Part shown: one piece after another, positions 1 to 64,000 of the stretch
How positions within the stretch are numbered: position 1 is the first letter of the stretch
How the letters are laid out: each line of letters opens with the position of its first letter
NCBI GenBank assembly: GCA_052327205.1
Contig: CM126233.1
Location: 3,472,001-3,536,000, forward strand
Direction: 5' to 3'
Source of the DNA: Somniosus microcephalus
Lineage: Eukaryota
Length of the DNA: 64,000 nt
Translations under genes and position numbers: made by a program
Notes under the pieces: generated by a model
The model's database searches: none
What the model was told of the DNA's origin: nothing
Seen by the model: the letters and a program-made list of their open reading frames with translations, nothing else

Positions 1-2569
1 CTGCCGTACTGTACGGTCCCTCTACCTGCTTGCCCTCAGCAATGGCTTTGAGGACCGTTTTTAGGGCGGGATCCAGGGTCTGGACGGTTTTTAGGTCTAG
101 GGGCGGTGTCACCTGTGTTCCCTGGAGTCCCCTCCCCGCCTTGGATCGCCGCCACGGGTCCGCGGCCATAGGGGCCCCAGAAAATGCCATTGCGGGCACC
201 CTCCCTGGCTAGCGCATCCGCCTGCTGGTTGCCCTAACTGCGGGGTTCTGTGGTGGAATGAGCCTTCACCTTGTGGATGAACACCTCCCCTTCCTCCCCC
301 ACAGCTGCCAGGATCTTTTCCAGCAAGGGCTTAACTGTTAAAGGCCATCCATCCGCGGAGGTATATCCGTGGCGGGACCAGATGGCGAGGTACTCCGTAC
401 ACGAATTGCACGTGAAAATGCTGTCCGAGCAAATCGTGTATGGGGTTGGGAAGATCTCGGGGTGGGTGACCACTTATGCCACCACGGACAGTTCAGCTTG
501 CTGTGCGCTCATGGTGCTGGGGAGCTTAATTGCCAAGGCAATGTCTGCCATAGAGTCATAAACTCCACACCCTGTGAGTCGTTCACCAGCAGATACTGTG
601 CTGGAACCGTCTACGTAGATCTCGCAGCCTGTGGGGTGTATCCCGGCCCGTAAACCTATGTTAACCTCCCATACCCCTTCTATGGAACACCGATGGGCTG
701 TTCCGGGATATACCATGTTGGCTGCGAGCTTCGGCTCGCAGAGACCTTTAACTTTGAGATCCATCTGGGAAAGGAGGAGGGTCCAGCGCGCAGTCCGGAC
801 GCTGCTTACAGTCCCATCCTTTATCCTTCCATCCAGAAGCATCTTTGTGGGGGTGTGATGGGTGAGGAGAGTGATGGGAGAGGTTCCTGTGAAGATCACT
901 GATCTGTTCACAGCCCAATGCGTGGCCAGGAGATGCCGTTCGCAATTGGAAAAACTCCTCTCCACATCCGTGAGTACCCTGGAGGAATAGACCACTGGTC
1001 TCAGCTTGCCGTGTCACTCCTGGAGCAGCACGACGCTCAGGCGGTCCCCACTAGCGGCTACTTCCAGGAAAAACTCCTCCCCCCCATCTATGGCCCCTAA
1101 CGCTGGCGCGGTCTGCAGATCCCTTTTCAACTTCTCGAATGCTGCCTGACAACCCTCATCCCAAGACCACTCGACTCCCTTGTGTAAGAGTCGGAGCAGC
1201 GGGGCGGCTGTGGCTGCATAGTCCTCGATGAAATCCCTGCAGTACCCGGTCAACCCCAAAAAGGACCTTACACCCGTTACTGTGTTAGGGATCAGTAGAT
1301 CTTGCACCGATTCCCGTCTAGCCTTATCTATGGCTCTTTCTCCAGCGTGGATGGCCAGACCCAGGAATTTCACCTCTTGCTGGCCGATCTGTGCTTTCTT
1401 TGGGTTTACTTTAAAACCCTTCCTTTCTAACAGTTCCAATAATTCAGCTAATAGTGGGCCATGCTCCTCCCTTGAGTCCGTGAACAGGAGTAGGTCGTCC
1501 ACATACTGCACTATCTGATTGGGCTGGCTAAATTCTTTTAAACTTCCCGCCATGCATTGATGGAAAATGCTGGGGCTGTTGTGAAAACCCTGTGGCAAGC
1601 AGTTCCAGGTGTACTGTTGTCCTTTAAAAGTAAAGGCAAACTTGTACTGATCCTCCCGCCGCAGCGGAATGGACCAGAAACCGTTCAAGATATCTAGCAC
1701 CGTGAACGTGGTCGCGGATGCTGGAATACTCCCTATTAGGTCGGCAACTGCTGCTACCGTGGGCGCGCAGGCTGGGATGTTACTGTTGAGGACTCTATAG
1801 TCCACCGTGGCCCTCCATGAATTGTCCGGCTTCTTTGCCGGCCACAATGGGGAGTTCACGTGAGTGGCTATTGGTCTCAACACGCCCTGCTGCACCAAGG
1901 AAGATATTGCTGTCTCCATGTCGGGTTCCGCCTCCTTGGGGAAGTTATACTGCTTTTGGGGCCGGATCATGGGGTCCCCGTCTACGCTGACCTCAAACCC
2001 GGTGACCCTCCCACAGTCGTGCTTGTGGGTGGCAAACGCGGTCAGATTGTCCGTCACAAACGCTTGCAAGTCCGTTGGGACGTCCGCGACCAGAAGTTCG
2101 AGGTCATAACCCCCTGACGGCTTCATAGTGCACAGGGTCCCCTTTTCTCCCTTCCCTGGGATCACGACTACCTTGCCTAACCCATTCTCGGCTCCCCAGA
2201 GACAGTGATTTCTAAGGTCCACGAGGATTCCGTGTTCCACCAAGAAATCAGCCCCGAGGATGCCTTTCCCACCCCCCTCATTCCACTTCAATAGGATGCA
2301 CGTCCATGTGGTGTGGAATGCCCCCAAATGAATGGAGAGCGGGATGGAGTACGCGCCAGCCTGTTCTCTGCCTGTGAAACCCGCTACTGAGAAGGGAGCC
2401 TGGGTAGATAGAGGTGAGGCAAAAGGCTTAGCTGTGTGGATCACGGTGCATGATGCCCCCGTATCCAACAGGTAACCACCCCTTTCCTTCTCCACCTCCA
2501 TCTCCACAACGGTCTTCTCCACGCGTCATAATGGAGCGGACACAGGTAGACGGGCTGCGCGGGCTTCAG
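1..2569 (-). pseudogene. pol: pol (protease-RT-tether-RNase H), disrupted by a frameshift near 2510 and stops at 1014, 474 and 234
   Basis: YLLDTGAS; NSPLWPAKKPDNSWRATVDYRVLN; LPQGFHNSP; QYVDDLL; IYVDGSS..SAQQAEL..ICSDS..HKVKAH..GNQQADALA read across ORFs 1014-2522, 474-995 and 234-473. Confidence 0.9.
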
Positions 2570-4315
2570 TCATTTGGGCACTTCGGTTGGGGTTGGGGAA
2601 GCAACAGGGCTGTTGACGACTGCCACCTTCCCATGCGAGGTCATTGCCTCTAAAACCGACTCGATCGTATCGGGATGGATCGACGCATCGGCTCCCCTCT
2701 CCCGGACGGGCGTTTGGGCTGGGGCTGCGGGAGCTTTTCCCTTTAAATCCTTCCAGGGATTTTTACAGTCCCGGCGCCAATGACCCTCCTTCCCACACCC
2801 GTAACAACTGCTCTTTGCTTGGGGGGCGCGATTCCCCTCCTGATGCCATTCCTTTTTAGCAGGAGCTGCAGGCCTCGCCTCATGCACCTTTCCTTTTGAG
2901 GAAGGCACATCCCTACTCTTGTTGTTCCTGTAACTTATCGTGAGCTGATCAAGTACTACTTCCTCCATGGAGCGGGGGTTAGTGGGGTCAAACCATGCTT
3001 TGGCCTGCTCCCTCACCGGCGGCAAGCAATTGGCGACCAGACACCGGAGCCAATGAGCCCTTTGGTCATCATTTAGCACGTTCCGGTCCGGTCCTCCTGG
3101 GCAGCTGCGCCGGTACACTGGCCACAACCTTCCGGCGAAAACCCGTGGGGGTTCTCCCTCGAGCTGTACCGTCCTTTCCAATCGGAGGAACGGAGTTCCG
3201 TCACCCTCCCCTATAATCTCCAGGACCTCATCCCGTATTTCCTCGTACGTCTTTCGCCCCCTTTTGCTCTCGTCAGGGAGACACTGGAGGAGCGAGCTGT
3301 CCAGGGAGAACAGCAGCATTTTGGACTGTTCAGCCCCGTCGCAGTCATTAACTGCTGCGGTTTGCTCCAGGTCCCTAAAATGCATGGAGGGATCTCCTGA
3401 CTCGGAGAGTTTTGGGATGTGACTGATCATTTCCCTTAGCTGCCGTGCGCTATGGGGCATTATGATCTGGTTCACAAGGGGTCCGTCCTCGCCATCATTG
3501 GCGCCTGGACCGAGCCTCCGGTGTCGCGTGGGACACATCGGTGCCGGTCCCGACTCTGCTTCCTGTGGTTGCTCTGCCTCAAGAACCCCTGTGTCTGACT
3601 TCCCCATTTCCTTCCCCGGAGTCCAAGACTCAGTATAGGCGGGAGGTGCCGAGGGCTCGGGGGTTGGTACCCTAACTGCCTCCTGTGGAATTGGTCTTTT
3701 GGATTCCTTGGCTAACAGTAACTGGCTCGCTGGTGGGTTTATGAGACACACCAATCCGTTTGCCTTGGCTAGGGCCGTTCTCAGGTCCTCTAGCTCCCTG
3801 TGACAAGCGCTATGATCGGTGTTCTCAGACCTATCCTCGATGGCCATCTTATATGCTGCCCTGGCCCCCAAGATACTTTCCTCCTGTGCCGCTATCTGTT
3901 TAGCTAGGCGGAAACACCTCTCTCTCATTCTACCTTCACTGGCCTTGGCCTCAATGACCTGACATTCCAAATACCCTATCCGGGTCTCATGGCGGTGAGT
4001 TATGGATTGGCGTTCCTGATTCAGTGCGTTAAGCGATTGAATCAGTTTCTGACCTCCTGCAACCTTTTCCTCTACTTCTGTGAGCAGCCCTTTGATCTGG
4101 GCTGTCTGTGCTACAACGACCTGGTCCAAAAGCTGGACTTGCTTCTTGTAGCACATCAGCCAGACCGCCTTTTCTACCAATTTCTTATGCTCTTTGCCTT
4201 CTGTCCACTGGATGGCTGCGTCTAGCGGACGCCTATCTCTCAATAGGTCAGATATCCACTGTTTTGTGAGGTTTACCTTCCCAAAAACATAGTCCGCTAT
4301 CCTTTCATCCATCAC
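2570..4315 (-). CDS. gag: Gag polyprotein (581 aa, open): N-terminal coiled coil, capsid-like region, CCHC zinc knuckle
   Basis: ORF starts about 50 nt after the PBS; CYGCGKEGHWRRDC knuckle; PSAPP late-domain-like motif. Confidence 0.85.
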   Translation of the reverse strand: MMDERIADYVFGKVNLTKQWISDLLRDRRPLDAAIQWTEGKEHKKLVEKAVWLMCYKKQVQLLDQVVVAQTAQIKGLLTEVEEKVAGGQKLIQSLNALNQERQSITHRHETRIGYLECQVIEAKASEGRMRERCFRLAKQIAAQEESILGARAAYKMAIEDRSENTDHSACHRELEDLRTALAKANGLVCLINPPASQLLLAKESKRPIPQEAVRVPTPEPSAPPAYTESWTPGKEMGKSDTGVLEAEQPQEAESGPAPMCPTRHRRLGPGANDGEDGPLVNQIIMPHSARQLREMISHIPKLSESGDPSMHFRDLEQTAAVNDCDGAEQSKMLLFSLDSSLLQCLPDESKRGRKTYEEIRDEVLEIIGEGDGTPFLRLERTVQLEGEPPRVFAGRLWPVYRRSCPGGPDRNVLNDDQRAHWLRCLVANCLPPVREQAKAWFDPTNPRSMEEVVLDQLTISYRNNKSRDVPSSKGKVHEARPAAPAKKEWHQEGNRAPQAKSSCYGCGKEGHWRRDCKNPWKDLKGKAPAAPAQTPVRERGADASIHPDTIESVLEAMTSHGKVAVVNSPVASPTPTEVPK

Positions 4316-4365
4316 ATTTCATTTATTTAAACCTTGATCTAACACGCTACATTCCTGCTGCCAAG

Positions 4366-4383
4366 GTCCTGCCGCGGTCGCCA
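4366..4383 (-). promoter_or_regulatory. Primer binding site, tRNA-Arg(TCG)-type
   Basis: Minus strand TGGCGACCGCGGCAGGAC lies 4 nt inside the LTR end; complementary to the 3' end of vertebrate tRNA-Arg-TCG (..GTCCTGCCGCGGTCG-CCA), recalled from memory. Confidence 0.75.
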
Positions 4384-4387
4384 TTTC

Positions 4388-5870
4388 TGTAGGGGGTTTC
4401 TCGTGCTCGTTCTGGTCTCCTACCAGGCTTCGTGCAATAATTACCCTTGAGTGGTTCGACCCACTCTCCCCTACGGTTCTAGACCTTGGACTTAGGTGCA
4501 GGGAACTGTAGTGCAGAGAAAGACTCAATAGACCAGGTTGAATAGCACGAAATGGATGCTTTTATTATTAAACAGTTTGCAGCATTATAAAATACATGTC
4601 ATAAGCACAAATTAAAGCAACTACAAGCATGCACATATCTATAAACTTAATTCCATGGAAATGGGAAACACACGGCACATCAAAAAAGGGGGAACACATT
4701 ACGATTACCCTTACTCCCTCCCCTATACCTAGACTAAGTTTCGACCTGAGGAACTCGGAATCATGCTCACCACTTTCAGATTCGCAAAATAGGGGGTTCG
4801 CAGCCTTTTGGCACAGCTTTCCGTCGTCACGTGGATTTGGAAACTTCTGGCGCAGCTTGTTTTTCTCTCTCTCTCTCTCTCAGGCGAGGAGGCAGTGGAC
4901 ACAGCCTTGATGAGCGCTCGTCATGACTGAAATCAGTTGAAACCTGCTGAATAACTGGATGCACATGGGAGAGTCCATTTATTTCTCTTTCCCGCCTGGC
5001 TTAGGCTTTTCCAGAGGGTGTCTTCTCCTTCGGCCTGGGTCGTCGATGATCTCCCGACAAAAGTACCCGGGCAACCCTCCTTCGTCTTCCCGTTGTGGCT
5101 GAACCATGCCTGGCCGAGCTGGCTTCCCAGCCAAAGTCTTCTCGTCGTCACCGAAGTTACGAATCGTACCGAAGAAGTGAATCGTCCTACGAATGAAGCG
5201 TAGCCGTTGTGGTGAAGCGTGGTCTCCAGTGTGTGTGTCCCCTATGAGAATCACAATACCCCTGATGGACTTTTCAAATCCATAGTTATACCCTTTTGGG
5301 ACAGTCTTATCTCCCGCCAGATCATAGTCCAGTCTTTGTAATATTTTTGGCGGGCAGATATCTCTGCAGGGGCACTTTGTCTTGTAACGGGAGCCGGTGA
5401 TAACTTAACTGGCCTTCCTGGCCGATAATGTCTTTTACTTTGTCACCGTAACTCGGTTCGCATATTGATCGGTCTGGAGATTGCCCTTGATGGCTGTTAA
5501 ACGTTTTTTTCCTTTGTACAGTAAATGGGCTTAAGTGTTCATTCAATTGTCCACCCATATCTTGATGGGCCCCATCCTGTTGCCTGAAACTGTCCTGTAC
5601 TTAGAATCTAATCAATATGTATGCCCATTTCCCTGAGTTTCGGTTTCCTGATACTGGCTTTCGCGGGCTTACTGTCCTCAATCCACAAGCCTGTCTGGCT
5701 TGCAGTAACAGAAATCAAATGGTCCCAGAAACTGATCACGAGGTCCGGCGGCCATTTTGTATGCCCTTTTATCAAAGGTTTTTTCCTGTACAAGCTTCTT
5801 TTGGTCAATAAAGCTATTATTAATCCTGTTTTCTTGCGTGATTATTTAATGAAAATTTTCGAATCTTACA
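4388..5870 (-). repeat. 5' LTR (about 1.48 kb) of the ERV
   Basis: TGT/ACA termini; homologous blocks shared with 52374-53896 and 63774-64000; TATA-like element near 5290 and AATAAA near 4563 on the minus strand. Confidence 0.8.
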
Positions 5871-6010
5871 CACCCACCCGCCCCTTCAACCACCGTCTGC
5901 CCCACCTGTGACAGCGATTGTAGGTCCTGCATTGGACTGATCAATTACCTGAGAACTCATTTTAACGTGGAAGCAAGTCATCCTGGGTTCCGAGGGACTG
6001 CCTATGAAGA
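5871..6010 (+). mobile_element. RTE-clade LINE 3' end
   Basis: Matches 47497-47625; encodes a CPTC..H-like C-terminal finger remnant; short GAA-type tail. Confidence 0.7.
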
Positions 6011-6013
6011 GTC

Positions 6014-6300
6014 AGAGGTGCCGAGTCCTCGTCTGTCCTCTGAGGTGGAAATAAATTATCCCATGGCAAAATTCAATGTATATGTGCTCTTGCCGGTGTC
6101 CTGGGCCATTATCTATCTCTCATCCACCATTATAACCACGGATGAACTGGTCATTATCATATTGCTCTTTGTGGGGGGTGACTGCATGAATAGTAGCTGC
6201 TGCATTGCTGACATTACAAAAGTGACCAACCTTCAATGGCCAAGAATTCTTTGGAATTGGCAAGGCCATGAAAAGCACTTTAAAAATGAAAGTCTTCTCA
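6014..6300 (+). mobile_element. DeuSINE (SacSINE1/AmnSINE1-like) central and 3' part
   Basis: Recognisable Deu-domain motifs: GTCTGTCCTCTGAGGTGGA..ATCCCATGGCA..GGTGTCCTGGGCCA..CTGGTCATTATCATATTGCT..ACATTACA..GTGAC. Confidence 0.65.
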
Positions 6301-6747
6301 TTCTAATAGATTGAAATGTAGATTGAAGAGAAACACGGTATTCGATGTTATACAAAGTAGGATCGATGTGTAGGAAAAGCAGTGCGAGCAACAATCTCGA
6401 ATGGGGAGACCCGGTGCATGTTTAGCTCCCACCCACCACAAACCAGACAAAGAACAGCGCCTGCCTGGCGGGGGCGAGTGGGATTTCAGCTGGCTGCAAG
6501 ATGCTGGCGGCGATATATAGGACCAATTCAAGCAGGCAGGTAATTCTCGGGGGAAGTGCTTCCCGATGGTGGAGAAGCAGTAATTCCGGGGTTACAGTGC
6601 TCCCAAGATTTCCTTGTTCTGGAGGGCGATTCTTGGCCCACGTGGAGACAGAATTTGTTTATCAATTACAATTGTTCATATCGAGATTGGAAAGAATCGG
6701 TAAAAAAAAGCTCCATTAAAACTACCCTTCCCGATTTAACATAAAGT

Positions 6748-7378
6748 CATAAGAAATAGGAGCAGGAGTAGACCACTTGGAACTTCGAGCCTGCTCCGCC
6801 ATTCTATAAGATCATGGCTGATCTTCTACGTCATCTGCACTTCCCTGCAGTATCCCCAAATCCCTTGATTCCCTTAATATTCCAAAATCTATCGATCTCA
6901 GTATTAAATATATCCAATGTCTCAGCATCCACAGCCCAGTGGGCTAGAGAATTCCAAAGATTCACCACAGTCTGAATGAAGAAATTCCTCCTCATCTCAG
7001 TCCGAGGTTGCTGATCCCTTATTATGAAACTGTGACCCCCTGGTTCCAGACTATCCAGCCGGGGGAGGCATCCTCCCTGCATCTACGCTGCCAAACCCTG
7101 TAAGAATTTTGTAATGTTCAATGAGATCACGTCTCATTCTTCTAAACTCTAGAGAATATCGGCCCAGTCTACTCAATCTCTCCTCATAGGACAGTCCCCC
7201 CATCCCAGGAACAAGTCTGCTGAACCTTCGTTGCACTCCCTCCTTGGCAAGTATATCCTTCCTGAGTTAAGGAGACCAAAACTGTACACAATGCTCCAGG
7301 TGTGGTCAAACCAGGGCCCGATATAATTGCAGTAACACATCTTCACTCTTGTATCAAATCCTGCTGTAATAAAGGCAG
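6748..7378 (-). mobile_element. CR1 LINE 3' fragment
   Basis: RLGRYSLEFRRMRRDLIE and EMRRNFF..VVNLWNSL peptides; 3' UTR like 63334-63430. Confidence 0.9.
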
Positions 7379-7448
7379 TTAAAATCACGGTCCAAAAAAT
7401 AGTCACAAACCTTGAAATAAATGTTTGTAAATAAGTTATTATTTTCAC

Positions 7449-7484
7449 CTTTATCTTTCAGATCATCTTTGAGTTTATTCAGTT
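7449..7484 (-). CDS. Putative 36-nt phase-1 micro-exon (ELNKLKDDLKDK) of host gene
   Basis: tctttcttttcaag|AACTG...ATAAAG|gtgaaa; peptide similar to exon 35679-35714. Confidence 0.6.
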
Positions 7485-7949
7485 CTTGAAAAGAAAGATC
7501 ATACGTTTTCATCTTCATTAGATGGTTTTTGACCTGCACATTTCTACAACCCGCTCTTTTTTTCCAGTGTTGCTCTCCACACTACTTGCCACAACATGAA
7601 GAAAATGGAGGGGTGATGTAATGGGCCAATGTGTTTCTTGGGCAGACGTGCTAACAGCGCACCATGGCAGGAGCAGCCCGCCATACTTCCTGTTGGATAT
7701 TCAGTTCAGTTTAAATCAGTAGAAATCCCCTTCACGACATGTTAGATTGGTATCTCACCATTTGTTGTGCGACCAACAAGTAGGGTTGGCCGCTGGTCTT
7801 CTCCGCCATAGAGGGAATATGAAATGGTAGGTTTTAGGCCATTTATAGAGCCTGGCCTTCAGTTGAAGCAAAACCTCAGAAAGCCCAAAACACGGAAGTT
7901 AAGCAATGCAAGGTTATATTTCTGGTTTTAATCCTCTGGTGAGTGAGAA

Positions 7950-9592
7950 TGACTGTGTGCGTGTGTCTGTGTTTATGTCTGTGTGTGGGTGTGTGAGAGA
8001 GAGCATGAACGTGTGAAAGACTATGGGCTAGATTTTTGTGGAGCTGTCAGGCGGGGTTTCAGGTGTGTGGGGGGGGAAATTCCGAATTTGGGCGTCCCAA
8101 CACCATCCCGCCCAAAACCCCACCCCACATAAGTTTCAGGGGCGGCGGGTACCCGCCCTGCACTGGGACCCACTGAAACCAGGCGGGAAGGGATTAGTGC
8201 CAATTAACTGCCTGTTAACAGGTAGTTAACAGGCAGTTTTTAGCCTAATCCCTATTTTGAGGGGTTTCGTGTGGGTTTCCCGACAACTCCAAACCACGCC
8301 AAGTTAGAGCAGGCGGGCCGTCGGGTTGAAGGAGTTGGAGGGGCCACGATGTCGGTGCTCAGGTGAGTGATAGGTGCATGAGTGTAAAGGTAAGTGTGTT
8401 TGGTGTGTCTAAACTGTGTAAAGAACTTTTACTTACCTGTACTTACCTTCACAGCCTTTCTTCCTGTAGCCGTCGGGAGCGCATCACTCAGCCGGAACTG
8501 AAAGCTGAATGGCTGCGATCTGTCAAAAGTGACAGCCTTCAGCTTTGAGTGCCGGTGAGAGTTCTAACTGAGTCTGTGCAGAAGGACTCATGTTAGAACT
8601 CAGAGTGTCAGTGCTTCACAGCTTCAAACAGCTGTGAAACGCTGATATTTCATCTGTCAAAAACTCTTGACAGATGAAATTGCAGTCTGTGACGTCACCT
8701 GTTGCCGGGTGGCCCTTAATTGGCCTGCTGAGCCTGCTGGGTGGGGTCAACAAGGTCAATCAAGGGAAAATCGCGCGGATTGGCCGGACGTCGAAGTAGG
8801 CGGGTCAAAAACCCGAAAGGGGAAGTCCTGCCTTCTTCCCGACAGGTTCGGCAAAATCTACCCCTATGTGTATGAGAGCGGTTGTGTGTGTTTAAGTGGG
8901 TGAGAGAAAGAGTGTGTGTAAGAGTGTGGCTGTGTGTTTGTGTGGTAGTGAGAGAGAAAGTGTATGTGAGAGACTGTGTGCGTTAGAGAGGAACTACGTG
9001 TGAGTGGGTGAGAGAAAGTGTGTGTGAATGAGTGTATGTGTGAGAGACTGTATGTGAGAGATGCAGTGGGTGAGAGAAAGAGTGTGTGGTAGACTGTGTC
9101 TGTGTGTGTGAGAGAGTGAGAGAGATACTGTGTATGAGAGACTTTGTGCATGAAAGAGGAAGTATGTGTGAGTGGGTGAGAGAAAGTGTGTGTGTGAGAG
9201 TGTGTTTGTGCGAGAGAGTGTGAGAGACAAAGTGTGCGTGAGTGGTTGAGAGAAAGAGTGTGTGAGAGAAAGTTTATGCATGAGAGACTGTGTGTGAGAG
9301 AGGCAGTGTGTGTGAGTGGGTGAGAGAAAGAGAGTGTGAGAGAAAGTTTATGCATGAGAGACTGTGTGTGTGAGAGGCAGTGTTTGTGACTGGGTGAGAG
9401 AAATAATGTGTGAGGGAGAGTGTATGTGTGAGAGACTGTGTGTATGAGAGGTAGTGAGTGTGGCTGTGTGAGAGAAAGAGTATGTGAGAGAGTGTGTATG
9501 CATGAGAGATGCAGTGCGTGTGAGAGGGGCTGTGTGTGTGAGCAGGTGAGAGAAAGATTGTGTATGTGTGTGTGAGAGAGCGAGAGATAGAT
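7950..9592. repeat. Degenerate GT/GA-rich low-complexity tandem repeat, interrupted by a MITE
   Basis: Recurrent gtgggtgagagaaagagtgtgt-like units. Confidence 0.85.
8025..8864. mobile_element. Non-autonomous PIF/Harbinger element
   Basis: TIRs GGGCTAGATTTT / AAAATCTACCCC with 3-bp TSD TAT (8022-8024, 8865-8867). Confidence 0.8.
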
Positions 9593-9824
9593 TGTACCTC
9601 TATCAACTATTTGCGTGCAGATATTTGGCCTTTTACAAAGTTGGAAATTGATTCCATTTAGAAGCCCAGATCGCCTCACGTATTGGTGCAATTTTCATCA
9701 GTTCTGAGCTCAGTGAACGCTGACAATAGTGGTTCAGCATTATTGATTTTTCCATCTGAAGTTAGAAAGCCACTAAACAAATATGTTCAGCAGCTTACAA
9801 ATTCGTAATCTTTTCCAAATCAAC

Positions 9825-11172
9825 GGCCCGGATTTTGCCGTCAGCAGCAAAACAAAGGCATTCGGCGTATGCCCTGAGGTAGGCTGCCCTCAGAAATCTC
9901 GTGATTTCTTTGGCGAGAAGTTTACTTTTTCCAAAACGTAGTTGATTTCGGTGCATTGTATTGGAGATTCCCTAGGGCGATCTGCTGTGAAGTCAACAAG
10001 CTGCCTAAGCAGCCAATCAGATTGCAGAATTCTCGCAGGCAGGGAACCAGGAAATGAGAGGTATATTTTAGCCCGAATTGTTAAAAATGACACAGAGAGC
10101 AACACAAAGCTTGGGACTCTCACATGGGTATCAGGTAGAACCTGAAATATCATGAATAATCTTACTAAACAAAGCTAAATATTTTGTAAAAGTTATAATT
10201 ATAATCATACTGGAGATATTTAAACTCCACAAATTTAAAATTAGTTTTCGGGGCTACAATGTTTGTGTAGTAGTCAATAAGCTTTTAAAAGCCCAGTTTT
10301 TTAAAATTCGTTCATGGGATGTGGGCATCGATGGGAAGGCCAGCATTTATTGCCCATCCCTCGTTGGCCTTGAGAAGGTGGTGGTGAGCCACCTTGTTGA
10401 ACCGCTGCAGTCCGTGTTGTGCAGGTACTACCACAGTGCTGGTAGGGAGGGAGTTCCAGGATTTTGACCCAGCGACGATGAAGGACCGTGATAAACTTCC
10501 AAGTCAGGCTGGTGTGTGACTTGTAGGTCAACTTGGAGGTGATGGTGTTCCCATTCACCTGCTGCCCTTGTCCTTCTAATGGTAGAGGTCGCGGGTTTGG
10601 GAGGTGCTGCCGAAGAAACATTGGCGAGTTGCTGCAGTGCACATTGTAGATGGTATACATTGCAGCCACGGTATGCCGGTGGTGGAGGGAATGAATGTTT
10701 AAGCTGGTGAATGGTGTGCCAATCAAGTGGACTTCTTTGTCCTGGCTGGTGTCGACACCATTGAGTGTTGTTGGAGCTGCACTCATCCAGGGAAGTGGAG
10801 CGTATTCCATCTCAGTCCAGATATGTGCCTTGTAAATGGCGGAAAGGCTTTGGGCAGTCAGGAGGTGCTGTGAAAACCCCAGTTACGCCTAACCCAATAA
10901 GGCTTCATGTTTGATGGTGTGTTAACAGCCATATTACGGTGGAGAAGCCCACGTTTTCGTCAGTGTCACTGATTTCACTGATTGCCCGTTATTGTGGGGG
11001 TGCGGGGGAGGTGGGCGTGCAGCACAGCCAGTATCGGAGCAGTGAATAACTGCAAATTCAGGTGTTCTGTATTTAATTGCGCATGCGCTACATCCTGCCA
11101 TTTCCAAAAAATTCAAAGGTGTACCAACGGCGATCGCTGGTAGTTCGTCATTATTACCCAGCACAAATCCGC
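9825..11172 (+). mobile_element. Harbinger-like MITE (GGCCCGGATTTTGC terminus), interrupted by a LINE fragment
   Basis: Left end similar to 63563-63773; right end CACAAATCCGCCC similar to 17580-17645. Confidence 0.55.
10300..10868 (-). mobile_element. CR1-group LINE 3' fragment (a different family from the full-length CR1)
   Basis: MEYAPLPWMSAAPTTL..LIGTP..LNIHSLHHR RT C-terminal peptide followed by a 3' UTR. Confidence 0.75.
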
Positions 11173-11825
11173 CCCGAGACATCCTTGACCCTTGCACCAG
11201 GGAGGCAGCATACCATCCTGGAGTCTGGTTTATGGCCGCAGAAACGCCTATCTATTCCCCTTACAATAGAATCCCCTATCACTATAGCTCTCCCACTCTT
11301 ATTACCCCCGTCCTGTGCAGCAGGACCACCCATGGTGCCAGGAAGTTGGCTGCTGTTGCCATCCCCTGATAAGCCATCTCCCTCAACAATATCCAAAGTG
11401 GTATATCTGTTTGAAAGGGGGATGGCCACAGGGGATGCCTGCACTACCTGCCTGTGCCTACTACTCTGCCTCTCATTCTCCCATTCCCTTCCTGCCTGTG
11501 CAGCCTTTACCTGCGGTGTGACCAACTTCCTAATCGTGTTATCCACGATGTCCTCAGCATCGCAAATGCTCCAGTACGTATCCATTCACAGCTCCAGCAC
11601 CACAATGCGGTCTGTCAGTAGCTGCAGCAGGATACACTTCCCACACACATGGTCGTCAGGGACACAGGAAGTGTCCCTGATTTCCCACATAGTGCAGGAA
11701 GAGCATGATACGGGGCCGAGCTGTCCTGCCATGAATTACCCTTTAATTAGTTCAAATTAAATTAAATCAAATCAATACCACTAATTAGACTACAATTAAA
11801 TGAAATACTCAATGTCTCTTGTTTA
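11173..11825 (-). pseudogene. CR1 ORF1 fragment (zinc finger and start of SGNH esterase), 3'-truncated; its 5' UTR is interrupted by the LTR element
   Basis: RAIVIGDSIVRGIDRRFCG..SRMVCCLPGARVKDVS closely matches ORF1 at 59444-60391. Confidence 0.85.
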
Positions 11826-11829
11826 CTAG

Positions 11830-14800
11830 TGAAGGGGTTAAAATAAATCCTCTCAGAATTCAGACAGCCACCAGCAAAATTAAAATCAGAACAAAGGAGT
11901 GGGGTCATGTGAAGATGAACTAAAAGGAACCAGGTGGTGATAAGGAGTCTCATACTAACAACTTTCTTATGTGAAAAACAAAGATAAGACAGTACAGATT
12001 GGAAAAATTGCTACTCTTGCTAGTCTTGCACAAAGGACAGTGTGTAGAGAAACTTTGAGAAGAAATGTGCTGCTTCAGCTAAAAATTGTAGACACAACAG
12101 AATATAGGGGTCATGGGAATTTGACCTGTGACCAAAGGCATAGTAAGATGTAACTAACCTTTACCAATACTGAAAAGAATAAATAAGCCATATGTGATCA
12201 GGTGATTATTGTAATACAATGTGATTGGATGAAAATAGAATAAAAGCTGTACCAACCAAGAGAGAACGAGAAGGGTGTCACTAGACCACGGGGTCTATGA
12301 CCTTCTCCCAGAACGTTCTGTTAATAAAACTGTGTACTTTTACTTTAAGACAGACTCGAGTGAATTTATTTTTCACCACAAATTGGCGTAGTCGGCAGAA
12401 TGCTACGGAGCTGAAAGACTGCCCGTACCAGTGAACCCGGACGAGAAGTCAAATTCTGACCATCCAGAAATTGAGTCATCTGGGAAGGCGGAGGGACAGT
12501 GCCGTTGCATCACGAATCAAGTGAAAGTCTGTAAGAGGTGAGAGAACACAGTTGTGTGAGTGTGGATCGCATGAATTAAGGGAACACTGTGTAGCGATAG
12601 AGGTTGCGAAGGAATGAGTGATTGACTGATCGACAAGGACAAGGAGGGTGCCTGTCTCATCGACCCTAGCCTGAGCCGGAATTAAGAGGGCGATTGGGCC
12701 CCACGTGATGGCCAGGATCAAGTAGGCTGAGAGACTCCAAAGTACCCTGTGATCGTGAAGTCAATGAATGTATGTGTGCTTAATTGTGACTAATTAACTG
12801 CTTAAATAGTCTTTTATGACCACCGGGGGTGTTACTAGAGGTAAGACGGAGGGGAGCAATCCCAGGTCACGGATGTACCATGAATAAAGACAGGATCACG
12901 GCAAACCCGCACAGAGAAACGCAGCAGATTAGATAAGACTGACGTAGGACTGGATATGGCATCGGTGAAAGAGATGGAATGGGGACCCCCTGGGCCCCTT
13001 ACCAGGCTCTATGCAGATGACCAGAAGGGTTTGATAGACAAGATGAAAAAGGACGGATGGGATCTGTCTAAGGTACCAGTGTACCAACGAGAATGGTGGG
13101 AGACACAAAAGGGAAGTAAGACAAAGAAAGTGGGAGTTATATTGGTACACCAATTAGTAACGGTCATTCAAAAGACCGAGGAAATTAAAACGAAAATCTA
13201 CAGGAGCAGGCGACAAAATTAGAGAAAAAAATTGGCAAAATTAAAGGATAAACAAGGAGAAAGAAGATGGGGACACCGATGGAAAAAGAGGGAAAAAAAA
13301 GAGAAACTTAAAGTTTTACTGACATGGAAGTTATTAACATTTGTGCTGAGACAGTATTTCTTTTGTCTGAAAGTCTGTCTTTAAAAGAAAGATTCTGTTA
13401 TGTTTGTTTTAGCTCCACCCACTTCTCTGTGTTAAAAAGTGTTTAAAAACTTTTGTCTTGTCTTGGATTTTGGAAGTTTTAAGAATGTGCAAATAAGATT
13501 GTGCCCCAAGAATTGAAAAAAAACCTTTGAACTAATTTAAGTTAAGCTGGTGTGTAAAAACTGAGAAGAGCAACAAAAAGTTTGTTTAATAAAAGATTAA
13601 GTTTCAGTCTAAGATTTAACCTTGGAGTCACGGTTGCTATGGTGAAATCTTCTAAAGCAGTTTGATTTGATTTGTTTAAATGTGAAAAACTAATTTTTCT
13701 CCAGTTATATTCAATGTTTTTACAGTATTTTGGAAAGACATCTGAAGAAAGGACAATAAGAAAATATGACGTAATTTACTGTTTTCTGCAGGAATGTGCT
13801 ATTTTGTTTTGTTTGTCTGTTCATAGTTTTACAAAAGATAAGCTTCTGCCTTAAAGTTACAGTTGCCAATGTGCTTAGAAGAAAACTAATTTGAATGTTT
13901 ACAAGATCTGGATTAAATTGGAGTTATGAGATGAATTAACCTATTAAAACCAGACTTTCATTGTGGCCACAGTGAAATTTTCGTTGGTGTAAATTTGTGT
14001 AGACCACATTGAATAAGATAACTCCGCTCTGCAAGAACATCCGATAGTTGCAGAGTTCCTTACAAAGACTTACTTAGCTTGCGAACTTTGCTCAATCCCG
14101 TCTTTCTTCACTGTTCATATTACCTCTGTGTTCGTGTTTAGTTAAAGTGTGAAAACACAACTGTCTTTCGATCAGGAAAGTTTTTTTTTGATTTACGTGA
14201 ATTGACGCAGTTGTGTGCGCTTGATAATGTTTTGCTCCACCTTCTTAAAAACCTGCAAAGGAGTTAACCCTTTCCACTGACAGCTGTTTAGGTTCACCAA
14301 GCAACAACTTTAGCATGAAATCTAAAGATATTGGACATTATTAAATTTAAGTTTCTTAATTTTAAGTTATTATTTCACCACAGTGACAGAGGGAAAATTA
14401 AGATTTGATAAATTAACCCCTTGGGCTCTAAGCAGGGTCACAATGGATTCCCTTCTTTCTTTTGTTATATGGAAGTTACCTTGTAAACTAATTGCAGCAC
14501 TTCTGTCTCTAATGTTAAAAACACTGTGTAAGCTACCTAGCCTGAGAATCCCTTGTTTCTGAAATTGGAAATGGAAGATAAATTGATAGAGATGAACTTG
14601 AACATTGACAAAACCTGTCAGTTCAACTGTACTGCTATTTGGATTTTGGGATAATTTTGAAATGACAAAATGGACTCAGGCACTATATATTTGGTTATTT
14701 GGGGAAAATAAAAGATCCTCTAAAAATAATCATAATAAAATGTGTTAATAACTTGGATTAAGTGAGAACATTTGATGTATGTTTTCTATCTTAAATATTG

Positions 14801-17536
14801 TACTGGACAATAAAGTTTTTCCAGGACTCATGAAAGAGATATGAATGGTAATTAAAGGAAAGTGATTGAGAGTGTAAGATTGAAACAGGAGAATTACACT
14901 ACTGAGTGGGAATTTTCAAAATTTTCTAGTGAAAGTCAGGAAAATGTAGTTAAGAATAGTAAATTGATAGCTTTCTCTTGGAGGCATTTGTGTCCCTGCC
15001 TTTAATGAACTTTTAAGAAAACTGAATTTGATAGTCTGGCCACTACCCAAGACATTGGGACCATGCAGAGGAAGATGAGCAAAGATCTCCAGGTGACTAC
15101 AATCTTTCGATAAGATACCTGAAAGCCCGAGAAAGGCTTGTATCGGATGGCATGTGTGGCACGATATTGAGATACTGATATGAGTGTGCAAATGTGATTC
15201 AATACGTATGAGGTAATTACCATCCAGGAATGTATGTTGAGTTTGCACTGAGGAATGGGTCTCAGACATGCTCAGTTACTTGACAACAGCAAGACATGAA
15301 ATGGTTAATGTGGCTCAGGAGAACGAAACAACTTTTAAAGCATTGACACATGCTCCATCGAGAAACTATCTAATTAATGAAACAATCAGAATAGAGTTAA
15401 ACACACTGGCACCTGTTAGAGGGATTGAAATTGAAGTTGAAGTGGAGAGTTACATGGAATCTGGATTGGGACAATTGAGGGCCAAGGAGAAATCATGATT
15501 AGTAAGAATTATCCACAAGATGGATACGAGCAAAAGAGAGATCTGGAGAATCTTTTAAATCTATGATTTGTTGATTAGATGTTAAACTGTAATGTCGCTT
15601 GAAATGATTGTAAGACTGAATTTAACTGTGACTGTAATAATTGTGTTTTGTAGGTAACAGAGCGTGGGAAAAATCAGTACGAATCCAGTATGAGGTGATT
15701 TTAGTGGTGCCTCCTGTGTCACTACTACTGCAATTATCATGCTTTACGGGTCTAACAGGACCTGTCCCATCAAGTATGAGCTACACAATTATGTGGCACA
15801 ATTCGGATACTCGGATATGACATTCCCCTGTTGTTTGTGGGTTTCAGTGAGCTCATGATGTGACTGAACTCCTCCCTAAAGCATTTTTATGTTTTGGAGC
15901 AAGACAACACGAGAATAGATATTGAAATTGACAGCATAGGGGACAACTCACATTGATGGGGTATTGGGCTTAATACATCAGCACACACTTAGGTTTGTAT
16001 TATTTCACATGCTCTGGTAGTTATCCAACTTGTAATGATAGTGTATTTGATATATGTAACGTGTGTAGTAAGACTTTGATACATAAGCCAATTGGGTACT
16101 CATGCCCATGACTGACAAACACTAACACATTAATTGAGCACACCGAAAGAGAAGATCCAAAGTAATGTAAAGGAGACCCCAGGTGAGTTAACATCAGGAA
16201 AGATAGAAGAAACAGAGGAGATCCCAGGCGGGGCAGAATTGGAACACCGGAACAGTGAATTGAATTTGAGTAAGGGGTCAGAGGTTGCTCCTTCTCCTCA
16301 AAGGAATGGACTGTAAGGAAGGGAGAAATCTTCAAGACTCCCTACTAACTAACGCCCAAGCTGAGAGAGCAATAAGAGCTGGCTAGATTAGTCAAGAGCT
16401 GATTGTGAGAAGTCAATAAGGATATTTCCTTCTCAAAAAAGGGAATTGTAAGAAATAGCTGTTAGATTCAAAGATGGGTTTTATCAAGCATCAAAAGATG
16501 GTAAAATGCAAGGAAACAGGGAGGATAGCACCTGCTAGATAACAAGGAGCCACGAAACCCCAGGGGAAGGTTGGTGGAGTTGGCTATTTGGAGGATCTTG
16601 GGGTTCATACCTGATGCATAGACGTATAATTGTTATTATAGCAGTAGTATTATTTTGTGTTATGATGACGGGTCTGAATGCATGCTGTCAGGCAGCTGTG
16701 TCCCGAATAGTGCCGGTTGCAACAGTTGATATAGAACCAGAAACCAAACAGTTAATGCGGGATAATGAACTGACAGAAGTAGGGACATACATGTAAAGTT
16801 CTTTGGTCATTTGCACAGACTATCACGCCTAGCACAACAAGATAGACAGAGGGGAAAGACGAACTTAGGTACTAAGTTTAAGCTATCAGTATAGGAGTAA
16901 TCCCGGGGATGGTAAAAGTGGAAAAGAAGTTGGTATCCCTAGCCAAAGTCTAAATTTGGAGCAGGACCAACAGGAGGGACTGAAGGGGTTAAAATAAATC
17001 CTCTCAGAATTCAGACAGCTGCCAGCAAAATTAAAAACAGAACAAAGGAGTGGGGTCATGTGAAGATGAACTAAAAGGAACCAGGTGGCAATAAGGAGTC
17101 TCATACTAACAACTTTCTTATGTGAAAAACAAAGATAAGACAGTACAGATTGGAAAAAATGCTACTCTCGCTAGTCTTGCACAAAGGACAGTGTGTAGAG
17201 AAACTTTGATAAGAAATGTGCTGCTTTAGCTAAAAATTGTAGACACAGCAGAATATAGGGGTCATGGGAATTTGACCTGTGACCAAAGGCAAAGTAAGAT
17301 GTGACTAACCTTTACTAACACTGAAAAGAATAAATAAGCCATATGTGATCAGGTGATTATTGTAACACAATGTGATTGGATGAAAATAGAATAAAAGCTG
17401 TACCAACCAAGAGAGAAATAGAAGAGAAGGGTGTCACTAGACCGTGGGGTCTATGACCTTCTCCCAGAGCGTTCTGTTAATAAAACTGTGTACTTTTACT
17501 TTAAGACAGACTCGAGTGAATTTATTTTTCACCACA
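11830..17536 (+). mobile_element. Non-autonomous LTR retroelement/ERV with gag and env remnants and no recognisable pol
   Basis: LTRs 11830-12380 and 16981-17536 (about 96% identical by eye); TSD CTAG; PBS TGGCGTAGTCGGCAG at 12384 (tRNA-Ser type); purine tract before 16981; gag-like start 12956-13222; env-like TM region 15880-16080. Confidence 0.9.
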
Positions 17537-17943
17537 CTAGCATTCTCCACTACACAACAGAGACCCTAGAATCTTTAATCCACAAAAAGTTGTATCATCG
17601 GCGATTGCTGGTATTTCGCCATTATTACCCACCACAAACCCGGCACATTATGTTCCAATTCTAATTTTCACACACAAAAGCACAAACTCCCGCTCTCACA
17701 CAGAAGGCTGGACAATTGAAGCATTGCTTGCAGTAAATGGATAGAAACATGGAGTGGTCGATGCCAATAGCGTAGCTGCATTTAAGGGAAAGCTAGACAA
17801 ACACGTGAGGGAGAAAGGAAAAGCAGGTGAGATGAAGCATTGCAGGAGAAGGATGGTGTGGAGCATAAAGTCCAGCACATTCAAGTTGTTTCCATGCGGT
17901 GAATTCTGTCTACAGCAGAATGTATGAAAGCAGTTTTTTTAAC

Positions 17944-17970
17944 CTGCTTTTGCTTCTTGCACACGTTGAT
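17944..17970 (-). CDS. Putative 27-nt phase-1 micro-exon (DQRVQEAKA)
   Basis: cttcttattctttcag|ATCAAC...AAGCAG|gttaaa (strong acceptor, weaker donor). Confidence 0.55.
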
Positions 17971-18275
17971 CTGAAAGAATAAGAAGATTGCAACTCATTC
18001 ATTGAAATGGCAGAATTTAATTGTGCAGCGGATTTATACCTCAATTTCTAATGTATTCCAAAATCACCATTTAGGATGAGAAGTGCCTCGATGAACATCC
18101 CAATGTGGAGATGTGTCAACAGCGTCACCGTTGGCAGAAGGGCGTAAGGCCAACGCGAGGTTTACGGCTGCCGGTCGTGACAGCTTTTTTTCTGATCATA
18201 AGGGAATTGTTTGGTTAATTTCCCCGTCAATCATAATGGGAGACTGCGCTGCCCATGGTGACTGGGATTGATATA

Positions 18276-19035
18276 GGGAAAGTAATTCCTTCCCAAACGC
18301 GTGAGTACGGAAGGGGTACTCACACGTCTGGCCGGAGGAAATGCCGGTTTTCAGCATGCACAGCGCATGCGCTGAAAACCGGCATTTCCTCTCCTCTAAC
18401 CCAAGAGGTGAAGAGGCTAGCGCGTGCGCTGTAGGGGGCAGCGCGTGCGTCTTGGATTTCCTCTGTTTTGGGGGATTTGCGCATGTCTAAAGGCCTCCGG
18501 TCTTTACGCTTGTAAAAAGCACACGTAAGTATTTATTTTTACAGGTAAGTGGTGTTTTAGTGCAATTTAGAAAAAAAATTTCCACAGGTTTTTATTTTAA
18601 AGAATCTACAATAAGGTAAGTTTAGTTTTAGACCCTTTTTATTAAAAAAAAAAAAATTTCAAAAAAAAAATTGTTTAAATTATTTTTTTAAACTTATTTA
18701 TACTTAATTTAATGATTGGGATGTTTTTTAAAATGTTATTTAAAGTTTAAGTAGTGTTTTGGGGTGCAGTAGTTCTCATGAGTTTGACAGTTCTTACTCT
18801 CAAACTTATGAATGAAGTTTCCCCTCCCCTGATTGGCTGAACAGTGCTCACCTGATCCCAGCCGGCACATCGCACTAACTACGCCGCTGGGTCAGGTTAG
18901 CACAGCGCGCCGACTGCTGAACCGGGCCTGTGACAGGAAATCCACTGCGGGCCAGGTTTCAGATGTCGGCGCGCCGGGTAAGTGCACATCAGGGGCTTGC
19001 ACGTGCGGCAAGCCCCCGACACCAAGTTCTGGGCC
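18276..19035 (+). mobile_element. Harbinger-type MITE
   Basis: Ends GGGAAAGTAATTCC / AAGTTCTGGGCC; same palindromic subterminal cassette as 39280-40022 and 49598-50335. Confidence 0.7.
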
Positions 19036-21399
19036 ATTATGCACATAATTTGCAGTATGTCACTATCCTCCACTCACTCCATTAAGCTGAAGCAATATTC
19101 AATGTGTATTCTGCAATGATCCTGCATGCACTGCAATTTGCAGGTATAATTGCCCTGCTTTTATAGAGAGAGTTTTCTATAGTTTAGGTCATGAGTTCTA
19201 TTTGCTGTATAAATAAACTCAGTTTGTTATAAGTCCCACCCCGCCTTAAACTCACTGGCTGACGCATTGCAACGCATTGGTTGACAAAGCTCAAGTCATT
19301 GGTTGACAAAGTGCTACTTATTGGCCGACAGCTCTATGCACTCTCACCTTTGCTAATTATCCCTTGTTTGTAACGTTAACAAATATATTCTGGAGCAGTT
19401 TATAGGCAGCTTCCGTATGCAGACCCCTATCCAACATGTTGTTGATATTCTCACAAAATTGAACTTGATTAGTCAGACTTGATGGAACTTACATGAATCC
19501 ATGATGTCACTTTTTTCTCCGTCACCATCCGCACACTTTAATGTAAAACTGGCATTTGAGCAGTTACCCGTTGTCTCTCTCCCTCCCTACTTAAATTATG
19601 AGGTGACAGTTGCAGTGTTCCAATCCAAAGGCACAATTCCTGAATTTGGAAAGCTTTGAAAAATTATGTTTAATGCAGCTGCAGTTTTCTCAACTAATTC
19701 TCTTAATACACTGGGGTGGAAAGCAACAGGTCTTAGAGACGTGACTCCCTGAAATCCCGTTATATTCTCACCGTTATCCTTCTTTTAACCTGTTTTGAAT
19801 CCACTAAATTAAAGCACTAGATTTATTTTAGCTCCCCCTGTACCGCTTGTACTATGTCCTCTTCCTCCATTGCAAAAATGGAGAGCAAGTAATCATTTTA
19901 CAAGAATTCCCTTTCCTTATTGCCCTGAATATTCTAGCCTCTTGTCCTTCTTTAGTGGAGTCGCGTTTCACATTGCCACTCTTTCTCTTAATAAGTTGAG
20001 AAAAACAATACAATCTTAGCTCCAGTATATCGTCCAAGCTTTTTACCCACATTCACGTTTTGCAACTATATATAATTTTTGGGTGAAGAGCAGAGGGGTG
20101 GGACTAAATCAATTGCTCTTCGAAAGAACAGGACAGACTCGATGGGCCAAATGGCCTCCTTCAGTGCTGTACTACTCCATGTTTCTATGAGCCTATAATT
20201 TAGGTTTCAACACCTTTTTGGGAGGGGATTACACCAACGTTTGACTGAAGAGATTCTGACGGAGATCACTCCTCAAAGGAGTGGCTTTAATTTTAAGTTT
20301 AAGCTCCCCTTATTCTGGACTCCACCGCCAGAGGAAACCGATTCTCCCGATCTACCCGGTGAACTCCTTTAATCAGCAACCACTTGTATTTATATATTTT
20401 CTTCAACGTAGAAAATCATCCCAAGGCGCTTCACAGGAGTATTAAAAGACAAAAAGAATGACGCCAGCTCATAAAAGGAGAAATTAAGGCAGATGACCAA
20501 AAGCTTGGTCAAAGAAGTAGTTTTAAGGAGCATCTTGAAGGAGGAGAGAGAGCTTGAGAGGTTTAGGCCAGGAATTTCAGAGCTTAGGGTCCAGGCAACA
20601 GAAGGCACGGCCACCAATTGTTGAGCGATTATAACCAGGGCTGCTCAAGAGGGCAGATATCTCAGGTGGTTGTGGTGGTGGAGGAGGTTACAGCGATAGG
20701 GAGGAGGGGGCGAGGCTATGGATGGATTTGGAAACGAGGATGAGAATTTTAAAATTGAGGCTTTGCTTAACCAGGAGCCAATGTAGGTCAGCGAGCATCT
20801 GGGTGATGAGTGAATAGGACTTAGTGCAAGTTAGGCCAAGGGCAACCGAGTTTTGGAGTACTTCAAGTTTACGCAGGGTAGAGTGTGGGAGGCCAGGCAA
20901 TAGTTAAGTCTAGAGGTAACAAAGGCATGGATGAGGCTTTCAGCAGCGGATCAGCTGAATCAAGGGCGGAGACGGGCAATGTAACAGAGGTGGAAATAGG
21001 CGGGCTTAGTTATGGTCCGGATATGTGTTCGGAATGTAATTTCAGATTCAAATATGACACCAAGGTTGATAATAGTATGGTTCCGCCTCAGACAGACGTT
21101 AGAGAGAGATATGGAGTCGGTGGCTAGGGAACGGAGTTTGTAGCAGGGACTGAAATCAAAGGCATCGGTCTTCCAAATAATTAAGTGGAGAAAATTTCTG
21201 TTCATCCAAAACTGGATGTCGGACAATCAGTCTGACAATTTAGAGACCGTGGAGGGGTCGAGAGAAGTGAGGGGTGCTTGTCGTCAGCGGACGTGCAGAA
21301 ACTGACGCTGTTTTATCAGATGATGTCATCGAGGGGCCACATAAGGCTTACAAATAGAAGGGGGCAAAGGATGGATCCATAGGGGACACCAGCGGTAAA

Positions 21400-24300
21400 T
21401 GTAGTGTATGTACCTTTAAGAGAGAACTACTTTTACAGCTCCTGTATACGGTAGTACTGGCAGTGACCACACCTGTATATAAGCCTTGAGCATGCCTCTG
21501 TACCCCAGTCTTGAAACTACCCTACTCCAGTAAATACCTGTTGATTGTTAAGTTACAGCATCCGTGTGGTTATTGAAAAACATCATACTCTCAGAATCAC
21601 GGATCTAACAGTGGCGACGAGTGTCGATTCGAATCTACCTGCAACTCTGCATTTCCCTTCGAGGATTCGCTCCGGGAGGGCGGTGGAAGAAAGTCGAGGC
21701 CAGAAACACAGGCGTCGACCACGAGCAACCGCCCAGTCATCCAGCAGAGATTGAACATCGCTGGGGAGGCTGTGGAGAGCCGGGCTTGGTTCCCCAGCCA
21801 TGACGATCAGCAATAGACTGACGATAGGGACAGCGCAGACCCTTCCCAGACAGCGGCGGCTGGAGCTGACCGATGGCAGAGAGAAAGTCGAGCAGCGTCG
21901 ACGGGGTAAGACAGAGAGACAGAGGGTGAAGCGCACAGGGCGCAGCCGGGGGTTGAAAACCGAGCGGCGTCGAGGAAAAACAAAATGTAGAGAGAGAGGG
22001 TAAAGCAACAGCCGGGTTCAGGACCATGCGGCGGAAACGGGAAAGGCGCACAAAAAAAAAAAAGAACACGCAGAGCACAGCCAGGGCTCAAGGGCTGAAC
22101 AGTGTCCGCGGGGAGAAGAAGGGAGAGCGCGGGAGACGCCATTCAGCCGCGGAGAAGAAGGGGAAGCGCGGGAGATGCCATTTTTGACCGTTAAATCACA
22201 CCCAGGGATGCAGAAGAGTGGCAGTATCTCTACATTCGACAATGAAGTCGAAGATTGGGTGACATATGTCGAACGTATTGAGGTGTACTGCAGGGCGAAT
22301 GAAGTGCCAGATGCTAGGAAAGCACTGGCTTTGTTAAATTCCATGGGTGCAAAAACTTATGGGTTACTGCAAAACCTAATAACCCCAGAGAAGCCTGTGA
22401 ACAAGAATTTCGAAAGCATAGTAGAAATCCTACAGGACCACTTAAACCCCACACCGCTGCTGATAGCAGAATGATTTAAGCTCCATAAAAGGAACCAACA
22501 CAAAGACAAAAGTGTTTCTTCTATGAAAGCAATGCTGAGTACCTAACGGAACTGCACAAGCTATCGAAACACTGCCAGTTTGGAGCGCGACTAGCAGATA
22601 CGTTAAGGGACAAGTTTGTGTGTGGGCTGCAAAGTGAAGGAACCCAGAAACGGCTTCTATCAGAAAAGGATCTTACGCTGGACAAGGCTTTCAGTATGGC
22701 AGTATCACACGAAGCAGCCGCAAGGGGCGCTGCAGAGATACAACGGAGACCGCAAGAATATGGCACCAATGAAATGTCCTATGGAACAGGGAAGTGCTAT
22801 CGCTGCGGCAGAACAACACATGACCAGAAGGATTGTTGGTTCAAGGACCAAGTGTGCAGACAGTGTGGAAAAGCAGGACACATAGCAAGAGTCTGCAGGT
22901 CTGGGAAGAAAACCAACAGTAAGAAATCTCCACAGGAGAAGTACAAAAAGATACACCAGGTGATGGACAGTAGTTCAGAAGAACAGAAAAGTGACACAGA
23001 CTCCGGAAGCAAGGAGCTGGGTTGTCTGAAACTACATAAGGTAACCAAAATGGAGGATCACCAGACTATCTGGGTTACACTCAAGATAGACGGAATCCAA
23101 GTGAAAATGGAATTGGACACAGGATCAGCCCTAACAGTCATAAACCAAAGGGACTACAAGCGGCTATATTCACATATACCCTTGAAAGCTACAGAGATTG
23201 TCTTGAAGATGTACACGAGGCAAAAAGTCTACCCCAAAGGAAAAATAAGGGTGAAAGTGATATATAAAGGCCAGGAAATACCTAAAATGGATATATATGT
23301 ATTGCCAGATGGAGGACAACCACTGCTAGGACGTGAATGGATCCGGAAGATACAATTAGATTGGCATTCCATACAGGCACTGAAGGTTGAGGCCAAAAAG
23401 GATGATGACGTCACACCTGGACGACTGTCAAAAATGCTAACTGACGAAAAAGAAGTGTTCCAGGAGGGACTCTGAACACTAAAAGGCATAACAGCAATGA
23501 TTAAAATAGAGGAAAATGCAAGCCCAAAGTTTCTTAAGGCCAGACCAGTGCCTTATGCGACCAGACCAGCTGTCGAAGCAGAGCTGGAAGGGTTGGAACG
23601 CTCAGGAGTACTGTCCAAAGTAGACTGGAGCGAGTGGGCTACACCCATCGTTCCTGTAATGAAGAGGTCGTTGAGTAATACACCTGGGGAACCAAAGAAG
23701 GTCCGCATCTGTGGGTATTTTAAGGTGACAGTGAACCCAGTCCTTCACACGGTACAATATCCGCTTCCACGAATTGAGGATATATTCGCCTCGCTATCTG
23801 GAGGTAAACGCTTCACCAAAATTGATCTAGCCCAGGCGTACTTGCAAATGGAGGTAGATGAAGCCTCGAAACAATACCTTACGATTAACACTCATAAAGG
23901 TCTTTATCAATACAACCGGCTGGTGTTCGGGGTAGCATCGGCTCCGGCTATTTGGCAAAGGGCGATGGATCAGGTCCTGCAAGGGATTCCAGGGACCCAG
24001 TGTTATTTGGACGACATCCTGGTCACGGGCGAAAATGACAGTGATCACCTCGCCAACTTGGAGAAGGTGCTCACCAGATTAAAGGAATATGGGCTACGAG
24101 CTAATCGCCACAAGTGCGAGTTTTTCCAGAAGCAGATCTCGTATTGTGGCCACGTCATCGATGAAGAGGGGTTACATAAGTCCCCTGAAAAGATTGAGGC
24201 AGTAGTCAAGGCTCCAGCACCGGAAAATGTGTCACAACTGAGGTCGTTCCTCGGGCTGGTAAACTACTAGCATAAGTTCTTACCAAATTTGTCCACGGTA

Positions 24301-26463
24301 TTACACCCACTGAACACCCTACTGCAAACAGGGATACCATGGAAGTGGAATGACAAACGTAGACGAGCTTTCCAGAAGTGTAAAGAATTGATCACATCAA
24401 AAGAGGTGTTGGCCCATTTCAACCCAGCACTACCAATTCGTTTGGCATGTGATGCATCACCCTATGGTATTGGAGCGGTGCTGTCGCACAAATTCCCAGA
24501 TGGGTTGGAGAGGCCAGTAGCCTTTGCGTCTCGGTCACTAACCTCAGCCGAGCGCAACTATGCCCAGATTGACAGGGAGGCCCTCAGCCTTGTATGGGAA
24601 GTAAAAAAATTCAACCACTATCTTGCTTGGGCAGAAGTTCACCTTGCTGACTGACCACCAACCACTTGTCTCCATCTTTAATCCTAAGAAGGGCATTCCA
24701 GTAATGACGGCACAATGGTTACAAAGATGGTCCCTGTTTCTAGTGGCGAATCAATATGAAATAGAATATAACGGCACGAAACAGCATGGAAATGCTGATG
24801 GGCTATCGCGCCTGCCACTGCCTACTGTGGAGGAAGCACCAGCAGTGGACCCTATCGAGATATTTTATTCGTCGATAATTGAACGATTGCCAGTAACGAA
24901 CGCGGATATAGAGAAGGAGACCCGCAATGATCCGACGCTATCTCGGGTATATGATTTGACGGTGAGGGGATGGCCAACACATGGCGACTCACTGTTGCCA
25001 GCATTCTCATCCAGAAGAGAACAGCTGTCAGTATGCCAGGGGACAGTGATGTGTGGATCCAGAGTGGTGATTCCACCCAAGTTAAGGGAGAGAGTGCTAA
25101 ATGAGCGACATGAAGGTCATCTGGGGGGAGTGAAAATGAAAAGCCTTGCTAGAGCTTATGTGTGGTGGCCGGGAATTGATCAACAAATCGAAGACCTAAC
25201 CAAGAGCTGCTCAGGATGCCAGAAGGTCCAAAATGCACCACCACATGCCCCTCTACACCCATGGGAGTGGCCCTCCTCTCCATGGCAATGGGTGCATATT
25301 GATTTTGCTGGTCCATTCATGGACTCAATGTTCTTAATAGCAATGGATGCTCATTCGAAGTGGCCTGAGGTGATAAAAATGTCCTCAACCACTACAGAGA
25401 AAACGATTGCAGTCCTACGGACCATATTTGCCAGAAACGGCTTGCCAGAGCAGATTTGCTCTGATAATGGAGCACAGTTTGTGTCTGAAGAGTTTTGAAA
25501 ATTTATGAGAAGGAATGGGGTAAGGCATTACACATCCGCCCCGTATCATCCAGCCACAAATGGATTGGCTGAGAGGTTCGTACAAACCTTTAAGAAGGCG
25601 ATAAAGGCCATGTGCGACGATGAAATTCCACTACAGCATAAGGTGGACAATTTCTTATTAGCCTACCGAAACACGACACGACCAACCAGACCCCGGCCAT
25701 GATGTTCTTTAACCGAAGGTTGCGATCTCGTCTGGACTTGCTTAGACCAAATGTGCGAAGAAATGTTGAGGATAAACAATTCCAGCACATCAATGAGAAG
25801 CCAACAAGGCGCTTCAATGTAGGACAACCAGTCTTGGCCCGTGACTACCGAACAGAGAAATGGCAACCCGGAACGATATGCACACGGCAGGGGCCATTAA
25901 TGTACACAGTGCATGTCGGGGAGAACATTGTGAGACGCCACGTTGATCAGGTCTTAGCGTCACAGGAACGAGTCAACCCCATGTCTTGCGTACCTGGGGA
26001 TGAACCCGACATACCGGTAGCATCTACCTCCGAACCAGTAGCAGTGGAACCCGATGAACTAACCGATGAAAAGGGGCCAGAATCGCCTCCGCACCAAGAA
26101 CAAGAACCTTAGGAAAGGCGCTATCCCGAAAGGATCAGGAAGCATCCCCAAAGACTGAATCTATAAATGGGCTATTGTTGTTTAATGTACATGTTAAAGT
26201 GTTAATTGTTATTTGAATATTATGGGTACTACTAATCTAAAAGGGGAGGAATTGTAGTGTATGTACCTTTAAGGGAGAACTACTTTTACAGCTCCTGTAT
26301 ACTGTAGTACCGGCAGTGACCACACCGGTATATAAGCCTTGAGCATGCCTCTGTACCCCAGTCTTGAGACTACCCTACTCCAGTAAATACCTGTTGATTG
26401 TTAAGTTACAGCATCCGTGTGGTTATTGAAAAACATCATACTCTCCGAATCATGGATCTAACA
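21400..26463 (+). mobile_element. Ty3/Gypsy LTR retrotransposon, copy 1, decayed
   Basis: LTRs 21400-21610 and 26253-26463; PBS TGGCGACGAG; PPT AAAAGGGGAGGAA; TSD GTAAA/GTAAC. Confidence 0.95.
22208..26166 (+). pseudogene. gag-pol of Gypsy copy 1 with multiple stops and frameshifts
   Basis: Two CCHC knuckles, LDTGS protease, YLDD RT, LACDAS RNase H, HHCC/DDE integrase spread over several broken ORFs. Confidence 0.9.
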
Positions 26464-26799
26464 GTAACGATCCAGGAACAGGAAGAGAAGCTACTGCAGG
26501 TTAATTTCTGGCTACGATTAGATAGAAATAATGGAACCAGGCGAGGGCAGTCTCGGCCAGCTGTTAAATCCTTTTACACATCTCAATTATATCACTCACT
26601 AATCTTCTATGCTAAATGTAATACAAGCCTAGTCTATGCAACCTATCCTAATAAAATATTTTTACCCCCGTTGTCATTTCGTTACCTAAGAAGGTATAAA
26701 TATTACATAAATCCAACCAACAAACTTGTATTTTTAAAACAATGCCTAGAGACTGTCGTCAGACGATTTCACTCTTCTTGAGGAAAATGAAATAGAAGG

Positions 26800-27672
26800 T
26801 AACAACAGAAAATGCTGGAAATACTCAGCAGGCCAGGCAGCATCCGTGGAGAGAGAAACAGAGTTAACGATTCAGGACTGGGACCCTTCATCAGAACTGG
26901 GGAAAGCTGGAGATGTAACAGATATTAAGCGGGTGCAGAGACAGCGGGGGGGGGGGGGGGGGGAGGAAGGAATTGAAAGAACATCCTTTACTTTTAGGAA
27001 AGATAAAATGTCACAAATGGGAATGCCAAAATCATACAGCATGAAAAACCCAAACACCCCTTCCAGGTGAAACAGCGATTTACTTGTACTTCTTGCAATT
27101 TAGTATACTGTATTCGCTGCTCACGATGCGGTCTCCTCTACATTGGGGAGACCAAACGCAGATTGGGTGACCGCTTTGCGGAACACCTCCGTTCAGTCCG
27201 TAAGGGGGACCCCGAGCTTCCGCTCGCCTGTCACTTTAATTCTCTGCTTCACTCCCACTCTGATCTCTCTGTCCTCGGGCTATTGCATTGTTCCAATGAA
27301 GCTCAACGGAAGCTCGAGGAACAGCACCTCATCTTTCGATTGGGCACTTTACAGCCTGCCGGACTCAACATCGAGTTCAACAATTTCAGATAATTATCCC
27401 TGCCCCCATTTTTCATGCTGTATGATTTTGCCATTCCCATTTGCAACATTTTATCTTTCTCCTTCCTCCCCTCCTAAACCCCTCCCCCCCACCCACGTCT
27501 CTGCACCTGCTTAATATCTGTTACATCACCAGCCTTTTCCAGTTCTGATGAAGGGTCCCAGACCTGAAACGTTAACTCTGTTTCTCTCTCCACGGATGCT
27601 GCCTGGCCTGCTGAGTATTTCCAGCATTTTCTGTTGTTATTTCAGATTTCCAGCATCCGCAGTATTTTGCTA
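26800..27672 (+). mobile_element. Penelope-like element (Neptune-type) fragment: GIY-YIG endonuclease end and pseudo-LTR, with an inverted pLTR copy at the 5' end
   Basis: ORF 27067-27393 FTCTSCNLVYCIRC..YIGETKRRL..RFAEH..GLN; about 140-bp inverted repeats at 26800-26943 and 27498-27639. Confidence 0.9.
27541..27577 (+). ncRNA. Minimal type I hammerhead ribozyme in the Penelope pLTR
   Basis: AGTT-CTGATGA-agggtcccagacct-GAAA-CG-TT-AACT: conserved core, stem II hairpin, palindromic stem III (ACGT), stem I AGTT/AACT. Confidence 0.7.
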
Positions 27673-27814
27673 TTGTATGTAAGAGAGAGTTATAGGTTAA
27701 AACGTAACTTAGATTTGACTAACACCTGGATATGTAAAACTGAACCGGCACTGGATAGAGATGTATACTGTCAGCTCTGTTGTCTCCCAGCTCAAATGCT
27801 TACACGCTACTCAC

Positions 27815-27841
27815 CATCACTCTTCCCGCAGTCTTCCAATT
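27815..27841 (-). CDS. Putative 27-nt phase-1 micro-exon (ELEDCGKSD) with GG in place of AG at the acceptor; an in-frame 18-nt alternative exists
   Basis: ctattgttcattttccatgg|AATTGG...GTGATG|gtgagt. Confidence 0.4.
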
Positions 27842-28026
27842 CCATGGAAAATGAACAATAGTTGTAGTGTGAGTGAGGATATTCCGATTCAGTACATAAT
27901 AAAACTGATCATACAGATATATCTCTTCTGAATTCACATCGAAGAATCGTGAAGTCTTGAAAAGCATCATACGACATACATACAAAACACTTTGTAAAGT
28001 GCAGTACAGATATTGTTCTTGATTAC

Positions 28027-28053
28027 CTAGCTGGCATTGGCGAAGCTTTTCCT
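28027..28053 (-). CDS. Putative 27-nt phase-1 micro-exon (EEKLRQCQL)
   Basis: ttcttcatttttatag|AGGAAA...AGCTAG|gtaatc. Confidence 0.6.
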   Translation of the reverse strand, partial: RKSFANAS

Positions 28054-29773
28054 CTATAAAAATGAAGAACAATTGTAGTATAATTGAATCTAAGAACGGC
28101 ACACGACAGAAGGAGATCATTCGGCCCATTCTTTCTGTGCGGCCTCTTCGAAAGATCTATGCAGTTAGTCCCACTCGCCCTGCTCCTTCGTCATAGCTCT
28201 GTGAATGATTCAGCTGCAAATATGATTCAATTACCTTTAGAGACTTACGATTGAATCTCCTTCAATCAGCCTTACAAGCAGTGCATTCCAGATCATATAA
28301 AATCGCCGCATGATAACAATTCTCTTCATCTCGCCTCTGCTCTTTTTGCCAATTACCTTAAGTATGTGTCCTTTGCCTCTGCCAGTGGGAGCAATTTCTC
28401 CACATTGATTCTATCAAAAACCCTGTATAAAATTGAAGATCTCTAATAAATCTCACCTTAACCTTATCTATTCCAAGAAGAATCATCCCAGCTTCCCGAG
28501 ACTCACCACATATCTTATGTCTCAAATGCACTGTGCCATTCTAGTATTTCTCCTCTACACCTGCTCCAAGGCCGTAACTTATTTCTTAAAGTGTCAATCG
28601 TGAAGGTATACAAGCAGCGATATTAGGAATGCTGTCTAAGATGTTGGCCATGACACGATAGATGCGGGAGCTGGCCGCGTAGAATGCAGCCCAGCTCGGC
28701 CTGAATTCAACCAACCATGTCCCAGACATATATCTGTGCTGAAAAAATCTTCTTTAAATTATCAAACAACGAGGTAATTGAAACTATTAGCCATGGTGTG
28801 AATTTCAATGCAACATGATATAGGGCGTGGAGGTTTCCAGCCACATTGTGAGCATCAGATTCAATGGAAACGGGGCAAAATCATTTTACAGGGATCATAC
28901 CAGAACTGAGAGGATATAACTTCCAGGAACGAGTGAACAGGTTGGGGCTCCTTTCTGTAGAATATAGAACGCTCAGAGCTAACCTGATAGAGGTCGTTAA
29001 GATTATGCAGGTGTTTGATGGAGAACACGGCGTGTGTGGGAGACAGAAACAAAAAACTATCAATGTAAGAGAGTCACTAATAGACGATTAAAGAGAAACT
29101 TTGTTACCCGGAGAGCAGCGAGAATGTGAAACTCGCTACCCCAATGAATAGTTGAAGCGAAGAGCATTGATGAATGTAAGGGGATTCTAGATTTTTAAAG
29201 GATGGAGGAAGGAATAGAAGAACGTGTTTACAGGGCGCCATGAAATAAGGTGGCAGGAGGCTCGTGTGAAGAATAAACACCAGTATTGACCAGTTGGGCT
29301 GAATGTCCTGTTTCTGTTCTGCAAGTTCTTTATAATTTATTGAGTTTCAGGCCTTGATTGTTAAATGTTTTGACATTAGGGAGGAATTGTGACCTTGGGG
29401 GAAACGGTGATGTGTGCTTTATCGGATCAGACAGCCACCTACAGCTACCCCGACTTGCATATCCATTGACTTCGATGGGAATGCTACTTGGACGAGATGC
29501 AGAATGGTTGGCCTGTTCGACATCACCTATTTTACACTTTTGCCCAAAGTCACCATTACCTCCTTAGTACAGTTCAACTTCAACTGTCTTCCATGCATTG
29601 CTAATGTTGACCTCCACACAGAGAAACATAGAAGATAGGAGCAGGAGTCGGCCATTCGGCCCCTCGAGCTTGCTCCGCCTTTCAATGAGATCATGGCTGA
29701 TCATCCAAATTCAGTACCCTGTCCCTGCTTTCTCCCCATACCCCTTGATCCCTTTAGCCTTAAGAAATATATC

Positions 29774-32700
29774 TGTAGTGTATGTGCCTTTAAGTCAGAA
29801 CTACTTCTTACAGCTCCTGTATACTGTAGTACCGGCAGTGACCACACCGGTATATAAGCTGTGCGCATGCCTCTGTACCTGAGTCTAGAGATTACCCTCC
29901 TCCAGTAAAGACCTGTTATTTGTTAATGTACAGCATCTGTGTGATTATTTATCCACTGAACCACGGATCTAACAGTGGCGAAGAGTGTCGATTCGAATCT
30001 AACTGTAACATAAAAAAAAAATAGTCGAGTCCAGGAACACGGGCGTCGACCGCGAGCAACCGCCCAGCAGTCAGGCAGAGATCCAACTTCGCTGGGGAGG
30101 CTGTGGAGAGCCGGGCTTGGTTCCCCAGCCACAACGAGCAGTAAGAGACCGACGACAGGTCCAGAGCAGACCCTTCCCGAGCAGCGGCGGCTGGAGCCGA
30201 CCGACGGCGGAGAGAGAGAGCCGAGCAGCGTTGATGGGGTAAGAAAGAGGGTGAAGAGAGCAGGGCGCAGCCGGGGGTTGATCACCGAACGGCGTCGAGG
30301 AAAAATACTGCAAACCGGAGAGAGAGAGGGTAAGAAACAGTCGGGTTCTAGACTGAGCGGCATCGACAAATATCAAGAGAAGAACATGCAGAGCACAGCC
30401 AGGGATCACGGGCTGATCAGGGTCCGCGGGGCAAAGCAAGGGGAGATGCCACTGAGCCACGGAGAAGCAGGGAGAGCGCGGGAGATGCCATTGAGCTGCG
30501 GAGAAGCAGGGAGAGCGCGGGAGGCGCCATTGAGCCGCGGAGAAGGAAGAGCGTAGGAGACGCCATTTTGCAAAGCCGCAGCGGAGAAGATGGGCAAGCG
30601 CGGGAAGGAAGGAAAGCACGGGAGACACCATTTTGTGCCAGCGGAGAAGAAGGGGAAGCGCGGGAGGCGCCATTGGTGATAGTTAACGCACAAGCAAGGA
30701 TGCCGAAGAGTGGCAGTATCTCTACGTTCGACAATGAAGTCGAAGATTGGGCGACATATGTGGAACGTATTGAGGTGTACTGCAGGGTGAATGAAGTGCC
30801 AGATGCTAATAAAGCATTGGTTCTGTTAAATTCCATGGGTGCAAAAACTTATGGGTTACTGCGAAATCTAATAACCCCAGAGAAGCCGGTAAACAAGAAT
30901 TTTGAAAGCATAGTAGAAATCCTACAGGACCACTTAAACCCCACACCGCTGCTGATAGCAGAACGATTTAAGTTCCATAAAAGGAACCAACACAAAGATG
31001 AAAGCAATGCTGAGTACATAACGGAACTGCGCAAGCTATCGAAATACTGCCAGTTTGGAGCGCGACTATCAGATACGTTAAGGGACAAGTTTGTGTGTGG
31101 GCTACAAAGTGAAGGAACCCAGAAACGGCTTCTATCAGAAAAGGACCTTACGCTGGACAAAGCTTTCAGTATGGCAGTATCACACGAAGCAGCCGCAAGG
31201 GGCGCTGCAGAGATACAACGGAGACCGCAAGAATATGGCACCAACGAAATGACCTATGGAACAGGGAAGTGCGATCGCTGCGGCAGAACAACACATGACC
31301 AGAAAGATTGTTGGTTCAAGGACCAAGTGTGCAGACAGTGTGGGAAAGCAGGACACATAGCAAGAGTCTGCAGGTCTGGGAAGAAAACCAACAGTAAGAA
31401 ATCTCCACAGGAGAAGTACAAAAAGGTACACCAGGTGATGGACAGTGGATCAGACGAACAGAAAAGTGACACAGACTCCGGAAGCAAGGAGCTGGGTTGT
31501 CTGAAACTACATAATGTAACTGAAATGGAGGATCACCAGACTATCTGGGTTACACTCAAGATAGACGGAGTCCAAGTGGAAATGGAATTGGACACAGGGT
31601 CAGCTCCAACAGTCATAAATCAAAGAGACTACAAGCGGCTATTTTCACACATACCCTTGAAAGCTACAGAGATTGTCTTGAAGACGTATACGGGGCAAAA
31701 AGTCTACCCCAAAGGGAAAATAAGGGTGAAAGTTACAAATAAAGGTCAGGAAACACCTAAAATGGATATATATGTATTGCCAAATGGAGGACCACGACTG
31801 CTAGGACGTGAATGGATCCGGAAGATACAATTAGATTGGCATTCCATACAGGCACTGAAGGTTGAGGCCAAAAAGGATGACGACGTCACACCTGGCCGAC
31901 TGTCAAAAATGCTAACTGACGCAAAAGAAGTGTTCCAGGAGGGACTAGGAACACTAAAAGGAATAACAGCAACAATTAAAATAGAGGGAAATGCAAGCCC
32001 AAAGTTTCTGAAGGCCAGACCAGTGCCTTATGCAATCAGACCAGCGGTTGAAGCAGAGCTGGAAGGGTTGGAACGTTCAGGAGTACTGTCCAAAGTGGAC
32101 TGGAGCGAGTGGGCTACACCCATCATTCCTGTAATGAAGAGGTCGTTGAGTAATACGCCTGGGGAACCAAAGAAGGTCCGCATCTGTGGGGATTTTAAGG
32201 TGACAGTGAACCCAGTCCTTCACACGGTGCAATATCCGCTTCCACGAATTGAGGATATTTTCGCCTCGCTATCTGGTGGTAAACGCTTCACCAAAATTGA
32301 CTAGCCCAGGCGTACTTGCAAATGGAGGTAGAAGAAGCTTCGAATCATTACCTTACGATCAACACCCATAAAGGTCGCTATCAATACAGCCGGCGGGTGT
32401 TTGGAGTAGCCTCGGCTCTGGCTATCTGGCAAAGGGCGATGGATCAGGTCCTGCAAGGGATTCCAGGGACCCAGTGTTATTTGGACGACATCTTGGTCAC
32501 GGGCGAAAATGAAAGTGATCACCTCGCTAACTTGGAGAAGGTGCTCGCCAGATTAAAGGAATATGGGCTGCGAGCTAATCGCCACAAGTGCGAGTTTTTC
32601 CAGAAACAGATCTCGTATTGCGGCCATGTCATCGATGAAGAGGGGTTACATAAGTCCCCTGACAAGATTGAGGCAGTAGTCAAGGCTCCAGCACTGGAAA

Positions 32701-34934
32701 ATGTGTCACAACTGAGGTCGTTCCTCGGGCTGGTAAACTATTACCACAAGTTCTTACCAACTTTGTCTGCGGTATTACACCCGCTGAACACCCTACTGCA
32801 AACAGGGGTATCATGGAAGTGGGATGACGAATGGAGACGAGCTTTCCAGAAGTGTAAAGAATTGATCACATCAAAAGAGGTGTTGGCCCATTTCAACCCA
32901 GCACTACCAATTCGTTTGGCATGTGATGCATCACCCTACGGCATTGGAGCGATGCTGTCGCACAAATTCCCAGATGGGTTGGAGAGGCCAGTAGCCTTTG
33001 CGTCTCGGTCACTAACCTCAGCCGAGCGCAACTACGCCCAGGTTGACAGGGAGGCCCTCAGCCTAGTATGGGGAGTAAAAAAATTCAACGACTATCTGCA
33101 TGGGCAGAAGTTCACCTTGCTGACTGACCACCAACCACTTGTCTCCATCTTTAATCCTAAGAAGGGCGTGCCAGTAATGACTGCACAACGGTTACAAAGA
33201 TGGTCCCTGTTTCTAGGGGCGAATCAATATGAAATAGAATAGAAAGGCATGAAACAGCATGGGAACACTGATGGGCTATCGCGCCTGCCACTGCCTACTG
33301 TGGAGGAAGCACCAGCAGTGGACCCTATCAAGATATTTTGTTCGGCGATAATTGAACGATTGCCAGTAACAAACGCGGATATAGAGAAGGAGACCCGCAA
33401 TGATCCGACGCTGTCACGGGTATATGAATTGACGGTGAGGGGATGGCCAACACATGGCGACTCACTGTTGCCAGCATTCTCATCCAGAAGAGAACAGCTG
33501 TCAGTAAGCCAGGGGACAGTGATGTGTGGATCCAGAGTGGTGATTCCACCCAAGTTAAGGGAGAGAGTGCTAAATGAGCTACATGAAGGTCATCTGGAGG
33601 GAGTTAAAATGGAAAGCCTTGCTAGGGCTTATGTGTGGTGGCCGGGAATCGATCAACAAATCGAAGACCTAACTAAGAGCTGCTTAGGATGCCAGAATGT
33701 CCAAAATGCACCACCACATGGCCCTCTACACCCATGGGAGTGGCCATCCTCTCCATGGCAATGGGTGCACATTGATTTTGTTGGTCCATTCATGGACTCA
33801 ATGTTCTTAATAGCAGTGGATGCTCATTCAAAGTGACCTGAGGTGATAAAGATGTCTTCAACCACTACAGAGAAAACGATTGCAGTCCTATGGACCATAT
33901 TTGCCAGAAACGGTTTGCCAGAGCAGATCTGCTGTGATAATGGACCACAGTTTGTGTCCGACGAGTTCCAAAAATTCATGAAAAGGAATGGGGTAAGGCA
34001 TTACACATCCGCCCCGTATCACCCAGCCACCAATGGATTGGCTGAGAGGTTCGTACAAACCTTTAAGAAGGCGATAAAGGCCATGTGCGACGAGGAAATT
34101 CCACTACAGCATAAGATGGACAATTTCTTATTAGCCTACCGAAACGCGACACATGCAGTTACCAACCAGACCCCGGCCATGATGTTCTTTAACCGAAGGT
34201 TGAGATCTCGTCTGGACTTGCTCAGACCAAATGTGCGAAGAGATGTTGAGGACAAACAATTCCAGCACATCAACGAGAAGCCGACAAGGAGCTTCAATGT
34301 AGGGCAACCAGTCTTGGCCCGGGACTATCGAACAGAGAAGTGGCAACCCGGAATGATATGTACAAGGCAGGGGCCATTAATGTACACATTGGATGTCGGG
34401 GAGAACATTGTGAGACGCCACGTTGATCAGATCTTAGCGTCACAGGAATGCGTCAACCCCATGTCTCGAGTACCTGGGGATGAACCCGACATACCGGTAG
34501 CATTTACTTCAGAACCAGTAGCAGTGGAACCCGATGAACTACCCGATGAAAAGGGGTCAGAATCGCCTCTGCACCAAGAACAAGGACCTCTGGAAAGGCG
34601 CTATCCCGAAAGGGTCAGGAAGCCGCCCCAAAGACCGAATCTATAAATGGACTTTTGTTATTGAATGTACATGTAAAAATGTAATTGTTATTTGAATGTT
34701 AAGGGGGTATTATTAATCTAAAAAGGGAGGAATTTTAGTGTATGTACCTTTAAGTCAGAACTACTTTTTACAGCTCCTGTATACTTTAGTACCGGCAGTG
34801 ACCACAACGGTATATAAGCTGTGCGCATGGCTCTGTACCCCAGTCTAGAGATTACCCTCCTCCAGTAAAGACCTTTTATTTGTTAATGTACAGCATCTGT
34901 GTGATTATTTATCCACTGAACCATGGATCTAACA
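29774..34934 (+). mobile_element. Ty3/Gypsy LTR retrotransposon, copy 2
   Basis: LTRs 29774-29974 and 34734-34934; perfect 5-bp TSD ATATC; PBS TGGCGAAGAG; PPT. Confidence 0.95.
30700..34646 (+). pseudogene. gag-pol of Gypsy copy 2 (frameshift near 32302, stops at 33240 and 33834)
   Basis: ORFs 30568-32304, 32316-33242, 33249-33836 and 33843-34646 cover Gag-PR-RT-RH-IN. Confidence 0.9.
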
Positions 34935-35678
34935 ATATCCAACTCCTTCTTGAATATATTTAATGAATTGGCCTCTACTGCCTTCTGTGGTAAAGAATTC
35001 CACAGGTTCACCACTCTTTGGTTGAAGAAATTCCTCCTCATCTCTTTCCTAAATGGCTTACCCCTTATCCTTAGACTGTGACCCCTGGTTCTGGAATCAC
35101 TGATCATCAGGAACATCCTTCCTGCATCTAGTCTGTCTAGTCCTGTTAGAATTTTATAATTTCAATGAGATCACCTCTCATTCTTCTAAACTCCAGCGAG
35201 TACAAGCCTAATCGATCCAATCTCTCCTCATACGTCATTCCTGCCATCCCAGGTATCAGCCTGGTGAATCTTCGCTGCACTCCTTCCATGGCAAGAACAT
35301 CCTTCCTCAGTTAAGGCGACCAAAACTGCACACAATACTCAAGATGTGGTCTCACCAAGTCCCTGTACAACTGCAGCAAGGCATCCTTGTTCCTGTACTC
35401 AAACCCTCTCGCTACGAAGGCCAACATACAATTTACCTTCTTAACCACCTGCTGCACCTGCATGCTTACCTGCAGCGACTGGTGCACAAGGACACCCAGG
35501 TCTCGTTGCACTTCCCCTTCTCCCAATCTATTGCAATTCAGATAATTATCTGCCTTCTTGTTTTTGACACCAAAGTTGATAAAATTGCATTTATCCATGT
35601 TATATTGCATCTGCCATGCTTCTGCCCAATCACCCAACCTGTCCAAATCATACGAACTCTCTTGAAGGTTGCTCTCAC

Positions 35679-35714
35679 CTGCATCTCTCAGAGCATCTTT
35701 CAAGTTGCGTATTT
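35679..35714 (-). CDS. Putative 36-nt phase-1 micro-exon (EIRNLKDALRDA)
   Basis: ctttttgcttttcag|AAATAC...ATGCAG|gtgaga. Confidence 0.65.
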
Positions 35715-36516
35715 CTGAAAAGCAAAAAGTAAGTATTGAGTAGTGGGCATGGATGCCATTAAGATAATTGAGGGCAATTTGACATGTTGGCGGCTGTGCA
35801 AAATGAGCCCTATCTCCTCTGGCACTGCCATAAACCACGCCCCATTTTAATTGCCGTTGACGTCAATCGGGCAGGGTTTATAACAGGTGGTTGCTGCGCT
35901 ACCCCGTGATTCACAGCTCTACAGAAAATTGCATTTCAGCCGCATTATATTTCGCAAAGCTCTTTTCCCTGGGTTACTCAGTGGTAAATTACCATAAACA
36001 AGTATGGCGGGCAGGCCCATACTTCCTCTGAAGCGTCCAAAATTAATTTCTAGCCCTTTAAATTAAGAACTTAATAACTTCTACCTGTTAACGAATCATA
36101 AAGTCATAGAATGATACACCACACAAGCTGGCCATTCGGCCCAACATGCCGGTGCTGGCTCTTTGAATGAGCTATCCAATTAGTTGCACTACACCAGCGC
36201 TTTCCGCAGAACCGTTTTTCCATTTCAAGTATCCATCCAATTTCCTTTTCAGAGGTATTATTGGAGCTGACTTCACCACCATTGCAGATATTAGGAGCTC
36301 GATACTGAAAATATTCTTCTCATCTCGCCTCTTGTCCTGTTGCCAATTATCTTTAGGTGGTGTCCTAGTTTACCGACTCTTCTGCCACGGGAAATAGCTC
36401 CCGACCAAGCCCAATTTATCCCCGAAATGATCTGAAGGGTGGCTACATCAGCATTATAACACTTATACCCCTGTACCTCATTATTATTACAATTTAAACT
36501 CCTTTGTGATAGTTAC

Positions 36517-36543
36517 CGTTATCCTTCTCCACTTGCGATTTTG
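36517..36543 (-). CDS. Putative 27-nt phase-1 micro-exon (AKSQVEKDN)
   Basis: tatttacctcgttatag|CAAAAT...ATAACG|gtaact. Confidence 0.55.
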
Positions 36544-36729
36544 CTATAACGAGGTAAATAGTTAATTGCATTAGTAATATTTATGTAACATTGTGCTAAT
36601 ATGTTTTCAGATATTTTCATATTTAGCGGACTGAAAACACATACGTTGTATTGAAATATGAATGTATTTTTGTTTTTACTTTGACTGTTATTTCAAAACG
36701 ACAATACATTGATTTAAGAGGACGAGCCA

Positions 36730-36990
36730 GTGGAAAAATTGGCCAGCTGACGCCTCGTAACTCTCGAAAATGGCGTCCGAGATGCGCGCTCACACTTCTG
36801 ACGTGTAGTGCGCCGGACGCCATCTTGGTGAAGGAGTGTGCGCAGGCGATATCTTTCCCGAGCACCAGCAGCACGCAGAGCAGACAGATTGTGACGTTAA
36901 TCAGTTTGCAATGCTAACTTGATACTTGATTTGAGCAGGCTACACTCAAGCCAACGCCCGGCCTTAAACTCGCACAGTTGAACCAGGCGA
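36730..36990 (+). mobile_element. Harbinger left-end fragment
   Basis: Similar to the reverse complement of 39060-39250 (GAAAATGGCGTCC..GCAGAGCAGACAGAT..TGACGT). Confidence 0.5.
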
Positions 36991-37079
36991 TGGGACCAGA
37001 AATTCGGCCCTGGCGGTGGCGCAAAACCGACGGTATCGGATCAGTCGACCGTTATACGCAGCGCTTGATATTCAGTTCC

Positions 37080-37870
37080 AGAAGTATGAAGTTACCCACA
37101 TTGGTAGAAAATATAGAGCAGTAGAATATTGCTAAAATGGTAGTAGGCTGGGAAAAGTTAGTATTCAGACAGACCTGGGTGTCCTTGCACCTGTATCACG
37201 GAATGTTAACATCTAGGTATAACAACTTACTGGGAATGCAAGTGCAACCATTTATTGCAATGGGACCATTGTACAAGAGTAAGTAAATATTTCTACAATT
37301 ATATCGGGCCTTAGTTGAGATCACACCTGGAGTAATGTGTATAATTTTGTTCTCCTTACATAAGGAAGGATACACTTGCTTAGCGGGAGTTGTACACTGT
37401 ATGAATAGAACTGCGTTTATGTGTTCAACCATGAATGTATTTTGATGCTTTGGCAACATAAGATGTACCTTATCATGCCAATAAAGCGATTTGAATTGAA
37501 TTGAATTGAATTGAATTGATGGAAGGTTCACGGGACTGATTCCTGATATGAGAGGATTGCCCTCCAAGGAGAGATTGAGTAGACTAAGCCTATAATCTCT
37601 CGAGTTTATAAAAAGGAGAGGTGATCACGTTGAACAATGTCACATTCTTAAAGGACTTGACAGGTTTGATGCTGGGAGGGGGTTTCCTCCTGGCTGGGGA
37701 GTCTAGAACGAGGGTTGACAGTCTCAGAATAAGGAGTCGGCCAATTAGGACTGAGATGAGGAGACATTTCTAAACCAAAGCATTGTGAACCTTTCGAATG
37801 ATCTACTCTAGAGATCTGTGGATGATGAGTCGTTGTGTATTTTCAAGACACAGATGGATGGATTTTTGAG
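37080..37870 (+). mobile_element. Old CR1 3' fragment containing a short LINE tail ending in (TTGAA)n near 37490-37518
   Basis: Degenerate DLGVL/RPHLEY coding; AATAAA followed by gaattgaattgaatt. Confidence 0.7.
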
Positions 37871-37872
37871 TA

Positions 37873-38239
37873 CAGGTAGTGCACCGGTAATCCGGCACCC
37901 GATGGTCCGGCACCTTCAGTGGTCCGGCACGAGGAAGGTCCTGCTGTCACATTCCCTCCCTGGGATGGATCTGGCTCGGGTCCTGGGACCGCCGCCGGGT
38001 CAGGATCAGCGCCTGGGCCGCGCAGCATCACCGACGGCTCGGCGGAGCAATGGAGCCCAAGCCCGAGCAGCCCGTGGGCGGCGGGGTTGGCGGCGGCACA
38101 GGGAGGGCAGCAGCAGGAAGAGGAGGAGCAGGTGGTGGCGGTGTTTGAGATGACTTTCGACACCTTCAGTGGTTCGGAACTTTCAGTGGTCCGGCACCGG
38201 CCTGGTCCCGAGGGTGCCGGATTACCGGAGTTGCACCTG
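37873..38239. mobile_element. Tc1/mariner-pogo (Tigger-like) MITE
   Basis: TIRs CAGGT..CCGGTAATCCGGCACC / GGTGCCGGATTACCGG..ACCTG flanked by TA; subterminal GTGGTCCGGCAC repeats. Confidence 0.85.
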
Positions 38240-38289
38240 TACTGAGGTAGTGGAATCACTTTCCATTCATGAAAATTGCCGAGACACAC

Positions 38290-39250
38290 GTTTTACAGCG
38301 CGCGTGCAGTCAATGGCATTCTGCACCTTGGGGAAGCATGCAATCCGTGCAATCCCTCATGCTCGCACCCGTTGCATGACTCCGACAAGAGGGAATGAGA
38401 TGAATCGTTCTATCTTTGCATAGAGAGCCTCAGTGATCTCCCTTATGCAGCAAACTGCAGGATGTTGCTTATATATCCAGTAGTCACCTGGAAGGAGGCA
38501 GATGGCTCAAAGTTAAGAGCAATGGTCTCCTTGATCGCCACAAGCAATGCAGTCCTTGCCCTGCTTTGAGGTTGCAGTTGTGGTTGCCGCAGTTAGCAGA
38601 TTTCAGTCACAAATTCTATAATGAAGCGAAAACGTCTCATGCATTGGCCCTTGCTGAAGTTGAGGTTAAAGAATGGCTCGCTTAAAGACCCAGGGCGGAT
38701 ATGGCCGCCTTCTGAGAGGCCTTCACCCCCACCTCCTCCGCCATCTTCTAGGACCTTGCCCTGCTCTGCGTGGCCGCTGCTCATTCTCCCAGTCATGCTC
38801 AATGCCAGGAGGAAGCCCTACTAGGTCACCCATGTCCAGAAGCAATTGTTTGGTGCACGTGCCTTAAAGTCACTTAAAGGTAATCCAGCAAAAGCTAGAC
38901 TGTAGACTATTGAAAGTGCGTAGAATTGCAAAAAGCCAGAAGCGGTAATCCAGCAACTAACATGCAGGTAGATGTTGCTCCCTTTAAGAAGTGCTGGTGG
39001 GCAGTCATTCAAGCCATTTAACGTCATGTTCAGCTGTGCAAGTTTAAGAGATGGCGTAAGGTGCAGCGTGCAGCTCCAAAATCGCAGGGCTGGCATCAAA
39101 TCAGCGTTCCACGCTGAACAACGTCATGATCTGTCTGCTCTGCATGCTGCCGGTGGCTGGACAGTGCCCGCGAGTCCCGGACGCCATTTTCCTAGATCAA
39201 GAGGCCGCGTAGCACCCAGAAAACGTGCGCTACAGAGCGCAATTTAGCCC
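38290..39250 (-). pseudogene. Harbinger transposon left end with a decayed HARBI1-like DDE transposase N-terminus
   Basis: Terminus GGGCTAAATT at 39250; minus-strand translation RRPYPP..QCMRRFRF..VTEIC..ALNF..SFQ..ITEAL..ISFP..FPKVQNAIDCT. Confidence 0.8.
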
Positions 39251-39279
39251 TCCAAGCTTTTTTTCCTTTTATATATATT

Positions 39280-40022
39280 GCCCCAGAAATTCGGGTCTCC
39301 ACGGGTGAGTACGCATGGGGTACTCACCTGTATGCCCAATGGAAGTGCTGGTTTCCTGCATGCACTTCTGTCCCCCTAAAAGAATGGGTTGACAGGTCGA
39401 ACTCGTGCACAGGAGAGGCAGCGCGTGCAATTCGAACTTACGTTTTTTTCGCAGGCTTTTCCCGGGAGGGTAAGTTAACAGAAGTTAGACATGTAAAAAG
39501 CAGTCGCAAGGCCTGCTTTTTACAAGATAAGTGGTGAATTAATTAAAATTAAAACTTTTTTCCCACAGGTTTATTATTTTTAAATAGTTTAAAGAAAGGT
39601 AAGTTTATTTTTAGCCCCGTTAGAAAATGTAATTAATTTTTTTTTTAAATTTAAATTATTGTTTAAAATAGTTATTTCATGCAATTTATAGTTTATTTTA
39701 CAAATGTGATGTTTTTTAAAAATTTATTTGAAGTTTTAGTGATGTTTTGGGGCTTAAAGTATTTATAGGTTTGACAGCTCTTCCTGTCAAAATTATGAAT
39801 GAAGCATTCCCTGCTACCATTGGCTCTCCATGGCCCACGTGATCCCAGGGGACGCTTCGAACTAACTGCGCCTCTGGGATACGCAAACACTGCGCGCCGG
39901 CAGTTGGAGGAGGCCCAGGATCGGAATCCCACGCGGGCCCACAGCTCAACGGCTGGCACGCTGGGTAAGTGCAGGTCGGGGGCTTGCGCCTGCGGGAAGC
40001 CCCCAACCCAAATTTCTGGGCC
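39280..40022 (+). mobile_element. Harbinger-type MITE
   Basis: TIRs GCCCCAGAAATT / AATTTCTGGGCC; flanks ATT/AGT; homologous to 49598-50335 and 55235-55998. Confidence 0.85.
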
Positions 40023-40071
40023 AGTGGGTATAAACACAGCAAGAAATCTGCAAAAAATCTCTTTTCCTTAC

Positions 40072-40098
40072 CCAGTTGTTCGAAGAGTAGATCAGCTT
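40072..40098 (-). CDS. Putative 27-nt phase-1 micro-exon (EADLLFEQL); 30 nt if the upstream AG of the TAGCAG acceptor is used
   Basis: cattccttttatttagcag|AAGCTG...AACTGG|gtaagg. Confidence 0.65.
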
Positions 40099-40419
40099 CT
40101 GCTAAATAAAAGGAATGAAAAAACACGCTGAAGCCTCCATGCGATGGAATTGCCAAGCATTTTACCTGTTGTAAGCGGAACAGATCAATATCAGCCTGCT
40201 GTGCCAATCATTGTGAGTCCCGTTTGAAGAAAAATGCATTTTGCTTTATATTTAGGTAATAGTGGCCCGGTAAAATAGTTATATAGGAACAAGAATAGGT
40301 TATTCAATCGCTCAAGCTTGTTCTGCCATTTAATTAGAGAACAGTGTATCTCCATCTTACCTCCATTTTTCCGGCTTAATTCTATAAGTATTAATAATGT
40401 TGCCTGAAAAAAACTCTAC

Positions 40420-41186
40420 CAATAGATTGGGAGAAGGGGAAGTGCAACGTGACCGGGGTGTCCTTGTGCACCAGTCGCTGAAGGTAAGCATGCAGGTGCA
40501 GCAGGCGGTTAAGAAGGCAAATGGTATGTTGGCCTTCATAGCGAGAGGATTCGAGTACAGGAACAAGGATGTCTTGCTGCAGTTGTACAGGGCCTTGGTG
40601 AGACCACATCTTGAGTATTGTGTGCAGTTTTGGTCGCCTTATCTGAGGACAGATGTTCTTGCCATGGAGGGAGTGCAGCGAAGATTCACCAGGCTGATAC
40701 CTGGGATGGCAGGAATGAGGTATGAGAAGAGATTGGGTCGATTGGGCTTATACTCGCTGGAGTTTAGAAGAATGAGAGGGGATCTCATTGAAATGTATAA
40801 AATTCTGACAGTACTGGACAGACTAGATGCAGGAAGGATGTTCCCGATGGCCGGGGAGTGCAGAACCAGGGGTCACAGTCTAAGGATAAGGGGTAAGCCA
40901 TTTAGGACAGAAATGAGGAGGGATTTCTTCACCCAGAGATTAGTGAACCTGTGGAATTCTCTACCACAGAAGGCAGTGGAGGCCAATTCATTAAATATAT
41001 TCAAGAAGGAGTTAGATATATTTCTTAAGGCTAAAGGGATCAAGGGATATGGGGAGAAGGCAGGAACAGGGTACTGAGTTTGGATGATCAGCCATGATCG
41101 CATTGAATGGCGGCGCAGGCTTGAGGGGCCAAATGGCCTGCTCCTGCTCCTATCTTCTATGTTTCTACATTTCTATGTTTCTATGT
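40420..41186 (+). mobile_element. Young 5'-truncated CR1 inserted in an older antisense CR1 (about 40285-41612)
   Basis: Open RT C-terminus ending KGYGEKAGTGY; (TTTCTATG)n tail. Confidence 0.92.
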
Positions 41187-41727
41187 TAATCACAGTTTTG
41201 ACATTTTAAATTGACCTAGCGTCAACAGATATTCAATGGAGAAAGTTCCAGATTTCCATTAGCTTTGTGTGAAGAAGTGCTTCATGGCATCAATCCTGAA
41301 CGGCCTATTTCTAAGATTATATCCATGCCCCCTGATCTGGATATTCCACACCAGATGAAATATATACTCTCTATTTATACTATTAATTCTCTCTAAGCAT
41401 CTTAAACAGCTCAATTTGATCACACTTAACTTTTATACAATGAAATACAAGACTAGTCTAAGCAAGCTGTCCTTACAATGTAACCCATGTAGACAATGTT
41501 TGAATCTGCCCGGCATCCACTCCAAAGCCAATGTGCCCTGCCTGAGATGTGGGGCCGAGAACTGAATGCAATACTCCAGATGGCTCAAGCGAGAGCTTTC
41601 GATAATGGAAGAATGGGCCATACGTTGCAACCCCTGGGGGTGCGTAGGAGGTGCGCATGCGCCCGTATGTGCCGAAAACATTCCAGGGTTAGGCATGCGA
41701 AGCGCGTGCGCTAAAACCCGGAAATGT

Positions 41728-43940
41728 GTGAGTACGGTCGGGTTACTCACGCATCTGGCCGTTGGAAATGCCGGTGTTCAGCAGGAACAGCGCATGCGGG
41801 GAACGCCAGCATTTCCAGACCCGAGGTCTATTCACAGCGCGTGCGACTGCACAGGCAGCGCTTGCGCAGTGAACTTTGTAGATTTCACTGATGGATTCAG
41901 TGAGGGTAAGTCTCTAGAACTTGCACTTAAAAAAAAGCAAGTGTAAAGTTGTTCATTGGCTGGGGAAGGAGATATATTTTATGGAGGAGCTTATGAAATG
42001 CAATATTTAGGTTTGGGAAAGGGAGGGAAGTTATTTTAAGAAATTTTAACTAAGTTTTAAACTTTAATTTTTTTTTTTTAAACGGGTTTTCAGAACGGTA
42101 GGTAGAAGGAGCAATTGTGGCTGTGTGAATGGAATGTGAGAATGAGTTATGTATGTATGTCCACATATATTCCTTTACGTATATGTATGTATGTTTTATA
42201 TTCCTTTACTAATGTGTATGAATGTATATTTTTAATTATGATTTTCCAATAAGTTACTTTCTCTGAAAGTCATAATTAAATAATACATTCATACACATAA
42301 GTAAAGGAATATATACATAACACGCAAAGGAATATATACAGACATACATACTTTCAGAAGCTCCACGATAAGAAATATCTTCCTCCGCAGCCTCTGGAGC
42401 AACTGTACCCATGCTTTTTTCATGTGTAAGTTGTAATGACTGGACCTCACTGAAAGCATTAATGAAAGCGGCGAATTATACTGCGCACGCGCTGCATGTG
42501 CAGTCGCACGCGTTCTGCCTCTGAACCCCTTCGTTCAGAGGACAGGAAATGCCGGTTTTCCCCACATGCACTGTGCATGCTGAAAACCGGCATTTCATCC
42601 GGCCAGATGCGTAAGTACCCCGACCGTACTAGCGCATTTGGAAGGGAATTACTGGGCCAACATTTTACATGTCAATAAAATAAAAAATTTAACAATTGCA
42701 CAACTTGCCCCCTCGCATCTGCGACTGAGGGTCCAAGGAGGTGCATTGCGCAAGAGGTCATCATCGTACGTATCCTCACACTGTTCCCTTTGGGGAACTG
42801 TATGAAGTGGTGGAAGGATTTATGGCCGTGATTAACGCTCATTCCGTGACCGTAACCATCTTTGAACCAGCTATTAGGGTGGTTAATCCTATGGCGGGCG
42901 GGTTTTACGGGCTCCCACAACCCATCTGAGGGGGGGGGTGCCACCAACACCCACGGACGCAAGCATCCCGCTGGATGTCCACCCAGAATTTAAGGTTGGA
43001 GCTCCGACTCCACTTGCCGGGACTGTCTGGAGTGGGGTTCAAAACCCTACTCCTTCTGGCCCAGCGGCGGGGATGCTTACTGCTACGCAAAAGGCCCACT
43101 CCGCACAAAAGGTGACACCCATACGTTTCCTGCGCCTTTTCCCTCCCCGTGACTGGAGCCCTATGCTGCCATTTCACGTTGCTAATTGGATTGGGCCTTT
43201 GTCATAGCGGTAGGATCCCCGCCGCTGGGCCAGATCAGGGTAGGGTTTCGAACCCCGCTCCAGACAGTCCCGGCAAGTGGAGTCGGAGCTCCGGCTCTAA
43301 ATTCTGGGTTGACATCCAGTGTAGCTTGTGGGAGCCCGTAAAACCCTCCCGCCATAGGACTAACCGCCCTAATGGCTGGTTCAAAGATGGTTACGGTCAC
43401 GGAATGAGCGTTAATCATGGCCATAAATCCTTCCACCACTTCATACAGTTCCCCAAAGGGAACAGTGTGAAGACACGTATGATGACGACATTGCTAAATA
43501 AATAAATGGAATTTAAAAAAATTCTTTTAGGGCTTTTAAAAGTCTTTAAATTGCTTTAATTCTCTTTAAAACTACTTCAGATTACTCAAAATAATGTAAA
43601 CATTTAAAAAAGTTTATAAAAGTTACCAAAATCTTCAAAAAACTTCCAAAAACCCATTTAAACTGCTGCTTTGCATGTAAAAATCCTTAGCAGCTTGACA
43701 GAAACATTGGGGGCATGTCCACTGAAACTGAGACCTCAAGGGGCGTGTCTAACTTACACTGCACGCTCCTGGCTTCGCGCTGGCTGCACTCCTGGGCGGC
43801 GTGACGTCATACGCTGCCCGGGAATGTGCTTTCTATTTCTGCAAGTTCAGGCGTCCCAGAAGCTGATCGGCACGAGCGCGGGGTAAATGCAAATACGGGG
43901 CTTGCACGCGCTGCAAGCCCCGTTCTGGAATTTCTGGGCC
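41728..43940 (+). mobile_element. Composite Harbinger-type unit, copy 1 (long-TIR MITE, foldback, right end of a second MITE)
   Basis: Collinear with 50339-52366; internal end ACTGGGCC at 42658; final end GAATTTCTGGGCC|AAT. Confidence 0.8.
42756..43490. repeat. Foldback (long inverted repeat) with 300-345-bp arms and a loop of about 85 bp
   Basis: 42756-43101 is the reverse complement of 43188-43490, apart from a deletion in the right arm at 43320. Confidence 0.9.
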
Positions 43941-45399
43941 AATGCATCCCCAGGAAAGGGCCTCAGCGGGCGGAGGGTTACGCTATTTGCCCAACTTCTG
44001 CCCGGCGACTGCCCGTACATTTCTTACGCCTGGTAAAAGCAGGCATAAACTCTGCCTTTACCTGCGTAAGAGTTTTAAAAAACATTGTTTGCATTCTTTT
44101 AAACATTAAAACACATGTACAATAAGGTAAGTTTATGTTTAGACCACTTAAATTAAATACATTTATTTTTCAATTGTATTTTAATTAATTTTAAATATGT
44201 AACATTTTTTAACATTTGTTATGTTAAATCTACTTTTATTTCATCCCTATTCATGCTTATGTAGGTTCCGTACAAACCAAATCTCCAGAAGTATTAATGG
44301 GAAATTCTTTGATTGTTTAGGCAAACCCACGTGATCCCAGGGGCGCTTGCGAACCACCTGCGCCGCTGGGGTACGTGTGCATCTACGCAGTCCTGCCAAT
44401 GTCTGAACGTTCAGTACCATCGGGTAAGTCCGTTGAATTTTTGCTGGTCGGGTGCATCCGTCCGCAGGGAGCCTCCAGTAACTTCCACCACTTTGTCCTT
44501 GGTAAGCAGTCCCAGAGCAATGTCGTCCCCGCTGGGAACAGGATGATGAAAGGCTACGTTGAGCAGGTCCCCTAGTAACCAACTGGAAATCTAGTATTTA
44601 AAATAAAACCGGCGGGGGACGTTACTATTTCTTTAATTTGCATTCTGTCCTTGAACTGCTCCCAGTTAAATTTGGTTATGGAAATGTTAGCGGAGGTTAA
44701 CTGAATTTCTTGGGCATTAACAGGAAACTGGAAATTTTAGTGGAATGTCCATTTGCTTCCAGCCAAAGTGATCTTGTCTCTGAAGTTTTTACATCACCAC
44801 CAAAAACAAGATAATCTGGATATGGAGATCGGGAACTCTCTCTCGCAACAAGCTGTGGAGATTAGGGGGTCAATTGAAAATTGAAAAACTGGGAGTAATA
44901 GATTATTAAGCTATTTGTTAGGGTAGATAGAGATAAACTGTTTCCTCTGGTGTGGGAGCTCAGAAGCTAGCGGCATAACCTTGAAATTAGAGCTCGGCTG
45001 TTATGGGGTGATTTAGGGAAGCACTGCCTCACACAAAGCGTAGAGGAAATATAAATTCCTCTCCCCAGTAAGCAGTTCAACCTTGGCCAACTGTAGGGTT
45101 CAAACTAGAGATTGATAGAGTTTTGACAGGCAGAAGTATGAAAGGTTACAGAACCAAGGTGGGCAGACGGAGCTCTGATACACATCAGCCACAACCTAAC
45201 TGAAAGGCGGAACAGCATCGAGCGGCTGCAATTACTTAGTCCTTGCTCTTCCTATGTTAGCAGATCAGCCTGAAGGCAATGTCTGAATATACTGACTCTC
45301 AGTGATGTCAGAACACTGGCGCGGAACTCTCGCGATATCCCGTCGCTAATGGTTGTACTTTGCATCCCTCCCACATGAGGAAGCATCTCAGCATTGTAC

Positions 45400-45426
45400 C
45401 TGCATTCGGGTAATTATGTGTTTTTC
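45400..45426 (-). CDS. Putative 27-nt phase-1 micro-exon (GKTHNYPNA)
   Basis: gctgttttctcttgcag|GAAAAA...ATGCAG|gtacaa. Confidence 0.6.
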
Positions 45427-46892
45427 CTGCAAGAGAAAACAGCAATCATTACATGTTGTACAACCTCAGGTTTGAAGTTGAATTATTTTCTTTCCGGCAG
45501 TGGAACCTGAGCAAAATTTTGGAAGAACAACGCCAGGCAATGCTCGCATGATCACGTGTTTGTCCGGCCTGTAGTGATGGATGAATACTAATTTTCGTAC
45601 TATTACTATTGAGTAGACTGACGCCATTGTCTTGTGTCTCATCTGTTCCATGAGATAGCGAAATAAGTTTCTCTTGACTTCCCTATTCGATTGATTGCTG
45701 ATTATCTTCACTTGATGGACCCCAGTTTTGATTTTCGCACGAGATGAAAGTTTTTCGCCATATTTGAAGTTTCGAGCACCCCTCATAATTTTAAAGACTT
45801 CTATTAGGTCAACCTTCGGCCTTCACTTTCCTAAATAAAAAATACCCCTGGGTGATCAACCTTGTCTGATCGTTCTACACTCTCAGATCTTGTGTCATCT
45901 CTCTTTGTCATGTTTGCCCCCTCTCCCGTGGAAAACATCATGACATTAAAGAAAACAATGAATGGGGAATGAGGAGCAATTGGCAACATAGATTTGGAGT
46001 ACAGTCACAGACAGGAAGTGTTCGCTACGGAGAAAGTGCAAATATCAGGAGGGAATATACCAGTGGAGGCAACGTATGGCTTAATGCTCAGGTAAGTTAC
46101 ATCAAAAAGATGCGTTAGATTCAGTACCTTATGGGAATGGCGATTTCGCGGATGTTACGGCCACTAAGACCGTAATATTAACTGTGGCCCATGTTGTATT
46201 TCGGGACATATGAAATTAGCGACGCATTGAAAAACATGCCGGATGCTCCTTTGCATTCAAGTCAACGGAAGGCAAACCAGGCTGGGTGTATATTGTTCGG
46301 CGAATTCGATGGTGGCTACTTTGCACCATATCTGAAGGATAAACAAGCCCGCAAGGTGCCGGATTAAACTGTGTGCACTTTATTGGCCACTCGTTTACAC
46401 AAGTAATCATTTTATTTCCCATTGACCCGGTAAATCAGCTCGCGTAGAGCATTAATTAACAAGATGGAGCAGTTATCTTAGAATCCTAGATTGGTACAGC
46501 GCAGAATTAGGCCATTCGCCCCTTTGTGCCTGTACTGGTACTTTAACAAATCCGATCCAATCAGTCCCACTGCACCACACTTTCCCGATACATCTGGAAT
46601 AATCGCCTCCAACTCAAGTTTTTATCCAATTCCCATGGAGTTATTAATGAATCTGCTTCCACCACGCATTATGAAAGTGCGTTTCTCATCATAACAACGC
46701 GCTCCATCACAGAAATTCTACTCAGTTCGCCTGTGGTTCTTGTGCCAATTAACATTTGTGTCCTCTGCTTACCGACCCCTCTGCCATGAGAAACTTCTTC
46801 TCCCTGGTTACTCTGTGAATACCCTTCATGGTTTTGAGCACCTCTTTTTAATCTCCCCTTAACATGCTGTGTGCTAAGGACCACCATCCCAG

Positions 46893-47628
46893 TCCAACGC
46901 CACCTTCAGTGTGCCAGTGCAGCCTCCGGTCGCCTGAGGAAGAGAGTGTTTGAAGATCAGGACCTCAAACCCGGCACTAAGCTCATGGCCTACAGAGCAG
47001 CAGTGATACCGGCCCTGCTGTATGCCTCAGAGACATGGACCATGTACAGCAGGCACCTCAAAGCACTGGAGAGGTACCACCAACGCTGCCTCTGCAAGAT
47101 CCTGCAAATCCATTGACAGGATAGCTGCGCCAACGTCAGTGTTCCTGCTCAGGCCAACATCCCCAGCATCGAAGCTTTGACCACGCTCAATCAGCTCCGA
47201 TGGATGGGTCACATTGTCCGCATGCCCGATACAAGACTCCCAATACAAGCGCTCTACTTGGAGCTCCGACACAGCAAGAGAGCCCCAGGTGGGCAGAGGA
47301 AATGCTTCAAGGACACCCTCAAATCCTCCTTGAAAAAGTGCAACATCCCCATCGACACCTGGGAATCCCTGGCCCAAGACCACGCAAAGTGGAGGAGAAG
47401 CATCCGGGAAGGCGCCAAACACCTTGAGTCTCTTCGCCGGGAGCAAGCGGAAGCCAAGCACAGGCAGTGCAAGGAGCACACGTCAACTCAAGCACCCCAC
47501 CCACCCACCCCTTCAACCACCTGTGACAGAGACTGTAGGTCCCGCATTGGACTCATCAGTCACCTGCAACCTCATTCTTAATGTGGAAACAAGTCATCCT
47601 CGGTTCCGAGGGACTGCCTAAGAAAAAG
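46893..47628 (+). mobile_element. RTE-clade LINE, 5'-truncated, inside an old antisense CR1
   Basis: TKLMAYRAAVIPALLYASETW, QLRWMGHIVRMPDTRLP; 10-bp TSD ACCATCCCAG (46883-46892, 47629-47638). Confidence 0.9.
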
Positions 47629-47991
47629 ACCATCCCAGCTGCTCTAGCCTCTCTGTCTAACTGAAGTCGCTCATCCTTTTTACCATTCTAGTAAATTCCC
47701 TCTACACCCCCTCAAAGGCCTTGACATCCTTCCTAAAACCCATGCCCAAAATTTCACAAAACGTTCCTACCGGGGACTAACCAGTTATTCCGAACGGACT
47801 GAGGATGTGCAATAAATTCTATTTAAATCCTAGGTAAACCAGCAGAAGTTGTGTGATCTAAGAAAGTTATTTCTTGTTGCTGAGCATTGCTTTTAGACAC
47901 CTCATCCGTCACTAAGAATACAATTAATATTCCAAATAAGAGGGTTGCTTAGCACACAAGAGTGCAAAGAAACTATTAAGTAACCCTTTAC

Positions 47992-48018
47992 CTGACTTAC
48001 CAGGAGTCGACGCTTCGC
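47992..48018 (-). CDS. Putative 27-nt phase-1 micro-exon (GEASTPGKS); an alternative internal donor gives 18 nt
   Basis: tatatttccag|GCGAAG...CCTG(gtaagt)CAG|gtaaag; resembles exon 54899-54925. Confidence 0.55.
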
Positions 48019-48449
48019 CTGGAAATATAGGTCCGGAATTTACGATCAGTGGTGAATGTTATGTTGAGGGAATGACACCCCACATTTGTAAAATTCGTAT
48101 TTCAGTGCCCGAGAGGTTCTTCAGCAGTAATCATGACTTAGTACGAAGTTAAAATGTCCATTAAATGAAATTCAACAAGTCTTAACCTTCTCGTGTATTT
48201 TACAGTGAGAATAATGCATAAAAGGTCAACGTCACATAAAATCACTAATTCTGTGGAGATTGCATCTGCAAAAAATATAGATGAGCCTGCTCTCAACGAT
48301 AGCAACTTCTGGATTTTTGCATTTAACTGTGGATGTATGGATGGCAAATTTTCCTATCTGTTTTGCCCAGTGAAAATGACTGACAGTTTCACTGCCATTA
48401 CAACAGCGAATATATCTGTAATAGTCAGTAAAGGTTTTATTTCCGATTG

Positions 48450-48945
48450 AACAACAACTTGCATGTGTATAGCTCCTTTTAAGTTAGTAAAATGTCCATT
48501 GGGAGCGTTGTCAAACACGATTTGGCGCAAATCTACACAAGGAGATAATAAGCCAGGTTAAGAACTGCTTGGGCAAATAGGTAGGTGTTAAGGAGTGAAA
48601 AGAGGATTGAGAAGTTGAGAGATGAAGCGGTTTTGTGAGGGAATTACAATGCTTAGTAACTAGGCAGCTGAAGGAATGCCGTCAATGGTGGGATGATGAA
48701 AATCAGGGATGTGCATGTTTCCCGAATTGGAGGGATGCAGAGACTGTAGGGCTGGGGAATTTTACACAGATAGGGGGACGTGAGGCAGTGGAGGGATTTG
48801 AAAACAAGGATTAGACTGTTGTAATTAATGATTGATGGACTGGGATCCAACAGATGTCAGCGAGCACAGGGTTCGTGTTTGAATGAGTGTGATTTGGGAG
48901 ATGACCAGCAGAGGTTTTGATGAGCTTAAGTTTACGGGGGTGTAT
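48450..48945 (-). mobile_element. L2-type LINE 3' fragment
   Basis: PVLADICWIPV..ILVFKSLHCLTSPYL; similar to 20380-20890. Confidence 0.7.
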
Positions 48946-49594
48946 GCTAAGCACATGCGCTGAAAATCGGTATATCCGATCTGTCGAGAATGCTCTTGAT
49001 GCCTGCCCTGGAGAAGGGCCTCTGTGGGGGTGGGGGGAGATTACTGCTTTCTGGAGAACCACCGACCGCATAGAACAATTAGCAAACTTTTGCACGGCTT
49101 TTACCAGCAAAAGACTTGAAGAAAGTTTAAAAAAAAGTGAACTCATTTATCATTTAATAATTCTTTTAAAAAAGGTAAGTTCATTTTTAGCCCTGTAAAA
49201 AAATTTAATTATTTTTTCCAAAAATTTTTCTTTTTCTTTGAAATATTTAATTTATTGTAATTTCAACTCATTTCAGAAATGTGATGCATTTTAAAACATG
49301 TATTTAATGTTTTACTGTGTTTTTGGGGTGATCGCCATTCATATATTTGTCAGATCTATCTGTCAAGAATATGAAGGGAAATTTCCTTCTCCTATTGGCT
49401 CCCCATGGCACACGTGATCCCAGGGACGCGTGCGAACCGCATGCGCCTCTGGGATACGTGGGTCCTGCGCATTTCGAGTTTGGAGAGACCCCGGATTGGA
49501 AGTATACGCACCTCGGCAGCCCTCAGGTAAGTTCGTAGATTTTTTTCGGAACAGAGACCTCCGCACACAAGCCTCCGATTGGAAAATGCGGGCC
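48945..49594 (+). mobile_element. Harbinger-type MITE lacking its left tip
   Basis: Ends GAAAATGCGGGCC|ATT; shares the CACGTGATCCCAGGG cassette with the other MITEs. Confidence 0.6.
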
Positions 49595-49597
49595 ATT

Positions 49598-50335
49598 GGC
49601 CCAGAAATTCGGGTCTCCACGGGTGAGTATGCACAGGGTACTCACCCGTAGGCCCAATGGAAGTGCCGGTTTCCTGCATGCACTGCGCATGCACGGGAAA
49701 CCGGCACTTCCGTTCCCCTGAAAGAAGGGGTTCAGAGGTGGAACACGTGCACAGGAGAGGCAGCGCGTGCGCATTGAACTTGCCTTTTTTTGCAGGTTTT
49801 CCCGGGAGGGTAAGTCTCCAGAAGTTAGACATGTAAAAACAGTCGCACGGCCTGCTTTTTATAAGGTAAGTGGTGAATTAATTAAAATTTAAAAAAAACT
49901 TCCACAGGTTTATTATTTTTAAATACTTTAAAGTTTATTTTTAGCCCCCTTAGAAAATATTTTTTTTTTCAAAAATGTAAATTATCGTTTAAATTTGTTA
50001 TTTCATGTAATTTATAGTTTATTTTAAAAATGTGATTAAAAAAAATTTTTTTTTGAATATTTAGTGATGTTTGGGGGCTTATAGTATTTATAGGTTTGAC
50101 AAACTTATGAATGAAGCATTCCCTGCTACCATTGGCTCTCCATGGCCCACGTGATCCCAGGGGCGCATTGAACTAACTGCACCCCTTGGATACGCAAGTA
50201 CTGCGCGCCGGCAGTTGGAGGAGGCCCAGGATCGCAATTCCACACGGGGGCCCACAGCTCAACGGCCGGCGCGCTAGCTAAGTGCAGGTCGGGGGCTTGC
50301 ACCCACGGGAAGCCTCTGACCCGAATTTCTGGGCC
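49598..50335 (+). mobile_element. Harbinger-type MITE
   Basis: TIRs GGCCCAGAAATTCGGGTC / GACCCGAATTTCTGGGCC. Confidence 0.88.
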
Positions 50336-50338
50336 GAT

Positions 50339-52366
50339 GGGCCAGAAATTCCAGGCCAGAGGCGGGAGTGCGGTCGGGTTACTCACGCATCTGGCCGTTG
50401 GAAATGCCGGCGTTCAGCAGGAACAGCGCATGCGGGGAACGCCGGCATTTCCAGACCCGAGGTCTATTCACAGCGCGTGCGACTGCACAGGCAGCGCTTG
50501 CACAGTGAACTTTGTAGATTTCACTGATGGATTCAGTGAGGGTAAGTCCCTAGAACTTGCACTTAAAAAAAGCAAGTGTAAAGTTGTTCATTGGCTGGGG
50601 AAGGAGATATATTTTATGGAGGAGCTTATGAAATGCAATATTTAGGTTTGGGAAAGGGAGGGAAGTTATTTTAAGAAATTTTAACTAAGTTTTAAACTTT
50701 AATTTTTTTTTTAAACGGGTTTTCAGAACGGTAGGTAGAAGGAGCAATTGTGGCTGTGTGAATGGAATGTGAGAATGAGTTATGTATGTATGTCCACATA
50801 TATTCCTTTACGTATATGTATGTATGTTTTATATTCCTTTACTAATGTGTATGAATGTATATTTTTAATTATGATTTTCCAATAAGTTACTTTCTCTGAA
50901 AGTCATAATTAAATAATACATTCATACACATAAGTAAAGGAATATATACATAACACGCAAAGGAATATATACAGACATACATACTTTCAGAAGCTCCACG
51001 ATAAGAAATATCTTCCTCCGCAGCCTCTGGAGCAACTGTACCCATGCTTTTTTCATGTGTAAGTTGTAATGACTGGACCTCACTGAAAGTATTAATGAAA
51101 GCGGCGAATTATACTGCGCACGCGCTGCCTGTGCAGTCGCACGCGTTCTGCCTCTGAACCCCTTCGTTCAGAGGACAGGAAATGCCGGTTTTCCCCACAT
51201 GCACTGTGCATGCTGAAAACCGGCATTTCATCCGGCCAGATGCTTAAGTACCCCGACCGTACTAGCGCATTTGGAAGGGAATTACTGGGCCAACATTTTA
51301 CATGTCAATAAAATAAAAAATTTAACAATTGCACAACTTGCCCCCTCGCATCTGCGACTGAGGGTCCAAGGAGGTGCATTGCGCAAGAGGTCATCATCGT
51401 ACGTACCCTCACACTGTTCCCTTTGGGGAACTGTATGAAGTGGTGGAAGGATTTATGGCCGTGATTAACGCTCATTCCGTGACCGTAACCATCTTTGAAC
51501 CAGCCATTAGGGTGGTTAGTCCTATGGCGGGCGGGTTTTACGGGCTCCCACAACCCATCTGAGGGGGGGGGGGATTGGGCCTTTGTCATAGCGGTAGGAT
51601 CCCCGCCGCTGGGCCAGATCAGGGTAGGGTTTCGAACCCCGCTCCAGACAGTCCCGGCAAGTGGAGTCGGAGCTCCGGCTCTAAATTCTGGGTTGACATC
51701 CAGTGGGATATTTGCGTCCGTGGGTGTGGGTGGCCCCCCCTCCTTGTATAGCTTGTGGGAGCCCGTAAAACCCTCCCGCCATAGGACTAACCGCCCTAAT
51801 GGCTGGTTCAAAGATGGTTACGGTCACGGAATGAGCATTAATCATGGCCATAAATCCTTCCACCACTTCATACAGTTCCCCAAAGGGAACAGTGTGAAGA
51901 CACGTATGACGACGACATTGCTAAATAAATAAATGGAATTAAAAAAATTCTTTTAGGGCTTTTAAAAGTCTTTAAATTGCTTTAATTCTCTTTAAAACTA
52001 CTTCAGATTACTCAAAATAATGTAAACATTTTAAAAAGTTTATGAAAGTTACCAAAATCTTCAAAAAACTTCCAAAAACCTATTTAAACTGCTGCTTTGC
52101 ATGTAAAAATGGTTAGCAGCTTGACAGAAACATTGGGGGCGTGTCCAGTGAAACTGAGACCTCAAGGGGCGTGTCTCACTTGCACTGCACGCTCCTGACT
52201 TCGCGCTGGCTGCACTCCTGGGCGGCGTGACGTCATACGCTGCCCGGGATTCTTCTTCTGGAAACACCAATTCCAGGCGTCCCTGGAGCTGATCGGCAGT
52301 AGCGCGGGGTAAGTGTAAATACGGGGCTTGCACGCGCTGCAAGCCCCGTTCTGGAATTTCTGGGCC
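50339..52366 (+). mobile_element. Composite Harbinger-type unit, copy 2, with intact termini and a partly deleted foldback (51389-51917)
   Basis: GGGCCAGAAATTCC ... GGAATTTCTGGGCC; flanks GAT/AAT. Confidence 0.82.
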
Positions 52367-52373
52367 AATGAGC

Positions 52374-53896
52374 TGTAAAAATCACGCGGAGTTTAAACTA
52401 AGCTGCCAAGCGTGCAAGGGGTTTTCTCTCTCTAGAGATTCGCAGATCGCAGAGGTTACTCTCTCTCAGAGGCCTCGCTCTCTCTCTCTCTCTCTCCCCC
52501 TCTCTTTTGCACAGAAAAACCTTGAGTGGTTCGACCCACTCACCCCTTAGATTCTAGACACTGGACTTAGGTGCAGGAACTACAATGTAGAGAATACTCT
52601 TATAGACCAAGTTTAATGAAAGTAAATGATATTTTATTGCATAAGGAAAAACAAATCAAATGCAAGCAAATAAGAGGGTACATGGGAGGGAAAAACAAAT
52701 CATAACAATACAGTACTAACTAAAATGGATACCGGCATATTATACCTTACAAAGATCATCATAAAATGGGGAAACACACGGAACATCGAGGGACAACAAC
52801 TCATGTTAATTATACCCAAAATGACCACCCCCTTCAACCTATCTAGATCCGATTATGAAGGGCCAAAAACATGCTCACCAATCCAGTTGGAAAAGTATAG
52901 AGTTTTGAAACAGGTCTGTGTTTTGATCCGCTCAGGCGTCCTGTTTCCTCGTGGTCAGTGGAGCCACAGCGGGCTGCGCCACACCTCACTCTCTCTCTCT
53001 CTCTCTCGAGGTGAAGGTCACGGACAGGCTGGACACTGACGGGCCTGGATGTCGGCGGAGATCATCTGCTTGACCACGGTTGGAAGCCCCTAGTCGGCTT
53101 TCATATAGGTTTCTTCAGTATTTTTACTACCTCCCGTTTCGTCAACGGCCCGGGGTTGGTCGATGATCTCCCGATGTTTTACCCCGGGGCGGGACGCCGG
53201 CTCGAACCGTCTTCTTCTCCGAACTCCAGCTGCTATCGAAGGTAACGGCTATTACCGAAGATCCCACAAAGATGATGAAGAAAGGAACCTCTCTCTTCCC
53301 AATATCTAAGATGAAGCCTCCTTTTTTTCGCTACCCCCGGTGTCTCCCAATTATACTTCTCAGCAGAAGCCCTTATCTCGCGCCAAATCAGGTTAGTCTT
53401 TTGTTTTAATTTTGGCAGGCTGGTTGCACAACGGGGTAGTTATTATATTTTAAACTGTTCTTGGATGGCCGGTAACAGGCCATCTCTGGTCTGGAATGAC
53501 CTTCATTGTTTTTAAAGTCTTCTTGATGTCTTTAACGGGTCCTTGATGCATTCTTTATGAATATGGAACTGTTCCCCTTTGTCTGGGTAAACATTTAGAT
53601 GGCCTTTATCTACAGGCCGATCTGACTGGATCTGCATCCAATCTTTATGTATAAGTGTACGTGTCTGGTTTCGTTTCCTCAGAAACGGCTGCCAGAACCT
53701 ACTGTGGCTTGAATCCAGAAAGCTGTCTGAGGACTGCAGGATCCATTTTAAAGTGTCCCAATAAGTTGGTCATGGGGTCTGGTGGCCATTTTGAATGCCC
53801 CTTTTTCCTGGATTTCTTTTAAAACAGTCTTTAAAATCATGGCCTCTTCTGCCATTCGACCCTTATTAATACAATATCAATTTTGCGAATCTTACA
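52374..53896 (-). mobile_element. Solo LTR related to the LTR at 4388-5870
   Basis: TGT..ACA termini; AGC on both flanks; shared blocks GAGTGGTTCGACCCACTC, GGACTTAGGTGCAGG, CATGCTCACCA, TCGATGATCTCCCGA, GGCCATTTTG, GAATCTTACA. Confidence 0.85.
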
Positions 53897-54169
53897 AGCG
53901 GGAACCAAATGCTCACCATTTGAATGTCCATATACTTCCCTGACCATTATTGATCTCTGGTAGATTTACGCTATAACTGGTGCTAAAGAATCAGCTACAA
54001 CTGCAGTGGGATTGCAGCACTGACCGGCCAAATGGGAATGAATTAGGTTATGCTAAACACTGAGCAAGAATCTAGAGAACAGAAACTGTTTGCGCTCAAC
54101 GGACAGCTGATCCTATAACGCATCTTTTGCGCCGTGGCCCGGGTCGAACTTCTAGGTAAATGGCTTCCG

Positions 54170-54655
54170 TCTACCCCATATTTAGTTGGAGAAAATTTCT
54201 GCTCATCCGGATGTCAGACAAGCAGTATGACAATCAGAGACAGAGGTGATGCGGTGGTGAGGTCGAGCTGAGCTGCCGGTATACATGTGGAACCTGATTT
54301 TTTTGTTTACAGATGATGTGGCCAACGGGTGGCGTGTAGTTGAAATGTAGATGAGAAATGGGAGGGTGGCAAGGATAGATCTGTGGGGGACTGCAGAGAT
54401 AATGATGCTGGTGTGGGAAGTGAATCCATTGCAGCTGATTATCTGGCTGCCCTTCGACAGATAAGAATCAAACCAAGCTAGACCAGTTCAACCTGGTTGG
54501 AAGACGGAGGAGAGGCGTTAGAGAAGGATGGTGTGGTCAACTCTGATGAAGACTACAGACAGGCCGAGAATGATGAGGAGGGATGGCTTATCACGGTCAC
54601 AGTCACAAAGAATATCATTTGTGACTTTGACAAGAACTGTCTCAGTATTGTGGCT
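54170..54655 (-). mobile_element. L2-type LINE fragment
   Basis: Similar to 21180-21399 and 26464-26560. Confidence 0.65.
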
Positions 54656-54898
54656 TTTTTTCAGTAATATGTAAAAGAGCATTGGATAAATACTTGAAGT
54701 GAAAGCAATTTAGGGCTCTGCCGAAAAAAGCACTGGAGTGGGAAATATTTAAAATCTCTACCTAAGCACTGGCAGAGGCTTGAGCTGCAGAATGACTTCC
54801 TTCTGTGCTGCAATATTCTATGTTTCGAAGATTGTATGATTGCATGTCGGAGAATATCTCAGCAAAACCCTTAAAGCAACTATTAAATTGCCCGTTAC

Positions 54899-54925
54899 CT
54901 GATTTCCCAACATTCAGCTTTCCGC
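54899..54925 (-). CDS. Putative 27-nt phase-1 micro-exon (GGKLNVGKS)
   Basis: cgtttatattttcag|GCGGAA...AATCAG|gtaacg. Confidence 0.6.
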
Positions 54926-55234
54926 CTGAAAATATAAACGTATTTCTGAAGCATTCTGAAAGAGTTTTATTGCAGATATATCCACAACAGCGACTGGCAT
55001 TTGAATTGCGCCACTTGGGAAGTATATCATCCAAAGCCACTTCACAGGAGGTTTATCAACCAAAATTTGAAACTGAAGCAAATAAGAAGATCTTAGGACA
55101 GGTAACTCACAGCAGGGGCAAAGAGGTAGGTTTAGGGAGTGAAAGGAGGAGAGAGCGATGCAGAGGCTGACAGGGTGATAGAGCGAATTCCAAAGCTGAG
55201 GACATAGGCTGCTGAAGGCACGACCGCCAACAAT

Positions 55235-55998
55235 GGGCCAGAAATTCATGTCGGAGGCTTCGCACGGGCGCAAGCCCTCGACCTGCACTTACCTAGCGCG
55301 CCGGCCGTTGTGCTGTGGGCCCGCGTGTGATTCCGATCCTGGGCCTCCTCCAGCTGCCGGCGCGCAGTGATTGTGTATCCCAGGGGCGCAGTTAGTTCGA
55401 TGCGTCCCCTGGGATCATGTGGGCCATGGAGAGCCAATGATAGCAGGAAATGCTTCATTCATAAGTTTGACAGGAAGAGCTGTCAAATCTATGAATAGAG
55501 ATCGGCGCCAAAACCTAACTAAAACTTCAAATACATTTTTTTTTAAATCACATTTTTAAAATAACTATAAATTACATAAAATAACAATTTAAAAAAATAA
55601 TTAACATTTTTGAAAAAATTAATTACAGTTTTCAACGGGGCTAAAAATAAACTTACCTTTCTTTAAAGTATTTAAAGATAATAAACCTGTGGAAAAAATG
55701 TTTTAATTTTACTTAATTCACCACTTACCTTGTTAAAAGCAGGCCTTGCGATGACTTTTTAAAGGCGCAGCATCTAGAGACTTGCCCTCCCAGAGAAACT
55801 TGTAAAAAAATCAGAAGTTCCAGGCATACGCGCTGCCTCTCCGGTGCACACGTTTGACCCGTAAATCCCTTCCTTCAAGGGAACGGAAGTTCCAGTTTCC
55901 AGTGCATGCGCAGTGCATGCACAAAACTGGCACTTTCATTGGCCCTACGCGTGAGTACACAGTGCGTACTCACCCGTGGGGACCCGAATTTTGGGCCC
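55235..55998 (-). mobile_element. Harbinger-type MITE in reverse orientation, inserted in an L2 3' fragment (about 55020-56340)
   Basis: TIRs GGGCCAGAAATTC / GAATTTTGGGCCC with perfect TSD AAT (55232-55234, 55999-56001). Confidence 0.9.
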
Positions 55999-56483
55999 AA
56001 TGTGACGATGAAAATCGGGGATGCGCAAGACGCCAGATATGGAGGGATGCATGCATAGTGGAGGGTTGTAGGACTGGATGGTTTTACACAGGTAGGGAGG
56101 GGCGAGGCCGTGGAGGGATTGAATACAAGGATGATTTTCCTTTAAAATCAAGGCGTTGCCGGGCTGGGTTCCAATATAGGTCAGCGAGCAGCTGGGTGAT
56201 GGTTGTTTGGGATTTGGTGCGAGTTAGAATCCGGGCAGCAGAGCTTTTGATGAACTCAAATGTACAATGGGTGAAAGATGTGAGTCTGGACAGGACGTAA
56301 TGGAGAAGTCGAGTCCGGTTGTATCAAAGACATGGCTGGTGGTGACGGGGATGTAAAGTGCTTTAGACATCATTCTGCTACTTGCGAGATAGAATTGGGG
56401 AAACAAGACATTTTTAGACTTTAGAATAATTGCAATTCAAAAGAGGAAACACTCACTATTCAGTTCCCTCCCCTTGTGCTGAC

Positions 56484-57487
56484 AGGGATCAGCGCTGGGG
56501 CCTCAAATATTTATAACCTATATTAATGACTTGGATGAAGGGACCGAGTGTACTGTAGCCAAATTTGCTGACGATTCAAAGATAGGTGGGTTAGCAAGTT
56601 GCGAGGATGCAAAGCGATGTAGATAGTTTAAGTGAGTGGAAAAACATTTGGCAAAAGGAGTATAATGTGAGAAAATGTGAGGTTATCCACTTTGGAAGGA
56701 AGAATGAAAAAGCCAATTATTATTTAAATGGAGTGAGAGTACAGAATGCTGCGGTACAGAGGGATCTGGGGGTCCGAGTACATGAAACACAAAAAGTTAG
56801 CATCCAGGCACAGCAAGTAATTGGGAAGGCTAATGGAATGTTGGCCATTATTGCAAGGGGTATGGAGTATAAAAGTAGGGAGGTTTTGATGCAACTTTAC
56901 AGGGCGCTGGTGAGACCGCACCTGGAGTACTGCGTACAGTTTGGTCTCCATATTTAAGGAAGGATATACTTGCATTGGAGGCAGTGCAGAGAATATTCAT
57001 CAGGTTGATTCCTGGGATGAGGGGGTTGATGTATGATGAAAGGTTGAGCAGGTTGGGTCTATAATCATAGGAGTTTAGAAGAATGAGAGGTGACCTTATT
57101 GAAAGATATAACATTCTGCGGGGGATGGACAGGGTGGATGCTGAGAGGATGATTCCCATAGTGGGGTCATCGAGAACTAGGGGCATAGTTTCAGAATAAG
57201 GGGCCGCCCATTGAAGACGGAGATGAGAAGGAATTTCTTCTCTGAGTGTCGTGAATCTTTGGAATTATCTACGCCAGAGAGCTGTGGAGGCTGAGTCAGT
57301 GAATATATTCAAGGAGTAGATTGGCAGACATTTGAACTACATGGGACTCAAGTGGTATAGGGAGAGACTGGGAAAGTGCTGTTGTGGCCAAGATTGTATC
57401 AGCCATGATATTATTGAATGGTGGAGCAGGCTCGAGGGGCCGATTGGCCTACTCCTGCTCCTGTTTCTTATGTTCTTATGTTCTTAG
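56484..57487 (+). mobile_element. CR1 3' fragment
   Basis: Runs from QGSALGP through KFADD to LVRPHLEYCVQF; (TTCTTATG)n tail. Confidence 0.9.
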
Positions 57488-57674
57488 AACATCTAACCCT
57501 ACTTTATATTAATACATTCACTTAGCTTTCCTGTATCTTGTGCTGATAATCAGCATGAGACAGTGCGAACAATTGAACAGCTACATGTTTGAGTAAATGC
57601 CAACATTGTAAACAAAATGCAAGGATTTATCACAAGACTTGAACTTATTCTTGACCAATAATTTCTTTCCTCAC

Positions 57675-57710
57675 CTCTATTTTGCAGTTCTTGCATCAGT
57701 TTTTCATTTT
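57675..57710 (-). CDS. Putative 36-nt phase-1 micro-exon (xNEKLMQELQNR)
   Basis: tttttggttttcctttacag|AAAATG...ATAGAG|gtgagg. Confidence 0.65.
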
Positions 57711-58677
57711 CTGTAAAGGAAAACCAAAAAAATCTTCAACTTCACTGGCTGAATGGAAAACATTTCCTTTGGGACTTCTGGGTCACTCCTTCATTGGGAG
57801 GCGAGATAGCTCAAGAGCAAGAATGGAATACAGGGCTATGCTTATCGGATGGGCTGAATTAAGGTGAGAGAAAGCTTGTGTGGAGCTTATACACAGGCTT
57901 AAACGACATGTGCCGAATGGCTTGCTTCTCTGCTACAAATACATTAAACCAGATTTTGCTGTCATAATTAACGCTGACGTTAATGGTGCTCGCTGTTATC
58001 TGTGTGTAAATGATACTGCAACATCAGGAGAAGGAGAAGGTGCACGGTTAAAATTGAATAGGTAAAATTTGCTGTAATAATGGCCCCTGTCCGCAGTTAG
58101 CTTTGTGAAATCAGCAGCTCTCTGTCTGCCTTGCTATCGGAATGCATCCAATGGTGAGAGCATGCTATTTCTGTGCGATGGATAGAAAGTAAATTCACCG
58201 CAAAAGGTTACATCTGGCCATTTCAAGAATAAGTACCGTTTTAGCGACATATTAAGTGTTAATTTCTAACAACCAACCCCTCCGGCACTGATAATTAAAA
58301 ATTCCACGTGTGGAGTATAATTCATTCAACTATTAATAGTTTTTCCAAATTTTAGAAATTCATCGTTTTATATTTGTACATCTTTATAATTTTCCTTTCT
58401 GTCCGCTTCTCTCTTTCTTAATCTAATAATTCTGGCCCTCTCGTTATATCTACTTATGAACCTGATTTGACATTGAATTCTTCCGCTCTAATCATTTTGA
58501 GCTCTGGGTCTTATTTTCCAATTATTCAGTCTCAATGGTTAAGGTGCTACACTGCTTCTTGCCCTGTCCACTCAGGTACGAAATGCTCTGTTTCTCGCGT
58601 TGTGCCATTATCAGCTCACAGGATTTACAGCTGGACATACAGCAACCAAAACATATTTGACAACAAATAGAATATAT

Positions 58678-58795
58678 TTACTCAGCAAGCAGCAAACAGA
58701 GTCTACTTACTCAGCAAGCAGCAAACAGTGTCTATTTTCTCAGCACACAGCAAACAGAGTCTCTTCACTCAGCAAGCAGCAAACAGAGTCCATTT
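58678..58795 (+). repeat. Minisatellite with ~29-30-bp units (TACTCAGCAAGCAGCAAACAGAGTC..); one more unit follows the CR1 at 63433
   Basis: Four tandem units are visible, and the array resumes directly after the CR1 tail. Confidence 0.85.
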
Positions 58796-59443
58796 ACTAC
58801 AAGAGGCTCCAGAGGCCCAGGTAGGCCCCAGTGCGGCATCGGCAGCGGGTGGAGGCGGAGCTGAGCGGCAGAGCGACTACAAGAGGCTCCAGAGGCCCAG
58901 GTAGGCCTCACCAATCTCCAATCTCAGGGAAGGAGAGAGTTAAAAAGCCATTTAAAAAAACAGCTGAGGCGGAAGTCCAGCTCGTGAGCTTTTTTTCAGA
59001 AGCGGACCTGGTGGGAAGCACCCAGGTGAAAGGTATTTAAGGAGGGTGGTGGCTTAAACCCGAGTTCCTACAGAGTAGGAAACCCCACCCACCCTCCTCC
59101 TCTAACCTAGTAGTCTTTTAGCAGCTGTCTAAAAACAGAGGTCACAAATTTTTTGGTCTCAGTTTCTTTTCAGCAGGGCAGGAACCGGGAGGAGCGGGAA
59201 GTCGGCGTAGGACCAAGGGGACACAAGACCGGGAAGTCAGCGAAAGACCAGGGAGGTAAGACTAACTGGTAAGTACTTTCCTCAAACCTTCCTAGAAAGT
59301 AAAACCAAAACTAGTGGGATTTGGTTAGTTTAAAAAGGAATAAGAGGAGTACAGTATACATTGGTCTAAGTAAGCTTCGGGAAAACAAAAGTCGATAAAT
59401 AAACTAAAACTAGAAAATTAAAAAGTAATATAAGGGTTAAGTC

Positions 59444-60391
59444 ATGGCAGTAGAGCTCGGACCTGTGTCATGCTCCTCCTGTAACATGTGGGAAATCAGG
59501 GACGCTTCCTGTGTCCCTGACGACTATGTGTGCGGGAAGTGTGTCCAGCTGCAGCTCATGTGGGACCGCATGACGGCCCTTGAGCTGCAGATGGACTCAC
59601 TTTGGAGCATCCACGATTCTGAGAGGGGTGTGGATAGCACATTTAGTGAGTTGGTCACACCGCAGGTTAAGGCCAGCGTAGACAGTACATGGGTGACCAA
59701 AAGGCAGAGCAAGGGCAGGAAGGTAGTGCAGAAATCCCCTGGGGTTGTCTCCCTTAGCAACAGGTTCACCGTCTTAGGTACTGTTGTCGGGGGGGGTGAC
59801 GCATCGGGGGAAGGCACCAGCAGCCAGGCTCATGGCACCATGACTGGCTCTGTTGCAAAGAAGGGAGGGAAAAAGAGTGGCAGGGCTATAGTAATAGGGG
59901 ATTCGATTGTAAGGGGAATAGATAGGGGTTTCTGTGGTCGCGACCGAGACTCCAGGATGGTATGTTGCCTCCCTGGTGCAAGGGTCAAGGATGTCTCGGC
60001 GCGGGTACAGAACATTCTGGAGGGGGAGGGGGAACAGCCAGTTGTCGTGATACATGTTGGTACCAACGACGTAGCTAAAAAAAGGGAAGAGGTCCTACAA
60101 GTAGAATTTAGGGAGTTAGGAGCCAAGCTAAAAAGTAGGACCTCGAAGGTAGTAATCTCTGGATTACTACCAGTGCCACGTGCTAGTAAGAGTACAGAGA
60201 ACAGGATAGTTAGGCTAAATACGTGGCTTGAGCAGTGGTGTAAGAGGGAGGGTTTTAAATTTTTGAGGCATTGGAACCAGTTTTGTGGTAGGTGTGACCT
60301 ATACAAAAGGGACGGTCTACACCTGTGCAGAGATGGAACTGATGTTCTCGGGGTAATTTTTGATAAAGCAGTTCGGGAGCATTTAAACTAG
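59444..60391 (+). CDS. CR1 ORF1p: CxxC..CxxC zinc finger/leucine zipper and SGNH esterase domain
   Basis: CSSC..CGKC; IGDS, PGA, HVGTND, DGLHL motifs. Confidence 0.92.
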   Translation: MAVELGPVSCSSCNMWEIRDASCVPDDYVCGKCVQLQLMWDRMTALELQMDSLWSIHDSERGVDSTFSELVTPQVKASVDSTWVTKRQSKGRKVVQKSPGVVSLSNRFTVLGTVVGGGDASGEGTSSQAHGTMTGSVAKKGGKKSGRAIVIGDSIVRGIDRGFCGRDRDSRMVCCLPGARVKDVSARVQNILEGEGEQPVVVIHVGTNDVAKKREEVLQVEFRELGAKLKSRTSKVVISGLLPVPRASKSTENRIVRLNTWLEQWCKREGFKFLRHWNQFCGRCDLYKRDGLHLCRDGTDVLGVIFDKAVREHLN

Positions 60392-63333
60392 TATGGCAGG
60401 GGGCTAGAAACCTATGTAGTGAAATAGAGGAAAGTGAAAGGCAGACAGAAATAAATGGTAAAAGGGTGAGGAACAAAAAACAAAGGGCCAAACTAATTCA
60501 TAAAAAATGTGAGCATAAAAAAAGCCTGAGGGTTTTATACCTTAATGCGAGAAGCATCAGGAACAAGGTAGATGAATTAGCTGTGGAAATAGAGGTTAAT
60601 AATTATGATCTAATTGGGATTACGGAAACATGGTTGCAGGGTGAGCAGGGCTGGGAGCTTAACATACAGGGGTATTCAGTATTTAGGAAGGATCGACAAA
60701 AAAGAAAGGGAGGAGGGGTAGCATTGCTAGTAAAAGAGGGGATAAATGCAATTGAAAGGAAGGATATTAACTCAGTTAATACAGAATCTATATGGGTGGA
60801 GCTAAGAAATAGCGAGGGGCGAAAAACATTAATAGGAGTGGTATATAGGCCTCCAAATAGTAAAATAGAGGTTAGGGAGGGCATCACGAGGGAAATTAGA
60901 GAAGCGTGCAATAAGAGCACAGCTGTCATCATAGGTGACTTTAACTTACATATAGATTGGACTAGCCTAATCAGTAAAAATAATGAGGAGGAGGAATTCC
61001 TTGAGTGTTTAAGGGATGGTTATCTGGATCAATATGTCGAGGAACCAACTCGGGAACAGGCTATATTGGACTGGGTACTGTGCAATGAGAAGGGACTAAT
61101 CAGTAATCTTGTTGTACGGGGACCCTTGGGTCAGAGCGATCATAACATGATCGATTTCTCACTCGAAATGGAGAGCGAAGAAATTGACTCAGAGACTAAG
61201 GTCCTGAATTTAAACAAGGGGAATTATGATGCCATGAGACGGGAACTGAGTAGGTCTGATTGGACAACGTTCCTGAGAGGACTGGAGGTAGATAAACAAT
61301 GGCAAACATTTAAAGATAGAATGACAAAATTGCAAAAATTGTTTATACCAATCTGGCATAAAAGGAAATCTAAAAAGGTGACTCAACCGTGGATAACAGG
61401 GGAAATTAGAGACAGCATAAAATCCAAAGATAGGGCGTATAAAATAGCCAAAAAAAGCGCCAGAGCGGAAGATTGGGAACAGTTTAAGATAGAGCAAAGG
61501 AGGGCAAAGGGCATGATCAAGAGGGGCAAAATAGCTTACGAAAACAAGCTGGCGGAAAATATAAAAACTAACTCCAAAAGCTTTTATAAATATATCAAAA
61601 GGAAAAGACTGGTGAAAACCAAAGTTGGTCCATTGCAGTCAGATACGGGGGAATATATAATGGGAAATAAGGAAATGGCAGATCAACTAAATGCATACTT
61701 TGGGTCAGTCTTTACGAAGGAAGACACAAAAAACCTCCCTGGGATATCGGGAAAAATAGGGACATTGGCAAAGGAGGAACTGACGCAAATCAATATCTCT
61801 AAGGATATGGTGTTAAGGAAGCTAAAGGGATTGAAGGTGGACAAATCCCCAGGGCCTGATAACATGCATCCTAGGGTACTGAAGGAGGTGGCCCTAGAGA
61901 TAGCGGATGCACTAAGGATGATTTTTCAGAATTCATTAGACTCGGGAACAGTGCCGATGGATTGGAGGGTAGCTAACGTTACCCCACTATTCAAAAAGGG
62001 GGGTAGGGAAAAAGCAGGTAATTACAGACCTGTAAGCCTTACATCAGTTGTGGGCAAAATGCTGGAGTCCATCATTAAGGATGAAATAGCGGAGCACTTA
62101 GCAAATGGGGACAGGATAGGACAGAGTCAACATGGATTTACAAAGGGTAAATCGTGCTTGACTAATCTATTGGAATTTTTTGAGGGAGTAACTGGTAGAA
62201 TAGATGGGGGAGAGCCAGTAGATGTGGTGTACCTGGACTTCCAAAAGGCCTTCGATAAGGTCCCACATAAAAGATTAGCATGGAAAATTGAGGCTCATGG
62301 GATAAAGGGGAAAGTTTTGGCGTGGATAGGGAACTGGCTGTCAGATAGAAAACAGAGAGTTGGAATAAACGGCTCATTTTCTGAATGGCAGGCAGTAACA
62401 AGTGGGGTACCACAGGGATCTGTCCTGGGCCCCCAGCTGTTCACAATTTACATTAATGACCTGGATCAGGGAGTCGGATGCAGCATTTCCAAATTTGCAG
62501 ACGACACTAAACTAGGAGGTGGGGTGGGCTCAGAGGAAGAGACCAGGAAGCTCCAGAGCGATTTGGACAGACTGGGCGATTGGGCGGATAAATGGCAGAT
62601 GCACTATAATGTGGACAAGTGCGAAGTTATCCACCTTGGGTGCAGGAACGGGAGGGCAAATTATTATTTAAATGGCAATAGATTGGGAGAGGGGGAAGTA
62701 CAGAGAGACCTGGGTGTTCTTGTACACCAGTCACTGAAGGCGAGCATGCAGGTGCAACAGGCGGTCAAGAAGGCAAACGGTATGCTGGCCTTCATAGCAA
62801 AAGGGTTAGAATACAGGAACAGGGATACCTTGCTGCAGCTGTACAGGGCACTGGTGAGACCACACCTCGAGTACTGTGTACAGTTTTGGTCGCCTCATCT
62901 GAGGAAGGATGTTCTTGCCATGGAGGGGGTGCAGCGGCGATTCACCAGGCTGATACCAGGAATGGCGGGAATGACCTATGAGGAGAGACTATGTAGTTTA
63001 GGGATGTACACACTGGAGTTTAGAAGATTGAGAGGGGACCTCATAGAAGTGTATAAAATTCTGACAGGTCTAGACAGACTGGATGCAGAAGGAATGTTTC
63101 CCTTGGCGGGTGAGAACAGAACTAGAGGACATAATTTAAGGATAAGGGCTAAACCATTTAGGACAGAGATGAGGGGGAATTTCTTCACTCAGAGAGTGGT
63201 GAACCTGTGGAACTCATTGCCACAGAGGGCAGTGTACGCCAGCTCATTAAATATATTTAAGAGGGAATTAGATATATTTCTACGGGCAAAAGGGGTTAAG
63301 GGTTACGGAGAGAAGGCGGGGACGGGATACTGA
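60367..63333 (+). CDS. CR1 ORF2p: APE endonuclease and reverse transcriptase (frame open from 60367, no ATG before the endonuclease)
   Basis: YLNARS, ITETW, GGGV, GDFN, SDH; KSPGPD, NYRPVSLTS, YLDFQKAFD, PQGSVLGP, FADD. Confidence 0.95.
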   Translation, partial: SSSGAFKLVWQGARNLCSEIEESERQTEINGKRVRNKKQRAKLIHKKCEHKKSLRVLYLNARSIRNKVDELAVEIEVNNYDLIGITETWLQGEQGWELNIQGYSVFRKDRQKRKGGGVALLVKEGINAIERKDINSVNTESIWVELRNSEGRKTLIGVVYRPPNSKIEVREGITREIREACNKSTAVIIGDFNLHIDWTSLISKNNEEEEFLECLRDGYLDQYVEEPTREQAILDWVLCNEKGLISNLVVRGPLGQSDHNMIDFSLEMESEEIDSETKVLNLNKGNYDAMRRELSRSDWTTFLRGLEVDKQWQTFKDRMTKLQKLFIPIWHKRKSKKVTQPWITGEIRDSIKSKDRAYKIAKKSARAEDWEQFKIEQRRAKGMIKRGKIAYENKLAENIKTNSKSFYKYIKRKRLVKTKVGPLQSDTGEYIMGNKEMADQLNAYFGSVFTKEDTKNLPGISGKIGTLAKEELTQINISKDMVLRKLKGLKVDKSPGPDNMHPRVLKEVALEIADALRMIFQNSLDSGTVPMDWRVANVTPLFKKGGREKAGNYRPVSLTSVVGKMLESIIKDEIAEHLANGDRIGQSQHGFTKGKSCLTNLLEFFEGVTGRIDGGEPVDVVYLDFQKAFDKVPHKRLAWKIEAHGIKGKVLAWIGNWLSDRKQRVGINGSFSEWQAVTSGVPQGSVLGPQLFTIYINDLDQGVGCSISKFADDTKLGGGVGSEEETRKLQSDLDRLGDWADKWQMHYNVDKCEVIHLGCRNGRANYYLNGNRLGEGEVQRDLGVLVHQSLKASMQVQQAVKKANGMLAFIAKGLEYRNRDTLLQLYRALVRPHLEYCVQFWSPHLRKDVLAMEGVQRRFTRLIPGMAGMTYEERLCSLGMYTLEFRRLRGDLIEVYKILTGLDRLDAEGMFPLAGENRTRGHNLRIRAKPFRTEMRGNFFTQRVVNLWNSLPQRAVYASSLNIFKRELDIFLRAKGVKGYGEKAGTGY

Positions 63334-63562
63334 ATTAAAGGATCAGCCATGATCTCATTAAATGGCGGAGCAGGCACGAAGGGCCGAATGGCCTACTCCT
63401 GCTCCTATCTTCTATGTATCTATGTATCTATGTACTCAGCAAGCTGCAAACAAAATCCATTAAACTAAGTCTCTACGAACTACCGAAAATAGTAAACAGA
63501 TCTCATGATCGAAACTACAGCAATGCAACCCAATAAAAGTGGCTGGATGTTAGTTACATAAT

Positions 63563-63773
63563 GACCCAGAATTAGTGGTCAGTGGCGAAACCAAGGTGTT
63601 TGCCGTTGGCCCTGAACAAAGCTCGCAATCTCTGTGGCGAAAAGTTTACCTTTCTTGACGTGTAAGAGATTTCAGTTCAGTGTTGTGGGAATCCCCGATT
63701 ACGATCTGCTGTGACGTCAACAAGCTGTCTAAGCAGCCGATCACATCTCAGAATTCTCACAGACAGGGAACGA
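63563..63773 (+). mobile_element. Harbinger-like MITE left part, interrupted by an LTR
   Basis: Similar to 9825-10047. Confidence 0.6.
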
Positions 63774-64000
63774 TGTAAGATCCACAAAATTGAACATTGT
63801 ATTATAAGGGTCCTATGGCAGAAGAGGCCCTGTTTTAAAGACTGTTTGAAAAGAAGCCCAGGAAAAAGGGGCATATAAAATGGCCACCAGACCCCGTGAC
63901 TAGCTTTTTGGACACTTTAAAATGGTTCCTGCAGTCCCCAGACAGCCTTTGTGGATTCAACCCACAGTAAGTTCTGGAAGCCGTTTCTGAGAAAATGAAA
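63774..64000 (+). mobile_element. Start (U3) of another LTR of the 52374-53896 family; runs off the right edge
   Basis: TGTAAGAT.. is collinear with the reverse complement of 53670-53896. Confidence 0.85.

Follow-up and report, generated by a model that had tools for sequence, protein, structure and literature searches.

Eleven segments of 27 or 36 nt scattered over 50 kb of a shark chromosome raise the question of whether they are exons of one gene and, if so, what such a gene would encode. They lie in a stretch of 64,000 nucleotides of the Somniosus microcephalus genome (C32:3,472,001-3,536,000), hereafter the window, and were first pointed out in an earlier note made from the sequence.

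Micro-exons in the window

All 11 segments were found where the earlier note had placed them: they are on the minus strand, end in G and have GT donors, the acceptor being AG in 10 of the 11 and GG at 27815..27841, and when joined they were open in the phase-1 frame only. When a weight matrix had been trained on the exons of the array described below, it recovered all of them except the GG segment, and revealed no further 27- or 36-nt exon on the minus strand of the window. The phase-1 exons thus scored are those of 36 nt at 57675..57710 (matched in paralog B by C32:5,205,450-5,205,592), 35679..35714 and 7449..7484, and those of 27 nt at 54899..54925, 47992..48018, 45400..45426, 40072..40098, 36517..36543, 28027..28053 and 17944..17970. 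The exon at 47992..48018 has a weak acceptor and a stronger, in-frame internal donor that would yield 18 nt, that at 40072..40098 has a tandem acceptor with a 30-nt alternative, and the donor at 17944..17970 is weak. The GG segment, whose region is matched in paralog B at C32:5,237,733-5,238,047 (the region of 28027..28053 is matched at C32:5,237,0xx), may be a dead exon, or an 18-nt exon formed via an in-frame AG 9 nt inside. A candidate 21-nt phase-1 exon absent from the original list is located at 40361..40381 on the same strand. Three further candidates, one of 30 nt at 55657, one of 27 nt at 33838 and one of 24 nt at 31892, were discarded as repeat-derived.

The plus-strand and shuffle counts that the earlier note had proposed as a check came out in favor of the exons: with generic splice scores, 27/36-nt candidates in the window numbered 7 on the minus strand, 0 on the plus strand and 0.55 on average in 20 shuffles (maximum 3), and looser cut-offs gave 9, 0 and 1.6, respectively.

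A megabase array on the minus strand

The window sits in the middle of a gene, here named gene A. The ~320 coding nt that the earlier note had assigned to it across 50 kb are real segments but only ~4% of the whole array, in which 247 exons with a matrix score of at least 15 (241 with canonical sites and 6 broken; 7,353 nt, ~2,450 aa) extend on the minus strand from C32:4,041,246 to 2,748,228, i.e., over 1.29 Mb. In a scan of 1.26 Mb the minus and plus strands presented 130 and 13 candidates of 27 nt, and 99 and 14 of 36 nt; those of 21 nt were 12 and 10, and no enrichment was found for other lengths divisible by 3 (178 minus, 201 plus). Since candidates were picked on splice sites only, the frame test was not circular: of 276 minus-strand candidates 14 had stops in the phase-1 frame, versus 177 and 130 in the other frames, and of 36 plus-strand candidates 18 had stops. 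On the strand, shuffle and frame tests, together with the register tests (see below), we reject the idea that the exons arose by chance or from repeats, and the proposed host gene of symmetric phase-1 exons was borne out as a single open frame in a strand-biased array. The broken exons would be harmless to the frame of gene A, because every exon shares phase 1.

Paralogs and the B30.2 exon

Gene B is a paralog arranged head-to-head with gene A, with exons in shared order. The micro-exons of both genes were shown to be under purifying selection, as 23 of 30 exons could be paired between them, with a dN/dS of 0.38 (bootstrap 0.26-0.60), versus 0.91 and 1.76 in the other frames. The 3' end of gene B consists of three 27-nt exons followed by a phase-1 PRY-SPRY (B30.2) exon, and another paralog, gene C, ends likewise (Pfam SPRY, 6e-17). 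The PRY-SPRY exon expected beyond the left edge of the window therefore exists, directly for B and C, and for A by inference across a flipped scaffold piece (see below). Copies of the last exon of gene C on C36 and C39 were rejected as retrocopies, since their intron flank and stop mark them as genomic duplicates. In a B30.2 tree the family formed its own long-branch clade, apart from the TRIMs and the single butyrophilin included (82/99); the deep branching order of this tree is tentative, and its C39 row is uninformative (wrong strand).

Two RefSeq models of the electric ray Narcine bancroftii (XP_069797409.1 and XP_069797411.1), named 'zinc-binding protein A33-like' and only 280-289 aa long, were orthologous to gene C by tree (98/97), with 65% identity over B30.2. 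XP_069797409.1 parsed into 9/12-aa units with a score of 39.1, versus -33 +/- 7.5 for shuffles (0 of 1000 reaching it), and the same profile was not significant on three TRIM controls. Isoform X2 differs by the loss of precisely one 9-aa unit, which matches the penultimate exon of gene C; the alternative splicing suggested in the earlier note is seen only indirectly, in this ray homologue. A structure predicted for the ray homologue as a monomer was of low confidence (pLDDT 54), with one helix at 16-74, and a fold search with it returned B30.2 structures only, at low TM. Among proteins of up to 2,000 aa there was no long annotated homologue, the 74 + 4 matches being TRIMs and one butyrophilin. 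The ESM Atlas holds a 1,579-aa SPRY cluster (score 0.85), which we note as a lead only. Our literature search found no published study of the ray proteins and no published description of a micro-exon B30.2 rod family.

Coiled-coil register and modules

The hydrophobic period was 3.5-3.54 across most blocks of the array. The register score of the real exon order was 0.137, compared with 0.102 for shuffled order and 0.120 for shuffles that kept the length pattern, and in each case 0 of 300 shuffles reached it. The exons fall into 94 modules, namely 50 of 36+27, 16 of 36+3x27, 14 of 36+2x27, 9 lone 36 and 5 of 36+4x27, whose type shifts along the array. A 36+27 module makes three heptads and a 36+27+27+27 module four heptads plus one hendecad. 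Because a single exon preserves the reading frame and not the heptad register, the functional unit is probably larger, either the 21 aa of 36+27 or the 39 aa of 36+27+27+27. The modular, frame-preserving exons of the earlier note are thus so for each exon as regards frame, but the register needs these larger units; its core proposal, growth via exon duplication of a coiled coil of butyrophilin/BG-like design, was upheld.

Proposed product of gene A

We see an even chance that gene A gives one message for a cytosolic coiled-coil rod with a B30.2 head that holds a partner at a distance. Around 245 phase-1 exons, each 27 or 36 bases long and distributed across 1.3 Mb, would be spliced into one mRNA, and translation would start at the ATG of a 120-nt exon. 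The product would have ~2,700 residues, would be cytosolic and would oligomerise, forming a predicted coiled-coil rod ~360 nm long with the B30.2 (PRY-SPRY) head at its end. This head likely binds the partner that is kept at a distance, which would suit a role as tether or scaffold. Over evolution, duplication and loss of 36+27 and 36+27+27+27 modules would determine the length of the rod, which within the cell could possibly be tuned by skipping modules.

A more tentative extension is that butyrophilin tails without an anchor form a family in cartilaginous fish and act as molecular rulers, with two head-to-head 1.3-Mb genes of ~250 micro-exons each, in which register-preserving 36+27 modules would be duplicated and co-skipped in splicing and the B30.2 sensor would reach up to ~360 nm, possibly along actin. 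If true, few vertebrate genes would be richer in exons, and ordinary annotation would not see them. As almost every exon has 27 or 36 nt, a megabase-scale gene family such as this one would be overlooked by read aligners and gene finders. The array also provides a test bed for protein geometry, besides reading frame, as a constraint on exon duplication, given that exon order keeps the heptad register, and it may have a bearing on how butyrophilin and BG tails arose.

The 5' end and the search for an anchor

The 5' end of gene A was placed by conservation alone, a procedure that could overlook an anchor exon if it is short or has diverged. A 120-nt phase-1 exon with an ATG is conserved (C32:4,048,991-4,049,110, minus strand), and a conserved ATG-free block (C32:4,081,243-4,081,869, minus strand) is a candidate first exon. 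As A and B are head-to-head, the whole intervening sequence was read. It showed no Ig pattern or TM-like exon (TM scan on the minus strand only), and Pfam Ig, RING and B-box were absent from the 110 of 446 non-repeat ORFs that are ~80 aa or longer. For RING/B-box, tblastn with two shark TRIMs over 1.46 Mb gave B30.2 and transposon matches only; of 47 butyrophilin IgV matches, none lay within the initial 22 Mb of C32. The Ig/TM exons predicted beyond the right edge of the window were not recognisable between the two genes. As neither Ig nor RING exons turned up upstream, and no signal or transmembrane exon is conserved in A and B, gene A would not qualify as a butyrophilin, BG or TRIM gene.

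These negative results argue against a membrane-anchored butyrophilin/BG-type receptor whose Ig/TM exons were missed and whose giant cytoplasmic tail is the array, an alternative that we consider unlikely. It draws support from the 120-nt exon, which is open upstream of its ATG, from the best PDB sequence match of the ray homologue, BTN3A1 (E 4e-25, including the EWKK stretch ahead of B30.2), and from two family members on C35, the contig that has the butyrophilin IgV and TRIM clusters but none of genes A, B and C. Moreover, BTN and BG tails are built from small heptad exons (PMC4046983).

Somewhat less probable is a tropomyosin-like filament binder, in which the 39-residue module would track actin subunits and B30.2 would cap or recruit. 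The tropomyosin repeat is ~39-40 residues, and the rod has sixteen modules of 39 aa, most of them towards its N-terminal half, with a period of 3.54. There is also the precedent of a soluble chicken BG tail (zipper protein), reported to displace tropomyosin (PMC5938342). However, half of the rod is built on the 21-aa module, much of this part appears to be missing from paralog B, and 39 = 4x7+11 follows from coiled-coil geometry alone.

The 3' end and the integrity of gene A

The array of gene A stops 5 kb short of a gap at C32:2,742,536, and its last three small exons (one of which was searched for) are absent from the assembly. The putative terminal B30.2 exon, 89% to that of B, is at C32:1,904,783-1,905,295, 17.5 kb to the right of a gap at C32:1,886,730 whose left 77 kb are without array exons, and intron homology with B picks up again beside it. 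The contig ends overlap over 1,571 nt, at 92%, when one of them is inverted, and an 87-copy 20-mer satellite adjoins the gap. This dovetail occurs exactly at both contig ends, which points to a scaffolding error; most likely this exon is gene A's own, lying across a flipped scaffold piece, and the assembly has a scaffolding inversion that cuts it off.

Were the inversion a true one that removed the 3' end, gene A would be broken or decaying and only B functional, which we regard as improbable. The truncated array with its missing terminal exons, and the 6 broken exons together with the GG segment, would fit such decay. So would the RNA data: no reads or contigs fell on the B30.2 exon of A in 4 of 4 runs, with zero depth over its coding part (two of the runs being same-species RNA-seq, tissue not stated, read in part). 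Across 27700-47600 of the window the RNA reads were mostly transposon, with no exon-exon joint among the best-supported joints listed, and for 27600-28300 no RNA data set was among the matches. Decay is opposed by the dovetail and satellite, and by the B30.2 frame of A, which is open with a dN/dS of 0.34 relative to B.

Just as improbable is that the array is a series of tandem genes or gives rise to many short transcripts instead of one giant message. Its varying module type and the ray model of merely 289 aa would agree with this, but no internal B30.2 exon was found in 1.46 Mb, no internal signal or TM exon was convincing, and a genome-wide search gave one B30.2 exon per array. Least probable of all is a secreted or lumenal fibre, disulfide cross-linked through ~66 regularly spaced cysteines (2.7%, at fixed module positions) that would suit an oxidising compartment, since no signal-peptide or TM exon is conserved in both A and B, one signal-like frame (C32:4,098,668-4,098,735) lies among retroelement ORFs without counterpart in B, and butyrophilin B30.2 is intracellular (PMC12841164).

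Comparison with known systems

Shark TRIM-B30.2 proteins ('zinc-binding protein A33-like') share with gene A a coiled coil and a C-terminal PRY-SPRY, with 33-40% identity over B30.2 in most matches, whereas gene A is without RING or B-box and the TRIM coils misfit the 9/12-aa unit profile. The butyrophilins BTN3A1 and BTN2A1 resemble the family in the succession of small coiled-coil exons, a short EWKK exon and a B30.2 exon, but they have few small exons, in contrast to the ~245 of gene A, for which no Ig or TM exon was found. Chicken BG and zipper protein, as described in PMC4046983 and PMC5938342, are like gene A in having dozens of small phase-1 exons, tandem duplication, a coiled coil, variable length and a tail cysteine. 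The exons of BG are of 21 nt, one heptad each, its tails have ~29-38 repeats, and a single IgV and TM without B30.2 are described for it in PMC4046983; gene A, in contrast, has ~245 exons of 27 or 36 nt, arranged in pairs or fours and ending in B30.2.

Micro-exon array of gene A

The earlier note had listed 11 minus-strand segments of 27 or 36 nt in the window as micro-exons of a hidden gene, and on re-reading all 11 match its description. It had also proposed a count on the plus strand and in shuffled sequence: with generic splice scores, 27/36-nt candidates in the window numbered seven on the minus strand, none on the plus strand and 0.55 per shuffle, in agreement with the claim. About 1.9 Mb of the 6.45-Gb genome was examined around the window. 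A weight matrix, trained on stop-free seeds chosen by their splice sites, revealed 247 exons (151 of 27 nt and 96 of 36 nt) of a gene named here gene A, on the minus strand of the window's contig from C32:4,041,246 to 2,748,228; the window itself is C32:3,472,001-3,536,000. They total 7,353 nt with a median intron of 2.8 kb, 241 of them have canonical splice sites, and nine of the 11 window exons score above the cut-off that yields the set. Because the matrix seeds were stop-free, the frame test was redone without the stop filter: of the 276 unfiltered candidates, 14 contained a stop when read in phase 1, compared with 177 and 130 when read in the two remaining frames, and the plus strand gave 36 candidates. 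The best protein matches for neighbouring exons came from sharks and rays, which points to a cartilaginous fish.

Three window exons presented in-frame alternatives: an internal donor in 47992-48018 (18 nt), a tandem acceptor at 40072-40101 (30 nt) and, behind GG, an AG inside 27815-27841 (18 nt). The long ORFs tested between window exons corresponded to LTR-retrotransposon gag/pol frames and a 988-aa LINE endonuclease-RT frame, located in introns at window positions 474-4318 (-), 22004-26112 (+), 30352-34646 (+) and 60367-63333 (-); about 43% of the window sequence recurs within the fetched region. At C32:2,845,000-2,912,000, a block of about six exons is present in three copies with identical exon sequences, either a recent tandem duplication or an assembly artefact.

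Paralogs and selection

A paralog, gene B, lies head-to-head with gene A on the plus strand, from about C32:4,154,261 to 5,490,824. The sequence covered for gene B comprised 80 kb at its start, 70 kb at its end and two anchors in between. Of 30 gene B exons, 23 found a gene A partner with a match of at least 62% across exon plus flanks; the seven excluded include three terminal ones with no gene A copy. The paired exons gave a dN/dS of 0.38 (0.26-0.60), compared with 0.91 and 1.76 when the two remaining frames were read; some of the pairs, falling in a triplicated block, are perhaps not strictly orthologous. Gene A is very probably a real protein-coding gene under selection.

An older paralog with the same exon types, gene C, extends at least from C32:2,623,717 to a B30.2 (PRY-SPRY) exon at 2,715,088. 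Dispersed 1-kb genomic copies of its last exon and intron flank, 88-90% identical and each carrying a TGA, were located at C36:38.03 Mb and C39:35.19 Mb. A further member, a B30.2 exon preceded by 27-nt exons, was found at C35:130.68-130.70 Mb, and a second divergent B30.2 exon of the same clade at C35:128.63 Mb. Both are on a TRIM/butyrophilin contig, and their 5' ends could include Ig or TM exons.

Ends of the gene

A phase-1 exon carrying an in-frame ATG is common to genes A (120 nt) and B (108 nt). Farther upstream lies a 633-nt block, 85% identical between them, that lacks an ATG in the part leading up to a candidate donor. The start site of gene A is a candidate placed by inference. The Ig/TM exons expected in the earlier note beyond the right window edge did not appear between A and B, nor did RING or B-box exons. 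A Pfam search of 110 of the 446 non-repeat ORFs (those of about 80 aa or more) returned retroelement domains only, and butyrophilin IgV matches concentrate on C35.

Gene B terminates in three 27-nt exons followed by a phase-1 PRY-SPRY exon. The gene A array ends 5 kb short of a gap at C32:2,742,536. A plus-strand B30.2 exon at C32:1,904,783, 89% identical to that of gene B (dN/dS 0.34), has a second gap 17.5 kb to its left. Array exons are absent from the 77 kb left of this second gap; to its right, at an 87-copy satellite, intron homology to gene B restarts. An inverted dovetail of 1,571 nt (92%) links the middle contig, at its right end, to the end of the left contig and reaches both contig ends. 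Judging from these sequences, the scaffold piece C32:1,887,230-2,742,535 was probably flipped in assembly, and across it we infer that the exon at 1,904,783 would be the last exon of gene A, the PRY-SPRY exon that had been predicted beyond the left window edge. A second copy of the penultimate gene B exon was not found in the assembly, as expected if that of gene A falls in the gap. At C32:2,729,103-2,730,050 (+) there is a single-exon rhodopsin-family receptor frame (Pfam 7tm_1), split by one in-frame stop and resembling shark 'GPR139-like' genes.

Relatives and expression

The Narcine bancroftii RefSeq models X1 and X2 (XP_069797409.1 and XP_069797411.1) differ by EWKKIINFK, which corresponds to the gene C exon EWKKIIGWR. 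On gene A profiles the N-terminal part of this electric-ray homologue was parsed into alternating 9- and 12-residue units (0 of 1000 shuffles), whereas three TRIM coils gave no such parse. Two Logan proteins were 80% and 60% identical to the gene B B30.2. In a tree of 35 rows, one of them read on the wrong strand, the family B30.2 sequences form a single long-branch clade (82/99), with the deep branches open. An ESM Atlas match was to a 137-member cluster (representative of 1,579 aa, SPRY in 100% of members, score 0.85), automatically named 'leucine-rich repeat-containing protein DDB_G0290503', which may hold long annotated relatives.

None of the RNA runs searched showed gene A expression; since the tissues of the same-species runs were unstated and 24-31% of each was read, this is weak evidence either way. 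Copies related to the LTR/LINE frames of the window introns were plentiful in the runs. The literature searched, supplements aside, yielded no description of the family, PMC11788884 gave nothing bearing on it, and gene tables of shark genome papers could list these models.

Predicted protein and comparison with known families

The predicted gene A protein is 58% E, K, L and D, with a net charge of -121 and 2.7% Cys, and has a hydrophobic period of 3.5-3.54 across most 400-residue blocks. Units of 9 or 12 residues are not heptads by themselves, but a coiled coil can accommodate 12+9 = 21 and 12+9+9+9 = 39 = 4x7+11, which are also the two most frequent of the 94 modules (50 of 21 residues and 16 of 39). 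The actual exon order kept the coil register above every shuffle, 300 of each of two kinds. Coiled coils rise about 0.15 nm per residue, so 2,450 residues predict a rod of about 360 nm. There is about an even chance that the protein serves as a long tether or scaffold, built as a coiled-coil rod in the cytosol that carries a B30.2 head.

By the features tested, gene A is outside the butyrophilin and BG families. Its array is real and, compared with papers on chicken BG tails and zipper protein (PMC4046983, PMC5938342) and on butyrophilin B30.2 (PMC12841164), is a variation on the 'small-exon coil plus B30.2' design of butyrophilin/BG genes.

What the first reader, a model, noticed from the sequence alone, without database searches (positions are those of the whole stretch)
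60367..60430. CR1 ORF1-ORF2 junction carries a coronavirus-type UUUAAAC -1 frameshift site
Seen in sequence: ORF1 ends CAT TTA AAC TAG (60380-60391), so T_TTA_AAC (60382-60388) sits in the X_XXY_YYZ register. The -1 frame is the ORF2 frame, open from 60367 (..FKLVWQGARNL..). Its first ATG comes only after the endonuclease SDH motif (near 61148). The ATG at 60393 is in the third frame and closes after MAGG. A G-rich tract with weak hairpin potential (ggcagggggctagaaacctatgt) follows a spacer of about 6 nt. Established: UUUAAC-type heptamers (U_UUA_AAC) drive -1 frameshifting in coronaviruses, whereas L1 and SART1 ORF2 are made by reinitiation or coupling. Inference: this LINE may make a gag-pol-like ORF1-ORF2 fusion of about 1,300 aa (esterase-EN-RT).
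Basis: partly seen in the sequence, partly recalled or inferred. Interest (0 to 1): 0.72.

Follow-up and report, generated by a model that had tools for sequence, protein, structure and literature searches.

The report
Conserved frameshift site in CR1 retrotransposons
In a major family of vertebrate jumping genes (CR1 LINEs) the end of the first gene carries a virus-style slippery sequence that is kept from sharks to birds, which suggests that ribosomes slip back one base there to make the element's reverse transcriptase as a fusion protein, a route not established for this class of element.

Summary
An intact cartilaginous-fish CR1 LINE (58796-63434) has U_UUA_AAC at 60382-60388 in register before the ORF1 stop. 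ORF2 is in the -1 frame and has no AUG until after the endonuclease. One copy alone proves little, but the site is conserved. It is present in 8 of 8 intact junctions (window plus seven bird-like loci found through the ORF1 protein), where 0 of 27 upstream third codon positions are invariant. It also shows at 17 junctions in a published consensus library, from chimaera to crocodile. Among distant ORF1 proteins the last residues are LN (58 of 150), GN (10) or KN (3), and the preceding residue fits U_UUA_AAC, G_GGA_AAC or A_AAA_AAC respectively (protein only). Instead, a run of five G's starts 10 nt after the heptamer in 6 of 7 junctions. Best reading (0.75): -1 programmed frameshifting gives a 1,296-aa esterase-EN-RT fusion. 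Main rival: stop-coupled reinitiation. No frameshift product was shown. Ten literature searches found no report; older CR1 papers could not be read.

The parts
58796..63434 (+). Near full-length CR1 LINE with both ORFs intact, inserted in or beside a 29-bp tandem array (58664-58798; one more unit-like copy follows 63434)
   Evidence: The 5' end is inferred from the 80-bp repeated unit and from likeness, judged by eye, to the 5' end of SquAca_CR1-7
58796..59443 (+). 5' UTR beginning with two 80-bp-spaced units
   Evidence: 35-nt copies, spacing 80, 97% alike; reads with 'goes back 80' joints
59444..60391 (+). ORF1, 315 aa: N-terminal Cys cluster, SGNH/GDSL esterase with GDS, GTND and DGLH motifs, ends in Leu-Asn-stop
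   Evidence: Pfam PF13472 E 5e-11; profile matches PDB 4C1B ORF1-encoded protein, E 7e-39; alignment A1
60382..60388 (+). Slippery heptamer U_UUA_AAC in the ORF1 register
   Evidence: invariant in 8 of 8 junctions
60389..60391 (+). ORF1 stop (TAG) directly after the heptamer; TAG or TAA in relatives
60399..60403 (+). Run of five G's starting 10 nt after the heptamer; candidate stimulator of unknown kind
   Evidence: spacer of 10 in 6 of 7 junctions long enough to score, 9 with a six-G run in the seventh
60367..63333 (+). ORF2 frame (-1): 52-codon linker from the heptamer, APE endonuclease (about 60544-61143), reverse transcriptase (about 62002-62634); first in-frame ATG at 61147
63367..63405 (+). 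3' UTR hairpin typical of CR1
   Evidence: fold of -23.2 kcal/mol; a similar hairpin sequence in four other CR1 3' ends of the window
63411..63434 (+). Tail of three 8-bp repeats, no poly(A)

Best explanation
CR1 LINEs with an esterase ORF1 make their endonuclease and reverse transcriptase by -1 programmed ribosomal frameshifting. Most ribosomes end ORF1 at the stop after U_UUA_AAC. A minority slip back one base on the heptamer (tandem tRNA slippage, perhaps helped by slow termination at the adjacent stop) and continue in the ORF2 frame, giving a Gag-Pol-like esterase-linker-EN-RT protein of 1,296 aa in this copy. SHOWN: anatomy, register, nucleotide-level conservation, an open -1 linker, no AUG before the endonuclease in this family. 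INFERRED: that slippage occurs, and that the fusion is the working enzyme, carried into the particle by its ORF1 part. The stimulator is not a predicted hairpin or pseudoknot; the best candidate is the G run at a fixed 10-nt spacing, most simply a protein-binding site as in PRRSV (inference, about 0.4 given frameshifting).
For: (1) Loci were found through the ORF1 protein, not the motif. Of 14 examined (of 27), 8 reach the junction and all 8 carry TTTAAAC; 7 are followed by TAG and one damaged copy by AAG. Five end before the junction and one has it deleted. ORF1 identity to the window is only 29-35%. (2) In 7 alignable sequences, 0 of 27 upstream third positions are invariant, against 3 of 3 inside the heptamer. 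Background use in these ORF1s is TTA 10 of 83 Leu codons, AAC 11 of 25 Asn codons, and third-position T 130 of 411, about 0.017 per sequence jointly. (3) The -1 frame has 0 stops from heptamer to endonuclease in 6 of 6 elements, over linkers of 37-88 codons, against 3-10 stops in each other frame. It is closed by a stop 1-5 codons upstream of the heptamer in 6 of 8, so entry is confined to the heptamer region. (4) 40 of the 43 closest ORF1 homologs that keep the DGxH motif end in LN. Two of the three exceptions are database models that read on into the -1 frame, and one is truncated. Named LN-ending ORF1s come from sharks, rays, alligator, lizards, a snake, turtles and sturgeon. (5) In a published consensus library, 17 of 20 TTTAAAC-TAR hits are ORF1/ORF2 junctions by eye (labels AllMis, CroPor, AquCat, LatCha, AmiCal, AldAff, CalMil, HypSab, PriPec, ScyCan, SquAca). 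When rows were picked by upstream codons instead, 7 of 8 showed the motif and the eighth was cut off. (6) Among 150 representatives at 50% clustering, 58 end LN, 10 GN and 3 KN, the dipeptides that X_XXA_AAC encodes. The residue before LN can end in U in 57 of 58 (background 17% cannot; P 2.5e-4). The residue before GN is Q in 9 of 10 and can end in G in 10 of 10 (Fisher P 2e-9 against the LN group; representatives are related, so the P values are optimistic). (7) U_UUA_AAC, G_GGA_AAC and A_AAA_AAC are named among the most shift-prone heptamers for mammalian ribosomes (PMC5009743, passage). (8) The stop varies between TAG and TAA, which argues against a splice acceptor, and no joint is listed near the junction in two RNA runs.
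Against: No trans-frame product, ribosome profile or reporter was available. No 3' structure exceeds chance: local fold z between -1.5 and -0.07 in 7 of 7; pseudoknot scores reached by 10-100% of shuffles; no Rfam match. An in-frame ATG lies two bases after the stop in 4 of 8 DNA junctions (L001, L002, L003, L008), and a UAAUG stop-start overlap is in frame in ScyCan_CR1-1a. The G run is at 10 nt in only about 6 of the 17 library rows by eye; others show a G run at 6-13 nt or none, in consensuses that contain evident deletions. 22 of 78 representatives whose ORF1 ends 20-34 residues after DGxH end in something other than LN, GN, KN or SN, and L2-type esterase ORF1s lack LN. The GN and KN classes rest on protein only; no DNA was obtained. 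Seven of the eight DNA junctions are bird-like and not independent.
Confidence: 0.75

Rival explanations
1. ORF2 is made as a separate protein by termination-reinitiation at or near the ORF1 stop (as SART1 with UAAUG, or L1 independent of AUG). The conserved junction is then a reinitiation signal that happens to resemble a slippery site.
For: In-frame ATG next to the stop in 4 of 8 DNA junctions and UAAUG in ScyCan_CR1-1a. SART1 stop-start coupling is described in PMC3894237 (part 2 read), and AUG-independent L1 ORF2 initiation in PMC5009743 (passage). No structural stimulator was found.
Against: The AUG is not conserved. It is absent in frame in the window, L005, L007, L012, PriPec_CR1-7 and the AllMis rows. 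In the window the nearest AUG is out of frame and would divert reinitiating ribosomes into 4 codons. Reinitiation does not explain why the seven bases before the stop form X_XXY_YYZ in register, nor the LN/GN/KN pattern with matching preceding residues.
Confidence: 0.15
2. ORF2 starts at an internal non-AUG codon (such as GTG 60466) or from a spliced or shorter RNA, and LN-stop is kept for protein reasons.
For: In-frame near-cognate codons exist before the endonuclease (ATA 60424, ATA 60451, GTG 60466, ATT 60496, CTG 60526). One search showed only 40 of 860 variant places and left 19 rows of its joints tables unshown.
Against: Protein constraint would allow any Leu or Asn codon, yet TTA and AAC are invariant. 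L2-type esterases, including the solved 4C1B type, end without LN, so the fold does not need it. The linker is open all the way back to the heptamer despite a 2.4-fold range in length. TAG/TAA variation breaks a splice acceptor.
Confidence: 0.05
3. Frameshifting is real and its stimulator is long-range pairing of the G run with the pyrimidine-rich 3' arm of the 3' UTR hairpin, 3 kb away. This would be a switch between translation and reverse transcription (a sub-case of the best explanation; confidence is conditional on frameshifting).
For: In the window the duplex (-14.1 kcal/mol) is in the best 1% of 225 internal windows. The shark junction prefers shark 3' ends (about -14 against -7 to -11). 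Bird junctions L007 and L012 pair well with two unlinked bird 3' ends (-13 to -18).
Against: Shuffled targets do as well in 13% of trials for the window. The two bird elements with their own 3' ends pair weakly (L001 matched by 11% of internal windows, L008 by 64%). In cofolding, the junction does not displace the hairpin in 3 of 3 own pairs. No shared partner position beats the shifted null (P 0.28).
Confidence: 0.12

Closest known systems
[quoted passage not shown]
   Same: The same heptamer class in register at the end of a Gag-like ORF1, overlapping a polymerase ORF in the -1 frame; a minority fusion product is predicted (PMC5009743 passages).
   Different: The host element is a non-LTR LINE with no protease domain found by Pfam. 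No pseudoknot or stem-loop stimulator was found. The ORF1 stop follows the heptamer directly.
PRRSV nsp2 frameshift, trans-activated by nsp1beta with poly(C)-binding protein
   Same: An unstructured 3' motif at a fixed distance from the shift site (CCCANCUCC 11 nt 3', PMC5009743 passage; here five G's after a 10-nt spacer).
   Different: The motif is G-rich, not C-rich; no binding protein is identified; the analogy is inference.
SART1 (UAAUG stop-start coupling) and mammalian L1 (AUG-independent ORF2 initiation)
   Same: Bicistronic APE-type LINE RNA with low ORF2 output; some CR1 subfamilies have an AUG at the stop.
   Different: Those make a separate ORF2 protein. Here the AUG is not conserved, while a slippery heptamer is.
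Drosophila HeT-A gag frameshift
   Same: A non-LTR element said to need frameshifting (PMC5009743 passage).
   Different: That shift lies within a gag-only element; it is not an ORF1-ORF2 fusion.
Canonical vertebrate CR1 with esterase ORF1 (PMC13343379; ZfL2-1 esterase structure PMC3905857, PDB 4C1B)
   Same: Esterase ORF1, APE-RT ORF2, 3' hairpin and 8-bp tail repeats.
   Different: Term searches in these two main texts found no 'frameshift'; they treat ORF1 and ORF2 as separate products.

Membership tests
Vertebrate CR1 LINE | ORF2 with APE endonuclease followed by reverse transcriptase | tested here: met
   PF03372, PF14529 and PF00078
Vertebrate CR1 LINE | Esterase-type ORF1 | tested here: met
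   PF13472; 4C1B, E 7e-39; esterase is the only ORF1 type recovered in CR1 and L2 in PMC13343379 (passage)
Vertebrate CR1 LINE | 3' hairpin plus short tandem repeats, no poly(A) | tested here: met
   feature described in PMC8665684 (passage)
Vertebrate CR1 LINE | RT groups with CR1 rather than L2 | tested here: inconclusive
   No tree was built. ORF2 is 40% identical to bird (Grus) models and 26% to a teleost L2-like model; the ORF1 end closely matches ScyCan_CR1-1a by eye
-1 programmed ribosomal frameshift site | X_XXY_YYZ heptamer in the zero-frame register | tested here: met
-1 programmed ribosomal frameshift site | Downstream ORF in the -1 frame, open from the heptamer | tested here: met
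   0 stops in 6 of 6 linkers
-1 programmed ribosomal frameshift site | Conservation beyond protein constraint | tested here: met
Classical (coronavirus or retrovirus type) -1 signal | Pseudoknot or stable stem-loop 5-9 nt 3' of the heptamer | tested here: not met
   nothing above shuffled controls
G-quadruplex-stimulated frameshift | Four G tracts just 3' of the site | tested here: not met
   A two-tier pattern was found in 4 of 7 junctions and not in the window copy
-1 programmed ribosomal frameshift site | Trans-frame product or measured frameshifting | not testable with these tools
   No ribosome profiling, proteomics or reporter data were available
Protein-trans-activated frameshift (PRRSV type) | A protein binds the 3' motif and is needed for shifting | not testable with these tools
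   Only the fixed spacing was observed

The most novel reading that the evidence does not exclude
Esterase-bearing CR1 LINEs as a whole clade use retrovirus-like Gag/Gag-Pol logic. A -1 frameshift site has been kept across jawed vertebrates and has switched between the three most efficient heptamers (U_UUA_AAC, G_GGA_AAC, A_AAA_AAC) in different lineages. It is stimulated not by RNA structure but by a protein (a host G-run binder or ORF1p itself) that binds a G run 10 nt downstream, which would give a genome-resident element regulated or autoregulated control of its reverse transcriptase.
Probability: 0.3. Interest if true: 0.9.

Novelty: new variant of a known kind. Interest (0 to 1): 0.8.

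Why it matters
How LINE ORF2 is translated is called an open question in a review I read (PMC3894237). The two worked cases, L1 and SART1, make a separate ORF2 protein. CR1 is the most abundant repeat of the chicken genome (11.8%, PMC11835228 passage) and is abundant in reptiles (abstract of PMC4316615). A conserved -1 signal gives a short, directly testable answer for this clade. It changes the predicted enzyme to an esterase-EN-RT fusion and explains why CR1 ORF2 often has no usable AUG. It also bears on how intact CR1s are annotated and how CR1 retrotransposition assays should be built. A -1 site without a structured stimulator would be of separate interest to the recoding field.

Tried and rejected
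No genome is held for the window, so copies of this family could not be counted. Local hairpin, H-type pseudoknot, Rfam families (one chance miRNA hit, E 0.24) and a G-quadruplex in the window copy: not supported. Long-range pairing with the 3' UTR was tested three times and was weak or unsupported. Pattern and protein scans of viral and prokaryote contigs: no relative; three hits without LINE similarity; five hits with bacterial record titles, not examined further; L036 has no LINE similarity. Plasmid and phage collections: no match. The search for natural in-frame fusions among longer proteins returned 6 proteins, all database gene models; P0155, like P0035, reads ORF1 into ORF2, but these may be indel copies or model corrections and are not evidence of recoding. 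ORF2 homolog N-termini were uninformative because gene callers choose the start. A read-through lead for L2-type elements found nothing usable, and one search returned no rows. Supplements of PMC4316615 (file 1 not searchable; hits only inside ORF2) and PMC11303007 (0 hits) gave no junctions. The Atlas look-up gave only generic GDSL clusters. Metagenome records could not be extended. No structure or complex prediction was run.
Full report
WHAT IS THERE. Window 58796-63434 is a near full-length CR1 LINE with two intact ORFs. ORF1 (59444-60391) is an SGNH esterase protein whose closest named homologs are from sharks and rays, so the host is most likely a cartilaginous fish (inference). ORF2 carries an APE endonuclease and a reverse transcriptase. 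The 3' end has the CR1 hairpin and three 8-bp repeats. The family looks young: in one public run, contigs match several stretches with 0-1 differences, including 59971-60426 across the junction at depth 656, and 17 runs hold half or more of the sampled words.

OBSERVATION. The first in-frame ATG of ORF2 is 61147, after the endonuclease domain, so ordinary initiation cannot give a working enzyme in this copy. Taken alone the heptamer is common (16 copies on the + strand). The suggested hairpin is not real.

CONSERVATION IN DNA. An ORF1 alignment retrieved 27 metagenome loci. I printed the 14 whose match reached residue 262 or beyond. Eight include the ORF1 end, and all eight have TTTAAAC in register (seven with TAG, one damaged copy with AAG); five stop short and one has the region deleted. 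The three with long ORF2s that were compared are 54-61% identical to a Grus japonensis model, so I call them bird-like (inference). With the window this gives 8 of 8 intact junctions reading TTTAAACTAG. Across 7 sequences alignable without gaps (L001 left out because of an indel), none of 27 upstream third positions is invariant, while all three in the heptamer are, although the residue before Leu-Asn varies (H, S, C, A). The -1 frame is free of stops from the heptamer to the endonuclease in 6 of 6 elements with linkers of 37-88 codons, and is closed 1-5 codons upstream in 6 of 8.

WIDER RANGE. The consensus library of PMC13343379 is held with only the first 400 letters of each entry, so no true denominator exists. 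Of 20 TTTAAAC-TAG/TAA hits, 17 are junctions by eye and 3 lie in UTRs. Two of three TGA hits were shown, and neither is a junction. I read the labels as alligator, crocodile, frog, coelacanth, bowfin, a teleost, chimaera, rays and sharks; the expansion of the abbreviations is recalled. One more row (ScyCan_CR1-13) has the heptamer without the adjacent stop, probably a consensus deletion. At protein level, 41 of 120 homologs end in LN: 40 of the 43 close ones that keep the DGxH motif, plus an alligator protein; none of the other 58 more distant, mostly teleost L2-like proteins does. Named LN-ending clusters include lizards, a snake, turtles and sturgeon.

HEPTAMER SWITCHING. A profile search of 50%-identity representatives gave 150 proteins, of which 58 end LN, 10 GN, 3 KN and 0 PN, against internal dipeptide frequencies of 0.2-0.4%. 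These are the endings encoded by X_XXA_AAC. The preceding residue behaves as the XXX rule predicts: able to end in U in 57 of 58 LN proteins; Q (9) or S (1), all able to end in G, before GN; S or G before KN. This reads as exchange between U_UUA_AAC, G_GGA_AAC and A_AAA_AAC, three of the four heptamers named as most shift-prone in PMC5009743. It is inferred from protein alone. The eight GN proteins looked up carry no organism names, and no DNA was found for them. The other 79 of 150 are truncated, run on, or end differently.

STIMULATOR. No hairpin, pseudoknot or Rfam structure beats controls. What is conserved is a run of five G's after a 10-nt spacer (6 of 7; 9 nt with six G's in L002), and about 6 of 17 library rows show the same by eye. 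The -1-frame codons that form it end in G in these junctions (CAG, AAG, AGG or CCG, then GGG), which suggests selection on the RNA. Most relatives have a second G run, which the window copy lacks, so a quadruplex is not required. Long-range pairing to the 3' hairpin was my own first idea and was retested after an earlier scan note on another LINE; it is attractive for the window but fails for L008 and is not significant against shuffled targets. The fixed spacing recalls the PRRSV motif bound by nsp1beta and PCBP, so a bound protein is my preferred guess.

RNA. Two RNA runs cover the junction bin (depth about 137 and 220). No joint is listed between 58908 and 61908; only 40 of 860 variant places were shown, none at the junction, and 19 rows of the joints tables were not shown. 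Reads come from both strands and many subfamilies, so they do not show autonomous expression.

MECHANISM AND RIVALS. Tandem slippage on U_UUA_AAC puts CUA in the A site and yields a 1,296-aa fusion; confidence 0.75. Reinitiation at the stop (0.15) is favoured by an in-frame AUG in 4 of 8 junctions and by UAAUG in one catshark consensus, but the AUG is absent or out of frame elsewhere, including here. Both routes could coexist in some subfamilies. Internal non-AUG initiation or splicing gets 0.05. Domains in front of the endonuclease are tolerated in this group (PHD before EN in P0133; PMC4120745 passages), so a fusion is structurally plausible (inference).

PRIOR ART. Ten full-text searches found no paper on CR1 frameshifting. 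Seen: PMC5009743 (passages; first 300,000 of 449,034 characters held; CR1 occurs 0 times there); PMC3894237 (parts 1-2 of 3); PMC13343379 (passages, supplement searches, supplement part 43); PMC3905857, PMC4120745, PMC2734521, PMC8665684, PMC11835228 (passages); PMC2881922 (reference lines only); PMC4316615 and PMC11303007 (supplement searches only). Kajikawa 1997 and Kapitonov and Jurka 2003 are not held, and the Haas papers were not read. I recall, unverified, that the 1997 turtle CR1 paper described overlapping ORFs, so an early suggestion of frameshifting cannot be excluded. The library lacks most subscription journals and Repbase notes, and bioRxiv supplements are closed.

VERDICT. A real and deeply conserved recoding-like signal, most likely -1 frameshifting. 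It works like a viral gag-pol shift but fails the classical structured-stimulator feature. New variant of a known kind; interest 0.8.

Noticed in passing
P0062-P0120 (teleost L2-like esterase ORF1s), P0110: These ORF1s end without LN. One model reads past the usual end through a Trp followed by Leu-Thr, which might mark an in-frame TGA read-through junction in that clade; no DNA was found to test it.
   Followed up: partly
P0252, P0235, P0270, P0205: Other ORF1 endings (KDF, FFR, FFH) could encode further slippery words such as G_GAU_UUU or U-runs; protein only.
   Followed up: no
window 58664-58798 and just after 63434: The element sits at the end of a 29-bp tandem array, with one more unit-like copy after its tail; no clear target-site duplication.
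   Followed up: partly
window 11732-11166 (- strand): A second, decayed CR1 ORF1 fragment (66% identical, residues 1-188) breaks off before the junction.
   Followed up: partly
window 40421-41178, 35682-34934, 56483-57481, 7353-6739, 29774-29618: At least five 5'-truncated CR1 copies of other subfamilies, plus more distant LINE fragments near 19.3-19.9, 28.2-29.0, 37.1-37.9 and 41.3-41.6 kb.
   Followed up: no
L002, L007, L008, L012, about 20-45 nt after the heptamer: Bird-like junctions share a possible small hairpin further downstream, absent in the window; folding z-scores were not significant.
   Followed up: partly
P0008: A shark-type CR1 ORF1 is filed in a public database under Pseudomonas aeruginosa, probably contamination.
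   Followed up: no
PMC13343379 supplement, row AldAff_Crack-2: This entry is labelled Crack but carries an esterase-type ORF1 end with the CR1 junction motif.
   Followed up: no
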